Shown one piece after another: positions 1 to 64,000 of a stretch of 64,000 bases of DNA. The stretch comes from Candidatus Thorarchaeota archaeon (GTDB lineage Archaea; Asgardarchaeota; Thorarchaeia; Thorarchaeales; Thorarchaeaceae): positions 62,613-126,612 of the forward strand of contig JAWOEX010000022.1 in NCBI GenBank assembly GCA_046482545.1, written 5' to 3'. How positions within the stretch are numbered: position 1 is the first letter of the stretch; every line of letters starts with the position of its first letter. The notes beneath the pieces were generated by a model. It searched no databases and was not told the origin of the DNA. It saw only the letters and a program-made list of their open reading frames with translations. The position numbers were made by a program, and so were the translations under genes.

Positions 1-1044
1 TGTACGGAGTGCTACAATGAAGAGCACCCGCTTATCAGGGTAGACACCCCTCTTCGAATGCTCATCTGTGACAGGTGTGGCGCTGTTAAGATGCAGGGTC
101 GTTGGAAACAAATCACAGAGCGCATCTCGAGTCCTGAGGAGCTCATTGCTATCCAACTAGAAATCCTTCTTGACAAGGAAGTAGAAATGGTAGCCGAAGA
201 TGTGACCTATTCAGTGATACAGAAGAAGAGGCTGGATCGAGTTGTGTATATCGATATTATAGCTCACGGGTGTTCACATCCTGAACTCACTCCCCACACA
301 GAAACGCATGAGGTCGAAGTTCGACTTGATTATGGGACATGTGACAGTTGTGGAATGATGAGGGGTGGTTATCATGAGGCAATACTACAAATCCGCGCAG
401 ACGATCGAAAGCTAACTAAAGCTGAGGAAGATGAGATTCTCGAGACTGCGACAGACCTCACAATTGGGGAGTATGGCAAAGATAGTATGGCATACATAAC
501 CGAAATCAGGCGAACCAAATATGGCATTGATATCAAGATTGGTTCAGAACATCTTTGTCGGATGATATCCGATGATTTGGAATCACGCTATTTGGCTGAT
601 CGCAAGCAGACGTACAAACTGATTGGTCAGGAATCTGATGGCAAGGAGAAGTACCGAACAACCATACTACTGAGATTACCACACTTCAAGGAGGGCGATT
701 TTGTAGAGGTTGCTGGTACTCCCTGTCAAGTTCGTGCTATGGGAAAAGGGGGTCTCGTTTGTTATGATTTTGTAGACGGTAGTGAGTTCACGGTATCACC
801 ACGTAGCAACAAATGGCAAGAAATTGAATTCCTAGCGTCAGAATCTAAAAAACAAGAGTATATGGTTATCTCCAAGGCTTATGGAGAGCCCATTCAACTG
901 ATGAATTCAGGAACCTACAAGGTGGAAAATCTGCCCGAGAGCTCTTTGACTTCTAATCTGGAGAATGGGGACAAGATAATGGCTGTCAAGCTACAGGGTA
1001 AGCTCTTTTATATTCCCTCTCCAGCTGCCTGTTCTGTAAAATAA
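1..1044 (+). CDS. nmd3: NMD3-family ribosome export/biogenesis protein (5' truncated by window edge)
   Basis: Frame is open from base 1 (CTEC...), with CxxC pairs (CDRC, CDSC) and the GYHEAILQIR motif; lies upstream of aIF-1A. Confidence 0.85.
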   Translation, partial: CTECYNEEHPLIRVDTPLRMLICDRCGAVKMQGRWKQITERISSPEELIAIQLEILLDKEVEMVAEDVTYSVIQKKRLDRVVYIDIIAHGCSHPELTPHTETHEVEVRLDYGTCDSCGMMRGGYHEAILQIRADDRKLTKAEEDEILETATDLTIGEYGKDSMAYITEIRRTKYGIDIKIGSEHLCRMISDDLESRYLADRKQTYKLIGQESDGKEKYRTTILLRLPHFKEGDFVEVAGTPCQVRAMGKGGLVCYDFVDGSEFTVSPRSNKWQEIEFLASESKKQEYMVISKAYGEPIQLMNSGTYKVENLPESSLTSNLENGDKIMAVKLQGKLFYIPSPAACSVK

Positions 1045-1291
1045 ATCAAATCTCAAGCGAGTTTTGTTGGAGAAAGTGTGCAAATCTCAACATAAGACCA
1101 CCAATACCACCTTATCTTATCACTAGTGGCAATGTTTCTGAGATGATTATATGGCTTATTTTATAGAGCCTGAGATGCCAGACCGTGAATGTTGGGCTCA
1201 TTCTCTTGGAGATGTCGTTAGCCTTAAATGTCCTCTACAGAAGCTCCTTGCAAGGTCAAATAGTGTTCTAGATGGCCTTGGAGATGTCGTT

Positions 1292-1609
1292 TTGGCCCGC
1301 GGAAAAAAATCAAATGATGACGAGCAACCGATGCGTGTCCGTGTTCCCGACAGTGATGAAGGCGAGCAATTTGGAATAATAGTTCAGATGTTGGGACATG
1401 ATCGTGTCAGAGTTAGATGTGAAGATGGCCAGATGCGCGTGGGGCGGATTCCCGGTCGCATGAAGAAGAGAATCTGGATGCGGGTTGGAGATACTGTCCT
1501 GATTGTACCTTGGGCTTTTCAAAGCGATGAGAAATGTGATGTTATCTGGCGGTACAGGGGTAACGAGGTCGATTGGTTGGAACGGAAAGGCATATTGGAA
1601 ATGTTCTAG
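1292..1609 (+). CDS. eif1a: Translation initiation factor aIF-1A
   Basis: [32 protein letters not shown] motifs; likely TTG start at 1292 after GGAG, shorter than the ORF-track call. Confidence 0.92.
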
Positions 1610-1680
1610 AACAGGCCAAATTCTGATTTTATCTTTTTTTGTCTTTCAAGGGCCAAAGATAGGGTTAAGGTGGGATTGAT

Positions 1681-2484
1681 ATGGCACGACGAGAAGAAGA
1701 GTATGATGATATCCTTTCACGATTTGAGAAAGCAGAAGAAGATGAGGATAAGAAGAAGAGAAAGGACTCTGACGAACTGAAAGTTGTTGAGGGCGTAATC
1801 GACCCGCCAACCCTTAAGATATTGTACAATCTTCTCAATCGTGGCATCATTGACTCTGTACATGGTATTATCAGCGCTGGTAAGGAAGCAAACGTCTATC
1901 GTGGACAGAAACTAGATGATACATATGTTGCAATCAAAATCTATCGTATGACCACAGCACAGAAAGAGTACATGCAGAATTACATCGTTGGTGATCCTCG
2001 TTTCAAGCGGGTTGGAACTGGTGCAAGGTCTTTGATTCCTCAGTGGGCTAACAAGGAGTACAAGAATCTACAGCGGTTTCATGAATCAGGAGTGAGAGTG
2101 CCTGAGCCAATTGCCGTAAAACGTAATGTGTTGGTGATGGAATTCATCGGGGATGATGAAGAGGGTCTGCAAGCTCCCCTTCTCAAGGATATTGAGGTTC
2201 CTGAACCCGAAGAAGTATTCAATGAAGTCATGGATATGATTCTTTGTGGATATCGGGATGCGGACCTAGTTCATGCAGATTTAAGTGAGTTCAATATCAT
2301 GTGGTATGGTGGACCTGTTCTCATTGATGTATCACAAGCAGTTCTGACAGCTCACCCGCGCGCATCTGAGTTCCTCTTTCGCGATATTCAAAACATCACC
2401 CGATACTTTAACCGTCTAGATGTACAAACAGAAAGCCCGGCAAGAATGACTGAAGAAATTCTATCCTCCGTAGGTGAAAATTAG
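1681..2484 (+). CDS. rio1: RIO1 atypical Ser/Thr kinase
   Basis: ISAGKEANVY, AIKIY, VHADLSEFN, IDVSQ motifs. Confidence 0.95.
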   Translation: MARREEEYDDILSRFEKAEEDEDKKKRKDSDELKVVEGVIDPPTLKILYNLLNRGIIDSVHGIISAGKEANVYRGQKLDDTYVAIKIYRMTTAQKEYMQNYIVGDPRFKRVGTGARSLIPQWANKEYKNLQRFHESGVRVPEPIAVKRNVLVMEFIGDDEEGLQAPLLKDIEVPEPEEVFNEVMDMILCGYRDADLVHADLSEFNIMWYGGPVLIDVSQAVLTAHPRASEFLFRDIQNITRYFNRLDVQTESPARMTEEILSSVGEN

Positions 2485-3052
2485 CATGTTGTTTCAAGAG
2501 ACAATAAAGGTACCACGCGACCGAATCGGCGTGATTGTGGGTCGCGATGGAAAAATCAAGAAGCGACTGGAAGATATGACGAACGTGGATGTAGAAATCT
2601 CTGATGAAGGAGTAGTCAAACTTACCGGTCATGAAGATTCACAGAATCCTGTACTCGCCTGGAAGGCTCGGAATATTATTCGTGCCATGGCCAGGGGTTT
2701 CAGTCCAGAGAATGCATTCACCCTTATGGATGATGACGCCAGGCTCGTGATAATCTCACTGCGAGACATTGTCGGCTCTTCTCCTCGTCAAATCAGAAGA
2801 GTTGCTGGGAGGATAATTGGTGAAGATGGCAAGACACGCAAAATAATTGAGCAGACGACTGAGACTATAGTCTCAGTCTATGGTTACACCGTTTCAATTA
2901 TCGGCTACTATCCTGGTCTTGATTATGCTCGTAAAGCTATTAATCTGCTGATTTCTGGTGCTCCTCACAGTAGCGTCTATTCTAGATTAGAAAGTATGCG
3001 TCGCGATTTGAATCGCTATAAAGCACAGATTTGGGAAGAAAGCGACTTCTAA
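2474..3052 (+). CDS. KH-domain pre-rRNA processing protein (Pno1/Dim2)
   Basis: Two KH GxxG motifs (RIGVIVGRDG, GRIIGEDG), RGFSPENA, GAPHSSVY; conserved position after rio1. Confidence 0.9.
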   Translation: MKISMLFQETIKVPRDRIGVIVGRDGKIKKRLEDMTNVDVEISDEGVVKLTGHEDSQNPVLAWKARNIIRAMARGFSPENAFTLMDDDARLVIISLRDIVGSSPRQIRRVAGRIIGEDGKTRKIIEQTTETIVSVYGYTVSIIGYYPGLDYARKAINLLISGAPHSSVYSRLESMRRDLNRYKAQIWEESDF

Positions 3053-3112
3053 CTTGATGGGCGTAATACTGAATACTATAATCTTGCCAGTCAAAGATTT
3101 GTTTGGCATAGA

Positions 3113-4627
3113 ATGACACAGAGTCCAAGCAGAGTATTCACCAGCATTTCGCCAGCGGAGTTCTTCTACCGAAATCGCCAGATGGCCGGTTTCGGGAATC
3201 CCACACAAGCTGTCTATTCCGCAGTGCGCGAGCTTGTTGAAAACAGTCTTGATTCTTGCGAAGATGCAGGTAGAAGACCCAAAATTAAGGTGGAAATAGA
3301 TGAATCCCCTTCGGGTGTCGTTCGTATCTCGGTTTCAGACAATGGTGAAGGCATCCCTGATGCACATGTTGCTAATTCATTTGGTCGTGTACTTTACGGC
3401 AGCAAGTATCTTTCCCGTCAAAGACGTGGTACTTTCGGACTTGGAGTGACAATGGCCGTACTCTATGGACAGATAACCACGGAGAATCCAGTTAAGATAT
3501 ACACCTGCACAGAGAGAGAGAACACAGGAAGGACCTACGAATTATTCATTGATGTTGAAAACAACAGGCCAATTATCCTATCTGTCGAGCATGTGAATCG
3601 AAACACAATCGGAACATCAGTTCGCATCACCATGAAAGGTTCCGTTTCCAGAGCCTATGATCGGATAGTTGATTATCTCAAGCTGACTTCTGTCTCTACC
3701 CCCCATTCCCAGATTAAGCTTGTACGTGGTGGGAAATTGGAGTTTTCCATTGGCCCATTGTGTGATACGCTACCTCCATCTCCCGTTCCAGTAAAACCGC
3801 ATCCACATGCTGCTGATATGGAACTGCTCCGAAGGTTGGTCAAGAAACGGTCTGAAACACCCCTTCGTCAGTTCCTTCAGAAATCCTTCCAGCAAGTTGG
3901 TCGTGTTACTTCTTCGAAAATAATCGACTTTCTTGCTATGAATCCACAGCGAGAAGTTGGCGCTCTGGATCGTTCAGAGATAAATAGGTTAAGTACGGTT
4001 CTCCAGAACTTTAAGGGGCTTGGTCGCCCAACTACTGAGTGTCTTAGCCCGATAGGGGAACATGCTTTCATGAATGCTGTATGTCAAACATATGACGCAG
4101 CTGATGTTGGTTATGCAACAAAAGGGCCATTCGAATGGAGTGGCCATCCATTCATTGTTGAGGGCGTAGTTGCTATTGGTGGAAATTTACAGAAGACCAA
4201 AACTCCCATACTACACCGTTTCACAAATCGAGTTCCTCTCCTTTATGACGCTAGTGAAGATGTAATGACCAAGGTTCTCAATGGGATCAACTGGTCCAGA
4301 TATGGTCTCACTACATCAAAAAGAGTGGGCTTGTTCATTCATTTCTGCTCAACACGGGTGCCCTACAAAGCTACTGGCAAACAGTCAGTGGCAGGTGAAG
4401 AGGATATAGAATCGCAACTTGCCTTGCTCTATAAAGAACTCGGTAGATACCTAAGACGCATGACGAAGGACAAGAGAAAACGGGCTAGAAGAATAAAGGA
4501 AGCAAAGAAGCATTCAAAATGGCTCACTCTGATTGCTGAACTTGGTACAGAACTATCTGGAGCAGATGAGGTTCCCCCAACTCGGCCTTTAGTCGAAGAT
4601 CTTTTCGAGGTGAATCTTGATGTCTAG
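3113..4627 (+). CDS. top6B: DNA topoisomerase VI subunit B
   Basis: SPAEFF, RELVENSLD, DNGEG, RGTFGLG GHKL motifs, RFTNRVPL. Confidence 0.95.
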   Translation: MTQSPSRVFTSISPAEFFYRNRQMAGFGNPTQAVYSAVRELVENSLDSCEDAGRRPKIKVEIDESPSGVVRISVSDNGEGIPDAHVANSFGRVLYGSKYLSRQRRGTFGLGVTMAVLYGQITTENPVKIYTCTERENTGRTYELFIDVENNRPIILSVEHVNRNTIGTSVRITMKGSVSRAYDRIVDYLKLTSVSTPHSQIKLVRGGKLEFSIGPLCDTLPPSPVPVKPHPHAADMELLRRLVKKRSETPLRQFLQKSFQQVGRVTSSKIIDFLAMNPQREVGALDRSEINRLSTVLQNFKGLGRPTTECLSPIGEHAFMNAVCQTYDAADVGYATKGPFEWSGHPFIVEGVVAIGGNLQKTKTPILHRFTNRVPLLYDASEDVMTKVLNGINWSRYGLTTSKRVGLFIHFCSTRVPYKATGKQSVAGEEDIESQLALLYKELGRYLRRMTKDKRKRARRIKEAKKHSKWLTLIAELGTELSGADEVPPTRPLVEDLFEVNLDV

Positions 4628-5672
4628 CTTCGATGATGCGCAAGATGCTCTGTATAATCTGGGTAAACAGATCGTGGATTCACTTAATGATGGCGACTTT
4701 CCTGCTTTGCAACTTCCCGACAGGACTACGAACAACATCCTCTTTGATGAGACAACAGGCCAATTTGTTCTTGGTGGCTCACACGTTACTAGGGACTCCA
4801 AGAATACCAAACACATCAAGAGTCTGTCTCAATTGATGTGGGTTGCTGCTTTTGCCAAGAAACTTCTAGGTGCACAAAGAACAAGTTCGCTAAGAGACCT
4901 TTACTATTCGAGTGACGGTGAGGACGTCAAATTCTCTAGTCAATCAGAATCGGATAGAATCGTTGCCGACTTGGAATCATTTACGGGGCTGGCTCGTGAG
5001 GATTTTGGTATCTTTCCGGAGGAACACTCATCGGTATATGGGCATGTAAAGATGGAATATACCGTTCCAGGCTACGAGGGGCGTGAAGTTGATCTCACCA
5101 TCAGCCCAGATGGTTTGCCCATAGGTCCCGCTCTCATGACTGCAGAACCATTACATACTGATGCAGATCTTGTTCTTGCGGTGGAATCCGGTGGTATGTT
5201 TTCCCGCCTCATTGAGACAAATGCATGGGAGAAATTCAATGCTGTTCTAGTGCAGCTCGGAGGTCAACCTCCCAGAGCCACCAGACGGCTGATGAAGAGG
5301 CTCCATGAATACCTCGATCTTCCACTGTACATATTCACTGACGGTGATCCATGGGGTCTCCATATAGCTAAGGTGATTATCTGTGGGAGTGCAAGCTCTG
5401 CCCACATCAGGGGTTTGACAATCCCAGAAGCTCACTGGATTGGTGTCACTGCTGCTGATATTGTAGACTATGAGTTGCCAACCGAACCAATGACCGATAC
5501 GGATATGAAACGCTTGGATGAGCTCAAGGGAGATATTCGCTACAAGGATCCAGAATGGCAAGCATATATCGATGACTTCAAGAAGATACGAAAGAAAGCG
5601 GAACAACAGGCTTTTAGTCGTCATGGCATGGATTATGTTGTGAATGTCTATCTTCCAAATAAGCTGGATTAG
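4617..5672 (+). CDS. top6A: DNA topoisomerase VI subunit A
   Basis: LRDLYY catalytic Tyr, TOPRIM VE and TDGDPWG, KAEQQA. Confidence 0.95.
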   Translation: MMSSFDDAQDALYNLGKQIVDSLNDGDFPALQLPDRTTNNILFDETTGQFVLGGSHVTRDSKNTKHIKSLSQLMWVAAFAKKLLGAQRTSSLRDLYYSSDGEDVKFSSQSESDRIVADLESFTGLAREDFGIFPEEHSSVYGHVKMEYTVPGYEGREVDLTISPDGLPIGPALMTAEPLHTDADLVLAVESGGMFSRLIETNAWEKFNAVLVQLGGQPPRATRRLMKRLHEYLDLPLYIFTDGDPWGLHIAKVIICGSASSAHIRGLTIPEAHWIGVTAADIVDYELPTEPMTDTDMKRLDELKGDIRYKDPEWQAYIDDFKKIRKKAEQQAFSRHGMDYVVNVYLPNKLD

Positions 5673-5683
5673 CTTATCCAGTA

Positions 5684-6709
5684 TTACACTCCAGATACAA
5701 GCAGGAGAATTACACCTCCGTAAGCGATTATTCCCTGCAACAAAATCAAAAATGTGACATTTTTCTTCTCACTAATACCGTCGAAGAAATGGGGGAGCAA
5801 CCAGTATATTGTATAAGGCCCAGCAACCGAAAGACTACCATCTTCTCTTGGTTCTGCAAATTTCTGGTATTCCATTCCCGTTCTTTTTACGTCCAATCTA
5901 TACACAAGATACAATACGAAATTCAGTAAGAAGGGCGTGTACAGGATAACTGCTAGTCGATTCATGTTCCCTATGATGAGCGACGCTGCCATGGCTGCTC
6001 CCATTGGCAGTCTTCCCACATCTCCCGGCAGAACCTTCGCTGGATACTTATTGAACGCAAAGAAGACGATAGAGGCCCCCAGAAGCGAAGCTGCGATAGT
6101 TGCTCCATCTATCTGGTGTTGACCGAGGCTTCTCTCCGTGAGGAGAGGTTTCAATACTATATACGCTAATATGGCTGATGAATTCACAATACTGAGGCCG
6201 CTCTCAAGGCCATTCATTCCGCCATACATATTCGTACTATCTATGATAAAGGTAGTCATCAATGGAACCACAACCAACGGATATGCCCACAGCAGATTAA
6301 CCTCTCCTATGAGGGGTATGGCCATCGTTGTAGTTCCCACATTTAGTGCCATGAGCGGGATAGAGGCAACTATTGGCACGATAATCTTTGTCCTATCTCT
6401 GAAATCCAAATTATCATCTAAAAGACCAACCATCCCTGCCATGAGTATTGAAACCAATGCACCAAGTATGGCGGGATTTACAGCATTGTCCAAAACAAAA
6501 GTGGAGAAACCGACTATAACCAACAAAGAGCTCACGATGGCAAATAGAAGAATAAACCCTCCGCCTTTTGGAACCTTATGCTTGCTCTTTTTATGGATAT
6601 CCTCGGCCAGACGTTTCCTATCCTCCAGCATTTCTATCGTATTTGGTAAGAACACTAGCATGATTACTATTGATATGACAAATGCCATGAGAATTATGAA
6701 CAAGTTCAT
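5684..6709 (-). CDS. UDP-GlcNAc:dolichyl-phosphate GlcNAc-1-P transferase (GPT/AglH/Alg7, MraY superfamily)
   Basis: Polytopic; DIHK, GLLDD, NMYGGMNGLE, FNKYPAKVLPGD motifs. Confidence 0.85.
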   Translation of the reverse strand: MNLFIILMAFVISIVIMLVFLPNTIEMLEDRKRLAEDIHKKSKHKVPKGGGFILLFAIVSSLLVIVGFSTFVLDNAVNPAILGALVSILMAGMVGLLDDNLDFRDRTKIIVPIVASIPLMALNVGTTTMAIPLIGEVNLLWAYPLVVVPLMTTFIIDSTNMYGGMNGLESGLSIVNSSAILAYIVLKPLLTERSLGQHQIDGATIAASLLGASIVFFAFNKYPAKVLPGDVGRLPMGAAMAASLIIGNMNRLAVILYTPFLLNFVLYLVYRLDVKRTGMEYQKFAEPREDGSLSVAGPYTIYWLLPHFFDGISEKKNVTFLILLQGIIAYGGVILLLVSGV

Positions 6710-6885
6710 ACCTCATGTCACGCTGCATTTGTAATACCTTTTAACACTTCTCTAGTAAATAAGATTGTACGGACATTGTACGTCCGAAATCTATTTTAGC
6801 GAACCAGAAGCTGAGCGAATTGTTCGTAGTGTATCCTGACTGTACACTGCACTTTCACGAACAAGCAAACCAAGGTGATTAAATC

Positions 6886-9837
6886 TTGAGCATGCTCCAT
6901 AGAAGGACGTTGACATTTGCACTACTGGTACTACTCTTTGCCAGCAGCATGGCAACAACCATGTCTTATCCCCACAACTGGGACAATTCCGCATTTGATA
7001 GTGAACCTATAGATTCTTCCTCGGTTGCGGATTCACCCCGGAACATCTCAATTCCGTATGTTGATGCCCACTATGGGTATGCAGATGGGATCATAGATCC
7101 AACAGAGTATAGCCAAAACTACACAGATCCTGCAACTGGAATCACAGTACATCTTGAGCATAATTCATCAGTTCTATATGTTGGTTTATCTGCTCCAACA
7201 ACAGGCTGGCTGGCTATCGCATGGAAAAACCAATCCTCCACATTCAGTACCGATGGTCTCAATGGCAGTGATTTGATTTATGGAGCTGCCACGGGAACTC
7301 CCCTATCTGGATATCCTCGTGTCACGCCTGATGATCCGGTCACCGTGAACTACGAACTCTATAGTCGAAACGGGAGTTTTATTGAAGAAGGCAAGGTGCC
7401 AGGGGAAAATTCGACAACCCCAATTGAGGATGAAAAGTTGCTGGAGGCCTACAAGGAGCAGATTATTGGAATGCGTATTGGTGAAGTACGTCATTTCGTG
7501 ATTCCTGCTGAAGAAGCCTACAACGATCCAAGTCACCCCATGTATGGTGAGGACTTGGAGTACATCATTACCCTAGAATCTATCGGGACTAATTCCTATA
7601 ACCCCGCAAGCGAGAGTTCCATTGCCTATAGCGATGAATATGGAATCAGTACCTTTCAGCATCTCCCTGATGCTAACCAAAGCAGGATATTGTCAGCAGA
7701 TGCTAGTCTAGTTGGCGGAACGACGCAGGTTGAATACTTCATTCAGATGAACAGCACCGATCCTTATGACATCCCTCTCTATAACACGACAGATGCAAGA
7801 TTTCCTTTTGTTCTTCTTCGTGGTTCGAATGATGATTTCGATACACTTCCGGTTCAACATACAGAATGGACAAAGCCATTCAATATGCAGATTACATCAA
7901 ATACACCTCCGGTTCTGGAGATAGTCAACCCCACACCTAATGCAGTACTTGGCTTGGTGACAACTCTGAAGCTTAACGCAACCGATGATGGGTTCGTAAG
8001 GCGTTGCTTCTACAGAGTTGATGACGGAGAATGGACAGAGTTCTACCATAATTTCAAGTCGGATCTCTGGGAATCTCAATCCGATTTATCGGACTATGAT
8101 AATGGCACGCATACTATCTGGTTCAATGCCACTGACGCCTCCAATGTAAGCAGTGTAGCATCTGTGGATGTAATCTTCTACTGGCCGCAGATACCTCTTC
8201 TTGGTATGCGGTTAAGCGTGAGACGGAGTTTTACCACCCGCGAACATCATTTGACAGAGATAGAAGACACCTATACTGTCAAGAACAATGGCTCGGCTCC
8301 CATCAGCTCGATAGAAGTTTTCTTACCAGCGACATGGGAGAGTTATTTCCTTTCAATTTCAGCATCAGACGCAAGCAAGCGCGAGATTGAAGTAATTAGA
8401 TTGCCTAATAGGGCTGACCTCATGCATTGGCGTTTGCATTTCTTTGAGCCTGTTTCTGTTGATGAGTCGTATAACTTCACATCTGTGATGCACTTCCATT
8501 CCCTTCACACACTTCTGTCCGAGGAGGGGGACATCTATGAAATCAGTTTCTTGAGATATCCAGTTGTCCCCTATGTTCTGAGAAGAGCGAGTTTAAGTGT
8601 GGAATTTAGAAGCGGCGACTCTCTAGACAGTGAGAATGTTGACGGTGCCAGTAATAACTTGGAACCAATGACTTCTGACATGTTCACTATTAATATTACA
8701 TCTCATACACCGTATCTTACAGCCGAAAGGAGAACCAGTGTAAAACTAAATTCTTGGGGGTGGTTGGTCTACTCTGAAGAAATCACCTTGCACAATATTG
8801 GAACCACGAGTGAAAACAAGGTAAGTTTCGAAGTCCCTGCCTATGCAGAAGGTATTCAGATTCACGATAAAGTTGGGATACTTGCAAAATCCCAGAGAAC
8901 CACAGACCACAAATTTAACGAGTCTGTTGAGTTTACAATCGATTTACAGGGTGATCGTTTCGGGGACGAGAAATTCAAATCCGGCTGGGACTATTCTTTC
9001 CAAATCAATTACTTCGTTCAACTAGCAAGTTATGTAAGTCCTACTGCTGGTGGAAGCCAGCTCGAACTTCCAATGGGAACTTTGACCAATATTCTTGTGT
9101 CTAAGCATACGGTAGACCTCGTTCTCTCAAATTCGGTTTCGGTAGTTGAAGCGTCAGGGAACTACAGATTCCTTTATGGCCCCTTTGATACAACCCTTCG
9201 CTATCGAATTTTCAACACAACACAGTATAATCCGCCTGAAGTAGGATTGGTCTATAACTTAGGTGTCGGGATAATATCAAGGCCTCTGGTTTTCGCTCTT
9301 ATCATCGGTTTAATCGCAACAATCTATGTCTCATACCGCAAAATAAGACCCAAAGGTGCTGCACCCATTGTTGGCAAGTCAACCGAAGAAGTTCGCAGAC
9401 AAATTGGAGCTCCACCTGAACTCCTTAGAAAGTTCGCAGATATGTATTCAAGAAAGACAGCTCTTGAAATGGATCTTGAGAAGCTCCAAGCTTCCAGAAG
9501 AAGAGGGAAAGTATCTAAGAAGGAATATATGATTCGGGAAAAGAATATCAAGTCTAAGCTTGAGGAAATAGATAATGAGCTACCCTCGGTTAAGGATGAG
9601 CTCATTTCTCATGGCTCAAAGTATCGTGATATGATTGCACAATTGGAGCTTCAGAATGAGAAGGTCGAAGGAGCCAAGGCTGGATTGCGGCAACTCCTTC
9701 TGAGGAAGAAAAAGCAGCGTATCAGCAGAGCTGCGTTCGAGAAGTCTCGGCAGGATTACTTGAAAACCATAAAAGAAGCAACGGGAGCCATCGACAGAAT
9801 TCTCCTATCAATCGAAGAAGAAGCAGGAGAACTGTAA
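6886..9837 (+). CDS. Ribophorin I (OST1)-like type I membrane protein with N-terminal DOMON-like, FKBP-type PPIase and Ig-like domains
   Basis: Signal peptide; DOMON-like GWLAIAW/GSDLIYG; FKBP-like VTVNY...IIGMRIGEVRHFVIPAEEAY; ribophorin-like RRTSVKLNSWGWLVYSEEITLHN and GWDYSFQINY; one TM then a cytoplasmic coiled coil. Confidence 0.7.
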   Translation: MSMLHRRTLTFALLVLLFASSMATTMSYPHNWDNSAFDSEPIDSSSVADSPRNISIPYVDAHYGYADGIIDPTEYSQNYTDPATGITVHLEHNSSVLYVGLSAPTTGWLAIAWKNQSSTFSTDGLNGSDLIYGAATGTPLSGYPRVTPDDPVTVNYELYSRNGSFIEEGKVPGENSTTPIEDEKLLEAYKEQIIGMRIGEVRHFVIPAEEAYNDPSHPMYGEDLEYIITLESIGTNSYNPASESSIAYSDEYGISTFQHLPDANQSRILSADASLVGGTTQVEYFIQMNSTDPYDIPLYNTTDARFPFVLLRGSNDDFDTLPVQHTEWTKPFNMQITSNTPPVLEIVNPTPNAVLGLVTTLKLNATDDGFVRRCFYRVDDGEWTEFYHNFKSDLWESQSDLSDYDNGTHTIWFNATDASNVSSVASVDVIFYWPQIPLLGMRLSVRRSFTTREHHLTEIEDTYTVKNNGSAPISSIEVFLPATWESYFLSISASDASKREIEVIRLPNRADLMHWRLHFFEPVSVDESYNFTSVMHFHSLHTLLSEEGDIYEISFLRYPVVPYVLRRASLSVEFRSGDSLDSENVDGASNNLEPMTSDMFTINITSHTPYLTAERRTSVKLNSWGWLVYSEEITLHNIGTTSENKVSFEVPAYAEGIQIHDKVGILAKSQRTTDHKFNESVEFTIDLQGDRFGDEKFKSGWDYSFQINYFVQLASYVSPTAGGSQLELPMGTLTNILVSKHTVDLVLSNSVSVVEASGNYRFLYGPFDTTLRYRIFNTTQYNPPEVGLVYNLGVGIISRPLVFALIIGLIATIYVSYRKIRPKGAAPIVGKSTEEVRRQIGAPPELLRKFADMYSRKTALEMDLEKLQASRRRGKVSKKEYMIREKNIKSKLEEIDNELPSVKDELISHGSKYRDMIAQLELQNEKVEGAKAGLRQLLLRKKKQRISRAAFEKSRQDYLKTIKEATGAIDRILLSIEEEAGEL

Positions 9838-9992
9838 CTATAGGAAACAGGCCCTGCGATAGAGATATAATCACGATGGATGTTGGTAAAGCCTCTACCT
9901 AGTTGATAGTATTTACACCAAATAAACTACATTGTGAAATGTTTAATTGGTACGCTATTGTGGGTTGATGCCCCTCCTTCAGGTGGCCATCG

Positions 9993-10847
9993 ATGAACAA
10001 TGAAACATTGCTAGATCGTGATGCTATTTCAGCGGGTGACCTTGTGTCTTCGGGCACAAAGGCCTATGAGATGTATAATTATCTACAGACCTCGCCCAAA
10101 ATACAATCTTATCTACGTGCCGCCAATCGAATGGCGGTATCCCGTTTAGGATACACCGACCATGGACCAGTACATGCAGAAGTAGCAACATGGAACGCTC
10201 TTCGCGCCTTTGATATTCTTGACGATACTTTCAAGCCAAACATTGTTGCTGAGGATTTGGGCAATACAGACGATGCACGAATGATTGTTCTTGCATCCAC
10301 TTATCTACATGATATTGGTATGGTTGTCCACCGCCAAGAACATGCGATTTCCGCCATGCAGATTGCTAGCCCTATTTTGGAATCCAAGTTGGATGAGATG
10401 TATGGTAATCCTGCTAAGGCTGCCGATATTCTCAGTTTCATTCTGCACGGGATATATGCACATGATGATGACACTCAATGTCTCACTCTCGAGGCTGGTG
10501 TCACGAAAATTGGTGATGGCTGCGATATGACCAAGGGCAGAACCATAGTCCCTTTCCAGAAGGGAAAAGTGGATATACACAGTGTCAGTGCACTTGCCAT
10601 CACTGATGTTCTTCTTGACCGGGGAGAGGATAGGCCTTTACTGATTACGGTTCATATGGACAATCCCGCAGGGGTATTTCAAGTCCAAACTATTCTTGAG
10701 AAGAAATTAGGTACATCTGGCCTGCAGAACCAAGTTTCAATCGACGTAGTAGTGAATGGAGACCGATTGGTTCTCACAGAAGTGAAACGCCTTTTCAAAG
10801 TACAGATGAAAGAACCTACGGATCTAAGTGTCCATCAAAAAGATTAA
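9993..10847 (+). CDS. HD-superfamily phosphohydrolase
   Basis: YTDHGPVHA, YLHDIG, AHD, GDGCDMTKGR. Confidence 0.88.
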   Translation: MNNETLLDRDAISAGDLVSSGTKAYEMYNYLQTSPKIQSYLRAANRMAVSRLGYTDHGPVHAEVATWNALRAFDILDDTFKPNIVAEDLGNTDDARMIVLASTYLHDIGMVVHRQEHAISAMQIASPILESKLDEMYGNPAKAADILSFILHGIYAHDDDTQCLTLEAGVTKIGDGCDMTKGRTIVPFQKGKVDIHSVSALAITDVLLDRGEDRPLLITVHMDNPAGVFQVQTILEKKLGTSGLQNQVSIDVVVNGDRLVLTEVKRLFKVQMKEPTDLSVHQKD

Positions 10848-10849
10848 GG

Positions 10850-10925
10850 TGGTAGCCCCGCCAGGATTCGAACCTCGGTCTGCGGGACCAAAACCCGCAA
10901 TGCTGGACCACTACACCACGGGGCT
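10850..10925 (-). tRNA. tRNA-Gln(TTG), CCA encoded
   Basis: Cloverleaf AGCCCCG...CGGGGCT-ACCA; anticodon arm GCGGG-TTTTGGT-CCCGC; GTTCGAATC. Confidence 0.95.
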
Positions 10926-11049
10926 GTGATTAACGGCTTTCCCAAGTGGTGGTTTGGGTATGGTTATCCACCATGCTGTGAGTGCAGGAGTATTGACAAT
11001 ATTACTGTTTCTGAATGGCAGGCTTTCAATTCCCTATTTCATAGCACTG

Positions 11050-11370
11050 TTACTCATCCATCTCTAGTCCGAATGGGATGCCATCCGCCAAGATTCTAGT
11101 AGGGATATCCTCCTTCCATTTCTCAAGAAATGTAGTTTCTTCTTTCTTCTGTTTCTTTTCTTTTCGAAGATTATCGGGAAGCATACAGGGTATGCCATCG
11201 ATAACTGGATACCAGCGTTCGCAATTAGGACACGTGATAAGCGCGGCATCGATTTCCTCAACCATCCCATCATCCGTTTGGTGGGTGTGTGATTCGAAAA
11301 CTTCAAGATTAAGACTGCTTCTGCAATCTTCAATGGGACAGACTAGGATTTCCATAAGCCAGCGCTTCAC
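11050..11370 (-). CDS. Trm112-like methyltransferase activator
   Basis: LMEILVCP...C...CPNCERWYPVIDGIPCML. Confidence 0.88.
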   Translation of the reverse strand: MKRWLMEILVCPIEDCRSSLNLEVFESHTHQTDDGMVEEIDAALITCPNCERWYPVIDGIPCMLPDNLRKEKKQKKEETTFLEKWKEDIPTRILADGIPFGLEMDE

Positions 11371-11516
11371 ACATCTTCTCTCCTGTACGAAGCTTTCACG
11401 GTATTACAATTTAAGAATGCTCCTCACCAATAACAGAACAACCTCGTTGAATGGGAAAGCCTATTTGTTGGAATCAACGTGGCGGATTAGGGATGAACCT
11501 CTCTGGAGGAAGTTGA

Positions 11517-12914
11517 ATGAAACATAAGCATCCGTATCTTCCCATAACGGCTGAAAACCAGAAAGAGATGCTCGAGTCTATTGCCGAGAAAAACATTGAG
11601 GGTCTTTTTAGTGATATACCCAAGGAATTCCGTCTTCAAGACAAGCTAGACTTGCCTGATTCACATACTGAAGAAGAAGTAAGCCGGCGATTGAAGGAAC
11701 TTGCTTCTAAGAATATACAAGCGGAACCTAGAAGCAATTTTTTGGGCGGCGGTGTATACATGCATTACATTCCGGCAGCTGTTCCCGCCCTAGCAAAGCG
11801 CTCCGAGTTTGTCACTTCATACACAAGCTACCAATCGGAAATAAGCCAAGGCATGTTGCAAACGCTTTTTGAGTATCAGAGTATGCTCGCAGAGATTTTG
11901 CAGATTGATGTTGTAAACAGCAGTATGTACGATATGGCCAGCGCCTTGGGGGAGGCTGCAAGGATGACATCTCGGATAAAGAAGAAACGAGAGCGTTTTC
12001 TGGTTCCTCAATACATGAATCCTAATCACCTGAGGGTTCTTGAGACGTACGTTGAATCTACGGACATTGAAGTAGAAAAAATCCAACAAGATCCCGAGAG
12101 TGGTCTCTCAATCCTTGATGATCTGAAATCCAGAATTGATGATGATGTAGCTGGAGTGTACATAGAGATTCCATCGTATTTCGGAGTTATTGAGAATCAA
12201 GTAGACGAAATGAGCAACATAGTCCATGAAGCAGGCTCTTTGCTGGTTGCCGGAGTAGACATTCTATCAATGGGCCTCATTCGTCCTCCTGGAGATTATG
12301 ATGCCGACATCGTTATTGCAGAAGGCCAACCCTTGGGATCGCCTGCTTCATATGGCGGTCCATTGTTGGGCATTTTTGGCTGTAAAGGGAAAAGGGGGAT
12401 AATACGCCAGATGCCTGGCCGCCTAGTTGGCCTAACTCGAACAAAGGAACAGCCCTATGAACGAGGGTATGTACTCACACTAGTACCGAGGGAACAACAC
12501 ATCCGTCGAGAAAAAGCAACAAGCAATATATGTTCTAATCAGGCTCTCATGGCTGTGACTGCAGCAGTCTATCTTTCTCTTCTTACGTCCTCCGGTCTAG
12601 AACAAATGAGCGAGACTATTGCATACAATTCAAAGTACGCAGCTGAGAGACTGAATGAACTGGATGGGGTACTCGCTCCGGCTATTGGTTCTTCAATCTG
12701 GAAGGAATTTGTTGTACAATTTGAAGGAGTTACAGCCCAAGGGGTACATCAAGCGTTATTGAGGAAGGGTATTCACGGAGGGAGACAGCTTGCAGAGACT
12801 TTTCCAGAGCTAGGTGAAAACCTCTTGGTCTGCGTTACGGAACTCCATACAAAAGACGACATAGACGAGCTGGTAAGAACAGTTGAAGCGTATGTTGCAG
12901 AGGAGGCTGAGTAA
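11517..12914 (+). CDS. gcvPA: Glycine dehydrogenase (decarboxylating) subunit 1
   Basis: YTSYQSEISQG, NSSMYD, REQHIRREKATSNICSN. Confidence 0.95.
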   Translation: MKHKHPYLPITAENQKEMLESIAEKNIEGLFSDIPKEFRLQDKLDLPDSHTEEEVSRRLKELASKNIQAEPRSNFLGGGVYMHYIPAAVPALAKRSEFVTSYTSYQSEISQGMLQTLFEYQSMLAEILQIDVVNSSMYDMASALGEAARMTSRIKKKRERFLVPQYMNPNHLRVLETYVESTDIEVEKIQQDPESGLSILDDLKSRIDDDVAGVYIEIPSYFGVIENQVDEMSNIVHEAGSLLVAGVDILSMGLIRPPGDYDADIVIAEGQPLGSPASYGGPLLGIFGCKGKRGIIRQMPGRLVGLTRTKEQPYERGYVLTLVPREQHIRREKATSNICSNQALMAVTAAVYLSLLTSSGLEQMSETIAYNSKYAAERLNELDGVLAPAIGSSIWKEFVVQFEGVTAQGVHQALLRKGIHGGRQLAETFPELGENLLVCVTELHTKDDIDELVRTVEAYVAEEAE

Positions 12915-12916
12915 AA

Positions 12917-14479
12917 TTGACGGGTGACGAGAACCGCTACAGGCAAGCGAAATGGGATGTTCCACTTCTTTTCGAGCGATCCAATACCGGGCAAGTTGCC
13001 CATTGGTTCCCCGCTCCAGAAGACGAGATAGTTGAGATGATTGGTTCAGTTGATGGTCTTATTCCTAAGAACATGCGAAGAGATGAGAAACCGGAATTGC
13101 CTGAGATTTCGGAGCCCCAGATAGTGAGGCACTTCACCCGGTTATCACAGATGAATTACTCAGTAACTCAGGGCACATATCCCTTAGGCAGCTGTACTAT
13201 GAAGTACAATCCCGTTGTGAATGATCAATGCGCCTCGCTAGATGGATTTACCGATATTCATCCGCTTCAAAATCTTTCTACAACCCAAGGTGCTTTGGAA
13301 TTAATGTGGGAGCTCGAAAACTGGTTGGGTGAGCTCTCTGGCATGGACGCCGTCACACTACAGCCTGCTGCTGGAGCTCAAGGTGAGTTGACCGGCGTCC
13401 TGCTCATTCGAGAGTACCATCGTTGCGTAACCGAAGAGTGTGAACAGCGGTCTGAAATCCTTATCCCTGATTCTGCCCATGGAACAAATCCAGCTTCGGC
13501 TGCCATGGGCGGGTTTGAAGTAGTGGTACTGCCCTCAAGTGATGAAGGACTTGTAGATACAGATGCATTGCAGGATGCTGTTGGCCCCAAAACAGCGGGC
13601 TTGATGCTAACCAATCCCAATACAATAGGCATCTTTGAAAAGGACATCGAAGAAATTGCAGGCACTGTTCATGATGAAGGGGGATTGCTGTATTATGACG
13701 GTGCTAACCTGAACGCAATCATGGGAATGACCAGACCTGGCGATATGGGATTTGATATTGTCCATATGAACCTCCACAAGACCATGTCTACTCCTCATGG
13801 TGGGGGTGGACCGGGTGCAGGACCGGTTGGAGTAAAGGATAAGCTTGCAGAATTCTTGCCTGTTCCGCGTATCGTGAAAAAGTCAAATGATAGCTTTACT
13901 CTGGATTACGATTACCCTTCATCAATTGGTAAGGTTCACGGATTCTTTGGGAATTTCGGAGTGCTCGTACGATCATATGCATATATCTACGCCCTTGGAG
14001 CTGATGGTTTAAGGGAAGTATCCAAACTTGCTGTTCTAAATGCTAACTACTGTGCTAGGCATATTGAACAGATTAAGGGTTTTAAGCTACCGTACTCACA
14101 GAAAGCCCCTCGAAAACACGAATGTGTCATCTCTGCCCAACAAATGAAGGACGATACTGGCGTCACAGCTATGGATATTGCAAAGCGTCTTCTCGATTTT
14201 GGTATTCATGCCCCTACTGTGTATTTTCCTCAGATTGTTGACGAAGCTCTTATGATTGAGCCGACTGAAACCGAATCGAAAGAAGACCTTGACTCATTCA
14301 TAGCCGCGATGGAGACTATTTCACGAGAAGCGTATGAGACTCCTGAAAAAGTTAAGAATGCTCCGCACTCAACCGCGTTCAGAAGACTCGATGAATACAG
14401 AGCTGCTCATCCAAGAACCCTCACATTATCTTGGAGGATGTACAAGGAACGCATCTCCGAGGAAAATGACGCAAACTGA
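12917..14479 (+). CDS. gcvPB: Glycine dehydrogenase (decarboxylating) subunit 2
   Basis: PLGSCTMKYNP, SAHGTNPAS, NLHKT(PLP Lys)-PHGGGGPG. Confidence 0.95.
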   Translation: MTGDENRYRQAKWDVPLLFERSNTGQVAHWFPAPEDEIVEMIGSVDGLIPKNMRRDEKPELPEISEPQIVRHFTRLSQMNYSVTQGTYPLGSCTMKYNPVVNDQCASLDGFTDIHPLQNLSTTQGALELMWELENWLGELSGMDAVTLQPAAGAQGELTGVLLIREYHRCVTEECEQRSEILIPDSAHGTNPASAAMGGFEVVVLPSSDEGLVDTDALQDAVGPKTAGLMLTNPNTIGIFEKDIEEIAGTVHDEGGLLYYDGANLNAIMGMTRPGDMGFDIVHMNLHKTMSTPHGGGGPGAGPVGVKDKLAEFLPVPRIVKKSNDSFTLDYDYPSSIGKVHGFFGNFGVLVRSYAYIYALGADGLREVSKLAVLNANYCARHIEQIKGFKLPYSQKAPRKHECVISAQQMKDDTGVTAMDIAKRLLDFGIHAPTVYFPQIVDEALMIEPTETESKEDLDSFIAAMETISREAYETPEKVKNAPHSTAFRRLDEYRAAHPRTLTLSWRMYKERISEENDAN

Positions 14480-14524
14480 ATGCTTTATCTGCCCTTTCAG
14501 CAATACAATCTTAGGATGAGATGA

Positions 14525-14911
14525 ATGCAAATGTCTGAACTTAATCTCAGAAAAGAGGCCGGACGCCATACACTCTTTCTCGATTGCAGGAAAATAGGAG
14601 CAGACTATCTGACTACTATATATGGTGGAAACCAACATCATATTGGGGGGATAGCTGTGGCATACCAAACCCAAAGCCACTATCATGAGACCTCAACAAC
14701 GAGCGTCAATACTTTGGCTCTCCCCGGCCACAAGGACTACATTGTTGCAAATTCTGCAGCTGAGAGAATTACCGAATCTTTGCGTGCACCAGTCATTGTA
14801 ACAGCTGGCATCCATTATGACAATGCAACAAAGGCTGAAATCAACCAGATTATCCATGTGGTTGATAATCTGGTGGAAGAAATGATTCGACACTATCAAA
14901 AGGCTGAATAA
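14525..14911 (+). CDS. LpdD-like / PAC-like small protein
   Basis: GG..HIGG, LPGHKD, VTAGIHYDNATKAEI pattern. Confidence 0.55.
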   Translation: MQMSELNLRKEAGRHTLFLDCRKIGADYLTTIYGGNQHHIGGIAVAYQTQSHYHETSTTSVNTLALPGHKDYIVANSAAERITESLRAPVIVTAGIHYDNATKAEINQIIHVVDNLVEEMIRHYQKAE

Positions 14912-14939
14912 CTCATCACGCCAAGCTCTCTCTGATTAT

Positions 14940-15242
14940 ATGCAGGTTCGATTCAAGCCCCTCGGGACCCTCAGAAGAAAAATGGGAAAGAGTGAAGTTA
15001 TTCTAAAATTGGATGAAGGAGCAACCGTTGGAGATGCTTTAGACAAAGTTCTAGAAGAAAGCGACGCGGAAGTACGGAATCTAGTGAAAAATGAGGGAAA
15101 AATCAGAGGCAATCTTATTCTGATGCTCAACAAGACAAGCATGAGCAGCATTCAGGGGGAGAGTACAAAGCTCAGCGACGGAGATGAAATCGTACTGCTA
15201 CCTCACATTCAAGGGGGCGGAGGTGATTACAGCTGGATGTAA
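14940..15242 (+). CDS. MoaD/ThiS/SAMP ubiquitin-like protein with C-terminal extension
   Basis: Beta-grasp pattern, LSDGDEIVLLPHIQGG followed by GGDYSWM. Confidence 0.82.
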   Translation: MQVRFKPLGTLRRKMGKSEVILKLDEGATVGDALDKVLEESDAEVRNLVKNEGKIRGNLILMLNKTSMSSIQGESTKLSDGDEIVLLPHIQGGGGDYSWM

Positions 15243-16528
15243 GCTACTACATCGAGACTTACGGCTGCTCACTCAATGACGCTGATTCGGATATCATGGC
15301 CGGTGTGATTAACAGGGAAGGTGCAGAACAAGTCTTCAATCAAGAAGATGCTGAAGTGATAATCGTCAACACATGTGGAGTTAAGGAACCAACAGAGGAT
15401 CGCATTATTCATCGGCTGAAAGAGCTTTCTCACATAGGCAAACCTGTAATTGTGGCGGGTTGTCTTCCTAAAATCTCACTAGACAGAATCAAGCGAGCCA
15501 TTCCAAATTTTGCAGCAATTCATACTCCACAATCCATCTATTCCATTCCTGCCTCCTTGCGAGCAATTATGGCTGGTGAAAGTGCTATCATCAGGATGAG
15601 TGAACCTGGGGGCGGCCCCAAGATAGACTCATTGAGACCTCCCCCTCACTCCGTTATCTGCACTATCCCCATTTGTGAAGGTTGCCTCGGTAACTGTGCA
15701 TATTGTGCGGTCAGATTTGCCAGAGGCGGAGTTCGTAGCTACAGTATCGACAGAATCATGGAACTGGCAAAACAGTGTATTAAGAGCGGCTATAGCGAGA
15801 TTCGGCTAACCTCTCAAGACTCGGGCGTTTACGGACATGACCGAGGAACAAATCTTCTTCGTCTATTGCAGAAGCTCGATACCTTAAGTGGACATCACCG
15901 TTTCCGAGTAGGGATGTTCAACCCAAATTTGGTCTCGCCCTTCTTGGATGACATGGTGAGAGTGATGGCTTCAAATCATTACTTCAACTTCTTTCATATT
16001 CCCCTCCAATCGGGCAGTAACGATGTACTATCAAAAATGAACCGTCATTATACTGTCGAGGAGTGGGGGAATGCTGTAGAATGTATTCGCAAGACGATTC
16101 CACAGGCAACCATTGCTACTGATGTAATTGCTGGATTTCCTGGTGAAACAGAGAGTGATTTTCATCAGACATTGGCTACCCTCAAGGAATACACACCTAC
16201 TCTAGTTAATATCTCGAAATATGGAGATCGTCCCAATACCGAGGCATCAAAATCCACACACAAAGTAGATACTCAGGTAAAAAAACAGAGAAGCAGAAAG
16301 CTAACGAATCTTGTAATAAAGCTGAACTCCGCTAGTAATCGAAGATGGGTAGATTGGATTGGTCCAGTTCTTGTAACCCAACATGGGTCAAAAGGTGGTC
16401 TGATGGCTCGTAACCCCTCCTATGTACCCGTTATTATACATAATGAGAGTATATCCATAGGCCAAACGGTGAAGGTGAAGATTACCGAAGCTCACAGGAC
16501 ATACCTTTCGGGAACGGTCGTCACCTAG
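15233..16528 (+). CDS. tRNA t6A37 methylthiotransferase (MtaB/CDKAL1-like, MiaB family)
   Basis: In-frame N-terminus YIETYGCSLN lies upstream of the ORF-track start; NTCGVK, AGCL, CLGNCAYC, C-terminal TRAM; CTG start inferred. Confidence 0.88.
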   Translation: MDVSYYIETYGCSLNDADSDIMAGVINREGAEQVFNQEDAEVIIVNTCGVKEPTEDRIIHRLKELSHIGKPVIVAGCLPKISLDRIKRAIPNFAAIHTPQSIYSIPASLRAIMAGESAIIRMSEPGGGPKIDSLRPPPHSVICTIPICEGCLGNCAYCAVRFARGGVRSYSIDRIMELAKQCIKSGYSEIRLTSQDSGVYGHDRGTNLLRLLQKLDTLSGHHRFRVGMFNPNLVSPFLDDMVRVMASNHYFNFFHIPLQSGSNDVLSKMNRHYTVEEWGNAVECIRKTIPQATIATDVIAGFPGETESDFHQTLATLKEYTPTLVNISKYGDRPNTEASKSTHKVDTQVKKQRSRKLTNLVIKLNSASNRRWVDWIGPVLVTQHGSKGGLMARNPSYVPVIIHNESISIGQTVKVKITEAHRTYLSGTVVT

Positions 16529-17519
16529 GCTCAATATTGACATCGACAATATTACCAGTATTTGCACTCTCTCTAGCAGCTTCTACAATTTTGAGGGCTG
16601 CAACTCCATCGTCAAGGCCGACTCGCGGTGCTCTCCCAGTTTCGATACTGTTGAGAAAATCGTTTATGACCTCTTGGACTGGTTCGCCATAGACCTTTAT
16701 TGTTGCTCCCCTTTCTGGTAGATGAATTGTCTGACTATCGGCTGATGGTTCTTGGTCAAGATCCTGTAACTTGATTATTTGACCGAAAAGATCCAGAATC
16801 AGGTTTCCTTTCCCCCCTGAAGCATCCATGCTTCGCCGTCTTCCAGCATACTGACGTGAAAGGTGGAACACATGCTCGGTGCCATTCTCAAATCGTACCA
16901 TAATCGTCGCAGAATTGAACACTCCTTCCTTTTTGTGCCCTTGGGCATATAGTGTTCCCTTGCCGTGACTAATCCGCGCCATTATGTCGAAATCATGCAC
17001 GCCAATATCCTGAAAGACATCCCCAAGTGAAGGAATCCTACTGGTTTGGACATACCCTCTTCGGTCATGAATGATAGTTCTGGGATCACCAATGGTACCA
17101 TTGTTGATTAGATTGAGTGCTCTATCAACCACAGGATTGTAGATTTCGGAATGTGAAACCACCACGCCTATCCCTTTTGCTTTCAGAACACTTGCTACTC
17201 TCTTGGCATCTTCAAGTGTACTCGCAAGCGGCTTTTCAATGAGAAGACCTCTGATAGCATCATATTCTTCAGCAATGGACTGTGCTATCTCAGCATGAGT
17301 AGAGGTTGGTGTTGAAATTATCACTCCGTCGATCTGTTTGCCCTCTATCATTGCTTGATAGCTATCGAACGCGTCGACCCCATATTTGTTGGCAATCAGC
17401 GTTGCCTTTTCTATGTCGATGTCTGCGATTCCGGCGAGGGCGCGCACGTTATGTAGGACTCTTGCATGAATCTGACCCATATTACCGGCGCCGACTATTC
17501 CAATCTGTGGAGCTTTCAT
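16521..17519 (-). CDS. Gfo/Idh/MocA family oxidoreductase
   Basis: GIVGAGNMG, IEKP, DIGVHDFD. Confidence 0.88.
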   Translation of the reverse strand: MKAPQIGIVGAGNMGQIHARVLHNVRALAGIADIDIEKATLIANKYGVDAFDSYQAMIEGKQIDGVIISTPTSTHAEIAQSIAEEYDAIRGLLIEKPLASTLEDAKRVASVLKAKGIGVVVSHSEIYNPVVDRALNLINNGTIGDPRTIIHDRRGYVQTSRIPSLGDVFQDIGVHDFDIMARISHGKGTLYAQGHKKEGVFNSATIMVRFENGTEHVFHLSRQYAGRRRSMDASGGKGNLILDLFGQIIKLQDLDQEPSADSQTIHLPERGATIKVYGEPVQEVINDFLNSIETGRAPRVGLDDGVAALKIVEAARESANTGNIVDVNIEPR

Positions 17520-17618
17520 CTTCCTATACTCCGCTTATGCTGGAGAGCCATGAAAACTCCCTTTATAGCTTGTCATGGTTATGAAACACCTGCTAGGTAA
17601 ACTTCAGTAGAAGTAATA

Positions 17619-17706
17619 TGGTGCGGAGGGCGAGATTTGAACTCGCGAACTCCTACGAGACTAGGCCCTCAACCTAGCACCTTTGGCCTGGCTTGGTAAC
17701 CTCCGC
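17619..17706 (-). tRNA. tRNA-Leu(GAG), CCA encoded
   Basis: GCGGAGG...CCTCCGC-ACCA; CTAGG-TTGAGGG-CCTAG; long variable arm. Confidence 0.95.
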
Positions 17707-17822
17707 ATATACTCTTAGTAGGGTCGCAGGCCTAGCGGGGCAAGTGACACTTTTTACCTTTTCGGGATGACAATAATCTTGAAAAATAGTAACAGGATGA
17801 ATGGGGGAAAAACCCACAAGGA

Positions 17823-17839
17823 GCGAAGAGAACCTTCGC
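17823..17839 (-). terminator. Hairpin downstream of the sORF
   Basis: GCGAAG-N5-CTTCGC stem followed on the minus strand by a T-rich tract. Confidence 0.4.
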
Positions 17840-17879
17840 CTGTACACAACAAACTGGGTTAACCTAACGCCGTGCTCAA

Positions 17880-17960
17880 CTATCTCGTGATAGCTACAAA
17901 CCATTCAAGCGGCGGGAAATCGCGTCTCTTCTTCTGTTTCTTACATTTAGTATCACTCAA
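17880..17960 (-). CDS. Putative 26-aa small protein MSDTKCKKQKKRRDFPPLEWFVAITR
   Basis: Perfect AGGAGGTGA Shine-Dalgarno 6 nt before TTG; downstream hairpin. Confidence 0.5.
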   Translation of the reverse strand: MSDTKCKKQKKRRDFPPLEWFVAITR

Positions 17961-18052
17961 ATTTATTCACCTCCTACTTCTTAATACATGGGGATTTACA
18001 CTGATAATATCTATGAAATGTATATTGGATGATGTATAGAAATAGAAGTTGA

Positions 18053-18158
18053 TGGAGCCCCGGGCGGGAGTTTCGTCCACACGGATACTGTTATGGAATT
18101 CGAACCCGCGGTTTTCTGCTTACGAAGCAGACGCCTTCAACCACTTGGCCACCGAGGC
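18053..18158 (-). tRNA. tRNA-Thr(CGT) with 29-nt intron in the T-loop (59/60; intron 18070-18098)
   Basis: GCCTCGG/CCGGGGC-TCCA; TCTGC-TTCGTAA-GCAGA; strict BHB GGG-TTCG-AAT-TCCA...TGGA-CGAA-ACT-CCC. Confidence 0.92.
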
Positions 18159-18237
18159 CCGTCTAATGGCGACTCTCCTTAGTATGGTTATAAACATTTA
18201 TCATTAGACTTCAGGGAGCCATTCATGGAGTGCAGCG

Positions 18238-19227
18238 ATGGAAAATGAGGATATAGGCGAACGGGAATTCTTGTCAAACATCAAACATCTTGTTCGAAAG
18301 ATACCCGGGTCGCGTCTTGGCTTCGATGATGATGCATCTGATATTCCCTTGAACGAGAAGGAGAGCATAGTCATCAATGTAGACACCTTTGTGACAAGTA
18401 CAGACAAGCTTCCTGGGATGAGCTATGCACAAGCTGGACGAAAAACAGCGGTCATGACACTTAGTGATTTAGCTGCAAAAGGTGCCTCTCCTCAGGGTAT
18501 GCTACTATCAGCATGTATTGGCGAAGATTCCGAGACTGAATCCATTTACGAGTGTATTCGTGGTTTCTCACAGTATTGTCTCAAGTCTGATGTACCATTT
18601 CTTGGAGGTGATTTGGGGCACTCGAAGGAGATTATTCTGACAGGTGTTGGCATTGGAACGGCATCACCAGCAGATATTGTGAAACGACGTGGCGCGCAAC
18701 TAGGGGACATCATTACGGTTACTGATACTTTCGGTCTAAGTTCGGTGGCATTCAAAGTTCTGATTGATGGTTATTCCGCAGAAGAGAACCTGAGGAACAG
18801 AGCCATCAAGGCAGCATACAAACCCAGTATTCATCCGCGTATCATCTCAGAACTATCGAAGGATTCCTTAGTAACCTCTTCAATGGATAGCAGTGATGGT
18901 CTTGGTATCACCTTGAATACCATGGCACAACACAGCGGCAATCTCTTTTTGATAGACCGATTGCCTGTTGCTGCTGGTGTGGAGGGATTCGCTGAGAGCC
19001 ATGACCTTGATGTCATGGAGTTGGTCATGCAAGGCGGAGAAGAATTCAGTTTGGTACTTACAGTCTTACCGGACCAGTGGGATGATGCTGTAGCAATTGC
19101 AGAACGCGAAGGGACAAAACTACTACCTATAGGAAAAGTGAGAGAAGGATCTGGAGTCAGATATATGAGCGATTCCACTGAAACAGTAATTCCAGCAAAG
19201 GGCTATGATGTTCTTAAGAAGGGGTGA
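18238..19227 (+). CDS. thiL: Thiamine-monophosphate kinase
   Basis: GFDDDA, NVDT, LSDLAAKGA, GGD, MDSSDGL, GGEEF. Confidence 0.92.
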   Translation: MENEDIGEREFLSNIKHLVRKIPGSRLGFDDDASDIPLNEKESIVINVDTFVTSTDKLPGMSYAQAGRKTAVMTLSDLAAKGASPQGMLLSACIGEDSETESIYECIRGFSQYCLKSDVPFLGGDLGHSKEIILTGVGIGTASPADIVKRRGAQLGDIITVTDTFGLSSVAFKVLIDGYSAEENLRNRAIKAAYKPSIHPRIISELSKDSLVTSSMDSSDGLGITLNTMAQHSGNLFLIDRLPVAAGVEGFAESHDLDVMELVMQGGEEFSLVLTVLPDQWDDAVAIAEREGTKLLPIGKVREGSGVRYMSDSTETVIPAKGYDVLKKG

Positions 19228-20963
19228 AATGGCTGGAGCGTGTTTTCATCATTGATGGTTATGTCGATGAGCCAACGTGCTTGGGTGTTCCACCCTATCT
19301 GGCTACGTATCCACGATATGTAGCAGGATCAATCTGGACTCGATTACCTCATGCTGAAATTATCTATCAAACAATTGACGCCGTACGGAAGAACCCTGCA
19401 GCGTCTATTGAGGCTTGGACGTCAGCTGACCTTCTTGTTCTCATCGCTGGGATGATAGTTCCAGGCAAGTATCTTGGAGGGAATCCAATCTCGGTACGAG
19501 AAGCTCAAGAAATCTTCTCTGCAGGACTTATATCGAACATAGCGAAGATATTAGTTGGTCCTTGGGCTAGATTTGGATGTGGCCTAGAAGGTGGAAAGCA
19601 GGCCCTCCACCCTGATGTTCTTTCTCCACCATTTGATTCTATTGTTGATGGTGATGCTGGAGCAGTCTTGGATGAGTATCTAACGGAGAATACTCATCCA
19701 AAAGAGCTAGACCCCACTCGAAAGAGAGAGGACTATGAAAAATTTGAAGAATCCGTAATAAGGGGCACACACATCGTAACTCAACATCCCGGTTATCCGC
19801 AGAAACACCTCATATGTGAAATTGAAACATATTCTGGTTGCCCTCGATACCTAAGTGGTGGCTGTTCCTTTTGCGTTGAACCATTGCAAGGATCTCCCAA
19901 GCAACGGTCAGTAGATGCAATACTGCAAGAAATCGAGTCTCTATATCAGCAAGGTATTCGGGCTTTTCGTATAGGCAATCAACCAGACCTCTTCACATAC
20001 GGATCACAGGAAATGTCAGTGGAGGAATTTCCAAAACCTTCCCCAGATACGATTGAACGTCTATTTTCTGGAATCCGTTCAGTAGCACCAACTTTGGAGG
20101 TACTTCATGTGGACAATATCAACCCCGGAACTATAGCTCATCATCCTGAAGAGAGTAGAAGTATCGCAAAGACAATAGTGAAGCATCATACACCAGGGGA
20201 TGTAGCTGCTTTTGGAGTAGAATCATTTGATCCACGGGTGGTCAAGGAAAACAATCTCAAAGCTTCAGGCGATGAGATTATCGAAGCTGTCCGGATACTC
20301 AATGAAGTTGGTGCTAAGCGAATGGGCCGTGGTTTGCCCCATCTTTTGCCCGGAATCAACCTTCTGTATGGACTTCCTGGTGAGAGAACCCAAACAATCG
20401 AGTACAATATGGACTATCTGCTTAGAATCTTACAGGAAGGGCTAGTGCTCCGAAGAATCAATATTCGTCAAGTCATTCAGATTCCTGGCACTCGGGCATC
20501 TGGTATGGATAAAAGCAAACTTGATCAACACGAATTCTACCGTCACAAAAGAAAGGTTCGCGAAAATATTGACCTTCCTATGATAAAGCGTGTTGCTCCA
20601 CAAGGTACAGTTATCCATTCTGCGTTTGTGGAGACTCAACGGGGGAAAAATGTACTATTAAGAACTCTTGGAACTTACCCCTTGTTATGTCATATGCCAA
20701 ATGGAAGACATCATGATACTCGAATGGACCTCGTAGTCGTCGACCATGGTCCGAGAAGCCTAACTGTTCTTCCATACCCTATCAGGCCCGAAAAGATGAG
20801 CCTACGCCAGTGGAGCGCTATTCCCGGCATCGGTACAAAGAGAGCTGCTCGACTCAAGATTGCATCTGGGTCTAAGAACCATTGGGCAATCAGAGAATCT
20901 GTAGATATGGAGATGCCTGTATGGTTGATTGACTCACTCTCAACTGATGCTTGCGAATCTTAA
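19224..20963 (+). CDS. Archaeal radical SAM protein (CX7CX2C) with C-terminal HhH-like motif
   Basis: IIDGYVDEPTCLGVPPY, GCPRYLSGGCSFC, IPGIG. Confidence 0.8.
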   Translation: MKWLERVFIIDGYVDEPTCLGVPPYLATYPRYVAGSIWTRLPHAEIIYQTIDAVRKNPAASIEAWTSADLLVLIAGMIVPGKYLGGNPISVREAQEIFSAGLISNIAKILVGPWARFGCGLEGGKQALHPDVLSPPFDSIVDGDAGAVLDEYLTENTHPKELDPTRKREDYEKFEESVIRGTHIVTQHPGYPQKHLICEIETYSGCPRYLSGGCSFCVEPLQGSPKQRSVDAILQEIESLYQQGIRAFRIGNQPDLFTYGSQEMSVEEFPKPSPDTIERLFSGIRSVAPTLEVLHVDNINPGTIAHHPEESRSIAKTIVKHHTPGDVAAFGVESFDPRVVKENNLKASGDEIIEAVRILNEVGAKRMGRGLPHLLPGINLLYGLPGERTQTIEYNMDYLLRILQEGLVLRRINIRQVIQIPGTRASGMDKSKLDQHEFYRHKRKVRENIDLPMIKRVAPQGTVIHSAFVETQRGKNVLLRTLGTYPLLCHMPNGRHHDTRMDLVVVDHGPRSLTVLPYPIRPEKMSLRQWSAIPGIGTKRAARLKIASGSKNHWAIRESVDMEMPVWLIDSLSTDACES

Positions 20964-21012
20964 AGACGTATAGACTCGGCTACGAAGTAATCAAATCTCG
21001 TTATGATAGAAG

Positions 21013-21115
21013 TGGCGGGCCGGGAGGGACTTGAACCCTCGAAGTCCAACTTTCTTCAAGCCAATGAGTTGGCGTCTAGAAGGCTGGTGCCCTATCCGGG
21101 CTAGGCAACCGGCCC
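21013..21115 (-). tRNA. tRNA-Arg(TCT) with 25-nt canonical 37/38 intron (21052-21076)
   Basis: GGGCCGG/CCGGCCC-GCCA; CCAGC-CTTCTA|intron|A-GTTGG; BHB central helix CTTC/GAAG. Confidence 0.92.
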
Positions 21116-21267
21116 ATACACTTCCTGCCTGAACTCCATATCGTCATAAAGCTTTCCGCTTAGTCATTGGACTGTCCAACACTGTTCCACGGCAGGATTG
21201 TCTTCACTCATTCTGTGCTTTAGGAAGCACACGCCTGTGACATTTGAAGGATGGGAATTCAGCGAAT

Positions 21268-21516
21268 TCATTGTACAATGAACGACGGTGGATAGGTAAC
21301 AAAGTATTGAACAACAATGGCTAGCACAACCCCTCCAAAGACGAGGCCCTTTCCACGTTTCTGGTTCACCTCTGTAAACCATAATATGGCTCCTGTAAGA
21401 ACAACTATGACCGCCGATGAGTACCCGATAAGAATCAGAAAATCCCATATTTCAGCAAAATACGTCATAATCATCTTGGCGAAATTTGTAAGCGGGCTTA
21501 ACATTGGGAAATGCAT
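21268..21516 (-). CDS. Small two-helix membrane protein
   Basis: Two hydrophobic segments flanking a basic loop (NQKRGK); upstream TATA-like TTAAAT. Confidence 0.6.
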   Translation of the reverse strand: MHFPMLSPLTNFAKMIMTYFAEIWDFLILIGYSSAVIVVLTGAILWFTEVNQKRGKGLVFGGVVLAIVVQYFVTYPPSFIVQ

Positions 21517-21612
21517 CGTATCTCACAGATTTAGATATGTTGATACCAAATTTAAGGTCGTGAAATCGGTTCTTACAGTCAACTAGGTTAGTAGATACAA
21601 CCTGAAATGATT

Positions 21613-22419
21613 CTAGTTTCTCATCAATCCTCTGCAGAACGCGTCAATGTTGAGTCCAAGGTCCGCATGGTTGTACCCCCCTTCGAGAACTCCGTATCTC
21701 CGTCCATCACATCTTTTCTTGGCATAAGTACTAATGATTCTCCCGATTTCACGAAACGCTTCGGTTGAGAGATTCCCACCCCACCCCTCTTTGTACTGAT
21801 CGAAACCAGCTGACGCAACGATAACATCTACTGGTGGACTGTTGGCAAGCATATCTTCGATCTCGGATAGATACGCTTCGTCTCCTTTGCTGCTGGGATT
21901 GTGGATTACAAAGTTGTCATCAGCACCTAAAATATTGATAGTGCCGTCGCCAGTGTGCAAATCGAAGTCGAGAATAAATGCTGATTCTATGATTTTCTCC
22001 GCTCGCAAATCTAGCAGCGAAATTGCTACATTGTTGAAATAACAGAAACCCCAATACCCCCGTCTTGAAGCATGATGTCCAGGCGGCCTAACAAGAGCGA
22101 ATGAAGGGATTCCTTCAGCGGCAATATGTGCAGCTCTTATTGCTCCTCCAGCAGCTAAAGTCGCTAATCGATAAACTTCCGCAATAGAGGAACCATAATC
22201 CTCTTCTGAGACACTATTAACATGAGATTTAGCGTGTGCGCGTAAAATTTGCTCCTTCGTTGCAGGCTCAGGTTCTACAAATTCATATTCAGTGCTGCTC
22301 TTGAGAATTTCTATTGTTGTGTCTAGTCTTCCAGGTGCACCTGCTGGTGTCCTGTCATAAGATTTCTGCATGTCTGGGTGGTATACAATCTGCAATTCTT
22401 GTCTCATCCAATGGTGCAT
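21613..22419 (-). CDS. Histone deacetylase-family (Zn-dependent deacylase) protein
   Basis: RPPGHHA, GFCYFNN, DFDLHTGDG, SAGFD, LEGGY. Confidence 0.92.
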   Translation of the reverse strand: MHHWMRQELQIVYHPDMQKSYDRTPAGAPGRLDTTIEILKSSTEYEFVEPEPATKEQILRAHAKSHVNSVSEEDYGSSIAEVYRLATLAAGGAIRAAHIAAEGIPSFALVRPPGHHASRRGYWGFCYFNNVAISLLDLRAEKIIESAFILDFDLHTGDGTINILGADDNFVIHNPSSKGDEAYLSEIEDMLANSPPVDVIVASAGFDQYKEGWGGNLSTEAFREIGRIISTYAKKRCDGRRYGVLEGGYNHADLGLNIDAFCRGLMRN

Positions 22420-22504
22420 CTAAACGACTTGCTCAGAAGTATTCAGTATTCCATTCATCTACTTTGCCTTGTTTAAGAATTGCTTAGGAAAAACTTAGAG
22501 TGCG

Positions 22505-22530
22505 GGGCAGAAATCTTGCGGTTTCTGCCC
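22505..22530. terminator. Hairpin downstream of rpl12
   Basis: GGGCAGAAA-N8-TTTCTGCCC inverted repeat. Confidence 0.5.
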
Positions 22531-22567
22531 TTTGAAATCATGAAGGAGACGAACTGCCGGGGCTTTT

Positions 22568-22867
22568 CTATCCAAATAGGCTGCCCAATCCCTCGGTAGC
22601 TTCATCTTCCTCTTCTTCTTCCTCTTCTTCCTCTTCCTCAGCAGGCTCTTCAGCAGGTCCTTCTCCTGCGGTAGCTGCGGGTGCAGCTGGCATTGCTGCA
22701 CTCTTCAGGGCATCGTCAATATCGACACCATCGAGAGCGGCAATCAGGGCCTTAATCCTGCCCGGTTCAGCCTCTATATCAGCCGCCTTAAGGACAGCCT
22801 CCATATTATCTGATTCAATCTCTTTGCCTGCTTTATGAAGCAGTAGTGCTGCGTATACATATTCCAT
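22568..22867 (-). CDS. rpl12: Ribosomal stalk protein P1/L12
   Basis: [11 protein letters not shown], acidic hinge, GLGSLFG. Confidence 0.95.
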
Positions 22868-22894
22868 CTCTTGATACCTCTCTAAATTATTCTC

Positions 22895-23926
22895 TTATCC
22901 GAACATTGTTCCTAGGCCTTCGGTTGCCTCTACTTCATCATCCTCATCCTCTTCGTCATCGCTCCCATCAACCTCTGGTTTTGCCTGAGCTTGCTGTGCC
23001 GGAGATGCAGTTGGAACAGAACTGATCTCATCAATGAGTTCTGAGGGTATTGCGTCAGGATTCTCATCAGCAATCTGCTTTGCTAATGCTAGTGATTCTG
23101 CGTTGGCCTTTGCAAGAAAGTCACCCATCATGTCTGGCACCACAAAACCGGTGCTTAGAGCTAGGCTCTTGGCCTCTCTATCAGCCTTAGCTATGACCAT
23201 CGGAATAGTGTCAGCTGTGGGATAGCCTGCATTGATTGACAGATTGACTGCGTACTGGTGACCAATGATGACTTCCTTGAATAGGTCTTGAAGGTCAGTT
23301 TCAAGGTCGTTCTCGATCAGAAGTGCGCCATCGGCATACGCTGCAATAAGTTTCAACTGCAATTCCATAGGTTCTATGCCCAGTCTTCCGAGCATCTGTG
23401 CCATGGCATTGGATACGATTTTCCCTGCTTCAACCGCAACGGTTTCTTCGGTGATATGAATAACGCCACCTTTTACACGCGAGGGGATGTCGAGGGCTGC
23501 TAGCTCACTGATAAAGGGACCGGGTGCAACTCCAGTATTCATTGATGGGACAATGATGTCTTTTGGTGTAACCTGACCACCCTTTGCTGGTGCTGCAGCT
23601 TTATTTTCTCTCAAGAATTGACTGAGCTTAAAGGGATTCTGATCGCTAAAGACAAAAGCAACTGGTCCTTTTACATGATTCTCAAGTTTCTGAATACCCT
23701 CCTTGTCCACCTTTTCGATGGCCCTTTTCATAAGGGTATTTCGTGCCATTTTGATAACGGCTGAGCCTCTAAGGCTTTCTCGGATACCATGCATTTGCTT
23801 GGCACCAACGCCTTCAACATTGACAAGACCAACCATCTCGCTATCTTCAATCATGTCACTGAGTTTCTTTACCATGTCCTTCTTCCATTGTGGAACCTTG
23901 TGTTCATATACTGTCATGCATCTCAC
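22895..23926 (-). CDS. rplP0: Ribosomal protein uL10/P0
   Basis: PQWK, MARNTL, NPFKL, GLGTMFG. Confidence 0.95.
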   Translation of the reverse strand: MRCMTVYEHKVPQWKKDMVKKLSDMIEDSEMVGLVNVEGVGAKQMHGIRESLRGSAVIKMARNTLMKRAIEKVDKEGIQKLENHVKGPVAFVFSDQNPFKLSQFLRENKAAAPAKGGQVTPKDIIVPSMNTGVAPGPFISELAALDIPSRVKGGVIHITEETVAVEAGKIVSNAMAQMLGRLGIEPMELQLKLIAAYADGALLIENDLETDLQDLFKEVIIGHQYAVNLSINAGYPTADTIPMVIAKADREAKSLALSTGFVVPDMMGDFLAKANAESLALAKQIADENPDAIPSELIDEISSVPTASPAQQAQAKPEVDGSDDEEDEDDEVEATEGLGTMFG

Positions 23927-23929
23927 CCC

Positions 23930-24589
23930 TTATCGTGGTACTTCGATTGCTGGGCCCATGGTTGTCTTCACATAGACGCTTTCAACTCTCCGAGATAGCC
24001 CCTTATCCCGTACAAAGTCGATTACTGCATCAGTGTTTTCAGCTATCTGCTCGTCACTCATCCGTTCGTGACCGACTTTAACATGAAATGTTGGTGTGTT
24101 TCTCATTCTAATTCTGACAGTTCTTTGATACTGCTCAACTACACCACCAAGATTAGCTTCCGGTGGATAGGGTTTGGGCATTTTGCCTCTAGGACCTAGT
24201 AATTGTCCCAAATATCTACCAACAAGCGGCATCGCCTCGCGTGCAGCAATGAAGAAATCATATTCCTTCACTACTGATTTCTGCCTGCTCTTGTCTTCCC
24301 CTATTTCTGCTATTTCTTCTTTGGAAATGACTTTGGATACACCTGCCGCTTTTGCGTTTTCAGCAAATTCTCCGTCACCAAAGGCACATACCTTTGACGG
24401 GGGATACAATTCATTCGGAAGAATCAATTCTTCGTTAAAGCGGTTTTCCGGGTCAGACATATCAATTTCTTTTGTCCGGAAGTTAACAGCAGTATCAAAA
24501 CTCTGTTCGAAGTTTATTCCTCGTGCTATTCCTTTCTCTCTGGCCTCAGATACAGCTTCTTGTATATCATTAAATTCGTATGCCACCAT
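23930..24589 (-). CDS. rpl1: Ribosomal protein uL1
   Basis: LGPRGKMP, VKTTMGP. Confidence 0.95.
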   Translation of the reverse strand: MVAYEFNDIQEAVSEAREKGIARGINFEQSFDTAVNFRTKEIDMSDPENRFNEELILPNELYPPSKVCAFGDGEFAENAKAAGVSKVISKEEIAEIGEDKSRQKSVVKEYDFFIAAREAMPLVGRYLGQLLGPRGKMPKPYPPEANLGGVVEQYQRTVRIRMRNTPTFHVKVGHERMSDEQIAENTDAVIDFVRDKGLSRRVESVYVKTTMGPAIEVPR

Positions 24590-25096
24590 CTACTCCTCCC
24601 TAAATGGCTCATCAAGCTGCTCATCCCACTCACCACTGGCCACTTCTTCTTGGAAGACTTTGGGATCCTTCCCTTCAATTGTGACTCCCATTGACACACA
24701 GGTGCCCGCTACAGTTAGAACAGCAGATTTCATATCTAGTGCAGTCAAATCTTTGGCCTTACCCTTTGCAACTTCCTTCAGCTGCTCAAGGCTTATGTCT
24801 CCAACTTTTGTGAGGTTCGGTTCGCCAGAACCTTGTGGTGCACCTACTTGCTTGAGTATGAGTGCACTTGTTGGAGGTGTACCCACCTCGACTTCGAATT
24901 CCTTGGAAGATGGATCAACGATAATGGTGACAGGTACCTTTAGGCCTTTGTATGGTTCAGTAACCTCATTGATTTCTTGCACTACTTGGTATATATTAAC
25001 ACCAGTTGGACCTAAAGCGGGACCTATTGGAGGCCCACCAGACGCCTTACCGCCTTCCACCATGGCATCCACAGTTATCTTGTTCGCTTCACTCAT
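24590..25096 (-). CDS. rpl11: Ribosomal protein uL11
   Basis: GGKASGGPPIGPALGP, GTCVSMG; start placed at MSEANK. Confidence 0.95.
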   Translation of the reverse strand: MSEANKITVDAMVEGGKASGGPPIGPALGPTGVNIYQVVQEINEVTEPYKGLKVPVTIIVDPSSKEFEVEVGTPPTSALILKQVGAPQGSGEPNLTKVGDISLEQLKEVAKGKAKDLTALDMKSAVLTVAGTCVSMGVTIEGKDPKVFQEEVASGEWDEQLDEPFREE

Positions 25097-25302
25097 TTCA
25101 AACACAACTCCATATGCAGTTGTAGGTTCAGACAAATTTGTCTGAGAAATTGTTCGACCTGCCAATGAAAATCAGATTCACACTTGACAAGGTCTACTGC
25201 ATCAGTTGTCACTTTTCATCACCCCAGACATGACGTCAAAGCGTTCATGTCCGATTAAGGAGCTACAATGTGGTTGACTCGTAGTCAGGTTTTAAGCATT
25301 GT

Positions 25303-25613
25303 GGACTAGTATAACCCGCTTCTTACAGTTCAGCAAACTCAACCTGTTTGAATCTTCTATGTTCCACCCTGCCCCTGCCAGCCTCACCGCCCCTTTCGGC
25401 CCTTCAGTTGGCAGAGGTTTTGTCCATGTTTATCCCAATGGGTTCTTCGCACGGTCTAGGCTTTGTCTGCTTATCATCATCCCGGGTCAACACTCCCGGT
25501 GAGAGGAAATCCTTCCACAGTTCTTACCCCTGCGGGGTCATAATCATCTGACCCAGCTTTGTCACCGCCGCCGAGAAGGTTCATTTGGACATGGAGCTTC
25601 GCCGCACCAGTCC
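25303..25613 (-). ncRNA. Orphan copy of the tnpB 3'/omegaRNA-like region (non-autonomous element or trans-acting scaffold)
   Basis: Colinear with 61301-61600: 62/93 identities without gaps in the 5' block and 35/39 in the GGCGGTGA...GGGTGGAACA.AGAAG block; no adjacent tnpB. Confidence 0.7.
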
Positions 25614-25842
25614 GGAATCAATGACTTAGGATGACTTCTCCAATAGATGAAGAAAATATCATTTTGCTATGATGATTTCTTATTTGAGAAGATAGATGAC
25701 ACCAATCTTTCCCAGAATGAATTCAAATACTCAATCTTGATTATTCAAGGCTTTTCTTGGTTCAGAAAAATTGTAGGGCTTCAGGGAGATTTCACAAAGG
25801 TTTTACATCTTGACATGCTGATTTTTTAGGATTTTGTAAGAT

Positions 25843-26475
25843 TCAGCGCGCCCAGAATCCACCCTCTTCTTCCTCTTCCTCGGTTTCTTCTGGTTCTGCT
25901 TTTTCAACAAGCTTGGCGAAGTCTGCATGAACTCTTATCGGGATTGTATGTGGGCTATCAAGCAATTCTAGAATAAGTTCTCCTTTTGCTGATTCTACTC
26001 TCACTACCTTAGCCCGTTCCCCCTTGAACGCTCCAGAAATAATCTCAACAAGGTCCCCTACTGAAATTCCTTCTGCAGCAGGTGGGGGTACAAGGAACTT
26101 GTCAATTTCTTCCAATGTTACCTTTCCACCGACACGCCCTCGTACGTGGGGAATCCCCTGAATTGCCAATTCTACATCTCTGAACTCCATTGTTTCAAGG
26201 AAAATATAACCCCTCAGAGTGCCCGGAACTAGAACCGCTTTAACCCGTCCTTGTAGTTTATTCTCTGACACCAGCTTAGGAGTGCTTTCTCCTTCCGCCT
26301 GGTCGCATTCCTGTATATGCTCTCCTGCCTCTTTCTTTGAATCAAATTCCCTTTTGCAGAATGGGCATACCCAGATATCCTTTGCACTGGTTACGGCAGT
26401 AGTGATTAGATCCGCAACACTCTTCTCCTGCCCAATTGTAGTTCGTACTGCGTAGATATTGCCAGTGGACTGCAT
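25843..26475 (-). CDS. spt5: Transcription elongation factor Spt5 (NusG) with inserted C2HC zinc finger
   Basis: IYAVRTTIGQE, LRGYIFLE, KOW GDLVEIISGAFKGE; start at MQSTG after GGAGG. Confidence 0.93.
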   Translation of the reverse strand: MQSTGNIYAVRTTIGQEKSVADLITTAVTSAKDIWVCPFCKREFDSKKEAGEHIQECDQAEGESTPKLVSENKLQGRVKAVLVPGTLRGYIFLETMEFRDVELAIQGIPHVRGRVGGKVTLEEIDKFLVPPPAAEGISVGDLVEIISGAFKGERAKVVRVESAKGELILELLDSPHTIPIRVHADFAKLVEKAEPEETEEEEEEGGFWAR

Positions 26476-26519
26476 ATACAAAACCTCCAAGGTTGGTGGA
26501 TTAATACCTCTTAGTCGGA

Positions 26520-26696
26520 TTATTGCCAGTTTTGAGTTACGATTGCCATCAAGGTTTGGATTATGAAGGCTAAGAAACCTACGAGAACCATGGCTAGCAG
26601 ACTGATTCTCGCACTCAACCACATTTCGTCCTTAGATGGCTTCGTAGATAGCTTCAAGATTCGTCGCGCTTCACGAATGAAATCTGCTATACCCAT
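26520..26696 (-). CDS. secE: Protein translocase SecE/Sec61-gamma (58 aa, absent from ORF track)
   Basis: MGIADFIREARRILKLSTKPSKDE followed by a TM helix; canonical ftsZ-secE-spt5 position. Confidence 0.92.
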   Translation of the reverse strand: MGIADFIREARRILKLSTKPSKDEMWLSARISLLAMVLVGFLAFIIQTLMAIVTQNWQ

Positions 26697-26796
26697 CTTT
26701 ATTCACGTCGCTGTTAGCAATTACCTCTCGGTCGGTGACCTTCATCGTTGCCAATCAAGATTCTCTTTTAATGCTTTCTGAGTATACAGTACGAGG

Positions 26797-27939
26797 TTAC
26801 TCTATTCTTGGAAGGTCTAAGTCACCTTTCAGGTCTTCAGCTAGCGGCGTTACTGGTTCAGAACGTGAATTAATAATCCATGGAGATTTGACGCCAGAGG
26901 CGATTACGGTGACTCGCAGCTTATTCTCCATTTCAGGCTGGATAAGCGCACCATAGATAACTTCAGCATTTGGATTAACCTGCTCAGTTATCAGTTCCAC
27001 AACATGTTTTGCTTCCTGTAGCTGGAGATCGGTACTTCCACTCACATTGATCAGTATATTTCTTGCATTCTCTATTGACACATCTATCAATGGATTGCGC
27101 AATGCATTGAAGACGGCTTCGTCTGCTCTATCTTCTCCTTCGCCTTCACCTAAAGCGATTATCGAGACTCCTCCATTCTTCATGGTTGTGCGAACATCAG
27201 CGAAATCGAGGTTGACAAGCCCGGGCCTAGATATGAGCTCAGCTATCCCTTTCACCGCCCTAACAAGAATCTCATCAGCAACCATGAACGCCTCAGGTAA
27301 TGACAAATCAGGTGCAATCTCCAAAAGCTTCTCGTTTGGTATTGCTATCAGGGTGTCTACATGTTCCATTAGATCATTGAGTCCGCGTTGGGCATTCTTC
27401 TTTCGTGTTCTTCCTTCTACTTCAAAGGGCAAACATACAATGGCGACAGTTAATGCTCCGTTTTCTTTCGCAGCTTTAGCAATATGAGGAGCTGCACCCG
27501 TTCCAGTCCCGCCACCCATGCCCGCAGTTATGAAAACTAAATCCCCGCCAATGACCTCCTGCATTACATCATATGTTTCAACAGCGGCTGCCTCACCTAG
27601 ATCGGGATCATTTCCTGCACCCAACCCTCCGCAGGTTTCCTTTCCTAATAGTAGCTTGTGATGGGAATTTGAGAAGTAAAGGTCTTGGGCATCTGTGTTA
27701 ACGGCCATAGTCTCAGCCCCTTCCACTCCTACTTCCATCAATCTAGTGACTGCATTGTTGCCTGCTCCACCAACACCAACTACGAGAATTCTTGCACTGG
27801 CTGTTTCGAGTAATTCTGCAAGCTCATCGTCACTGGTGGAAGATTGAACATGTGTTCTCTTGCCCCTCGTTCTTCTAGGGTCTTCGCTATTCGGCGATTC
27901 GTTTAAAACTCCTTCAACAAGCGGATGCATCAATGTCAC
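26797..27939 (-). CDS. ftsZ: Cell division protein FtsZ
   Basis: [29 protein letters not shown]. Confidence 0.97.
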
Positions 27940-28031
27940 CTATTTCGGACTGTTAATATCCAGATGTCATTGAAACAAAAACCAGAATATTCTCCGGGTA
28001 TTATACCCATGTGACCAGTTCCATCTACAAA

Positions 28032-28967
28032 TTATCTGAAAGTTCGTAGAATTGAATCCATGTTGATTCCATACTGAGAAAGCAGTTCGTATGTCTGTTT
28101 CAGGGTTGGTCCATTCTGTGCACCAGGTTCCTTGATTGTCAATGCAGCTACTGCATTGCCCATGTGTAAAGCCAGTTCGATATCCTCAGATCTGGTCCAA
28201 GCCGTTATGAATCCCGCTGCAAACGAGTCTCCAGCACCGAGCGTATCTGTTACTGAGACTTCAAATGCTCTTGAGCTATAGATATCGAATCCGTCTGTCG
28301 CCATTGTACCATCTTTCCCTCGTTTGAGTATGACTATACCCGGCAGCTCCTTGCCAAGCTTCTTGAGATTTGTTTCTGTGAGTTCCACATTGAAGTATCT
28401 ACTGAGCTCCTCATCATTCAGAAAAAGAAGATCTACATACGGCAAGACAGTCGAGAAATCAATATTCCCGGCTTCACGTCCGGGGTCTAATGATAGCACA
28501 ATTCCTTCTGAAGTCGCTATTCTGGCGGCCTCCGATATGATATTTGGAAAACCACCAGCAATGTGAATAGTCCTAGCAGTTGCAACCTTTTTCCTTTTTA
28601 GGGTGATTTCTTCGAGATGTTGGTTGGCCCCTGCTTCTGCAATTACAAAGCTTGCTTGTTTATCCTTTCTTACAAGAAAAAAGAGACCAGTGGATTGACC
28701 CGCAATGGACTGAACCATGCTAGTGTCAACCCCGTTCTCAGAGATTGTCTTGACTGCATCTCGGCCGTAGAAATCATCTCCAACGCATGCAATTAGTTTG
28801 GTCTTCACTCCCAGACGAGCAGAGTGCACCGCGAAGTTCGCAGCTGACCCCCCAATAGATACACTGCTGGACTTCGCCATCGTATGCTGTGCATCTTTTG
28901 GGAGCTCGTCGATATCCATCATGAGGTCAATATTGACCCGGCCAATGGATACAGTCTCTACACCCAA
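28032..28967 (-). CDS. PfkB-family carbohydrate/nucleoside kinase
   Basis: GGSAAN, DTLGAGDSF. Confidence 0.9.
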   Translation of the reverse strand: MGVETVSIGRVNIDLMMDIDELPKDAQHTMAKSSSVSIGGSAANFAVHSARLGVKTKLIACVGDDFYGRDAVKTISENGVDTSMVQSIAGQSTGLFFLVRKDKQASFVIAEAGANQHLEEITLKRKKVATARTIHIAGGFPNIISEAARIATSEGIVLSLDPGREAGNIDFSTVLPYVDLLFLNDEELSRYFNVELTETNLKKLGKELPGIVILKRGKDGTMATDGFDIYSSRAFEVSVTDTLGAGDSFAAGFITAWTRSEDIELALHMGNAVAALTIKEPGAQNGPTLKQTYELLSQYGINMDSILRTFR

Positions 28968-28979
28968 ATATCCCGCCTC

Positions 28980-29903
28980 TCACATCAACAATGCGAGAAT
29001 CGCTTTCTGAGCGTGCAGTCGGTTTTCTGCTTGATCGAAAACAACAGAGTGTGGTCCATCCATTACCTCACTTGTGATTTCTTCCTCACGATGGGCTGGC
29101 AAGCAATGCATAACAATCACGTCTGGCTTAGCATGACTCACCAAATCCTTATTGATCTGGAATGGCATCAGTCTCTCTGTTTCTTCCTTCGTTCTATCCT
29201 CCCCCATGCTAAAGAAGGTATCAGTATAGATGATATCAGCGTCCTTTACCGCCTCAACAGGGTCATTGACAATCTTAAGATCTGTACCATGTTTCTCGCT
29301 GAGCTCCTCTGCTCGCTTCATTATCTCTTTTTCTGGGGTATGACCCTTGGGGGATCCGATGGTAACGTCCATTCCCATAATGGTACAGCCCTGCATGATG
29401 GAATTACTGACGTTATTCGAATCGCCAACATACGTAATCTTCAACCCTTCCAGCTCGCCTTTGTTCTCTTCTATTGTGAACAAATCGGCAGTAATTTGGC
29501 ATGGGTGAAGGAAGTCAGTCAGACCGTTTATCACGGGAACCGTGCTATGCTCGGCAAGTCCTGTAATCTCGCTGTGTGCGTATACACGGGCCATAATACC
29601 TTCACAATATCTGCTCAGCACTTTTGCTGTATCACCAATTGTCTCCCCGCGTGCTAGCTGTGTTCCACTCTTGCCCAGATATAGGGCGTGGCCACCGAGC
29701 TGAGTCATGCCCACTTCGAACGAAGTGCGAGTGCGCGTACTTGACTTCATAAAAACCATCGCGAGACTAGATCCCTTAAGAATCGGATGGGGCTCTCCTT
29801 TCTTGAGCTTCTCTTTCAATTCATAGCTCTTGTCGAGTATTTTTCTAAGATCGTTTCGCTGCCAGTTGTACAAATCAACAAAATGTCTTCCTTTCAGACT
29901 CAC
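28980..29903 (-). CDS. argF: Ornithine carbamoyltransferase
   Basis: STRTR, HPCQ, SMG, HCLP, AENR. Confidence 0.95.
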   Translation of the reverse strand: MSLKGRHFVDLYNWQRNDLRKILDKSYELKEKLKKGEPHPILKGSSLAMVFMKSSTRTRTSFEVGMTQLGGHALYLGKSGTQLARGETIGDTAKVLSRYCEGIMARVYAHSEITGLAEHSTVPVINGLTDFLHPCQITADLFTIEENKGELEGLKITYVGDSNNVSNSIMQGCTIMGMDVTIGSPKGHTPEKEIMKRAEELSEKHGTDLKIVNDPVEAVKDADIIYTDTFFSMGEDRTKEETERLMPFQINKDLVSHAKPDVIVMHCLPAHREEEITSEVMDGPHSVVFDQAENRLHAQKAILALLM

Positions 29904-30013
29904 GGTTATTCCCTCTAAACTAAATGCGTCTAACCGAAATGAATTCTCAAGAATAAATAAACATGTTCACATCGTCATTTTCTGTTCTCTTCATCAGAAA
30001 GATGAGTGTCTTG

Positions 30014-30220
30014 ATAACCCGTTTCATACAGTTCAGCAAACTGCGTGAAACTTCTGTGTCCATCCTTCCTCTGCCAAGGTCGCCGATTTCAAGGCTATCC
30101 AATACGCCCTTGAGTTAGCAGGGGCTTTGTCTGTGTTCGCTGGAATAGGATACCTCTTACAATCCGGGTTTCCTTCCACTGTCATCGGGAGTGTTGACCC
30201 GGGATGACGATGGGGGAAGG
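30014..30220 (-). ncRNA. Second, partial orphan omegaRNA-like copy with an inverted internal hairpin
   Basis: 3' end is 27/29 identical to the 25.3-kb copy (AGTTTGCTGAACTGTA.GAA.CGGGTTAT); another block 26/33; a shared 22-mer is present in the opposite orientation. Confidence 0.65.
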
Positions 30221-30232
30221 TAGTGTCATTTG

Positions 30233-31138
30233 TTAACCTACAAGTCTCTCAGCAAACCATTCCGGATTGAATTTCCTGAGGTCTTTGTATCCCTGCCCAA
30301 TACCGACATATACGATTGGTTTCCCGGTAATGTATGTAATGGATAATGCGGCACCCCCGGAGGGATCAGCATCAATCTTTGTTAGAATAGCTCCATCAAT
30401 TCCGATGGCCTTGTGGAACTCCTTAGCCTGGGATGCTGCATCATTTCCTGCAAGGGCATCACCCACAAAAAGTTTCAAATCTGGTTCTGAAACTCTTGCT
30501 ATCTTTTTCATCTCTTCAAGCAGGTTCTTGTTGCTCTGCATTCGCCCCGCAGTATCTATCAATACCACATCAAGACCTTTTGCTTTGGCATGTGCAACGG
30601 CGTCATATGCAATGGCTGCAGCGTCACTTCCATAATCCTGCTTTATCACTCTCACACCTAGTCGATCAGCATGCCGTTGGAGTTGTTCTATGCTGCCAGC
30701 ACGAAATGTGTCGGCTGCTGCAATAACAACGGAGAAATCATAACCTTTGAAGACGTGAGCCATTTTTGCTAATGTTGTTGTTTTGCCTGTGCCATTCACA
30801 CCAACGAAAAGAATTGTTGTGCTTTCTCCCTGCTCCTTGCGTTCTTTTGCGAATTCTAAGATGTCCAATGGCTCCTCAGGTTCAAGTACTTCAAGAACAG
30901 AATCATAAACCGCTTTCTGAAATAGCTTGGTAAGATTCTCGAGTCTTCCAGTTCTTTTGCCCAGTAATTTTTGTTTTGTTAACTCACATATACGTTCAGC
31001 AACTTCCACCGCAACATCATTCTGTATAAGTACTAGCTGCAATTCCCAAACCACATCAGAGAGATTCTCCTCATTCAGTTCTCTTGTGGTGGCCTTGGTA
31101 ACTGCAGTATCAATTGCGCTGCGGAGATTGTCAAACAA
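30233..31138 (-). CDS. ftsY: SRP receptor FtsY
   Basis: GVNGTGKTT, DTFRAG, DTAGR, TKID, GIGQ; TTG start at MFDNL. Confidence 0.95.
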   Translation of the reverse strand: MFDNLRSAIDTAVTKATTRELNEENLSDVVWELQLVLIQNDVAVEVAERICELTKQKLLGKRTGRLENLTKLFQKAVYDSVLEVLEPEEPLDILEFAKERKEQGESTTILFVGVNGTGKTTTLAKMAHVFKGYDFSVVIAAADTFRAGSIEQLQRHADRLGVRVIKQDYGSDAAAIAYDAVAHAKAKGLDVVLIDTAGRMQSNKNLLEEMKKIARVSEPDLKLFVGDALAGNDAASQAKEFHKAIGIDGAILTKIDADPSGGAALSITYITGKPIVYVGIGQGYKDLRKFNPEWFAERLVG

Positions 31139-31142
31139 ACAT

Positions 31143-31577
31143 CTATTCCTCCAGTTGCTGCATCTGAGCAACCAGTTGTCGAATCTGAACGTTGAGTGCC
31201 TCTGCCTGTGTGACTAGCTTCTCATATTGAGCGGATAGGGAACCAGCTCGCTCTTCCAATTGGGACAATGAATCTTCTACCGATGCCTTTGCTTCTTGGG
31301 CATCTTGCTCTATTCGAACACCGCTTCCGACATCACGTATTACAGTTTCAGCATCCAGCAAGCGAGCTCTTACAAATATGTTCCCTCCTATGTTCATCAA
31401 CATATCCTCGCCAGCATCCTTGTCTTCAATCTTCTTGAGGACTTCAAGACCCGCTCTGTAGTTCTGTAGATACGCCTGAAGCAGCTCTATACGCTCTTGT
31501 AGTGCATTGGCGTTCGACTCGGCCATTTGCTGTTGGGCATATAGCTGTTGCAGTTGTTCTTGCTTTTCTTGACTCAT
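31143..31577 (-). CDS. pfdA: Prefoldin alpha subunit
   Basis: Coiled coil, IGGNIFV, DVGSG; operon position. Confidence 0.9.
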   Translation of the reverse strand: MSQEKQEQLQQLYAQQQMAESNANALQERIELLQAYLQNYRAGLEVLKKIEDKDAGEDMLMNIGGNIFVRARLLDAETVIRDVGSGVRIEQDAQEAKASVEDSLSQLEERAGSLSAQYEKLVTQAEALNVQIRQLVAQMQQLEE

Positions 31578-31828
31578 TCGAATTCACTCTCGATTCCTAG
31601 TATCCTACGAATCTCCAGATCGGTGACTTCTTCAGATTCTATCTCTTCTATTTCCGCAAATTCGATGTTTCTTCTTTTCACCCTGTGTCGGCTACCCACC
31701 TCGGAGAGAATTTTCTCCTCTACGTGAGACGGTTTTGGGGCTATCACTTCTTTCTCAAAGCGAAATGTCCTGCCTTTCTTGTTGTATTTTCCTTTTGCAC
31801 GCCAAATTTTCGGACTCATTAGAATCAC
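31574..31828 (-). CDS. rpl18a: Ribosomal protein eL20 (L18Ae/LX)
   Basis: FEKEV, SEVGSRHRVKRRNI. Confidence 0.9.
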   Translation of the reverse strand: MILMSPKIWRAKGKYNKKGRTFRFEKEVIAPKPSHVEEKILSEVGSRHRVKRRNIEFAEIEEIESEEVTDLEIRRILGIESEFE

Positions 31829-31839
31829 CTTGTTCTATG

Positions 31840-32505
31840 CTATACGAAACCTAATACCTGACTCAAATGAGCCAGTTCGACACCAGTTGTATCAGAGCCT
31901 GTAATCATGCCGTCAGAGTTAGCTACTACACCTAGACTGGTATAAGGGCTCCCTCTGTTTACCGTCGCTACTTCAACATGCACTTTTAATATCTCGGATA
32001 TTTGCTGAATCTCTGATTCTGTGGCCAGCGGGTGTGTCACCGCCCCAACATTCGTTGCGGTAGTGGTAGCTCCAACTATGGGAAGACCAGCAGTTTTTCC
32101 TGCTACTACTTCCACATCCAGCACATCTTCCATTCTTTTTCTTGTTGAATCATGAAACTGAGGGTGACAAAGTGCACCCTTGTCATTACAGAGAATGACA
32201 TTACCCAAAGCTGTAATCTTGCTGTCAATCCATTCCACAGGAAGGTCTGTAGCCTCTCTGATTGTCTGCATCTCTTCGTCTGTAATAGTATAGGGAACCA
32301 GAATACCAGACGAATTCGCAGCTGTTACGAGCCCAACAGCGTCAATCGTGGCTACAGTTGACTGAATTAGTGGTAAGTTGAAAATACGCTCAATGGCATC
32401 CATTGACTTGGGCGACATATTTGGTGATGTGAAGACCATTCTGTCTGTGCTTATTCCAAAAGCACCGACGTTAGGATCGCCCTCAAAATTTAGCCGGGCG
32501 ATCAT
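31840..32505 (-). CDS. eif6: Translation initiation/anti-association factor aIF-6
   Basis: ALGNVILCNDKGA, TVNRG, ANSDG, TTGVE. Confidence 0.95.
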   Translation of the reverse strand: MIARLNFEGDPNVGAFGISTDRMVFTSPNMSPKSMDAIERIFNLPLIQSTVATIDAVGLVTAANSSGILVPYTITDEEMQTIREATDLPVEWIDSKITALGNVILCNDKGALCHPQFHDSTRKRMEDVLDVEVVAGKTAGLPIVGATTTATNVGAVTHPLATESEIQQISEILKVHVEVATVNRGSPYTSLGVVANSDGMITGSDTTGVELAHLSQVLGFV

Positions 32506-32511
32506 CTTGGA

Positions 32512-33018
32512 CTACCCCTCTGCAAGATACACTCGAACAAGATTCTCCGCATCTTTCGTTGCTCTAATTCTGACTTTTCTAGGCGGTTTCTCAATCCCAC
32601 GAGACCAAATCTTCTGGTTCACTTCTTGTTCAATGAGCAGGAATTCAGGCTTCATGTGCCGTTCAACAAACTGTTTGACTTCCTTGACTGCTCTATTTGC
32701 TCTCTTTCGTTTGCTACCGCTCCAGTACACTTTCCGCAAGGGAACAGTATAGATTCGCTCATCAATGATTTCTTCTTCCGGAAGTACTTCTTCCGTTGGT
32801 TCGAGCTCTTCTTCTATCTCGCCCTCAATCTCTTCAACTGGGGCCTCAATATCTTCGAGCCCTTTAATCTCGTCGAGGTCACCCATCTCTTCGTCTTCTA
32901 GGTCAAGACCTTCGATTTCTTCTAGCTCTTCATCTTCCAGCTCTTCTAATTCTTCTGCTTGGTCAGTTTCAGGTTCTTCTGGAACTTCATCTCCTGAAGT
33001 CTCTTCCGGTGGACTCAA
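32512..33018 (-). CDS. rpl31e: Ribosomal protein eL31 with long acidic N-terminal extension
   Basis: ERIYTVPL, RANRA, IWSRGIEKPP. Confidence 0.93.
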   Translation of the reverse strand: MSPPEETSGDEVPEEPETDQAEELEELEDEELEEIEGLDLEDEEMGDLDEIKGLEDIEAPVEEIEGEIEEELEPTEEVLPEEEIIDERIYTVPLRKVYWSGSKRKRANRAVKEVKQFVERHMKPEFLLIEQEVNQKIWSRGIEKPPRKVRIRATKDAENLVRVYLAEG

Positions 33019-33033
33019 TATCTACAACTCCTG

Positions 33034-33189
33034 TTACGGTTTCAGTTTAGTCCGTCGCCAATTCCGTTGAGCGGGTGTCCTTCGCACTTTTCCGTCCGTC
33101 TTAAGGACTACCCACGTAGGAACTGAGCTATTGGACTTCATTGCTTTTGCCATTCTCAGTTTCTTTCCAAGCGGTTTGTTTCTCGCCAT
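33034..33189 (-). CDS. rpl39e: Ribosomal protein eL39 (51 aa, absent from ORF track)
   Basis: [31 protein letters not shown]...RNWRRTKLK. Confidence 0.95.
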
Positions 33190-33212
33190 TCTGAAGCACC
33201 TTGATTATCATT

Positions 33213-33551
33213 TTATCTGAATTTGATTTTTCTCTCTCTTCCCTTGCCTTGGAGCTGTTTGAGAAGTGATTTGAGCTTCTCGTCGTCGATTCTGCCTTTC
33301 AGACGACCTGAGCTCGCAATCTGAATCAACTGCATTTCAATCTGCTCTGCAAATTGAGGCTTGACCAGTTTGATATTGGAGAGTCGTTCTCTTGCTTTCG
33401 GAGTGAGAATCTGTCTTAGGATTGCTTGTTTCTTTGCTTCAGCTTCAGCCATCTGTTCTTCGCGTGCCTGATCCTGTGCAGCTCGCTCCTTTAGAGCATT
33501 GAGTTTTTTCTGCCTAATTTCCTCAAGCTCATCATCACTCATTGTTTTCAC
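33213..33551 (-). CDS. PDCD5/TFAR19-family DNA-binding protein
   Basis: [25 protein letters not shown]. Confidence 0.92.
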
Positions 33552-33573
33552 CTTATATATGATTCATAAAAGA

Positions 33574-34026
33574 TTAGTAGTTCTCTAGTTCTGGAATTGC
33601 CTTTTCCAATTCCTTCTTCATGACCGACGATAGTTTGTCCAAGTAAGAATGACCCATACTGGTCACTACTCGTCCTTCTCCTTTCTTCGTCTTAATGAAA
33701 CCTGCTTCCTCAAGCTGCTGGAGCACATTCCTAATGATTGAACCACTACCTTTCCTGAACTTGTTAGGTCTGCTGCCATTTCTTTTCTTCCCGCCAAAGT
33801 GGATTCTTAGTTTTTCCGTGCCTATAGGCCCTTCAAGGTAGACTTTCCGCAGTACAGCCGCACATCGCGTATACCACCAATCTGAGTCATCTGGAGCTCT
33901 CTCCTTGTGTACCCCTGTCTTGACATAGTATGACCAATCAGGAGGGGCAATCTCATCTTTGGACTTAAGTTCCTCAGATAGTCTGTCTATGAGGACATTG
34001 GCGGGAATATCGTATACTGTAGGCAT
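33574..34026 (-). CDS. rps19e: Ribosomal protein eS19
   Basis: MPTVYD, VKTGVHKE, WWYTR, GSGSIIR. Confidence 0.95.
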   Translation of the reverse strand: MPTVYDIPANVLIDRLSEELKSKDEIAPPDWSYYVKTGVHKERAPDDSDWWYTRCAAVLRKVYLEGPIGTEKLRIHFGGKKRNGSRPNKFRKGSGSIIRNVLQQLEEAGFIKTKKGEGRVVTSMGHSYLDKLSSVMKKELEKAIPELENY

Positions 34027-34127
34027 TTTTCTTTCTCCATTTGATTTGAGGGGCACCGCATCCTAGCTGGGACGATGGGCTAACTCAAAAGCCTGAAATC
34101 GCAACCCTAGAGTGCAAATAAAAGCTT

Positions 34128-34415
34128 TTACTTTCGACTCTTGTACAACAGGGCTGTATGACCTCTCGTACCTACGAGAGTAGCGCCAGTGCGTTCACAA
34201 AGGCCCTTGAGCATTTCTTTTTGAGATTCGACCTGTGCACGTGCACTCCGGAGCAACCGCAGCTTGACGTATTCGTGGCTCTTCAGCAACCTCTTTGCTT
34301 CCTTTACAACTCCTTCTGATAGGCCTGATTTTCCTATCTGAAGTAAGGCTGGTTCTTGCCAAGCCAAGCCAATTGAATACTCGTCCGGTGCCTTCTGGTT
34401 GTTCATTACCATCAT
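34128..34415 (-). CDS. YhbY/CRM RNA-binding protein
   Basis: IGKSG, HEYVK, RGHT. Confidence 0.85.
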   Translation of the reverse strand: MMVMNNQKAPDEYSIGLAWQEPALLQIGKSGLSEGVVKEAKRLLKSHEYVKLRLLRSARAQVESQKEMLKGLCERTGATLVGTRGHTALLYKSRK

Positions 34416-34439
34416 ATAATCAGGCTTCCTGTGCCCTGA

Positions 34440-34763
34440 TTAAGGTTGGTTTGTGACCGGAACGCGTCTGATACACCCACAATGCAAACAGGTCACCGTT
34501 AGATGCGTGCTACGATTACTTCTCATGCGAAAACGTACATTTCTGCCAGGAATCAAGACTGAATTACATTCCTTACAGATTCGTCTCGTAATTTCTTTTG
34601 GGAGACTTATTCTTGCCTTTTGCGCGATTCTCTTAATCGTCCTAATGTACTCCCTTGCCACTCTGGGGCTCTCCGTTGCTATCTCCTTAGCCTGCTTCCA
34701 AAGAATTTGAATTCTGGCCTTCGCAAGCCGTCTCAACTGACCCCTAGATATTCGCCTTCCCAT
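34440..34763 (-). CDS. rnp4: RNase P protein Rpp21 (Rnp4)
   Basis: ARI..L, ICKEC..LIPG, CLHCG..RR. Confidence 0.9.
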   Translation of the reverse strand: MGRRISRGQLRRLAKARIQILWKQAKEIATESPRVAREYIRTIKRIAQKARISLPKEITRRICKECNSVLIPGRNVRFRMRSNRSTHLTVTCLHCGCIRRVPVTNQP

Positions 34764-34840
34764 GAATATCTCACAATCCACGTAGCAGATGCTTTGGTAT
34801 CGCTTAAAACGTTCGTAATGTATACTATGCTAGAAAGACA

Positions 34841-35557
34841 ATGCTTCACCTGATACTGTTGGAGAGTGCGATCGAACTCGTTCCAAGTAGACTCACAGCA
34901 CTGAAGGATGTTCAAAGCTATGCTGGAAAGAGAGGGAAGAAACCAGATGAGGTTCTGCTTGATCAGAGCTATCATGGACGAGTCATGACCAGATTACCAA
35001 ACCACGAAAAACGGGGGCGGCCGGATATCACTTTTCTCACTCTTCTTTCAGTACTTGAAACACCTCTATGCAAGGAGGGGCTTCTCTCAGTGCATATCCA
35101 TCTACAGGATGGGCGAGTCATAGAGGTGGATCCCAGTGTTCGTTTACCACGTAACTATGACCGATTCATTGGATTGATGGAGCAGCTACTGGTCAAGGGA
35201 CAGGTTCCTCCAAAGGGTGATCCCTTGCTGAAAATCACACGTTCCAGCATTGAAGAAATTCTCCGTGATTTTAGAGGCGATGGCTCCATTTCAATCGTGG
35301 CGGAGGAAGGCGGTGAGCAGATGACCTCTGAAAGATTGAAAGCAATGATTCCAGAAAACCCGCCCAAATCGGTGATATTCGGCGTTGGGGCATTCCCTCA
35401 TGGTGACCTGACTGAAGAAATACTACAATTGTTTGACACCAGGATTAGCCTAGATACCGATGTCATGATGGCGTGGCATGTATGTTCAATGATGCTGTGG
35501 TTCTACAGTCAAAGAATCGGGTTGGCACAACGGCGCTTGGAGTCCCCCTCGGTTTGA
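34841..35557 (+). CDS. nep1: 16S rRNA pseudouridine N1-methyltransferase Nep1/Emg1
   Basis: RGRPDI, RLPRNYDRFIGLMEQL, GAFPHG. Confidence 0.95.
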   Translation: MLHLILLESAIELVPSRLTALKDVQSYAGKRGKKPDEVLLDQSYHGRVMTRLPNHEKRGRPDITFLTLLSVLETPLCKEGLLSVHIHLQDGRVIEVDPSVRLPRNYDRFIGLMEQLLVKGQVPPKGDPLLKITRSSIEEILRDFRGDGSISIVAEEGGEQMTSERLKAMIPENPPKSVIFGVGAFPHGDLTEEILQLFDTRISLDTDVMMAWHVCSMMLWFYSQRIGLAQRRLESPSV

Positions 35558-35679
35558 ATCTACTCTACTGATAGTAAACCACGCGGCTTCGAATTCTGTC
35601 GAAGCACTGCAGTACATACTCGGGATGCTTATAACCCCCTGCTAGGCTTATCTTTTCTACTAGGGAGACCTGAATCAAA

Positions 35680-36543
35680 TTGTGCCAGTGGTGCTTCAAA
35701 CACGGCGCGGGAAAAAAGTGGTACCTCAACGCCGCGAACTACTCTGAGAAACTGGGCGAACAAATGAAGCCCTACCTCGAAGAGCAATGGAAATACATGG
35801 AACAGCTATTCATTCGCAAGATTATGGGTTTCAATTCAGTTGGACTTGGATACAAGATGCAGATGCCCATAATTGGTCGGATTGTGCGAGCAGCAGCAGA
35901 GCGGCAGATTCACAATGAATCACATGACCGGAACCCTATTCGTGGTGACGGCCACTTCGGACAAGTTATTCCTCTGGAAGATGCACAACACATTCTGGGA
36001 AACTTGGCTGCGCCGACAATCATCAAGAACTACTGTGTCTGTCGGTATATGCAGCGAGGGGTAAAAGATGCTGTGTGCATCAATTTTGGTTCCTTGAGTG
36101 AGATTATACCAAAGCTTGATAGATATATTCCGGTTGATGAGAAGTGGCAACTTGATCGTGAGGAAGCCATCCAGGCCCTTGAAGAGCAAAACAAGAAAGG
36201 CTATGTAGCATCAGTCTGGTTCCAGCCAGTACCCTACATCAATGCAATTTGCTCTTGTGAGACTCCTGAATGTGGTGGATTACGTCTACGAAATGACTTT
36301 GGCCTCAATGCAGTCTACAAGGCCGAGTACGTCATCAGTATCGATCCAGACTTGTGTGAAGGCTGCGGTCAATGTGTCAAGATGTGCCAGTTCAATGCTC
36401 TAAGATATCTACCCTCAATAGACCGAGTCATAGTTGATTTGGATAAGTGCTTTGGCTGTGGAGTATGCAGACACGCCTGTAACTTTGATGCCCTGAAGCT
36501 GGTGCCCAGAGAAGAGGTACCCGGCCAAGCAGGAAACTACTGA
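35680..36543 (+). CDS. Fe-S protein with C-terminal 2[4Fe-4S] ferredoxin domain
   Basis: CQWC, CVCR, ICSC...C, and two CxxCxxCxxxC motifs. Confidence 0.85.
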   Translation: MCQWCFKHGAGKKWYLNAANYSEKLGEQMKPYLEEQWKYMEQLFIRKIMGFNSVGLGYKMQMPIIGRIVRAAAERQIHNESHDRNPIRGDGHFGQVIPLEDAQHILGNLAAPTIIKNYCVCRYMQRGVKDAVCINFGSLSEIIPKLDRYIPVDEKWQLDREEAIQALEEQNKKGYVASVWFQPVPYINAICSCETPECGGLRLRNDFGLNAVYKAEYVISIDPDLCEGCGQCVKMCQFNALRYLPSIDRVIVDLDKCFGCGVCRHACNFDALKLVPREEVPGQAGNY

Positions 36544-36556
36544 AGGGGGAAAGAAA

Positions 36557-36847
36557 ATGCCGAAAACAGAAATCACGATTGACTACAACAAATGTGGCTA
36601 CGAAGAAGGGGTCAATGTTGACCCACGGGAATGCAGGAAGTGTCTGCGAATATGTGACCCAGCAGTATTCTTGATGCACCCTACACTTGAAAAGCATCCC
36701 GATCCCTATAATCCAGAGCGATGGAAGATTACCCCTGTCTGGCCTTCACTATGCATGGGTTGTATGAAATGTGTTGAAGTTTGCCCCGAGAATGCAATCA
36801 CCGTCAAACCAGGCGAATCGCTTCACATGATGAGGCAAGAATATTAG
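36557..36847 (+). CDS. Ferredoxin
   Basis: CRKCLRIC, CMGCMKCVEVCP. Confidence 0.85.
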   Translation: MPKTEITIDYNKCGYEEGVNVDPRECRKCLRICDPAVFLMHPTLEKHPDPYNPERWKITPVWPSLCMGCMKCVEVCPENAITVKPGESLHMMRQEY

Positions 36848-37833
36848 AATGTTGTAATTGGTCTGCTTTGCACCACAGCTAAGTTGCTATCTTTAAGACA
36901 CCACTCAATATCTTGAGCTCTTCCAAAACACCGCTCAATCTGAAGTCCTACTTGAGCAATATTCCTTATTTCCCTATCAGTCAGTGAATGTGCTTCCTTC
37001 TTTGTTTGGGGTGTTTCAATAACCTTGGTATATCCACCAGAGTCAGAAATGCCGGGAACACTCATCCTTTTTTTGGAGCCGAGCCTTCGCTCCATTACTT
37101 CCAGATTCTCTTTTCCAACTACATACGTGTCAGGGACAACTTGCCCTGAAACCAGAGTTTCACCAAGCCCCCACGTAGCGTTCAGTACAAGCTGGTCAGT
37201 GTTCTTAGACACCACGTTTACCGTGAACATCACGCCTGATACTTCGGCGGGAATCACTTCTTGAATTATTGTAGCCATTTTTGCTTTAGACAGAGGTACA
37301 CTATTGTCGCGCAGATAGAACACAGCTTGTGGTGTGAAAGCTGATGCCCAAACCCCCTTGATGCATTTCAGAACATCAACCTGATTTGACACACAGAGAA
37401 AGCTTCGGGCTTGACCTGCAAAAGAAAAATCATTTCTATCTTCGACAGTTGCGGAAGACCGAACAGCAAAGCTTGGATTTTCTAGCTCGGAATTTTTTTG
37501 CAAATCCGCATATGTATCGAGAATCATGGAGCGGGTCTGCTTTGGAATCTCCATATTCTCAACGATTCTCTGTAGCCTAGAAGTATGGGCCAGTATATCA
37601 TTAAGATCCTTTGAATTGTTGATGGCTTTGATTATTTGTTTGACCTTTGGATTTGAGCTGACTGCGTCAGTGAACACCTCACATGAAACCGAAAACCCTC
37701 GAGGCACATTCACCCCGATTTCATGAAGACGAGCGAGATTTGTGGCCTTCCCTCCATGCATCTGGATATCGGAACCGGAAATTCTGCTGATGGGCGTAAT
37801 CCCCCCGATTTCTCGTCTACGGTTGTTTTCCAT
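36844..37833 (-). CDS. Stand-alone PEP synthase/PPDK N-terminal ATP-grasp domain
   Basis: GGKA, AVRSSA..ED...SFAGQ, SGVMFT, WGLGE.LVSG, QDIEW, QSRPIT; ends without His or PEP-binding domains. Confidence 0.9.
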   Translation of the reverse strand: MENNRRREIGGITPISRISGSDIQMHGGKATNLARLHEIGVNVPRGFSVSCEVFTDAVSSNPKVKQIIKAINNSKDLNDILAHTSRLQRIVENMEIPKQTRSMILDTYADLQKNSELENPSFAVRSSATVEDRNDFSFAGQARSFLCVSNQVDVLKCIKGVWASAFTPQAVFYLRDNSVPLSKAKMATIIQEVIPAEVSGVMFTVNVVSKNTDQLVLNATWGLGETLVSGQVVPDTYVVGKENLEVMERRLGSKKRMSVPGISDSGGYTKVIETPQTKKEAHSLTDREIRNIAQVGLQIERCFGRAQDIEWCLKDSNLAVVQSRPITTF

Positions 37834-37887
37834 AATTTCCTACAACTCTTTCCGGTCTGGTATTGATGTCCCAGTGAACAACTCCGA

Positions 37888-38247
37888 TTAATCCAGCGAC
37901 ATTAATGTACCAGATGTGCCGCCATCTGGTTGAATTAGTACACGTGATTTATCTAACGTCTCAGGATTTTCCAGTTCAAGTCCCATCAGTGCAGGTATGT
38001 CAAACTCTCTCGTCACTATGGCGAGGTGGGAACCAAGACCTCCTGATGTGCATACAACTCCACCAAGCTTGGAAAGTACAGGTGATAGCGTCGTTGTTCC
38101 AGCATCATCGACAAGAGCAATTTTGCCTTCCGCCCCTTCTTTCCAGAGTTCTACAACTTCTTGTACGGACGTAATGTATCGTATCTCGCCTTCGGCTCGA
38201 ACTTCAAGTGATATCTGGCCTTTTCCGATTTCTTTCACTGTTAGCAC
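37888..38247 (-). CDS. Stand-alone PEP-utilising phospho-His swivel (mobile) domain
   Basis: TSGGLGSHLAIVTREFDIPA. Confidence 0.88.
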   Translation of the reverse strand: MLTVKEIGKGQISLEVRAEGEIRYITSVQEVVELWKEGAEGKIALVDDAGTTTLSPVLSKLGGVVCTSGGLGSHLAIVTREFDIPALMGLELENPETLDKSRVLIQPDGGTSGTLMSLD

Positions 38248-38456
38248 ACCATCCTGAGTATCGGCTTTCCGATTTTCGGTTGCTATTCACTAAAAAGAGT
38301 GATGACCGAAAATGGGGCTATTCTCGCTCAAACACTAAGACCGAAGGTGAAATAGAATCTTGACGAAGCACTAGAAAACATCCCGTATAACGTTTAATAG
38401 CTCGGAAAGACCGCCCTAGAATCCTGTATACGCTCTTCCCTACAAGGTGAAAGATA

Positions 38457-39614
38457 GTGAAAATCCAGAAGATAAACTCCTTAATACGACACATATCAAA
38501 TGTTTTTGGGAATGTGTTAGCTGAGCGCGGTCTCTTAGAATCGAAGCTCTTCCCCATTTCAGAATATATCAGCTTGTCTTGTTATCATTGCTATTACAAT
38601 CAGTATGAACTGATGAAACGTGTATTTTCTGAAGTTTCTCCAGAAGAACTGGCGAAAAGGAGCAAAAGACTATTGTCGGATATTCACGCGTTAAGCATCA
38701 CCTACTGCTGGCTATACTGGTCGCTCGGCAGAATGGGAATGATTTTCAACGAATATGGTAGTGACCCCGCCCAAGAATCCGAGGAGAAGCAGGACCAATG
38801 GAAATGGATGTTGGAAACTTGGTACCGCCTTGCTACCAGCTACTTCAATACTGGAGAACCTACTGTTGCAAAATCAGGTTATCGCAATCTGGCATTTGAA
38901 CAAGATACAATCGACTGGTTGTTAGCGAACCGACAATCGGTCAATGAAAAGCAGACTAAATCCGTTCGAAGAGCACTTGGATCTGTTGACCTGTATGCTT
39001 TCATAGATGAGTGTGATGCCAGGGCGAAGCTCATCGACCATGGTCCTTATCCTGTAGATGAAAACGAGATCCTTGTTGTATCAGAATACACCCGACTTCA
39101 TGATGGAAATGGAGACTCATGGCTACCTTGGTCTGATACCGAATCTGAGCTTCCTACGTCTTCTCTTGGGGTTGCAATGACCCTAAGAGATGTAGGCACC
39201 ACCTTCAATGATGTTGGTACAATGAGTATCGAACCGAGTAACTATTCTGGTCATGTAACTGGTATAACTGCATATACCCAAAAGAACGCCAAGATAGTCC
39301 TGTTGGACTTGGATGATCTATCTGAATATGCCGAAGCCGCCGATGCGGCCCAAACCGAACTTTACATAAAATTCGCTGAATGGGAAAAGAAGGAGCTCAT
39401 GCTTGCTGGTGCTATGGCATACTGGAGAGGTTTGGCTAGGTATACTGATGCCGTAGGCATTACTGATGAATTCGAATGGACAATCTCTGACAAAGTACAA
39501 GAGAAATACATTCCCTTCTTTATGGAAAATGATGCTGACCCTGCATTCATTCGATTTGGCAGGTTCGATGAAGAAATGGAGGAGGACCCCACACTCTATC
39601 TCCTCCCCGAATGA
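38457..39614 (+). CDS. Hypothetical protein (candidate substrate-binding subunit of the split kinase)
   Basis: Long ORF divergent from the His-domain gene; no motif recognised. Confidence 0.6.
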   Translation: MKIQKINSLIRHISNVFGNVLAERGLLESKLFPISEYISLSCYHCYYNQYELMKRVFSEVSPEELAKRSKRLLSDIHALSITYCWLYWSLGRMGMIFNEYGSDPAQESEEKQDQWKWMLETWYRLATSYFNTGEPTVAKSGYRNLAFEQDTIDWLLANRQSVNEKQTKSVRRALGSVDLYAFIDECDARAKLIDHGPYPVDENEILVVSEYTRLHDGNGDSWLPWSDTESELPTSSLGVAMTLRDVGTTFNDVGTMSIEPSNYSGHVTGITAYTQKNAKIVLLDLDDLSEYAEAADAAQTELYIKFAEWEKKELMLAGAMAYWRGLARYTDAVGITDEFEWTISDKVQEKYIPFFMENDADPAFIRFGRFDEEMEEDPTLYLLPE

Positions 39615-39638
39615 CATTGAAAACGGAGTGCTATTGAT

Positions 39639-40532
39639 ATGAATTCAGTAAGCAAAGATGACGAGTTTCTGCATGAAGCTGGCGACCGAGACGATTGGCG
39701 AGAAAGCTACTACTTCAACTGGGTGGATTCTCAATCAAAGATATCTGGATTTAGTACGATTGGCCTTCTCCCGAATCTGAAGAAACGGGAGATTGTGTTT
39801 GTTCTCTTCTATGATGATAAGCGCGAGGTCTACTTCTTGGAACCAGAGGGAGAAATTGTAGATGAAGTTGATGAGGGCATTGGAGATTCTATTCTATCCT
39901 ATGATCTCATCAATCCACTCAAAAAATGGCTCTTATCCTATAATCGGGGAGATATTTCTGTTGAACTTTCTTGGGAAGGCCGTTTTCCCTGCTATGATTT
40001 TGGTACGGGAAGTGGAACTTCTTGGGAGGGCCATTTCGAACAGTCCGGAAAAGTAAGTGGACGAGTTCATTTACCCGATGGCCGTGAATTGAATGTCCAG
40101 GGATATGGTGAGCGCGACAAAAGCTGGGGATACCGAAACTGGCACATTGATGCTTGGTATGCTTTTCATGCTCAATTCAAAAATTTCTCCATCGGTCTTA
40201 GGAGGGATTTTGTTGATGGCGAGTTCTATTCATCTGGTGCTATTTCAAATGAAGATGGTCATGTTCCTATCAAAAAGGTAGAGCTTGAGACAGAATATCT
40301 TGAGAGTCAGAATGGAGTGCCGTTTGGAGCGGTGACTGTTATTCATGGTTCTGACGGCAGTATCTATGAAATGAAATCTCGAACTCTTTCTCAGAACAGC
40401 TTTATCCGTTTTGAACGCGATTTTAGCAAGGGGAAGACTGAGCTATTTGAAAACATGGCTCTTCACAGGAACACACAAACAAATGAGGAAGGTACTGGCC
40501 TTTTGGAATGGCTGTTCACTCATCCCGAATAA
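39639..40532 (+). CDS. AttH/tocopherol-cyclase-like beta-barrel protein
   Basis: WRESYYFN, HFEQ, GYGERDKSWG.RNW. Confidence 0.6.
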   Translation: MNSVSKDDEFLHEAGDRDDWRESYYFNWVDSQSKISGFSTIGLLPNLKKREIVFVLFYDDKREVYFLEPEGEIVDEVDEGIGDSILSYDLINPLKKWLLSYNRGDISVELSWEGRFPCYDFGTGSGTSWEGHFEQSGKVSGRVHLPDGRELNVQGYGERDKSWGYRNWHIDAWYAFHAQFKNFSIGLRRDFVDGEFYSSGAISNEDGHVPIKKVELETEYLESQNGVPFGAVTVIHGSDGSIYEMKSRTLSQNSFIRFERDFSKGKTELFENMALHRNTQTNEEGTGLLEWLFTHPE

Positions 40533-40606
40533 TCTTCCATCTCTATTTCGGAAATGACCAACTACAAATTTGATTGGTTGTTTCATATAGGAATGGTGGA
40601 TAAGAA

Positions 40607-41074
40607 ATGAGGGTCTACCTAGTTCAACACGCACAAGCACTATCTGAGGAAGAGGACAAATCTCGTCCGTTGTCAAACGAAGGTGAAGAAAATATTTCCA
40701 GAATGGCCAACTATGCTGAGCAACAATTGAACCTCTCAGTCGATCAGATTCTTCACAGTGGAAAGACACGAGCAAAACAAACAGCTGACGCCCTAGCAAA
40801 GAAACTGAAACCTCCTGAAGGTGTAACACAGGGTAAAGGTCTGAGCCCACTTGATGATCCACATAAATGGGGTGAACACATTCAGGAGGCAAATCGCGTC
40901 CTAATGCTAGTGGGTCATTTACCTCACTTAAGCCGATTGGCTAGCTTTCTTGTATGTGGCAAAGAAGTTGACGAAGTGATATCTGTCCAAAATGCTGGAC
41001 TCAATTGCTTAGAGAAAACTGAAGACGGTACGTGGGTTGTTCGATATGTGATAACACCCGATATGCTTCCATAA
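40607..41074 (+). CDS. sixA: Phosphohistidine phosphatase SixA
   Basis: YLVQHA, RPLS..G, HSGKTRA.QTA, LVGHLPHL. Confidence 0.85.
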   Translation: MRVYLVQHAQALSEEEDKSRPLSNEGEENISRMANYAEQQLNLSVDQILHSGKTRAKQTADALAKKLKPPEGVTQGKGLSPLDDPHKWGEHIQEANRVLMLVGHLPHLSRLASFLVCGKEVDEVISVQNAGLNCLEKTEDGTWVVRYVITPDMLP

Positions 41075-41351
41075 CTAGAAGCGTGACAGAGATGTTGCAT
41101 TGATTCTTTGTTGTTGTATGGGGTTGGTATACCGGTCTGTTCAGTATCATAGATAATCACTCGAAACCATTTTGAAGGGGCATGTATGTGAAACCATGCC
41201 CAATCCATTAATCACTCATGAATCTGGTCTCACACTCATAGAGAAGAGTCGTTATTAGTTGTATTTTTACTACATACTCTTTGCTTTTCTGATTATTTCG
41301 AGCTTGACTCCGCATCTTGCACACCTAGAAATATTTATATATGTGTACGAC

Positions 41352-41361
41352 ACAGTACTGT
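41352..41361. promoter_or_regulatory. Palindrome upstream of padR (candidate operator)
   Basis: ACAGTACTGT perfect palindrome just downstream of an ATTTATAT TATA box. Confidence 0.35.
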
Positions 41362-41426
41362 ATAACACTTAGTGAATGGCGAAATATAATGATGTATTAT
41401 ACTGAACGTCCAGAAGGTGGTTTCGA

Positions 41427-41795
41427 GTGAGTAAACCCCCTAAGAAGGTCTTGGACGAATTTGAACGCTGGTCAAAAGAGGTCAAGCGAGGAGCAGCTTC
41501 GCTTGCCATTCTAGCTGTGCTTGAAGAACAAGAAGCCTATGGATACGAAATCGTACGACAACTCAGTGATAGGGTTTCGTTTCTTCAATTGGAGCAAGGA
41601 ACAGTATATCCCTTACTCCGACGGCTTGAGAAGAGAGAACTGCTTGAGAGTGAATGGAACTATGACCAACCGTCCAAACCAAAGAAGTACTATAGGCTGA
41701 CTGACGCAGGGCAGAAAGCTCTTGAGATGATGATGGAGACTTGGGCCATTCTTTCCCAAGAAATGAACAAGCTGATGAAAGGAGTTGAATTCTGA
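41427..41795 (+). CDS. PadR-family transcriptional regulator
   Basis: YGYEI, GTVYPLLRRLE, KYYRLT..G. Confidence 0.92.
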   Translation: MSKPPKKVLDEFERWSKEVKRGAASLAILAVLEEQEAYGYEIVRQLSDRVSFLQLEQGTVYPLLRRLEKRELLESEWNYDQPSKPKKYYRLTDAGQKALEMMMETWAILSQEMNKLMKGVEF

Positions 41796-42907
41796 TGGGT
41801 GAAACACCGATAAAGATGATTGAGAAGTATTTGGAACGAGTTCGCGTCTATCTGCCAGTAGGGAGTGAAGACACGTTAAGGGAAATGAGAACACATTTGA
41901 TTGAGGAAGCAGAGCGGCTTGGGGATGGGAAGCTGACACACGGATCAGCTATGCTTGCCGTTGAACGTTTTGGTGATCCAAAGGATGCAGCCAACGCCTA
42001 TGCAGGCACCGGCAAGAAAGTCGGTCCCGTACCCAAAGAATATGTTCCCCCTCTGTTACGGATAGCATTGGCTCTTATTGCGCTGGGTGCTGCTTTTGCA
42101 GTAGCTAGCTACATCGTAGGGTTTGCGATACCCGGATTGGGAAATGTCATGGTTTTCCCGTACAATGTTGCGGTTATGGTTATCATATCGCTGATTTATG
42201 CGTTTGCTATTATCGGTGGGCTTTCCTTGCTTGATAGAGGGAGGATGCCGACCGAAAAGACATTCTTGGAAAAAGCATTCGGTATTGGGGCTGGTGTCTT
42301 CAAGCCTAAGAGTCGCTGGGAATCAGCTGGTGAAGCTGTCATGGGTGTAGTATTCGCTATAGTACTACTACATCCTGCAATTCAGCTCCTTTTCCCTGAT
42401 AGTTTTCTTGTTTTTCTCTATGCAGGAATCGTCTTGGTTATGCTTGACGCGCTCAAGGGACTCTTGTTCTTCCTGTACGGTGAGAACAACATTAACTTGG
42501 TTATTCAAGCTCTTGTTGCAGTGGGATGGGTTATTTTGGCACTCTTCCTGATTAATGTACCATGGCCGGTTGAACAAGTGTACGCCTTTGACGGTGAGCT
42601 CAATCTGTGGATTCTGATGACCCTCGAGGAACTTGATACACTGATGGGCAACGAGTTGAACCTCTCCTTAGTGACCAACATTTTCTGGGTCTTCACAGTC
42701 TTCGTGATCGTGATAGCGAACATGTGGGAGGTACTCATTTCAGTGATGAAGGTGCCCATGTACTTAGAAGCAGGAAAAGGATGGTGGTGGAAGGAGACGA
42801 GACCAGGGATGCCCTCGTGGTGGCCTTTTCAGGAGAATGATGTGCGTACGGAAGAGATACCAGAATCTGAACCTGATAGCTCGAGGTCTGCCAACGAAAA
42901 TCAATAG
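41795..42907 (+). CDS. PadR-associated polytopic membrane protein (HAAS-like N-terminus)
   Basis: YL..V...LP, E...H, FGDP..AA, then several TM helices. Confidence 0.75.
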   Translation: MGETPIKMIEKYLERVRVYLPVGSEDTLREMRTHLIEEAERLGDGKLTHGSAMLAVERFGDPKDAANAYAGTGKKVGPVPKEYVPPLLRIALALIALGAAFAVASYIVGFAIPGLGNVMVFPYNVAVMVIISLIYAFAIIGGLSLLDRGRMPTEKTFLEKAFGIGAGVFKPKSRWESAGEAVMGVVFAIVLLHPAIQLLFPDSFLVFLYAGIVLVMLDALKGLLFFLYGENNINLVIQALVAVGWVILALFLINVPWPVEQVYAFDGELNLWILMTLEELDTLMGNELNLSLVTNIFWVFTVFVIVIANMWEVLISVMKVPMYLEAGKGWWWKETRPGMPSWWPFQENDVRTEEIPESEPDSSRSANENQ

Positions 42908-42928
42908 CTGTACCCTACACCAACTACG

Positions 42929-42951
42929 GGGGACTTTGTCCCCCTTCTTTT
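42929..42951 (+). terminator. Hairpin with T-tract
   Basis: GGGGAC-TTT-GTCCCC followed by TTCTTTT. Confidence 0.55.
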
Positions 42952-43143
42952 GAAATCTGTAGAACAACCTATAGAATGAACTGATTCTTTGTTTCGATAT
43001 GGGTGAGCTAGTGTTGTAACTTCGTTTCGGAAATTGCATTTCATTAGTAACTTAGAACACGTGTTCCAAAAAACGCTTCTCTCGCTTTTTATTTGGCACC
43101 AGAAGCCATCCTATTATCAAGCAGACTCATTCTGTATGCTTCG

Positions 43144-43530
43144 CTATGGATTTTGTTTTCGGATAGCATATCCGTATACAACCACTCCCCAACCCCAAGA
43201 AACGAAGATACCCAGAAGCGCAATAAAGCTGAATAATCTACCATCGGTCAAATGATGCTGGAGAAACCATACACCGAATGTAAGGGCAATAGGCGTTATG
43301 CATATCGAAAGCCCGATATTGCAATAGTAGTCGCCTGCGGCTCTGCAGCTCAGCGAGCAATAGTTGCGTCGGCAGGTTCCACCCCAGAGGCACCTATCGA
43401 AATAGTCAACAGGTTTGCCACACCAGGCACACCGCTGTGTGGGATCTCCATATTCCCCCTTCCGAGGAACATCCGATACGTCCATGCTATTTACCACTAC
43501 GTGACTATTGCAAATCTGGATAAAAATCAA
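43144..43530 (-). CDS. Small Cys-rich membrane protein
   Basis: CAWC...YCSLSC followed by two TM helices. Confidence 0.55.
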   Translation of the reverse strand: MIFIQICNSHVVVNSMDVSDVPRKGEYGDPTQRCAWCGKPVDYFDRCLWGGTCRRNYCSLSCRAAGDYYCNIGLSICITPIALTFGVWFLQHHLTDGRLFSFIALLGIFVSWGWGVVVYGYAIRKQNP

Positions 43531-43787
43531 TTTCGTTTTTGAACCGAGGTTATGGAGGTGCCATTGCTACTGCTCTCAGTGATTCCGGCATCTTGTCGAT
43601 AGTGTATCTTAGAGTTCATCTAGCTACCTGCGTACTAAAAAATTCCATATCTTTTATTGAAGTATTTTAAAGTATCATGAATCTTTGAATCACAAATCAG
43701 GAAATATGAGGCATATAAATTCGCATAATTCACTTTGTTAATTCAGATTCGTTAAAAATGTACAAGACCAACTATACATGATGAAAG

Positions 43788-45074
43788 ATGAAGAAATTGC
43801 GCACGCTAACCAAAGTTGTGATGGTCGCAGTTCTCTTCCTTTTAGTCACCTCTATCACTGTAGTATACGCTCAAGAAGATGGCGAAGAGGATAGTGATGA
43901 CGATGACTATGAAGAGGAAAACGAACCTGAGTATGAACGAGACGAAGCGGGAACTGTATGGATACAAACTTCTGTAGTGACAGTGATGCTAGATTCACAG
44001 CAACCTGCGTATCAGTACTGGTACAGTGCAGACGAGAACGGAAGTCTAGCCCGATTTCGCGTGGCATATCCGATGATTATCGAGTTCGAGGATAATAACG
44101 GAGACAGTGCTTACCAAGTGAATGAGACTATTGGATTTGTACCTCTCGGTGCATTCGAATGGACACTTCAGACAGGGTCGGTAACGAATGACGAAGGACT
44201 GAACGAGGAGGTCTATGCATCATATACAAAGGGCGGTATTTCGGGCAATGATTGGGATGATGATTGGTATGAAGATTGGATGCCTGAAACCGAGGAGAAT
44301 GACACTGATGATGAAGATGATGAGCAAGACCCTTTTGCCCTTGCAGATGAAGACTCTGACGATGATGGAGTGAATCTGACCAAGTATGAAGATATGACCG
44401 TGCAATTCTACGCTCATATCTATCTGAGTGACTACAATGGTTCCGTTACCGATGATGCGGGTGTACAGGCAAACTACACCGTTAGCGCAGGAACTGAACT
44501 CAAGATAGACATCGAAATCGGTAATTTCCCGTTTAGATCAAACACCTCAAAAGTGACAGTCCTGAACTTCTTGCAGGAGGACATCGCTGCCAGTGAAGAC
44601 TCGAATCATAAGTTCGTAACGAATGAAGACGACGGAGAGCACGAGTACGAATCCGAGGATGAGTGGGAATCTGGTGATGAAATGGGAGAGACATTTGATG
44701 ATGTGGATGAAGACGATGACGGGGAGGACGACGATGTCCAGAATATCTCGCTTGTTGAGAATTCAACAAATACCACGCGAGCTTTCTACTCGTGGTTGAA
44801 CAAGGCCATAATCGATTTCCCAAATGGAACAACAAACGCAGTTGATGTCAAAGCATCATATTTCACAACTGGTGAAGCTCTACTACTCTTCCTTGCGTAT
44901 CCAAATTTCGATGATGGATCTCTGGTTCATGACCCGTCAATGAAACTCGTGCCTGAGTCATCGCCAGTTCAACAACCGACAAGGAACCTACCAGCAATTC
45001 CTCTTGAGGTTGCTATTGGCGCATCTGCTATAGGCGTAATAGCTGTAGCAGCTCTACTAATACGGAAGCGGTAA
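43788..45074 (+). CDS. Acidic secreted protein with C-terminal membrane anchor
   Basis: Signal peptide, D/E-rich tracts, N-glycosylation sequons, TM plus RKR tail. Confidence 0.75.
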   Translation: MKKLRTLTKVVMVAVLFLLVTSITVVYAQEDGEEDSDDDDYEEENEPEYERDEAGTVWIQTSVVTVMLDSQQPAYQYWYSADENGSLARFRVAYPMIIEFEDNNGDSAYQVNETIGFVPLGAFEWTLQTGSVTNDEGLNEEVYASYTKGGISGNDWDDDWYEDWMPETEENDTDDEDDEQDPFALADEDSDDDGVNLTKYEDMTVQFYAHIYLSDYNGSVTDDAGVQANYTVSAGTELKIDIEIGNFPFRSNTSKVTVLNFLQEDIAASEDSNHKFVTNEDDGEHEYESEDEWESGDEMGETFDDVDEDDDGEDDDVQNISLVENSTNTTRAFYSWLNKAIIDFPNGTTNAVDVKASYFTTGEALLLFLAYPNFDDGSLVHDPSMKLVPESSPVQQPTRNLPAIPLEVAIGASAIGVIAVAALLIRKR

Positions 45075-45146
45075 AATAAGAAGGGAGGATTCCACTTCCT
45101 CTCTTGATATTTCTTGATGCATAGATGAAGGGAATGGCGAGTCAAC

Positions 45147-46157
45147 ATGGCTATAGACAAGAGAAAAGCATTCTTTCTCATATTGGCGGCATTTTCCGTA
45201 CTACAATTCCTTGTACCAACCAATCAACCATATATCATCTCCCAGACTACTGATGGAATCGTCGAAACTAGAAATGCAAGAATTGAGGTAACGCTTGGCC
45301 GAGAAGAGAGCATGATTGATTTTACGACAAAGGTAACCAACAAAGGTGAAGATAGTCTGAATCAGCTTGAATTCCGTTTTGATATTCGCCAGATGGAGTT
45401 ACATTCCAGTATGGTCGGTGGCAACAATGTATCTGGCACACTACATCCCGAGGATAGATTTACGGTTCTGCGGTTATCTGTGCAAGATCCAATTGAAGCT
45501 AATACCACAAAAAGCATAGAAGTGCATCTTTCAAGTGAAACATTGACTGAGCGTTTAGGGTTACGAAACAATGGCACGCTAGAACAGTATCAGATGATTT
45601 ACTATCTAAGACCAATCAATGAGCATTATAACCTAACCTTTTGTGTGAATCTACAAGCCCATGCTGTGCTGAATAGTGAGAATTCCGCTTCTCTCTTTCC
45701 GAGACCAGATTCCAACTATACCGATGGGAAATCAATGGGTTTCGTATGGAAGGTGGAGCATATCTCGCCCGGACAAGCCAAATCTTTCATAGTGAAATAC
45801 GGACTTCCTGTTACATTAATTCAGTCATCCGCGGATTCTCCATATGGGATTTTGTTCCTGATACTAGCCGGATTTGGAGGAGCAGCACTTGTGCTGATTC
45901 TACAGAAGATGCCTGACGTAATACGCAGCTTTCAGCCCCAAGTATACACATTCAACGGATCTTCCAGGAATGAAGAAGAGATTCTTCGATTGATAACACG
46001 CAAAGGTGGAACCTGTCCACAAAAGGTGATATACGAAGAACTCGATTTCTCACAATCCATGGTCAGTATGCTCCTGAACGGTCTTGAGGAGCGAGGAATA
46101 GTACGGAGATTCAAAGATGGCCGTCACAACGTGGTCCATCTTGTTGAGAAAGAGTAG
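45147..46157 (+). CDS. Membrane-anchored protein with cytoplasmic winged-HTH
   Basis: Signal, extracellular domain, TM, then E.EIL...Q..I...L.FS.S.VS..L..LE.RG.V.R.K.GR. Confidence 0.78.
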   Translation: MAIDKRKAFFLILAAFSVLQFLVPTNQPYIISQTTDGIVETRNARIEVTLGREESMIDFTTKVTNKGEDSLNQLEFRFDIRQMELHSSMVGGNNVSGTLHPEDRFTVLRLSVQDPIEANTTKSIEVHLSSETLTERLGLRNNGTLEQYQMIYYLRPINEHYNLTFCVNLQAHAVLNSENSASLFPRPDSNYTDGKSMGFVWKVEHISPGQAKSFIVKYGLPVTLIQSSADSPYGILFLILAGFGGAALVLILQKMPDVIRSFQPQVYTFNGSSRNEEEILRLITRKGGTCPQKVIYEELDFSQSMVSMLLNGLEERGIVRRFKDGRHNVVHLVEKE

Positions 46158-46337
46158 GTCCCGCGAACCATATGGAATGGGCAATAACTGTCGCATCGAG
46201 ATTGCATCTGAGATGATGATTTCCTGTTATACTTGATATCTCATATACATATGGTTCCTGTAGATTTGAGTAACCAACCCCATCTAATCGATTACAAATT
46301 ACCAGTATTTCCTTTGATAGGGTACAGATAATACCAC

Positions 46338-47414
46338 CTACCGTACAGTTTCTAGCCCCTCCATTATCGACTCTCCATGAAGCTTCCGAAGTTTTCTCCT
46401 TAGGAAGGCCAAGGTGACGTATTGCTGAGAGATTGAAAATGTCATTTCGGGGGAGAGATAGAAATTCCTTACAGCTCCAATTGAGTCTGTAAAGCGCCGA
46501 TCGTAGTTCTCAATCCATGATAAGAAATTCTCTACTCTGTAGAAGCTACTGAATGTCACCAGATTATACCTTTCCTTGCTGGCTTCTATCATCATTGATA
46601 TGTGTGGATCATTTTGGAGTGTGGAAAGAATCCGTCTCCTTCTCTTTCTTATTTCAAGTAGGGAAATAACTAAGAAATACTTGGGTGGAACCCACACCCT
46701 GGGGAAACGGCACACAGGTTCAGATACTATTCCCTGCTCTTGAAACGTCTCTATTCTTCTTTGTATTGTGCGGCGGTGCTTGCCGAGTTTTCTTGCAAGT
46801 TCATTCGGATTTGTCTTGATTGCCTTACCTTGTGAAAGTGCTTCCAGTATTTCAACCGTTATCTCATCAAGATCCATACCCTTTATGTGACTATGATGTC
46901 CCTTTTCGAAATTCTCTTTGAAAACCTGCATCGGAGCAGATGGGTTATATTTGATAATAGACTCTGAACTGAGATAGATGGGATCAGAAATGATATGCTC
47001 TTGACCACGGGGCAATGAGATTTTATGTTCTTCAACGGCTTGATTTTTCCAGACTTGATATGAATGAAGGTCTTCATGGATTTCTATCATCAAAGTATTG
47101 TATTCTTCTTCCTTTACAAAAAATGCGGCCCAAATTTGCGGGTCAAGTTCAATCCATTCATTAGTTCTAGGATTTCGGGGGAAATTAGCTCGTTCTATGA
47201 CTAAAAGAGGAAATACCTTGAACAGATAGGGAGCTGGTTGAAATGGGCGGTCAACAAGCCCTTTACTGAAGATATTCTCCAGGCGCGATGAGATTGTGTT
47301 TCTATGGTGGCCCAATAAACTTGACAGTGCGCTTATGTTGATGTCTATTCCCTCACCTGATACTATCAGGTCTAACAGACGAACGTTCAATTCCTCGTTT
47401 AGGAGTTCGCTCAA
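46338..47414 (-). CDS. Tandem Lrp/AsnC-like transcriptional regulator
   Basis: Two HTH repeats (LSSLLGHHRNTI; LARKLGKHRRTI); divergent from gdhA. Confidence 0.7.
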   Translation of the reverse strand: MSELLNEELNVRLLDLIVSGEGIDINISALSSLLGHHRNTISSRLENIFSKGLVDRPFQPAPYLFKVFPLLVIERANFPRNPRTNEWIELDPQIWAAFFVKEEEYNTLMIEIHEDLHSYQVWKNQAVEEHKISLPRGQEHIISDPIYLSSESIIKYNPSAPMQVFKENFEKGHHSHIKGMDLDEITVEILEALSQGKAIKTNPNELARKLGKHRRTIQRRIETFQEQGIVSEPVCRFPRVWVPPKYFLVISLLEIRKRRRRILSTLQNDPHISMMIEASKERYNLVTFSSFYRVENFLSWIENYDRRFTDSIGAVRNFYLSPEMTFSISQQYVTLAFLRRKLRKLHGESIMEGLETVR

Positions 47415-47771
47415 TTATCACTGCCTCCATCTATTCCTCTTATTGATATTACCCTTAGATACTATTCGCTTCTGAATATGACACTAATTTACACATATCA
47501 GTATAAGAGGTATAAAAATGACGTGTCTCTCACAAAACTACACACAATTTTGATGAAACACGTCATAAATATTGGGAAACATGTTGATTTCTGACATTTA
47601 TCATCCATTTTTATCCCTTTCCTGTACATCAATTACTTCCTAAATGTTATTCTATGTCACATTATTGTCTATATAATGAGCCAATTCTATGATAAAATAT
47701 GTCATTTAAGTTCAATTACAGTACAATAAATTTATATCTCATTTACAATGTAATGTAATTGTGTAATATCC

Positions 47772-48974
47772 ATGACCGTCATAGATGACAGTAATGTATT
47801 TGATACAGAAAATATAGTGGAGGCACTCGGACAGGTGAACGTGTCCGCATTCCTGGATAAATGGGGGCCTGAAGAGGTCATTCAAGTCTATGAACCCGAA
47901 ACACAAATGCAGGGTTTTCTAGTAATTGATAATACTGCACGTGGTCCCGGCAAGGGCGGAATCAGGATATCTGAATCTGTGACTCCACTTGAAGTATTCA
48001 AGCTAGCGCGAGCTATGACTTGGAAGTGTGCCTTGGCAGATCTTCCTTTTGGGGGGGCAAAATCTGGGATTAGGGTGAATCCTTACAACTCTGACAAATG
48101 CAAATTGATTAGAGCATTTGCGCAGAAGATTGCACCTCTTGTTCCTGCGAAATACATTGCAGCACCAGATATGAATGTTGGAGAGGAAGAGATTGCTGCA
48201 TTTGTCGAGACTGTGGGTGACCTCCAATCGGCAACTGGGAAACCACGCGACATGGGAGGAATTCCCCACGAACTGGGTACTACTGGATTCGGTGTGGGAG
48301 TTGCCCTAGAGAAGGGTCTTGATATGCTTCACGAGAATCTCTCACTATCATCGGATCTAGCCGAGAATAGAGTTGTCATTCAGGGATTTGGAAATGTCGG
48401 TCTTGGCGTTGCTGAATATCTATCCAAGAGAAACGCCAAAATAGTTGCATTGAATGATTACTGGGGTACCACATATGCACCTGATGGCATAGATTTCGAG
48501 AAGGTCAAGAAACATGCGTATGCTACCAGTGAGTCTGCCTCAGTGAAGAACTATGCAGACGGTACGGAGCTACCTCGTGATCATATATTCTCCATCGATT
48601 GTGACATTTTTGTTCCTTGCGCTGTCGGGAACGTTATCAATGCGAAAACTGCACCCGAACTGAAAGCTCGATACATAGTCGAAGGGGCAAACAATGCTAC
48701 AAATCCAAAAACGGGAGAAGCCCTATACCGGCGAGGTGTAACCATTATTCCTGATTTTCTTGCCAACTCTGGTGGTGTGATAGGCTCTTATGTCGAGTAC
48801 AAAGGAGGAGACTCGGCTGAAGCGTTCTCAATGATTGAATCTAAAATTAGGGCAAACACCGAAGTAGTGCTTTCTGAATCAGTCGATAGAGGATTACCTC
48901 CAAGACATGTTGCAATGGAAGTTGCCCAGCGACGAGTTCTCGAAGCAATGGAAGAACGACAAGCGGATCGATAA
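47772..48974 (+). CDS. gdhA: Glutamate dehydrogenase (Glu/Leu/Phe/Val family)
   Basis: GPGKGGIR, MTWK, GGAKSG, APD, QGFGNVG, EGAN, PDFLANSGGV. Confidence 0.9.
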   Translation: MTVIDDSNVFDTENIVEALGQVNVSAFLDKWGPEEVIQVYEPETQMQGFLVIDNTARGPGKGGIRISESVTPLEVFKLARAMTWKCALADLPFGGAKSGIRVNPYNSDKCKLIRAFAQKIAPLVPAKYIAAPDMNVGEEEIAAFVETVGDLQSATGKPRDMGGIPHELGTTGFGVGVALEKGLDMLHENLSLSSDLAENRVVIQGFGNVGLGVAEYLSKRNAKIVALNDYWGTTYAPDGIDFEKVKKHAYATSESASVKNYADGTELPRDHIFSIDCDIFVPCAVGNVINAKTAPELKARYIVEGANNATNPKTGEALYRRGVTIIPDFLANSGGVIGSYVEYKGGDSAEAFSMIESKIRANTEVVLSESVDRGLPPRHVAMEVAQRRVLEAMEERQADR

Positions 48975-48977
48975 ACA

Positions 48978-49793
48978 ATGGTAGGCAGGCTGGAAGCTCC
49001 CTTGGGGATGCAATTCTCCCTTATTTGGGGGAACATGCGAAACCTTATAGACTTCACCACCATAAGAGTGCCTAGCCGCATTCGACTTATTGGCAGCATT
49101 CCCGGGCAGTTTCCAGTTGATGCCTACTACCCTATTTTTCTCGAAGAACCACGAGATGGAAAAAGATCCAACCTGTTTGGAAGGCACAACCATTCTAACA
49201 GGGTAACATGGAACCAGCTCGGAAAACCTGATTGGAAAAATATGCGGATAAGCCCATTGCCAGTGTATAACTATGAAGAAGGAATCGATCTCGACACGTT
49301 AAGACATGTCTTTCCTTGGCTTGTTGGTGAATGGAACTCTTCTCTTGTTCCAGCTGGAATTCCTTGTTCTGCCATGGCAGCAACAATGAGGGGTGATTAC
49401 TGCGAGGGAAGAGAAGCACAGCTGGCCTTGGTGACACTTCTGTGGGCCAATGGTACCGCAAAACAGCTCAAGCTAGAATGGTTCCAAGGGCCACTTGATG
49501 ACTGCGTTAGTCCCGAATGGCATCTACAGACATCTTCCATAATCTCAGTTGCCCAATCTACGCATAGCACCCGTGACTACATTCGTAATGCTCCTTCTTG
49601 GGGCAGGCCATCTTTCTCACTGTTCGTCAATCCAACATGTATAGCTGAAGCCATTGTTTCCAAGGCTGAAGGTACAAGACAACAGAAGGGCTGGGATTAC
49701 GGGTTCTACTACACTGATGAAGATGATTTTAGGGCAGAAACCATCCGAGTCTCAGAAGAGCTCGAGAATATGCTATCCATGCACTTCACCTAG
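48978..49793 (+). CDS. Hypothetical protein
   Basis: 271-aa ORF starting 3 nt after gdhA. Confidence 0.55.
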   Translation: MVGRLEAPLGMQFSLIWGNMRNLIDFTTIRVPSRIRLIGSIPGQFPVDAYYPIFLEEPRDGKRSNLFGRHNHSNRVTWNQLGKPDWKNMRISPLPVYNYEEGIDLDTLRHVFPWLVGEWNSSLVPAGIPCSAMAATMRGDYCEGREAQLALVTLLWANGTAKQLKLEWFQGPLDDCVSPEWHLQTSSIISVAQSTHSTRDYIRNAPSWGRPSFSLFVNPTCIAEAIVSKAEGTRQQKGWDYGFYYTDEDDFRAETIRVSEELENMLSMHFT

Positions 49794-50124
49794 TTATGAT
49801 TCTGTCCGGGATATCGTAAATTTGTAGGCCGGAATATATTCAGTCATTGCATCTTTGCCATATTTTGTCATTTTTCATTTGATGGTTACTTACTCCACGA
49901 ATATCGAGGCATGCGGTTTGCGTCAATATATTGTGGCCGGCCCTGCCTATTCAGTTTTCTGCACCATTGAAGAGATTTCAATGTGGGAATACAACAACTC
50001 CTTCGACTTTCCTGCTGCGAAAAATCCAGGAGGAGCTATCTATGGTCCGGATTCGATGGTCATCCGACTCGCCGACAAGAAGATAAGACCTCACCAGAAT
50101 ACTTCATGAACAGGGTGCCACCAA

Positions 50125-51939
50125 ATGAGAATGATACAGATCTCGGACGTCTTCGATGTACCTGACCTTGAACTGGTTTCGTTGTCCCATGATAGTGAAT
50201 TCCTATTAGTAGCAAGCAATAGGGACAACGTTCCACATGTGTACCAAATCCGCCTATCAAATCCAGATGAATGGATTGATCTCACTCCGGGAGAAGACAG
50301 AGTTGCTACTGGAAGCCTCTCGGCTGATGACTCGCGATTCTTATTTCCCCGAGAGACGGCTGGAAACGAGAAGCATGACCTGTTTGTCACCGACCTTGAG
50401 TCTTATGAAACCTCTCTGCTACTCGACTTAGACTCCATACGCGTTTTCAAGGCGGATTGGACGCCTGATGACCGTAACATCCTCTTCGATGGTTCATCCG
50501 CGTCAGAAATGGCGCTTCGCCGCTTCATACTGTCGGAGAAGGAGACTACCACCATCTACAAAACGACCGAGATGTCAGCCATGGGATTCATCAATCCTGA
50601 GAAACCATTTGTCACGTACAGTGAACAGAAAGAGAACCATCCCACAGCAATGGATATCAAGGTCATTAACTACGAAACATCCGAGATTGAAGATACGATA
50701 TCGCAGGGGCAAAACAGCCGAGATTATGATTTGGCATGGAGCACTGATGGGTCAAAGCTACTTTTTTGGACCAATGCACCAGGTACCCCGACACTTGCAG
50801 TTTGGGATATGAAGACATCTGAGGCAGCTTACTCTCAAGCGACCGAGCTCGGGCTTGGAATCGATTATGAGATTGCCAAATGGATACCTGATACTGATGA
50901 CATTGTATACGCGGCCAAGCTGAATGGTGAGACCAGACTCTTCAGAGAGAACGTTTTTGACTCTGAAGAACCCAAGGAACTACCCATTCAGAATGGTTGG
51001 ATAAGTGGAATGAAGACAGACAAGAATCGCCCTGATGTGTTGTTCATTGCATGGTCTAGCACAGCAAATCCAAACCAAATAGGGAAATACAATATTGAAT
51101 CCGGCGATTTTGAAGTCATCCTTGATTCCAAACCCGATGATTTCACCACCAAGCTATCACAGTCCGAGTTTCTCCGCTATCCGACATTCGACGAGTGGAA
51201 GATTCCTGCTTTTGAGGTCCCACCAAGTCCTGATGCCCCCAAGCTCGATGGAGAACCAATTATCATTCTCGTTCATGGTGGTCCGTGGTGGGAGTTCTCA
51301 AATAGCTGGTCTGCTATGGGAACGGTCATCCAAGCGTATAGCACTGCAGGCTTCCGTGTATTCTGTCCAAACATCCGTGGGAGCACAGGCTATGGCGACG
51401 AATACCAATTCTGCAACATAGGTGATCTGGGCGGCGACGATCTAAAGGACGTCCTCGAGGCACGAAAATACATGGCCAAGAAGTATCCCGACACCAAGAA
51501 ATTCTTCTTGACCGGGGCAAGCTACGGTGGCTTCATGGCATTTCTAGCCCTGACCAAACACCCAGGAGTCTTCGATGCAGGTGCTGCGATAGTTGGCATT
51601 ACGGACTGGGTGGAGATGCATCGGCTGGGGGATGCAGTATTCAAACGTTTCACGGAGAATTTCTTTGAAGGTCCCCCAGACAGCAACAGGGAGCTCTATG
51701 AAGATCGTTCAGCCATCAATTTTGTGGAGAAGATGGAGGATTCCCTTCTGATAATCCATAGAGCCAATGACTCACGCTGTCCAGTCCAACCAATCTACAC
51801 ATTCACTGGGAAAGCAGTCTCGCTTGGCAAGCCTGTTGAAATCTATGTCGAGAGAAAGGCTGGTCACGGGGCTCAGAAGATGGATCATGTGCGTCAGCAA
51901 TATGGAAGAGTGATTGACTTTTTCAGCAATCACCTATAG
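50125..51939 (+). CDS. S9 family peptidase (acylaminoacyl-peptidase-like)
   Basis: Beta-propeller plus VHGGP, NIRGSTGYG, GASYGG, D and GH catalytic triad. Confidence 0.92.
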   Translation: MRMIQISDVFDVPDLELVSLSHDSEFLLVASNRDNVPHVYQIRLSNPDEWIDLTPGEDRVATGSLSADDSRFLFPRETAGNEKHDLFVTDLESYETSLLLDLDSIRVFKADWTPDDRNILFDGSSASEMALRRFILSEKETTTIYKTTEMSAMGFINPEKPFVTYSEQKENHPTAMDIKVINYETSEIEDTISQGQNSRDYDLAWSTDGSKLLFWTNAPGTPTLAVWDMKTSEAAYSQATELGLGIDYEIAKWIPDTDDIVYAAKLNGETRLFRENVFDSEEPKELPIQNGWISGMKTDKNRPDVLFIAWSSTANPNQIGKYNIESGDFEVILDSKPDDFTTKLSQSEFLRYPTFDEWKIPAFEVPPSPDAPKLDGEPIIILVHGGPWWEFSNSWSAMGTVIQAYSTAGFRVFCPNIRGSTGYGDEYQFCNIGDLGGDDLKDVLEARKYMAKKYPDTKKFFLTGASYGGFMAFLALTKHPGVFDAGAAIVGITDWVEMHRLGDAVFKRFTENFFEGPPDSNRELYEDRSAINFVEKMEDSLLIIHRANDSRCPVQPIYTFTGKAVSLGKPVEIYVERKAGHGAQKMDHVRQQYGRVIDFFSNHL

Positions 51940-52120
51940 CCCACTTGCTACTGACTAAGAACGGAGTGCATCAACGGCTGCCGCCGCCTGAAATGACCCG
52001 ACAGAACATTCACTTCAGACATAAAATTAATCGTTGACAAAATTATGAAGAAACTATATACAATTTCCGAGAACCTTAGAGTATAAGAGCTCAGATAATA
52101 ATGAGCGGAACGCGAGGCTC

Positions 52121-53266
52121 TTGCTTTTGAAAAAAGGCATTCTATGGCTCATATTGCTTTCCTCCACCTTGACAGTAATGGCTGGATCTATCATTGGGCC
52201 TGTGGTCCGAAATATCAGGATTGATTTGGGTATAGACCCCTCTTCTGCAGGTTTGATAATCACAATGCACGGGATTTTCGTATTCCTGCTAAGTCCCTTG
52301 GCAGGCATCCTGATAGACAAAATCGGGTTCAAGCTTCCCTATGTATTCGGCCTGGTACTCTATGGAATGGCAGGGGGCTCCGGCCTGTTTCTTGATTCCT
52401 ATCCCCTTCTCCTTGTCAGCAGAGCTTTTCTCGGTGTGGGGGTGGCCCTGATATTCACATCTGTTACCGTGATAATCCTCAATCTCTACAAAGGAAGCGG
52501 CAAAAACAAAGTCATGGGGTTTAGAGAAAGTGCCAACGGCCTTGGCTCAGTCGTGTGGCCCCTGATTGGCGGTGCTCTCGGTACAATCTCATGGCATATG
52601 CCTTTTGGCGTGTACCTGCTGGCCATCCCATTAGGAATACTATCTCTTGCTTATATGCCCAACATTGAACGTGCTACCACTGGGAGAGAAGGATCTGTGT
52701 TCTCAATCTTCCAGGAGAATATTGTTCTGATTGGAATCTACGCCTTCATGCTCCTAGTCCACCTGCTCCTCTACATGAATGTGATTTATCTTCCTGAGAT
52801 TATCAAGGAACTGGGTATCACCAGCTCTTTTCAAGTCAGTTTGTTCCTCGCCGTTATGGGCCTTGCTGGTGGGACAACAGCCACCCAATATAATTGGGTG
52901 AGAGAAAGAGTATCCTATCACAACATGGTTCCTGTCATCTTCTTGCTGTGGATCGTTGGTTTCAGTTTCGCTTCTTTTGGGTCTTCTATTTGGACTTACA
53001 TTCTGTCTGTAATCCTGTTTGGGATAGGACAAGGTTTGGCCTTTCCTACTATCATGCTCTGGGTGGGTGATCTGGTTCCCTCGTCTTTCCATGGGGCATT
53101 TAGCTCTTACCTTTCGACATTCGGTTATCTTGGCCAATTCCTATCGCCGATAGTCTTTGCTCCTGTGGTCATTTGGCTGGGTGTGGATCAAGTCTACATC
53201 ACGGCTCTCCTCATTGCTCTCGGAGGCCTTACGCTCTCACTGCTCTCTTTGTACAAACGAGAGTAA
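52121..53266 (+). CDS. MFS transporter
   Basis: About 12 TM helices, G.LIDKIG motif A, SRAFLGVG. Confidence 0.9.
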   Translation: MLLKKGILWLILLSSTLTVMAGSIIGPVVRNIRIDLGIDPSSAGLIITMHGIFVFLLSPLAGILIDKIGFKLPYVFGLVLYGMAGGSGLFLDSYPLLLVSRAFLGVGVALIFTSVTVIILNLYKGSGKNKVMGFRESANGLGSVVWPLIGGALGTISWHMPFGVYLLAIPLGILSLAYMPNIERATTGREGSVFSIFQENIVLIGIYAFMLLVHLLLYMNVIYLPEIIKELGITSSFQVSLFLAVMGLAGGTTATQYNWVRERVSYHNMVPVIFLLWIVGFSFASFGSSIWTYILSVILFGIGQGLAFPTIMLWVGDLVPSSFHGAFSSYLSTFGYLGQFLSPIVFAPVVIWLGVDQVYITALLIALGGLTLSLLSLYKRE

Positions 53267-53279
53267 GTGAAAGAAACTG

Positions 53280-53491
53280 ACCAAGACCTAGTTCTCCAAT
53301 TGTGGCGTACAGAATCACGAATCGGCGGTTGCCATCCCCATCCTTGTTGTATCGGAATCTCCCTGATTACCACATGGCAAAAGCTTCGCCAGTGGCTCAT
53401 CACCAACGTTTCCCTGGCTATCCCCTTCGTAGGTGGCGTCTATGACCAAGTCTGCGTCCTCCAACTCGTCGAAGCCGAATCTCCGCCCCAT
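53280..53491 (-). pseudogene. AspBHI/MspJI-like modification-dependent restriction enzyme N-terminal fragment, copy 1
   Basis: MGRRFGFDELEDADLVIDATYEG...DEPLAKLLPCGNQG, then a 1-nt frameshift into (G)FRY; truncated. Confidence 0.65.
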
Positions 53492-53583
53492 CCTTGTTAT
53501 ATTCCTTTGGTACTGATTCTTCTACATTCTAAGCATAAAGGGGTTCATTTGTTTTTCCTTCTTGGGTTCTACTGAAATGCGTG

Positions 53584-53634
53584 ATAGCGGTCTTCCACTG
53601 AACTGTCACTGGGATTCACTGATGGCAGTAGGGG
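53584..53634. repeat. TTCCACTG...CAGT(G/A)G hairpin, same family as the 61.7-62.1 kb array
   Basis: Minus strand TTCAGTGGAAGACCGCTAT versus TTCAGTGGAAGGCCGCTAT at 62071. Confidence 0.6.
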
Positions 53635-53849
53635 CCCGAACCACCGCAGGCTTTTGAACTTCTCATACTGCGCAATGTGTCAGCAAATCAAGCCTCGTGT
53701 TCTTTGAGCCTGACTAAGAAAGGTCGTCTTAGCCCTTATTCGGCTCTTGCTGGCTGCGAGTGCATGATAGGAGCCTTCCTAAAGGGGGAATATTTCGGAT
53801 ATGCTGTGGTTTAAGAAAGCGTAGTTCTTTTTTGGATTTGAATTACTGA

Positions 53850-54833
53850 GTGAATTCTGGAGGGCTAAAATTGCTTGGTTATGAGGAGCTAAAGGAAAAC
53901 ATTGAACGCACTGATACAACAGTTGAATGTCCAGTTAAGGGATGCAGTGAAAGAGTGGTAAGACAAAGAGATACCTTTAGGAAAAAGAAAAGATTCCAGT
54001 GTTCAATACATAAAATCTACATTTCCCCATCAACCTTTGAATATCCAAGTGAACTAGATAACCTTCTTTGGAAAACTGACGAAGATTTAGAACTACTCAA
54101 TAGAATAAGTCAGGAGAAACGAGAACGCCGAATGCCTCGAGAACGTAGTGAAGACGCTGTCAGTTGGAATGTCTTTAGATTTCTCGAAAAGAATAATCTT
54201 GTTGAGGGATTCTTGGCATCGATAGCCAGGAAATCACTGAAATCATCTGATGTAATCTATTGGTCATACAGCCAAAAGGAAGATTCAGACTGGTCACTCC
54301 TGAACAGAGCAAGAAGGGAGTTTGGAGAGAGATTATCCAGGAGTTCAGAGCCAGATATCATCATTGTGACCGAGAATTCACTCTTCTTCATTGAAACTAA
54401 GCTAACTGCTAGAAATAGGACAGTTCCCAGTAATCCCCGGGCTTACAAGAAATATGAAACTGGTGGCAACAATTGGTTTTCAAATGTGTTTGAATCAGAC
54501 TACAAGACAGTCGCGATAGTTGAGAAGAAGTACGAACTATTGCGTTTCTGGTTACTTGGAACATGGATAGCAGAACAGATGGATGTGGATTTCTATCTCG
54601 CCAATCTGGTGAGATCTGGACGAGAACGAACTATTGAATCGATCTTCAAGAAGCATATCAAAGAAAATCAACAAAGACAATTTCTGCGAGCAACATGGGA
54701 GTCTATCTACGATTATATATCGAAGAGCGGTCAATCTAAGGATAAAGAGAAAATGCTGAGATACTTCAGGAACAAAACCGTTGGTTATGATCATAATGGG
54801 AAGTTACAGAAGGCATTCACAATAACCAGATAA
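53850..54833 (+). CDS. PD-(D/E)xK restriction-like nuclease with N-terminal Zn ribbon
   Basis: CPVKGC...CSIH; SEDAVSWNVF; SEPDIII...FIETKL. Confidence 0.75.
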   Translation: MNSGGLKLLGYEELKENIERTDTTVECPVKGCSERVVRQRDTFRKKKRFQCSIHKIYISPSTFEYPSELDNLLWKTDEDLELLNRISQEKRERRMPRERSEDAVSWNVFRFLEKNNLVEGFLASIARKSLKSSDVIYWSYSQKEDSDWSLLNRARREFGERLSRSSEPDIIIVTENSLFFIETKLTARNRTVPSNPRAYKKYETGGNNWFSNVFESDYKTVAIVEKKYELLRFWLLGTWIAEQMDVDFYLANLVRSGRERTIESIFKKHIKENQQRQFLRATWESIYDYISKSGQSKDKEKMLRYFRNKTVGYDHNGKLQKAFTITR

Positions 54834-54930
54834 AGCACAATCATTCTCATCCCTTGCTATCTATAATTCTATACCATCTTTGGAAAGTAGAAGATTCAGC
54901 CCTTCTAATGAGAATTCGTTGTATGCCTTG

Positions 54931-57900
54931 TCATATCCCTAATTCATCAAGAAGTCTGCCTAGTTTTTCAAGGTACTCTTCTATGTTTACGATTTCGAAT
55001 TCGGAGACATCACCATAATCTATATCCTCCTCAATTCCTTCCATGAATGACTGTCGATGTGTATCTTTGCTAACTGTATAGCTGTAAGTGTAGAACGTTC
55101 TCTTATCACCCTGAGCTCTTCGAACTGTCTCCGTGAATGTCTCTCCGTTCCTCGAAACCAGTAGTTCTACCTTGATTTTATCATCTGTGAATCCCAACGC
55201 TTTCAGATATCTTCGCAGTCTCGCTCTAAGAAGTTCAGGTTCTTCAATTTCTGTCAAAGGTATTTCTGTAGTAATACTGTCCAGTATTCTTTCTACTTCA
55301 TCAGAAAGGTGGTTGGTGTAGTCAAGCTCGATTGTATATGAGGTGTTTTTCCATTTCTCTCCGGTGAGGTTTGAATGTGCACTCCAAGCCGGGTAGGCTT
55401 CCAGGAGAGAGAATTCAATATTCCACTTATGGTGCGCTGAGCGAAGATATGTTCCGGGCAGCAGCGTTCGTGATCTATAACCTGACTGTGCCAGCACTTT
55501 CGCAATAAGTGGGCTTTCTCTGAGAACCATCTGGGGGTACTTCTGTAGCGAGCCCTTAACCTCCAGTTCTAAGGGATATTGATTCTCACCAACAATCATT
55601 TTCTTTGGCCCGAGCGTTAGGAGTATCTGCCGATCATTCAGTGCCCCATCAAGAATATCTTGGAGGGGTTTGTTTGCATTATCTGAATCAATACGCCAGC
55701 AATGTCCATGATTATGCCCATTCCCTTGTGCGATTGGACACAGCTCTTGGTCATGTTCTATCGTTACTGTTACAGGACTGTTATCAGGCAGCGAAGTCAG
55801 CATCGAGAGTGTTGCTGGCAAACGGATAGAGGAGTCCATCGGGATATAGGTCTCAGCAACTATAGCCGCAAGGGATAGTTCTCCATAGTCGATGTCTGTG
55901 AACCTGTTCCAGAATAACGCATGCTCAGCATCAATCTTGACAGGTAGCCCATGCCGTGACAGTCTGAGCGTATTTGTGAGAGCGGCAGTTGATGTATGAT
56001 CTACAGAAGCCACAACTTCATCGGAGTCGAGAAAGCTGACAGTACATACATCATCATCCCAATTAAGGCGAAGCTGTACATCAGAGCACTGCTCCACCAT
56101 GCTAAGCAACGTCCCAAAGGCAATAGAAACATCTTCAGAGAAACCATCCGGAATAACGTCGCCTTCAGGTATGGATGGTTTCGACACTTCCGCGGATTCT
56201 ATTCTCAGACCCCGAAGCACTCCCATCAGTCCAACTTGGCCCCCTCGAATGAAATCGACTATTCCCAGATACTGCCAATTAGCGCCTTCATAATCACTTT
56301 GCCAACCATGAGTGCATTCATTGATGCTTCTGAAAACCAAGTTTCTTCTAGGCGCATTATTGACCATCTCGTGCAGAGTCTCAACATAACTAGATACATC
56401 AGTCAACGCCCATAAGTCGGGGCTACTGGCCATTCTGTGTCGGATACGAAATACCCCTACAAGTAGCCGGGATGGCTTTCGGGGATCATTCACCGCAATT
56501 AGAGAATAGGGGGTGTCAGGGGTCGTTGGTTCTAACACTTGACCGAATAGCACTTTTTCTTCATCTTCCGCTGTTCTTGGGCTTGCGGATTCATCTGACA
56601 TACGTTCTTCCGTCTTGGTGCTTTGTGTGCTTCGATACATTCTTTGTGCATTGATGCGCTTCGTAGTCATTTCAACATACGATTGGCCGTTTCTTGAAGG
56701 TGGACACCTGAACTTGAATCGATCAAGCAATGATAAACGAGACCTGCTCATATACGGTACATCTCGTGAGATTATCGAGAAATCTGAGCTTCGTCCAGAG
56801 TTTTCTTCGTTGATACTGTTCAGGACTTCACCCACTAGTTGTTTCTTCCCTTTAAATGGCAGAATAGTACGTGGCCAAAGATCTGCTAACCACGGCAATA
56901 GCGTGAGAGCTAATGTTTTCATCCTCTTTCGCATGTCTAAATCAGGAACAGCTTCTTGTGCAGATGAGGACGGCTCAATCGTGCCTTTGTCGTACTCCTC
57001 AGTTCTGAACTTCGCGGACCACCTAAGCAGAGGAGGAATATGTGTCAAATTGATACCAAAGCCGGCTGAATTCTGGTTGATGATGATTCTGATATCATCA
57101 TACATGGGGGCTTTAGCAATATTCCGCAGACCCCAGCACTTGGGGTCAAGGGCCATTCGTGGAGCACATGGAAGATTCCAAACAATATCCGTGATTGCTC
57201 CTTTCAGTAGTGAATCATCATAGAAAGGGAGGATACAATTAGTGGAGTAGGGTACAGCCCTTTGAGCATAGGTGACTGCAGAAGTGAACCAGAGAATAGT
57301 TGTATTCTCTTCGTCCGGAATCCTCTTGAGGATGCGTGAAAGCAACAAGTCAAGCCGCTTACGATAGACAGAGGGTGTCGCTTCCCTGAGCCCGTTCCAT
57401 CCGCTAACAACTACCAAGCGTGGAGTCGACCTGTCTCTATCGATAGGGATTTCAATCTCGCTTGGTTGAGCACCCTCAAAAATGGCTCTATGAACTGTTT
57501 TGAATAGGCCTTCGAAGTTTATCTTCTTAATTGTGTCTTGAATGGTTTCCTGCTGGTCGAAGTATTCATCATGACACCTGACTCTAAGACGCCGCTTTGC
57601 AAATGGTGAAGATGTGAAAGAATCGATGAGATCCAACCATACGATTTCCGTTTCGGGTCTATCTTCACACAGCTGGTGGATGACTTTCATCCCATGGTAG
57701 TAACTAGCGATTCTAGCCGCCGATTTTCCCGATGATGTGGGAGAACGTGATGATACGTACAATATGAATCTTCGACTATTGAATTCAGAACCATACAGTG
57801 GGTCGTATGGTGGTTGCCATTCCTGAGGAATCGGTGTTCCTTCGTATCCAATTGCTCCAGATTGTTCATGCACCACAAGACCCATGCGTGGAATGTGATG

Positions 57901-59532
57901 CTCACTCTTCGCTTCGAAGATTTTGCGTTCCACTCCTCTATGGGTTTCGAGAAGTGTTTCTAACGACTCAAGAATCAGCGGTTTCACCATAGCTCGGGTG
58001 TTGGCACTATCGACAGATGGATCGATAATCAACGTAGCTTGTACAACATCAGGCGGATCTTCCAAGCAAGCGGCCTTTCCGAATGCCTTACTTAGTGCTT
58101 TCGCATATACATTCAATTGACCTTTGGTCTGATTGCTTGGTGTGGCTTCACTAATCCGTTTCCATTCGCTATTGCCCAAAGGACGAGTCTTGATACTGAA
58201 CGTGGGGACAGTACGAAGAACCTGTCCACGTCTTTCTCGTGAATTGGAAGGGCGCGTTTCACTGCCAAGATACCAATTGAATCCTGAATGTGTCTTAATC
58301 TCGATGACCATTAGAGGCCGCCAGAGACACCGAAGACCGGTGGGAGCGGCCTCCCGACGAAACACCACAATATCTGCTCGCCCTCTCCCCTTATCTGTGT
58401 TCAGGGGTAATTCAGCTACGATCCTGTATGGTTCATCAGCCTGGTCTCGGTCATCTTCGTAAATTGCCCTTGTCACACGATAGAACTTGTCGAAAAGGCT
58501 AGTGATTCTGTCATGGATGATCGAGCCGATCCTCTTTGCTCGGTCGCTGGCCTTCTCCCAGATATGCTGTACATCAGCTGCAGTCAGACATGGAGCTGGG
58601 TTACCCTCTTCGTCTTTCTCCACTTGGGAGCCGCCCTCCATAATCCGTTCAAGTTCATTGGTGGCAGCATTCAACACCCCCGCTTCTCTGGCTTCTTCGA
58701 GCTGTTGTTTGAAGAAGGTCATTGAGAAGGTAGGCTCGGGAGCAGTGAAATGAGATGAGACGGTTTGTTCTTCGCCAGACCGTACGTGGAAATGTTTCCG
58801 GATATCCGCCTTGATTTCGCTCAGGACCTTGACTGTACCATTCCTGAATCCTTGCTTACCGTATGCGTGCTCAGTGTACATGCGATCAAGATATGGGCGT
58901 GCATGCAATAGAAACAGATTGCTATATCTGCGAGTGTCTCTGACCGGGACATCGTGGATGTAGCACTCAGTATTCAAGACTTGCATGTGCATCCGGCATG
59001 CGTCTACGAAGTCGAGCTCAGGAAGCATCTTATGGACAGGCTTGTAGCATGGAGTTCTCGAATCACCAGGGTATCCGTAACCGGATAGCTCGCCTTCTTC
59101 ATCAACGAAATCCTGCGCTTTGCCCGTCGGATAGTCCAGCACGCCGCACTCTCGCAAGGCCGCTCCCCCTGCATTCAACCTCTGATTCCACGGACCCACA
59201 TCTTCGTACCAGCGCTTGGCGCGCACCGTCTCTGTACAACCATAGGCTGCTGCGCGTTCAGCCAAAATAGCAAGCCCGTTCTTGCCGATGTTATGTTCTG
59301 CCTTCAGTACCCAGTCGAAATCAGGCCGACCCAGTGCATTGGATAGGTAGTAGGCTTCCTTGTACCTGGATAGGATGTCGCGGGAGCTTTCGTAGAGGTG
59401 TGTGCCGTTGCTGTTTGCAACCGCTCGTTGCAGGTACACCGCTGTGGACAGGCCCGTTTTTCTCGCTTCCACCAGCACTCGGTTTGGATGCTTGGGTAAT
59501 GGCTTGCTTTTTGGCCCCCGCGTTCCTGTCAA
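54931..59532 (-). CDS. 1533-aa multidomain protein with RecB/Cas4-like PD-(D/E)xK nuclease and degenerate P-loop
   Basis: GSIIH, AELPL, GRADIV, IEIKT, QLNVY; SPTSSGKS. Confidence 0.7.
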   Translation of the reverse strand: MTGTRGPKSKPLPKHPNRVLVEARKTGLSTAVYLQRAVANSNGTHLYESSRDILSRYKEAYYLSNALGRPDFDWVLKAEHNIGKNGLAILAERAAAYGCTETVRAKRWYEDVGPWNQRLNAGGAALRECGVLDYPTGKAQDFVDEEGELSGYGYPGDSRTPCYKPVHKMLPELDFVDACRMHMQVLNTECYIHDVPVRDTRRYSNLFLLHARPYLDRMYTEHAYGKQGFRNGTVKVLSEIKADIRKHFHVRSGEEQTVSSHFTAPEPTFSMTFFKQQLEEAREAGVLNAATNELERIMEGGSQVEKDEEGNPAPCLTAADVQHIWEKASDRAKRIGSIIHDRITSLFDKFYRVTRAIYEDDRDQADEPYRIVAELPLNTDKGRGRADIVVFRREAAPTGLRCLWRPLMVIEIKTHSGFNWYLGSETRPSNSRERRGQVLRTVPTFSIKTRPLGNSEWKRISEATPSNQTKGQLNVYAKALSKAFGKAACLEDPPDVVQATLIIDPSVDSANTRAMVKPLILESLETLLETHRGVERKIFEAKSEHHIPRMGLVVHEQSGAIGYEGTPIPQEWQPPYDPLYGSEFNSRRFILYVSSRSPTSSGKSAARIASYYHGMKVIHQLCEDRPETEIVWLDLIDSFTSSPFAKRRLRVRCHDEYFDQQETIQDTIKKINFEGLFKTVHRAIFEGAQPSEIEIPIDRDRSTPRLVVVSGWNGLREATPSVYRKRLDLLLSRILKRIPDEENTTILWFTSAVTYAQRAVPYSTNCILPFYDDSLLKGAITDIVWNLPCAPRMALDPKCWGLRNIAKAPMYDDIRIIINQNSAGFGINLTHIPPLLRWSAKFRTEEYDKGTIEPSSSAQEAVPDLDMRKRMKTLALTLLPWLADLWPRTILPFKGKKQLVGEVLNSINEENSGRSSDFSIISRDVPYMSRSRLSLLDRFKFRCPPSRNGQSYVEMTTKRINAQRMYRSTQSTKTEERMSDESASPRTAEDEEKVLFGQVLEPTTPDTPYSLIAVNDPRKPSRLLVGVFRIRHRMASSPDLWALTDVSSYVETLHEMVNNAPRRNLVFRSINECTHGWQSDYEGANWQYLGIVDFIRGGQVGLMGVLRGLRIESAEVSKPSIPEGDVIPDGFSEDVSIAFGTLLSMVEQCSDVQLRLNWDDDVCTVSFLDSDEVVASVDHTSTAALTNTLRLSRHGLPVKIDAEHALFWNRFTDIDYGELSLAAIVAETYIPMDSSIRLPATLSMLTSLPDNSPVTVTIEHDQELCPIAQGNGHNHGHCWRIDSDNANKPLQDILDGALNDRQILLTLGPKKMIVGENQYPLELEVKGSLQKYPQMVLRESPLIAKVLAQSGYRSRTLLPGTYLRSAHHKWNIEFSLLEAYPAWSAHSNLTGEKWKNTSYTIELDYTNHLSDEVERILDSITTEIPLTEIEEPELLRARLRRYLKALGFTDDKIKVELLVSRNGETFTETVRRAQGDKRTFYTYSYTVSKDTHRQSFMEGIEEDIDYGDVSEFEIVNIEEYLEKLGRLLDELGI

Positions 59533-59674
59533 TCGTTCACGCCCTCTGGATTCCTAAAACCGTGTACTCTAATGTGACCATATCAAACTACTATTTGTGC
59601 TTTTCTGTTGCATCTTTATTGGTTTAGAAGTGTTCTAGGCTAATTCAATTAATCGTTTGATAAAATTGCTTCAT

Positions 59675-59784
59675 GACTTTAAATAACCGAACCAGTACTC
59701 TGGTATGAGTTCATTACCTCGGGTCTAAACGAAGAGGCGAGTGAACTCTACTGACCGGCATAGGTCAGGACTTTAAATACCGAA
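59675..59784 (+). promoter_or_regulatory. Tandem TATA-containing direct repeats flanking two hairpins (candidate left end or small RNA)
   Basis: GACTTTAAATA(A)CCGAA at 59675 and 59769; hairpins at 59707-59748 and 59751-59768. Confidence 0.55.
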
Positions 59785-59794
59785 GGCGTTTCCC

Positions 59795-61477
59795 ATGGAA
59801 AGCTCTGATTCCCCGGTGATTACGGTCAAAATCCCTATAGCGTGGGAAGAAATGACTAGCAACAGTCGCAAGCGGCTGGAGCAGATCACGGGGAGGGATT
59901 CTCGAGTGATTCATGCTTTTTTTGGTGTGATTGAAGAACACGAAGAAGATTTGCTGAGGGGGAAAGCGAAGAATCGGATAGATGAGAACAAGTTGCATGC
60001 GATGACCATGACTGCACTGAGGGTGTTTGATGGTCAAGAACCCAGACTGGATGTCCCACATGATTTCAAAGAACAATTTCCTCGTATATCGGCTAACGAG
60101 CTGTCGGAATGTCGGCGTGTGGCTGTTGCCAACTACGAGAGCTATCTGGCCCTGCGAGCAAAGAAGTGGAGAAAAGCTTCGCGTCCTGCCGAGACCAACA
60201 GCGAGAGACGCATACCTCGACGGATATTCATGCCGTACAGGGCCAAGCTGATGGAACATGACACAACAATCTCCCGTTTGTGGCTGGACATTCGCGATTC
60301 TCTTGATTCAGTACCTGAAGAACGACGTGTACATGACAGGCTCCGTATTCCTCTAAAGACCTCGCCGTTCCATCTGGAAGAGCTGGGGCGAGGAAAGCCA
60401 AAGAGCGCGCAGCTATTCACCGACCGGCATGGCAAGTGGTGGACTGCTATCGCTGTCCGTCTTACTGAAGTTGAAACGAGAGACGATGCTGACTTGCCGC
60501 CTGCTGTTCTTGGAATCGATTTAGGTATCAACTGTGCGGCTTGTACAACTTTGCTTACCGAGCACAAGGTATCGAAGACCCGCTATTTCAAGCAGGATGA
60601 AAAGTATCAGGCGTTTCTACGGTATGACAGACGCGTGGCGGATCTTCAGCACGACCTAGATACGAGAAGAAGCAATGGAAAGAACTGCGATGGGTTGATT
60701 CGCTGTCTCAAGGAGCTCAAAACCAAACGAGAAGACTGTGCCAAGATGCATGACAAGTTCCTGGTAAGCAAGTTGCTCTCGTATATCGAGGAACTAGGCG
60801 AGCAGTATCAGCTGTATATCGGCATCGGGAGGCTCAAGGGCATCCGCAACTCAGCCCGCAAGGGCAATTACAAAGGTTCTAGGTTCAGGGGTATGGTGCA
60901 CAGGTGGAGCTTCTCGCGCATCACGAAATCGCTTCGGCACGGGCTGACCCAGCTCGGGTGGGAAGTGGAAGGCAAGGATAGCCGATTCCATGCGGTACCC
61001 GAGAACTGGACCTCAATCATGTGCTGGAAGTGTGGCAACAAGGGAGTACGGCCGAAACAGGCTTTGTTCGTGTGCCACACGTGCAGCTTCCGCACTAATG
61101 CCGATCGCAATGGCTCCCTGAATATCGCACGTCGTTTACTTACGCTCATTCCTTCACTTAAGGATGAGACTGGACTAGGGCGGTGGGCCACCCCCGAACG
61201 GGGGAACGGCTCAGCCCCGAAAGCTGTGAGGCGGACCCGTTCCGCTAAGCAGAAGTCCTCACTCTCCCGCAACGGCAACTCATCAGGCCGGGGAGAGTCC
61301 GCGGCTGTTCGCTTTGTCCAATTGGACCTGTCCAGCTTTGGTGACGAGGCTAGGCAGAGCGATGATGACCCCGCCGTGGCAAAAGCTGTGGAAAACCTCG
61401 CTGCCCCCAGGCGTGATGTGCCCGGGCGTGGGCAGGAGACAGAAGCCGAGACCGCAGGAGGGACCGTGTCCTCATGA
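59795..61477 (+). CDS. tnpB: TnpB/Cas12f-like RNA-guided endonuclease with rearranged RuvC
   Basis: RuvC-I GIDLG, IGIGRL with G at the canonical E position, VPENWTS alternative E, CWKC/CHTC Zn finger, NADRNGSLNIA. Confidence 0.9.
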   Translation: MESSDSPVITVKIPIAWEEMTSNSRKRLEQITGRDSRVIHAFFGVIEEHEEDLLRGKAKNRIDENKLHAMTMTALRVFDGQEPRLDVPHDFKEQFPRISANELSECRRVAVANYESYLALRAKKWRKASRPAETNSERRIPRRIFMPYRAKLMEHDTTISRLWLDIRDSLDSVPEERRVHDRLRIPLKTSPFHLEELGRGKPKSAQLFTDRHGKWWTAIAVRLTEVETRDDADLPPAVLGIDLGINCAACTTLLTEHKVSKTRYFKQDEKYQAFLRYDRRVADLQHDLDTRRSNGKNCDGLIRCLKELKTKREDCAKMHDKFLVSKLLSYIEELGEQYQLYIGIGRLKGIRNSARKGNYKGSRFRGMVHRWSFSRITKSLRHGLTQLGWEVEGKDSRFHAVPENWTSIMCWKCGNKGVRPKQALFVCHTCSFRTNADRNGSLNIARRLLTLIPSLKDETGLGRWATPERGNGSAPKAVRRTRSAKQKSSLSRNGNSSGRGESAAVRFVQLDLSSFGDEARQSDDDPAVAKAVENLAAPRRDVPGRGQETEAETAGGTVSS

Positions 61478-61620
61478 TAGCGGTCAAAGCCCGTGCTTGG
61501 CCGGGGGTGGCGCCTCGGTTTGGCGGTGACGCTGGGCAGGGGAAGGGTGGAACACAGAAGTCCGTGAAGTCGGTTCACTCACTTCAACGGGAATGGCAAC
61601 TAGTGGTAGAAACAATGGTG
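61301..61620 (+). ncRNA. Putative omegaRNA/reRNA scaffold and guide overlapping the tnpB 3' end
   Basis: GC-rich, conserved in two orphan copies, terminal hairpin GAAGT-CC-GTGAA-GTCGG-TTCAC-TC-ACTTC; expected position for TnpB guide RNAs. Confidence 0.6.
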
Positions 61621-61690
61621 CGGCCAGCGGGAATCGAACCCGCGTCAGAGCCTTGGAAGGGCTCTATCATCGCCACTAGACTATGGCCGC
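61616..61690 (-). tRNA. tRNA-Gly(TCC), CCA encoded
   Basis: GCGGCCA/TGGCCGC-ACCA; GAGCC-CTTCCAA-GGCTC. Confidence 0.95.
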
Positions 61691-61694
61691 AAGT

Positions 61695-62089
61695 ATTCCC
61701 TTGTGGGCGGTCAGTGGAAGGCTGGAATCCGCATCCATCAGGAGCGATTCCTTGCCTGTCCAACTCATCCCCACGAAATTGGGTTTTAAGAGTATTGCTA
61801 ACCCATGCGGATAGTTCAGTGGAAGGCTTGCGTCTTATTTTGCGAGCCATCATCCCCGGCAGGGTGGTCCGCCACCTTGCTGTGGTGGAATGAATCCACT
61901 GATGGAGATGTTCCTGTTGATTTGAGAGGTGAACGTCTCGGACATTTCAGTGGAAGGGTTGGATCTTGCTCTGCGAGCTGCAGGCCCCACAATGAGGGCT
62001 GCAAATGCAGCAGAGTAATCCCCCTGACAAAGCTAGTTCCACTGGCCTGACTAACAGTTTCACGGATAGTTTCAGTGGAAGGCCGCTAT
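61695..62089. repeat. Array of imperfect palindromes ending in TCAGTGGAAGG
   Basis: TCAGTGGAAGG at 61711, 61816, 61947, 62072; reverse arms at 61895 and 62037. Confidence 0.7.
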
Positions 62090-62165
62090 TATGTACTGGA
62101 AGTCATGATCCAATCAGAAAAGTGATTCATCTCCATTACGTGGTTAAGGGCAGAATGACTAGCAT

Positions 62166-62879
62166 CTAAAGGTGAACTGGCCAAGACTCAGGATGGATTC
62201 CTTTTTCATGTAATATCAAAGACACTACGTAGTTGACTACTTCATGCGCTATATTCACACAAAATTTGGCTTCTAAGTAAACCGGATCAGGCTTATGTGC
62301 TCCTTTTCTAGATGCAAGCGAATATGTCGCGCCTAGAAGACTTTCGAATCTCCTTAACCAATCGGCCTCTGTTTTTGAGATTAGGCCTTTCTTGGCAAGG
62401 TCTAATGCAAGATCCTTTACTACTGTGCTTCCTGTTACACTAAGAGTCAGGGCTTCAAGGGCCTTTCGTGCTTGTGATTTGGCGTTTCCCCAATCACTGG
62501 GGTGATTACTCTGAATTAGATCATGGGCTTCACGTAGGTGTTTTTGTACTTCTTCGGAACCCAATGCCTGGAGGACGAGCTTAGTTCCTTCAATCTGCCT
62601 AATGTATCGGTCCCAGAGTGGTTCAAAACTAACTTGAGCGTCCCAGCCCAAGAAAAACAAAGTAGTCCTTGACAAATCCCAATTTAGGCTCAAGAGATTA
62701 CTCTTAATCTTGTTAATGTCCATAGGAACAAGACTTCCTGACTTGTCATGTAATTTCATCTTTCGTGAATACACCATGGCCATGTCGTTGCTGTAATGTA
62801 TTGCGAGGACAACACCATCCTTGCATTGGATTACGAAAAGAGTTTTGTATATCGAGAATGGGGGAGCAGGAAGAATCAT
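62166..62879 (-). CDS. Protein with C-terminal HEPN/Abi-C-like helical domain
   Basis: NAKSQARKALE...SRKGAH...EAKF pattern. Confidence 0.5.
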   Translation of the reverse strand: MILPAPPFSIYKTLFVIQCKDGVVLAIHYSNDMAMVYSRKMKLHDKSGSLVPMDINKIKSNLLSLNWDLSRTTLFFLGWDAQVSFEPLWDRYIRQIEGTKLVLQALGSEEVQKHLREAHDLIQSNHPSDWGNAKSQARKALEALTLSVTGSTVVKDLALDLAKKGLISKTEADWLRRFESLLGATYSLASRKGAHKPDPVYLEAKFCVNIAHEVVNYVVSLILHEKGIHPESWPVHL

Positions 62880-63107
62880 TGATTCTGCCCGCTTTCTACT
62901 CTTTTTGGTTCATACAAGGTATTCCTTACTCAATGGAGTCTGTTCTTTGGATATCTGTCTAAATTCTTTTCGATTGATATCATTTAGGCTCAACACCTTC
63001 TTTCATTCTATCGGTGTATCAGGCACATAACGAAACATAGCAGCAATTGTCTCTTTCCAAATGGAAATATGGCCATTCGCTATTAGTATAATTGTTAGAT
63101 AAGTCAT

Positions 63108-63410
63108 TTAAAATTGTTTATCGATAAATTCACCTAAATCTTTCAGAATGCGCCCCAACCTTTTCCCTTTGTCTGTCAAGGTATGTGTTGTTGGTCGTTT
63201 ACCTTCTTCCACTTGAAGAATACCATGTTTTTCGAGATATCCTCTTTTTTTGGCTAGTTCAGATGAATTGATGCTCGGAAGTGACGAATGTGCTTGACCA
63301 AAGGCCGCGATTTGTGTAGAACTTGCTTTTTCTAACTCATAGAGAGCGAAAACTATAGCTAGCTCTTTCTCTCTATCCTTTAGAAATGAAATGAATGGGC
63401 TTGTGATCAT
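63108..63410 (-). CDS. Small winged-HTH protein
   Basis: LEKHGIL...HTLTDKG. Confidence 0.6.
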   Translation of the reverse strand: MITSPFISFLKDREKELAIVFALYELEKASSTQIAAFGQAHSSLPSINSSELAKKRGYLEKHGILQVEEGKRPTTHTLTDKGKRLGRILKDLGEFIDKQF

Positions 63411-63812
63411 AAAACCTCCTAAACTTTAGTTACTCTTCTTTAGATACTGTTTTTATGTTTGACGCAAGATAATATTTAATTCAATTTCCTTACAGGAATG
63501 ATTTTTCTGACAACATTAGGGAGGCCCAAAGGTTCTAGAGCAAGTATCCTTGTTTTAGATTCAGAAGCTCTACGGCCGCTTTCCAATTGGGATGGAATCG
63601 AGTATTGATTTAAGGGTAACGACGCAGTACATGGGCTACAGATTGGAGTGGAAGGGCGGATCTTGTGATATTGGTCCATATCCAACCAGAATTGGAAAGT
63701 CGTTACATTGGAGGAGAACTCACACATTTCAGCAGAACCAATAAGGAAAAGCAATTGAGTCCCTTCACGTGCTGATATGCAGAAAGAGTAGCATCAAAGG
63801 AACATGACAGAA

Positions 63813-64000
63813 ATGGGACGGAGATTCGGCTTTGCCGAGTTGGAAGACGAAGACCTAGTCATAGACGCAACGTACGAAGGGGTACGCGAGGAAACGTTGG
63901 TGATGAGCCACTAGCAAAGCTTGTGCCATGTGGCAATCAGGGCGGATTCCACTACAACAAGGACGAGGAGGGCACACCGGTAATTGCATATCTTGATAAG
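63813..64000 (+). pseudogene. AspBHI-like restriction enzyme N-terminal fragment, copy 2 (frameshifted, runs off window)
   Basis: MGRRFGFAELEDEDLVIDATYEG, 1-nt frameshift, then GNVGDEPLAKLVPCGNQGGFHY. Confidence 0.65.

Follow-up and report, generated by a model that had tools for sequence, protein, structure and literature searches.

A Thorarchaeial OST1/ribophorin I extended by a DOMON-like domain with an inserted FKBP and by an Ig-like domain

The locus and its product

The window, by which we mean the whole analysed stretch of 64,000 nucleotides from a contig of Candidatus Thorarchaeota archaeon, contains a pair of divergent, head-to-head genes. One of them (5684-6709, minus strand) codes for a polyprenyl-phosphate HexNAc-1-phosphate transferase of the MraY/WecA/ALG7 family (AglH-like; Glycos_transf_4, 90.8 bits); enzymes of this type catalyse the reaction with which the assembly of lipid-linked glycans begins. 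The other one (6886-9837, plus strand; 983 aa, coordinates including the stop codon) codes for OST1, or ribophorin I, with an N-terminal extension composed of a DOMON-like domain, an FKBP domain inserted into it and an Ig-like domain. The two genes are separated by an intergenic region of 176 bp (6710-6885), and their pairing is kept in relatives, including a lineage with 33% identity. Downstream of the OST1 gene lies a conserved gene whose product is cytoplasmic-looking and HD-like.

Translation of OST1 may start at TTG 6886 or at ATG 6892 (residue 3), the latter being the residue with which the corresponding ESM Atlas record begins. A Shine-Dalgarno-like motif, GGTGAT, precedes the open reading frame at 6874-6879. 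Contigs of 99-100% identity are present in metatranscriptome libraries of three studies, such contigs being no proof of transcription; three RNA-library runs of two studies contain contigs that start at 6848-6858, which hints weakly at where transcription begins.

The product is a type I membrane protein, all features of which are given here on the plus strand. Its signal peptide (aa 1 to ~27, 6886-6966), read off the sequence, consists of a basic n-region (HRR) and a hydrophobic run. The N-terminal half of the DOMON-like beta-sandwich (aa ~54-140, 7045-7305), the FKBP domain (aa 141-237, 7306-7596) and the C-terminal half of the sandwich (aa 238-338, 7597-7899) follow, the two halves being assigned by structure and alignment. 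The Ig-like domain (aa 342-411, 7909-8118) matches Pfam Big_7 (PF17957) with 28.3-30.6 bits, above the Pfam cut-off of 24.1. Next come the beta-sandwich domains of the extracytoplasmic region of ribophorin I (aa 441-792, 8206-9261), a single transmembrane (TM) helix (aa 795-820, 9268-9345) with basic residues behind it, as expected from the positive-inside rule, and a cytoplasmic four-helix bundle (aa 844-979, 9415-9822). The TM segment is the sole strongly hydrophobic 19-residue window of the whole protein and forms a helix in the AF2 model (model residues 366-391). The protein contains one cysteine. Its ectodomain carries 19 sequons, compared with 8.0 +/- 2.5 in shuffled sequences, and is rich in sequons, as surface glycoproteins are. 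The same general order of domains, including the Ig-like domain and the single TM helix, had been proposed in the first-pass annotation; it holds, and the sequence motifs quoted there were all found at their places.

Ribophorin I identity and the cytoplasmic tail

Several lines of evidence agree with the earlier assignment of the C-terminal half to ribophorin I. Pfam Ribophorin_I (PF04597; cut-off 25) matches the whole protein with 29.2 bits and aa 430-800 alone with 34.1 bits, the latter over profile positions 15-366 of 437. A phmmer search with aa 430-983 in a library of 50%-identity representatives gave 322 matches, mostly proteins of 550-620 aa aligned end to end, and Ribophorin_I was present in 42 of the 58 that were scanned. 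The family profile built from these matches recognizes human RPN1 (E 1.7e-57, residues 10-604 of 607) and yeast Ost1 (E 1.1e-28). The AF2 model of the ribophorin region has pLDDT of 93.5; the eight PDB chains ranked highest by Foldseek belong without exception to yeast Ost1 and human RPN1 (TM by target 0.53-0.71; E 7e-30 to 4e-18). A profile of the C-terminal half made from Thorarchaeial sequences only reaches 8WHN, and not human RPN1, in the PDB. The connection with RPN1 is therefore made through Asgard sequences that lie between the two, together with the Pfam match and the fold.

The genome, which is 98.9% complete, has no Ribophorin_I match other than this open reading frame, and it also contains one AglB/STT3 (925 aa) and one OST3/6-like open reading frame. 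The protein is therefore the OST1 of its genome, present in single copy alongside STT3/AglB. Its relatives are deposited at NCBI as 'FKBP-type peptidyl-prolyl cis-trans isomerase', 'Ig-like domain-containing protein' or 'hypothetical protein', names that mask their being the Thorarchaeial OST1.

The tail, previously described as a coiled coil, is indeed helical; it is not a generic coiled coil, however, but the four-helix bundle of OST1. The AF2 model shows four helices of ~30 residues each, and aa 841-973 match 8WHN, the crystallised tail of OST1 from MK-D1, with E 2.9e-9 as a single sequence and E 6.7e-11 when the Thorarchaeial profile is used. No part of the protein is better conserved than this bundle. 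In both MK-D1, where pull-downs were used, and human, the cytoplasmic four-helix bundle of OST1 binds ribosomes (PMC11417166). That the tail is a conserved bundle of this ribosome-binding type strengthens the placement of the protein at the translocon.

The N-terminal extension and its distribution

Assignment of the host domain is less direct. Searched at E<=10, neither the protein nor its halves are recognized by Pfam DOMON (PF03351), and the N-terminal half of one homologue gave just 12.5 bits (E 0.17); the domain is therefore called DOMON-like by fold and superfamily, not as a member of PF03351. With this restriction the original naming of the domain stands. The AF2 model of aa 45-345 (pLDDT 92.5, pTM 0.88) was aligned by VIA-align with gamma subunits of ethylbenzene dehydrogenase (Z 16.2) and Nxr (Z 15.6), the DOMON domain of dopamine beta-hydroxylase (13.5), CBM9 (12.7) and the cytochrome domain of CDH (12.3), and all these alignments extend over model residues ~10-295, bridging the FKBP insert. 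In the ESM Atlas the domain falls to a DOMON (PF03351) cluster, with 163 aa aligned at rmsd 1.8. A six-frame genome search linked aa ~52-133 to other Asgard proteins with E 1e-8 to 7e-11; these score 40-104 bits on PF03351 and their alignment with the Thorarchaeial domain is colinear. The motifs DGIIDPxEY and GW...W are invariant in the N-terminal half.

In four of the five Asgard DOMON domains a methionine occupies the column which we take, from CDH and AIR12, to hold the axial ligand of heme b. Across the 117 Thorarchaeial sequences this column contains Leu (104), Ile (11), Val (1) or Phe (1). The position corresponds to Leu at aa 125 here, and aa 45-145 are devoid of methionine altogether. 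Two histidines of the domain are mostly conserved, H259 (110/117) and H325 (98/117).

The insert was claimed to be an FKBP prolyl isomerase domain at approximately 7325-7585 (aa 147-233), and its fold is confirmed. Pfam FKBP_C (PF00254) matches aa 146-230 with 33.2 bits (cut-off 21.1), and the profile of the family matches FKBP2 with E 1.3e-7. FKBP matches of Foldseek and VIA-align fall on aa 141-237 only (model residues 97-193; Z 10-12, rmsd 2.0-2.3), and comparison with the Atlas gave TM of 0.8. According to the model, the FKBP sits in a hairpin of the DOMON-like sandwich, and the pTM of 0.88 for aa 45-345 suggests that it is packed on it in a fixed fashion. No other extracytoplasmic FKBP was found in the genome, the second FKBP_C match being a protein of 257 aa lacking a signal peptide.

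Residues of the FKBP pocket were mapped through an ungapped HMM alignment to wheat FKBP73 and are given in what we take to be the numbering of FKBP12. The aromatic pocket is well conserved among the 117 members: Y26 is present in 117, Y82 in 116, W59 is replaced by Tyr in 115, F99 is Tyr or Phe in 117 and I56 is Leu in 116, while the position of F36 is aliphatic. At the equivalent of D37, however, just two sequences have Asp, whereas 87 have Gln and 28 have Glu; F46 corresponds to Ser and R42 to Pro, which makes the catalytic competence of the domain uncertain.

OST1 as such is nearly universal in the phylum (263/268 genomes), with a length of 560-660 aa everywhere except in the order to which the window belongs. 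In that order the extension of ~400 aa was found in 82 of 86 genomes. The family of the window contributes 81 of these (from 85 genomes) and the sister family one (its only genome). The extension was not found in 314 other genomes of the phylum, the OST1 frames of which measure 560-660 aa. Such a survey of Asgard architectures had been suggested in the first-pass annotation, together with the view that the fusion is a proto-ER quality-control module; the latter does not agree with an extension confined to one order. Rather, this restriction points to a lineage-specific accretion and not to an ancestral feature of Asgard archaea or eukaryotes. Two genomes also contain paralogues in which the DOMON-FKBP module, free of the ribophorin part, is combined with PKD-like domains and held by a simple TM anchor, so the module can work away from OST1. 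As had been supposed, the arrangement of DOMON, FKBP, Ig and ribophorin I appears to be new, since no description of it was found in the literature.

Possible role and comparison with known systems

We propose that the protein is the OST1 of a Thorarchaeial OST/Sec translocon based on AglB (STT3) and that it tethers an extracytoplasmic FKBP acting as holdase and/or isomerase, a reading to which we assign a probability of about one half. By homology to the complexes of MK-D1 and eukaryotes, OST1 would associate with AglB/Sec and with the ribosome. The C-terminal bundle would dock the translating ribosome on the cytoplasmic side, and the TM helix and ribophorin beta-sandwiches would be placed beside AglB and SecYEG. 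From the N-terminus of the ribophorin part, the Ig-like domain would serve as a spacer leading to the rigid DOMON-like pedestal, which has lost its heme ligand and would hold the FKBP in its hairpin. Because the whole ectodomain is extracellular and shares its side of the membrane with the catalytic site of AglB, the FKBP could be held close to the point at which unfolded polypeptides emerge from the channel. Its most likely role at this point would be that of a holdase and/or a prolyl isomerase for nascent secreted and glycosylated proteins. Coupling of glycosylation to prolyl isomerisation, as the first-pass annotation had it, is a plausible hypothesis.

Alternatively, the FKBP may be a non-catalytic adaptor at the OST/translocon that binds an extracytoplasmic factor or client, with the DOMON-like domain as its structural pedestal. 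The changes at D37, F46 and R42 fit this possibility, and the conserved pocket tyrosines suit ligand binding as well as catalysis; many active FKBPs, however, tolerate changes at these very positions. The pocket of human FKBP11, its nominal catalytic site, is buried by CCDC134; FKBP11 has been read as a ribosome-binding adaptor, and the authors argue against the nascent chain being isomerised by it (PMC12804085). No candidate partner of this sort was identified for the Thorarchaeial protein; the conserved downstream gene is of cytoplasmic appearance. We regard an adaptor as possible but doubtful.

It is also conceivable, if improbable, that the function resides in the DOMON-like domain as a CBM9-like glycan-binding module, which would hold lipid-linked oligosaccharide or freshly glycosylated products near AglB, the FKBP being secondary. 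Loss of the heme methionine in 117 of 117 sequences makes a non-heme ligand likely under this explanation, with which the match to CBM9, the invariant DGIIDPxEY segment and the AglH-like partner gene of glycan assembly also agree. The best folds and the nearest sequences, on the other hand, are heme-type DOMON domains found beside 4Fe-4S genes and not carbohydrate binders.

Quite improbable is the explanation that the protein is no OST subunit in this lineage and that its ribophorin sandwiches form just the stalk of a cell-surface DOMON-FKBP protein engaged, for example, in surface maturation or adhesion. The paralogues on a plain TM anchor and the high number of sequons could be taken for it, but nearly all genomes of the phylum have OST1 and this one, 98.9% complete, has no other, the ribosome-binding-type bundle is the most conserved region of the protein and the pairing with the AglH-like gene has been conserved. 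A role of the DOMON-like domain as a b-type cytochrome moving electrons at the translocon, for instance in oxidative folding with the thioredoxin-like OST3/6, is suggested by the heme-b subunits among the top folds, by the nearest Asgard relatives (Pfam DOMON with weak CDH-cytochrome matches, beside 4Fe-4S genes) and by H259 and H325, but the replaced methionine, the lack of any other in aa 45-145 and the single cysteine make it most improbable.

Returning to the tethered FKBP with holdase and/or isomerase activity, the gene may tentatively be regarded as a 'Rosetta-stone' fusion, in which an order-wide FKBP is hard-wired to a ribosome-docked OST subunit and translocation, N-glycosylation and FKBP-assisted folding are coupled outside the cell; we consider this broader proposal rather doubtful. 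Were it true, a membrane-tethered FKBP at the OST would be a recurrent solution, compare FKBP11 and OST-A, or possibly an ancient Asgard one, as stand-alone, membrane-anchored exported FKBPs of other Asgard lineages share a motif with the insert. Asgard OST1/ribophorin I, a non-catalytic helper subunit of the N-glycosylation and translocation apparatus that Asgard archaea have in common with eukaryotes, is a eukaryotic signature protein cited for archaeal inheritance of the ER translocon. Being confined to one order, the fusion has no direct bearing on eukaryogenesis; a foldase-type domain on OST1 nevertheless leads to the hypothesis that OST1 serves to place auxiliary folding factors where chains exit the channel.

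The closest known system is OST1 of 'Ca. Prometheoarchaeum syntrophicum' MK-D1 (WP_147663064.1; tail PDB 8WHN; PMC11417166), with the same ectodomain, one TM helix and a four-helix tail. In ordinary Asgard OST1 of 560-660 aa the ribophorin part directly follows the signal peptide, whereas the Thorarchaeial protein has ~400 additional N-terminal residues. Human RPN1 (PDB 6S7O/8B6L) and yeast Ost1 (6EZN/6C26) share the fold of the ectodomain and the TM helix, and RPN1 also the cytosolic bundle, but identity is 12-14% only and both are without DOMON, FKBP and Ig domains.

The DOMON-like domain shares its beta-sandwich over ~170 residues with the heme-b subunits of ethylbenzene dehydrogenase (gamma, 2IVF_C) and Nxr (gamma, 7B04_C), with Z of 15.6-16.2, and is colinear with TM-anchored DOMON proteins of other Asgard archaea. 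Unlike in these, the Thorarchaeial sandwich is interrupted by the FKBP, its methionine is replaced and no Fe-S gene adjoins. SlyD, like archaeal FKBPs that carry an IF (insert-in-flap) chaperone domain, also joins an FKBP to a second domain by insertion; such proteins, for example 3CGM and 3PRB, are structural matches of the insert (Z 10-12). In the cytoplasmic SlyD the chaperone domain lies inside the FKBP; the Thorarchaeial case is reversed, the FKBP being the guest in another domain.

Outside Thorarchaeial sequences, the nearest matches of the insert (30-39% identity) are membrane-anchored extracytoplasmic FKBPs of other Asgard archaea, which share with it the motif AYTxPxHxLYG and the outside-facing topology. 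They are, however, stand-alone proteins of 190-215 aa with an anchor of their own, neither placed inside a DOMON domain nor linked to OST1. In human cells, OST-A on the secretory translocon is joined by FKBP11 (PMC12804085), a lumenal FKBP that is anchored in the membrane and has a cytosolic helix that binds ribosomes; structures of FKBP11 resemble the insert (9n9j_A and 9ygy_A; Foldseek E 7.9e-5, Z 10.6). FKBP11 (PDB 9N9J/9YGY) presents its FKBP at the OST/translocon on the lumenal side by means of a TM segment and a cytosolic ribosome-binding element, and the Thorarchaeial protein would do likewise on the extracytoplasmic side. FKBP11 is, in contrast, a separate, dynamically recruited protein, unfused to RPN1 and with its pocket covered by CCDC134, whereas the Thorarchaeial FKBP is fused and restricted to one lineage. 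Common descent of the association is unsupported; FKBP11 at OST-A is best seen as a parallel, and the Thorarchaeial OST1-FKBP would be a covalent analogue of the FKBP11-OST-A arrangement recently described in human cells.

The C-terminal half is a complete OST1

The reading frame at window 6886-9837 (+) comprises 983 codons and has no interruption in the window sequence. Codon 1 is TTG, with a Shine-Dalgarno-like GGTGAT ending 6 nt 5' of it, and codon 3 is ATG, where a public record begins. From its signal-peptide-like N-terminus and the single strongly hydrophobic stretch (aa ~795-820), behind which come basic residues and a tail of 165 aa, the product is predicted to be a type I membrane protein with ~770 extracellular residues. 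Its ectodomain (window 6886-9270) has 19 N-X-S/T sequons, where composition-preserving shuffles give 8.0 +/- 2.5; none occur in the tail, and homologues possess 9-24; this OST subunit is probably heavily N-glycosylated itself. The whole protein contains one cysteine (aa 374).

When aa 430-800 were scanned alone, the Pfam model Ribophorin_I matched with 34.1 bits (cut-off 25; profile positions 15-366 of 437). A phmmer search with aa 430-983 against a library of 50%-identity representatives returned 322 hits, the majority of them proteins of 550-620 aa that align end to end, beginning at their own residue 30-70; Ribophorin_I was present in 42 of 58 such homologues scanned. The AlphaFold2 (AF2) model of aa 430-983 has pLDDT 93.5, and its best eight Foldseek matches in the PDB are all chains of RPN1 or Ost1. 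A profile of the broader Asgard family (A1) aligned with residues 10-604 of the 607 of human RPN1 (E 1.7e-57), as well as with the archaeal OST1 domain structure 8WHN (E 1.5e-50) and yeast Ost1 (E 1.1e-28). The RPN1 match depends on this broader profile: a profile of the C-terminal half built only from sequences of the window's order (Thor sequences) did not reach human RPN1 in the PDB, 8WHN being its sole match, and the sequence bridge to eukaryotes therefore passes via other Asgard OST1s. The C-terminal half, called ribophorin I in the first-pass annotation, is thus confirmed as a complete OST1.

The tail had been described as a coiled coil. Its helical nature holds, as the AF2 model contains four helices of ~30 residues each; a generic coiled coil gives way to a bundle of the 8WHN type, which aa 841-973 match with E 2.9e-9. 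8WHN shows the cytoplasmic OST1 domain of 'Ca. Prometheoarchaeum syntrophicum' MK-D1; this four-helix bundle shares its topology with the tail of human RPN1 and pulled down ribosomes (PMC11417166).

This frame is the sole Ribophorin_I match in its own genome, which is 98.9% complete. The same genome encodes one AglB/STT3 of 925 aa (G000:C28:200727-201956, L002) and, ~3.7 kb upstream of it, an OST3/6-like frame of 165 aa (G000:C28:196709-197026, L007; PF04756, 33.6 bits). Contigs C27 and C26 hold two weaker matches to OST3_OST6. NCBIfam has no model for the protein studied here.

A DOMON-like domain interrupted by an FKBP

The model of aa 45-345 is confident (pLDDT 92.5, pTM 0.88). Its Foldseek list is filled by FKBPs, and the host fold becomes visible only through VIA-align, which over model residues ~10-295 retrieved the gamma subunits of ethylbenzene dehydrogenase (Z 16.2) and Nxr (15.6), the DOMON domain of dopamine beta-hydroxylase (13.5), CBM9 (12.7) and the CDH cytochrome domain (12.3). 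In the ESM Atlas, a PF03351 DOMON cluster aligned over 163 residues with rmsd 1.8. The Pfam DOMON model did not match the two host halves of this protein (one homologue reached 12.5 bits, E 0.17), and a profile of the N-terminal module found FKBPs only among PDB sequences, with DOMON not detected by sequence. The DOMON call is therefore based on the fold and on the relationship to Asgard DOMON proteins: a phylum-wide search connected aa ~52-133 with TM-anchored proteins of other Asgard archaea (L013-L015) that score 40-104 bits on PF03351 and adjoin 4Fe-4S dicluster genes. The multiple alignment with them is colinear, and it places the FKBP with its short flanks in one DOMON hairpin, C-terminal to the IIxGY strand. 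The split DOMON-like domain of the earlier annotation accordingly stands as a fold, while the Pfam model does not recognise it. The Ig domain that follows matches Big_7 at aa 342-411 (28.3-30.6 bits, cut-off 24.1).

The DOMON proteins at L013:934-2661 (+), L014:940-2127 (+) and L015:862-2676 (-) have one or two uninterrupted Pfam DOMON domains and retain the conserved methionine. A DmsB/NrfC-like 4Fe-4S dicluster gene directly adjoins the DOMON gene in L014 and L015, whose products look like extracytoplasmic heme-b subunits of the EBDH/Nxr-gamma type. The methionine, at the position of the heme ligand of CDH and AIR12, is kept in four of five Asgard DOMON domains and replaced by Leu, Ile, Val or Phe in 117/117 Thor sequences. 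Canonical Met-ligated heme binding by the Thor module is therefore unlikely.

The insert is an FKBP, as first proposed: FKBP_C matches aa 146-230 with 33.2 bits (cut-off 21.1), VIA-align limited to model residues 97-193 (aa 141-237) returned FKBPs with Z 10-12, and the Foldseek matches of the N-terminal module, FKBPs only, include human FKBP11 from the translocon structure 9N9J. Pocket residues were mapped in 117 sequences via an ungapped HMM alignment to wheat FKBP73. In FKBP12 numbering, Y26 is invariant in all 117, Tyr replaces W59 in 115, 116 sequences retain Y82, I56 is Leu in 116/117 and F99 is Tyr or Phe in 117/117; D37 is replaced by Gln (87) or Glu (28) and is Asp in 2, F46 is Ser, and R42 is Pro. 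The pocket is under purifying selection, a pattern that does not tell whether it is catalytic. The genome has one further FKBP_C match, in a protein of 257 aa whose N-terminus is acidic and lacks a signal peptide, so that the OST1-borne domain is the only extracytoplasmic FKBP detected there.

Outside the Thor sequences, the insert is matched most closely by Asgard FKBPs 190-215 aa long, which have signal or anchor sequences of their own and share with the insert an AYTxPxHxLYG motif. Two of them, L016:394-972 (+) and L017:64-705 (+), are stand-alone, outward-facing, membrane-anchored FKBPs. In L017, a signal peptide precedes the FKBP, and a TM helix leads to a Cys-rich, zinc-ribbon-like tail in the cytoplasm, an arrangement that recalls human FKBP11.

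Lineage restriction and genomic setting

Closely related full-length homologues are numerous (47-96% identity, 930-1010 aa), and those named at NCBI are nearly all labelled Thorarchaeota; the names used are FKBP-type isomerase, Ig-like domain-containing protein or hypothetical protein, and none mentions ribophorin. Among 400 sampled genomes of the phylum, the whole module was found in 81 of the 85 that belong to the window's family (16 genera) and in the one genome representing the sister family within this order (37% identity, frame of 1034 aa). Outside this order the sample contained no whole module, only separate FKBPs or uninterrupted DOMON proteins. Of 268 genomes with a completeness of 85% or more, 263 yielded OST1 itself, with frames of 560-660 aa outside the order versus 981-1034 aa inside. 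On this distribution, the extension is an accretion specific to the order, added onto a resident OST1. The fusion had further been presented as a "proto-ER" module; its absence from all other Asgard lineages sampled leaves that framing unsupported. No paper on a ribophorin-FKBP or DOMON-FKBP fusion in archaea was found in the literature library searched, which covers few subscription journals. The protein belongs to the OST1/ribophorin I family and carries added domains that had not been described for it before. In another genome of the same genus, the orthologue (G388:C47:57157-59985 (-)) has an open frame of 1233 aa where ~985-1000 would be usual; the frame may be extended in phase at its 5' side or include a further domain.

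In a search for stand-alone N-terminal modules of 165-527 aa, every hit was one of these Thor proteins cut off by a contig end. The genome survey revealed a second, shorter paralogue in two Thor genomes (G318 and G337), at L010:1025-2818 (+) (598 aa) and L011:1130-2887 (+) (586 aa). Its signal peptide is followed by DOMON(FKBP), Ig and another beta domain (which in L010, though not in L011, has a PKD-like Pfam match below threshold), then by a Thr-rich linker and, at the C-terminus, a plain TM anchor; it lacks both the ribophorin part and the helical tail. This architecture suggests that the DOMON(FKBP)-Ig module is a self-contained extracytoplasmic unit, able to function on a simple anchor.

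The OST1 gene lies head-to-head, across a 176 bp gap, with a PF00953 transferase gene (MraY/WecA/ALG7 family, AglH-like), an arrangement shared by a relative with 49% identity and a lineage with 33% identity. The gap contains a short inverted repeat, CGGAC...GTCCG (6768-6790), possibly a regulator site, and after it a T/A-rich stretch, TCTATTTTAG (6791-6800), possibly a TATA-like element; both genes may share them. Metatranscriptome libraries from three salt-lake studies contain contigs of 99-100% identity that cover most of the frame. Contig starts at 6848-6858, in three runs from two studies, give a weak hint of a transcription start, library contigs being no proof of transcription; nothing is concluded from the part of the intergenic region that lacks coverage or from gaps between contigs (e.g. 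8393-8686 in X3), and read depth was not used for ranking genes.

Elsewhere in the window, topoisomerase VI subunits B and A lie upstream (3113-5672 (+)). Directly downstream is a 284-aa protein with a weak HD-domain match (9993-10847 (+)), whose position is kept in the distant relatives L003, L005 and L012, and further on a Trm112-like gene and two glycine-cleavage P-protein subunits (11517-14479 (+)); L005 conserves the whole gene order. Both GC skew and AT skew are strongly negative over a long stretch (22000-34000), as would fit one or several very long genes on the minus strand.

A proposed role and its parallel in FKBP11

The analysis shows the domain identities and the topology, the single copy in the genome, the restriction to one lineage and the conserved pocket; the mechanism that follows is proposed. 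By analogy with MK-D1 and eukaryotes, the cytoplasmic tail would dock the ribosome, and the TM helix and ectodomain would be placed with AglB and SecYEG. The N-terminal extension would then hold the FKBP at the channel/OST exit on a rigid, heme-less DOMON pedestal, where it would serve as holdase and/or isomerase for emerging chains.

Human FKBP11 presents a close functional parallel of the OST1-borne FKBP. It combines a lumenal FKBP domain with a TM segment and a cytosolic helix that binds the ribosome; cryo-EM located it at OST-A (PMC12804085). Its pocket is buried by CCDC134, and an adaptor role is favoured by the authors (PMC12804085); that the Thor FKBP is non-catalytic and holds a partner is hence a plausible, if less likely, alternative to the holdase/isomerase reading.

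Follow-up and report, generated by a model that had tools for sequence, protein, structure and literature searches.

Protein-less derivatives of IS200/IS605 transposons that carry omegaRNAs and require TnpB and transposase in trans have been described as PATEs (Meers et al. 2023, PMC10055086). The elements analyzed here resemble PATEs in being short and non-autonomous, in keeping the transposon ends together with the omegaRNA, and in outnumbering the nuclease genes. Dyall-Smith (2011) is said to be a further source on PATEs, and trans use of protein-less omegaRNAs has already been proposed for them. In contrast to PATEs, the present family has a 6-bp target-site duplication (TSD), a short inverted core, and a parent with a Cas1-like gene instead of Y1 TnpA; its omega module is unusually long (~420 nt), and its guide-side flank begins with the duplicated target. 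A second group, the Asgard aCas1-TnpB loci (Cas1H-Asgard-1/2), is reported to have flanking repeats and the sequence GTTCACTCA downstream of tnpB, and 'rearranged RuvC-II' TnpB clades, with the RuvC-II Glu replaced by Gly, are described in the same account (Altae-Tran et al. 2023, PMC10691335). Our system likewise combines a putative divergent Cas1 homologue adjoining tnpB in an Asgard genome with flanking repeats, GTTCACTCA and the RuvC-II Gly. Makarova et al. (2020) reportedly also treat the Asgard aCas1-TnpB systems. PMC10691335, as far as consulted, describes neither MITE derivatives nor a TSD or a target motif, and, unlike in that account, the sequence preceding GTTCACTCA is not hypervariable here: it forms the 5' arm of a hairpin and covaries with the 3' arm. 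Fanzor and TnpB nucleases of transposons with terminal inverted repeats and TSDs (IS630-linked TnpB, eukaryotic Fanzor) also unite an RNA-guided nuclease with symmetric ends and a TSD and pose the same question of the nuclease target, and Fanzor2 is among the fold matches obtained here, but they use another transposase class, and the host here is archaeal. Casposons carry PolB and have TSDs of ~14-15 bp. They share with our family a candidate Cas1-fold integrase (6opm, Z 11.2 for a predicted model), terminal repeats and a TSD; the TSD here, however, is 6 bp, the putative Cas1 domain is N-terminal in a protein of 1400-1650 aa that also has a PD-(D/E)xK motif, and tnpB is aboard.

The window, by which we mean the whole analyzed stretch of 64,000 nucleotides, contains one tnpB and two protein-less copies of its 3' region, referred to as the 25k and 30k orphans. 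The relevant features are as follows.

25311-25848, minus strand: degenerate whole MITE between spt5 and rpl11 (nhmmer, empty sites in relatives)
30007-30220, minus strand: right-end fragment of the MITE with a fold-back, in the ftsY-argF spacer (repeat search, nhmmer, synteny)
54931-59532, minus strand: giant partner gene, 1533 aa, divergent from tnpB (AF2 fold, invariant residues)
59795-61477, plus strand: tnpB, 560 aa (Pfam, NCBIfam, PDB sequence matches, fold search)
61171-61600, plus strand: omega module linked to tnpB (nhmmer, pairing, family covariation)
61616-61690, minus strand: tRNA-Gly(TCC) (Rfam, ARAGORN)

The orphans are very probably decaying insertions of a non-autonomous MITE family derived from an Asgard Cas1-like/tnpB transposon of ~8.3 kb. 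All three copies of the original prediction were recovered with an HMM built from the genome copies (nhmmer): the tnpB-linked module at 61172-61583(+) (hmm 176-575, E 4e-113), the 25k orphan at 25596-25308(-) (E 2.6e-58) and the 30k orphan at 30186-30007(-) (E 6.8e-39). Direct blastn of the tnpB 3' end against the 25k copy yields two alignments, of 39 nt (90% identical) and 80 nt (74%). Over HMM-aligned columns, the 25k and 30k copies are 61% (240 columns) and 59% (133 columns) identical to the neighbouring tnpB's module, compared with 70-77% to the modules at C34 and C28a; judged by these identities, the orphans appear to stem from a TnpB lineage other than that of the neighbouring gene. Each copy does end, as predicted, in a hairpin whose stem differs in sequence yet pairs: the tnpB copy has CCG-TGAAGT/ACTTCA-CGG, the orphans have stems of the CAGTT/AACTG type. 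The 'CGGG' thought common to all three is, in the orphans, part of a conserved right-end tip, GAAAC(A/G)GGTTA; in the tnpB-linked copy this tip has diverged.

The 25k element exists but proved larger than predicted: the insertion spans 538 bp, with limits set by a weak left-end match (25860-25770(-), E 4e-7, nhmmer) and by empty sites in relatives. It consists of a left-end core (25770-25848), a diverged middle and the omega/right-end module (hmm 311-604, 25596-25308), and terminates in GAAGCGGGTTA, followed by T. No clean TSD flanks it (TCTGGG versus TACTAG), and it stands in place of 26 nt; a deletion must therefore belong to the history of this locus. The 30k partial copy is likewise real and can be specified as a right-end fragment (hmm 429-608, 30186-30007; right flank TCAAGA) plus a 44-nt inverted fold-back of hmm 400-443 at 30177-30220(+). 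Both sides of a pair survive for 70 of 126 pairs in the 25k copy, and 81% of these are canonical; among surviving pairs, 81-82% are intact in both orphans, whereas complete copies average 92%. Neither element is present at the corresponding positions of two genomes of the same genus, G001 and G002, one of the observations that the original prediction had set against its own functional interpretation. The 25k site is empty in G001:C47 and G002:C43, with 26 other nucleotides in its place, and the ftsY-argF spacer measures 53 nt in G002 versus 240 nt here. The aCas1-tnpB block of the window shows no nucleotide-level synteny in either relative. The window copies are lineage-specific insertions beside housekeeping genes, with one third to two-thirds of the RNA gone.

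The genome contains 106 HMM matches to the element, including ~34 complete MITEs of ~590 bp and ~70 fragments. A complete MITE comprises a left end, ~65 nt that include a TATA-like box ~30 nt 5' of the omega module, the ~420-nt module itself and a right end. All copies of the module share one sharp 5' junction, equivalent to window position 61171 and just past the RuvC/Zn-finger part of tnpB, where the module is fused to the left end; at the other side, similarity among copies ends at GGTTA. The single TnpB of the original prediction holds for the window only: the genome has five intact tnpB genes, four of them paired with one of four giant partner genes of 1400-1650 aa. The parents are 8.3-kb elements at C20 and C28, which have left and right ends in common with the MITEs, the left end lying 6.4 kb upstream of tnpB, past the Cas1-like gene. 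The elements have short, imperfect terminal inverted repeats with a core TTYTTACAR of ~9-10 nt (direct sequence reading). The family is thus short, non-coding, multi-copy and TSD-flanked, with both ends as in a longer parent, as expected of MITEs; its copies are dispersed single insertions and form no CRISPR-like array. The parent corresponds to the "aCas1-TnpB" transposon that Altae-Tran et al. 2023 (PMC10691335) mention from Asgard archaea. An HMM search found no left end for the aCas1-tnpB copy inside the window, and the NERD-like ORF at 53850-54833 shows no homology to the 206-aa ORF carried by the C20 element. In other genera, matches across the junction of left end and omega module begin at the junction, and MITE and non-MITE copies are indistinguishable from these.

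The TSD of MITEs and parents is 6 bp, TCNNGA. Left and right hexamers are identical in 12 of 27 automatically called pairs, where 2.9 are expected and none of 20,000 shuffles reaches 12 (permutation), and they match at both 8.3-kb elements (TCTGGA/TCTGGA, TCAGGA/TCAGGA). The sister species has an empty site, G001:C141, with a single CCTAGA where the studied genome (G000) has TCTAGA-MITE-TCTAGA; as only one hexamer copy is present there, the 6-bp TSD is confirmed. The length of 6 bp rests on left/right alignments read by eye and on this empty site; some copies share 8-12 nt, and these longer matches resemble insertions next to older remnants of left ends. In the 65 right-end flanks, the target motif shows T at 94%, C/A at 89%, G at 74% and A at 85%. 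MITEs and parents insert at T-C/A-N-N-G-A with a 6-bp duplication, which is what a Cas1-type or other double-strand integrase would be expected to produce; the MITEs are presumably moved in trans by the enzyme of the parent.

These observations bear on whether the orphans are instead PATE remnants of IS200/IS605 type, moved by Y1 TnpA through peel-and-paste beside a TAM. TnpB is classically carried by IS200/IS605 elements, the right end here has a subterminal hairpin, and one Y1 transposase is encoded in the genome (C24:6161-6457, E 2e-27). Yet this sole Y1 gene is unlinked, and the left end common to the MITEs lies far upstream of tnpB, beyond the Cas1-like gene. IS200/IS605 elements are not known to make TSDs, whereas MITEs and parents here have a TSD in which the variable centre matches as well, as the empty site confirms. 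With a 6-bp TSD and ends common to the 8.3-kb parent, the family is not of IS200/IS605 type, and we consider a PATE origin highly improbable. The original prediction was right that the orphans could be non-autonomous remnants and wrong about their transposon family, which is that of the 8.3-kb aCas1-TnpB element.

The omega module covers the last ~100 codons of tnpB and continues ~110 nt beyond the stop codon (61475-61477), with GTTCACTCA at 61573-61581, where it lies in the terminal hairpin's loop; the motif also occurs in many other right ends of the genome. No Rfam family matches it at the gathering threshold or at E<=1. In an alignment of 42 non-redundant copies (76% mean identity), the consensus of 126 pairs is canonical in 92% of cases versus ~42% when shifted, and 40 pairs show double changes; in the tnpB-linked module itself, canonical pairing holds for 89% of the 115 pairs predicted. 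G:U outnumbers A:C in paired columns by 535 to 165. Alifold values are -222 for the sense strand, -198 for antisense and -128 to -144 for column shuffles, and the covariation score of 0.221 exceeds that of shuffles (0.154+-0.003). On these comparative grounds the module is a structured sense-strand RNA with covariation; the suggested RNA-level constraint beyond the stop codon is thereby supported at the family level. Alternatively, the similarity could reflect protein-coding conservation in pseudogene fragments of the tnpB C-terminus, given the module's overlap with ~100 codons and the many fragments found by tblastn. Frames, however, are broken in many copies (split tblastn HSPs), similarity runs well past the stop, every copy starts at one sharp junction fused to the left end, and paired columns covary with the bias of G:U over A:C; we give this explanation almost no credence. 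MITE lineages that are still spreading would retain a foldable sense-strand omegaRNA. After landing, a copy would change freely: among 45 private substitutions in 16 MITE copies, a small test, the rates are 0.115 per paired and 0.086 per unpaired column, and 22 changes break pairs and 5 keep them, versus ~9 expected to keep them. The private changes suggest no selection for pairing and neutral drift once a copy is inserted.

The protein encoded by tnpB combines a RuvC-like nuclease fold with a Zn-ribbon (TNB) domain, and its gene is overlapped at the 3' end by a structured omegaRNA ending at the transposon right end, as in TnpB systems. It matches Pfam PF07282 (E 3.5e-10) and, below the family cutoff, NCBIfam guided_TnpB (E 6e-20); sequence matches in PDB are TnpB/Cas12f, and its AF2 model matches Cas12f, TnpB and Fanzor2 structures (Foldseek, E 2e-16 to 2e-10, TM up to 0.65). 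RuvC-I D242 and RuvC-III D437 are invariant and the CxxC...CxxC Zn ribbon is present. Alignments of all five paralogues and 25 homologues show Gly (G345) in place of the canonical RuvC-II Glu throughout, and an invariant E403 that is a candidate alternative Glu.

The giant partner gene has no sequence match in Pfam, NCBIfam or a PDB profile search, and Pfam Cas1 has no match anywhere in the genome. In the AF2 model, residues 1-345 align with Cas1 (3god_A, VIA-align Z 12.9) and casposase (6opm, Z 11.2), and 27 of the best 30 fold matches of the N-terminus are Cas1 or casposase; residues 1-235 align to the Cas1 catalytic domain (183 aligned, rmsd 3.9). A Z of 12.9 lies in the grey zone for helical domains, and the N-terminus is a candidate Cas1 fold. 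Its Cas1-like E101/H167/D177 are invariant. Paralogues of the gene adjoin tnpB at one C20 locus and two loci of C28. The protein also has a PD-(D/E)xK motif (E374, D387, ExK413) and an HCHC motif (1260-1278). The locus agrees with aCas1-TnpB systems in having a tnpB adjoining a Cas1 homologue, an assignment based on the fold of a helical domain, and in GTTCACTCA downstream of tnpB and the flanking repeats.

The other reading offered in the original prediction is that of maintained scaffolds: the host would keep the orphans as trans-acting guide RNAs that load the nearby TnpB for defence or regulation, like a CRISPR without an array. The module as a structured, covarying RNA, the TATA-like box kept upstream in MITEs, and the excess of protein-less copies over tnpB all accord with this. 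Four salt-lake metatranscriptome runs contain contigs of the organism, and RNA-library contigs touch both orphans with patchy, low cover, no bridging contig and no ends, so that some transcription of both may occur. Yet all 65 right-end flanks, the would-be guides, are unique in the genome, with only 15-16-nt chance matches elsewhere in it, and the two window flanks have no exact 20-mer match in viral contigs. Moreover, two genomes of the same genus lack both insertions, the orphans are truncated, decayed and cognate to other TnpB lineages, private changes in MITE copies reveal no selection for pairing after insertion, and TSD and common ends mark the orphans as insertions. Host-maintained scaffolds are therefore very unlikely, and the apparent "array-less CRISPR" gets an ordinary explanation as MITE debris.

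Under the MITE reading, intact copies may still matter for the transposon itself. They probably still produce omegaRNA from their own promoter, predicted at ~420 nt with a start near AGGACUAGG, and TnpB paralogues could load it; such use in trans is plausible. Whatever guide they carried would come from the flank of the element itself and would serve the element, not the host. We regard as a doubtful but conceivable extension that intact MITEs form a natural trans-acting guide set, in which omegaRNAs driven by the TATA box, with the flank as guide, direct the four or five TnpB paralogues to re-cut emptied sites or steer aCas1 integration. A single nuclease would in that case serve dozens of protein-less elements, and, because the TSD recreates the target motif beside the right end, the logic of TAM and self-avoidance would have to differ from that of IS605. 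TCNNGA is a candidate TAM for a compact archaeal nuclease. If TnpB serves the MITEs in trans, the family would offer a natural test of RNA-guided nucleases in TSD-making transposons, a question that applies equally to Fanzors. The analysis also documents a poorly described Asgard transposon with exact ends, a 6-bp TCNNGA duplication and a ~420-nt structured omegaRNA, whose MITE offshoot keeps only the guide-RNA part and outnumbers the parents roughly ten to one.

One further observation concerns the surroundings of the tnpB copy: the tRNA-Gly(TCC) gene lies ~16 nt past its diverged right end.

The two protein-less copies in the window lie between rpl11 and spt5 and between ftsY and an argF-type OTCase gene, as originally predicted. 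Their predicted resemblance to the 3' end of tnpB is confirmed at a level far above chance by an HMM built from genome copies and by a repeat search of the window, which returns a direct repeat pair (25311-25339 / 30014-30042) and two inverted pairs (25354-25379 / 61535-61560 and 25473-25505 / 30179-30211). The likeness continues ~110 nt 3' of the tnpB stop codon. The features are located as follows:

54931-59532, - strand, giant partner gene paired with the window tnpB (32% and 27% identity to its C20 and C28 paralogues)
59795-61477, + strand, tnpB ORF with Pfam TNB domain
61172-61583, + strand, tnpB-linked omegaRNA module (HMM, E 4e-113)
25596-25308, - strand, copy between rpl11 and spt5, the 25k copy (HMM, E 2.6e-58)
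25860-25770, - strand, weak left-end match of the 25k copy (HMM)
30186-30007, - strand, copy between ftsY and argF, the 30k copy (HMM, E 6.8e-39)
30177-30220, + strand, 44-nt fold-back at the 30k copy (HMM)

The tnpB 3' end is present ~70 times in the source genome (3.05 Mb, 45 contigs, the window being on contig C23), and only five intact tnpB genes and a few wrecks are found by tblastn. All protein-less copies have a single sharp 5' start, equivalent to window position 61171 and directly 3' of the RuvC/Zn-finger part of tnpB, and share ~160 nt of non-tnpB sequence 5' of this junction. A full-element HMM (616 positions) finds 106 matches in the genome, ~34 of them complete ~590-bp non-autonomous units, or MITEs. 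Complete units display a left end (core AATCTTACAAAATCC, internal complement CTGTAAGATTT), the ~420-nt module, and a right end of the form ...CAGTTG-loop-CAACTGTAAGAAAnnGGTTA; between left end and module is a TATA-like TTTATTAGG, ~30 nt 5' of AGGACTAGG. Among the genomes searched, the module occurs in 16 of 24 others from this taxonomic family and in 0 of 16 outside it, and tnpB is carried by 25 of 31 family genomes, source genome included. The sister species have 4 and 2 tnpB matches versus at least 20 and at least 19 MITE-type matches.

The hexamer 3' of GGTTA matches, copy by copy and including its variable centre, the hexamer 5' of the left end (TCAAGA, TCTAGA, TCTTGA, TCTCGA, TCTGGA, TCAGGA, TCCAGA, TACAGA). 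By a crude automatic call, 12 of 27 pairs are identical, whereas 2.9 were expected, a count reached by none of 20,000 shuffles. Over 65 right ends the flank reads T(94%) C/A(89%) N N G(74%) A(85%) and is random beyond. Both 8.3-kb aCas1-TnpB transposons, the parents of the MITEs, likewise carry matching flank hexamers. TCTAGA borders the MITE at C34:61291-61879 on each side, and the orthologous site in the sister species G001 has one CCTAGA and no element. This MITE is well preserved and may interrupt a gene; the surrounding sequence is contiguous in G001 and, to the contig's end, in the second sister species, G002. IS200/IS605 elements make no target-site duplication (TSD). The duplications at MITEs and 8.3-kb elements, together with the empty site, therefore exclude this family, to which the original prediction had tied one of its two readings. 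We infer that the TSD is the work of a double-strand integrase, for which the Cas1-like protein described below is a plausible candidate. The sole match to Y1 (IS200/IS605 TnpA) in the genome, at C24:6161-6457 (E 2e-27), is unlinked to the MITE/aCas1-TnpB family.

At C20 and C28 a MITE-type left end also lies 6.4 kb 5' of tnpB, and a 1410-1655-aa gene, divergent from tnpB, occupies the interval. Tblastn finds four such giant partner genes in the genome, each adjoining a tnpB. Sequence libraries (Pfam, NCBIfam, PDB) return nothing for the giant protein; its 29 database relatives are all unnamed, Thorarchaeota MAGs being the source wherever one is named. For residues 1-345, the AF2 model (pLDDT 76.6) resembles Cas1 catalytic domains: Cas1 entries fill the best 12 Foldseek rows (probability 0.96-1.0), and VIA-align gives Z 12.9 for 3god_A (rmsd 3.9, 183 residues aligned) and Z 11.2 for a casposase. 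E101, H167 and D177 are invariant in this domain and are spaced similarly to the Cas1 triad. A PD-(D/E)xK-type motif (E374, D387, ExK413) and an HCHC motif follow downstream, recognized by motif only. The aCas1-associated TnpB loci of Asgard archaea are reported in PMC10691335 to be repeat-flanked and to have GTTCACTCA conserved 3' of tnpB. The window pair and the parents fit that description, and GTTCACTCA is found at 61573-61581 and in many right ends of genome copies. A ~260-bp inverted repeat with 80% identity (53326-53584 and 63720-63979) encloses a 10.4-kb block of a NERD-like ORF, the Cas1-like gene, tnpB, tRNA-Gly and an HxlR-like ORF. A third copy opens contig C14, and the window copy is at the end of C23, which suggests that the assembly is broken at a repeat. 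At the syntenic place in G001 and G002 the window aCas1-tnpB block has no nucleotide-level counterpart.

The TnpB protein matches NCBIfam guided_TnpB (E 6e-20) and TnpB/Cas12f sequences in PDB, and its AF2 model resembles Cas12f, TnpB and Fanzor2 structures (E 2e-16). The RuvC-I and RuvC-III Asp residues are invariant across all five paralogues in the genome and 25 homologues. Gly replaces the canonical RuvC-II Glu, and E403 is invariant in the same set, which is the 'rearranged RuvC-II' pattern of Altae-Tran et al. 2023 (PMC10691335). Each intact tnpB has upstream of it first a hairpin, GAGTTCA...TGAACTC, then a stretch that resembles a right end, ACTCAACT..GAAACAGGTTA-like (window 59665-59790, likewise in the C20, C28 and C34 copies). 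This stretch varies in step with the right end of its own copy and directly precedes the TTTAAATA box; it may represent a right end, internal or ancestral, or else serve regulation. A tRNA-Gly(TCC) is located at 61616-61690, ~16 nt past the diverged right end of the tnpB copy.

In an alignment of 42 non-redundant modules (mean identity 76%), the consensus contains 126 pairs, with 92% of cells canonical versus 36-44% when partners are slid, the structure being derived from the alignment on which it is tested. Both sides change at 40 of the 126 pairs. G:U cells outnumber A:C cells (535 vs 165), alifold energies are -222 for sense, -198 for antisense and -128 to -144 for column shuffles, and the predicted covariation is present, with a score of 0.221 versus 0.154±0.003 in 200 permutations, controls that leave phylogenetic relatedness in. 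These results identify the module as a structured RNA of the sense strand, which is what an omegaRNA should be. In 16 MITEs with close relatives, 45 private substitutions amount to 0.115 per paired and 0.086 per unpaired column; at canonical pairs, 22 private changes break and 5 keep the pairing, with ~9 keepers expected in this small sample. Selection seems to act on lineages rather than on landed copies.

The rpl11/spt5 flanks in G001 and G002, both of the same genus as the source genome, are 82-85% identical to the window and lie 26 nt apart versus 538 nt in the window; the ftsY/argF flanks are separated by 53 nt in G002 versus 240 nt. Both orphans are thus insertions specific to this lineage. 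The 25k copy retains a recognisable left-end core and has a scrambled middle; both sides are present for 70 of the 126 pairs (81% canonical), and in the 30k copy 39 pairs survive, 82% of them canonical, versus a mean of 92% and a 5th percentile of 84% in complete copies. At the right end of the 25k element (window 25311), the 26-nt ancestral spacer of the empty sites and the second TSD copy expected there are gone, which indicates a deletion where guide and target would lie. Of the two readings in the original prediction, the one of remnants fits: both orphans are what is left of a non-autonomous element in decay. Maintenance as scaffolds loading guides onto TnpB in trans finds no support in synteny, the sites being empty in G001 (25k) and G002 (both). 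The orphan modules show 70-77% identity to modules of the C34/C28a TnpB lineage versus 59-61% to that of the neighbouring tnpB, whose protein is 57-60% identical to the C34/C28a paralogues. The orphans' closeness to the window tnpB is coincidental.

The guide search suggested earlier gave no targets: at 65 right ends the 30-nt flank is single-copy in the genome, bar chance matches of 15-16 nt, and exact searches of viral contigs with the two window flanks found no match. The source organism is represented in metatranscriptome contigs of three salt-lake studies, which give the orphans only patchy coverage. The Cas1-like protein would mobilise parents and MITEs alike, and in MITEs the TATA-like box would drive the module, yielding omegaRNAs that TnpB paralogues could load. 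A guide that starts at the right-end boundary would have the duplicated TCNNGA as its first bases; if TCNNGA is also the TAM, an occupied site too would bear TAM and target, so that the self-avoidance rule would have to differ from that of IS605.

The MITEs resemble IS200/IS605 PATEs, protein-less omegaRNA carriers that need TnpB in trans (PMC10055086). The association of aCas1 with TnpB has already been published (PMC10691335); new is the MITE offshoot of this transposon, with its exact ends, TSD and target motif. A head-to-head pair of MITEs at C20:181311-182448 represents a nested or adjacent insertion, and at C18:5196-5230 a right end is followed by a TSD and a degenerate left-end start. 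These arrangements suggest that the same target is used repeatedly beside existing copies.
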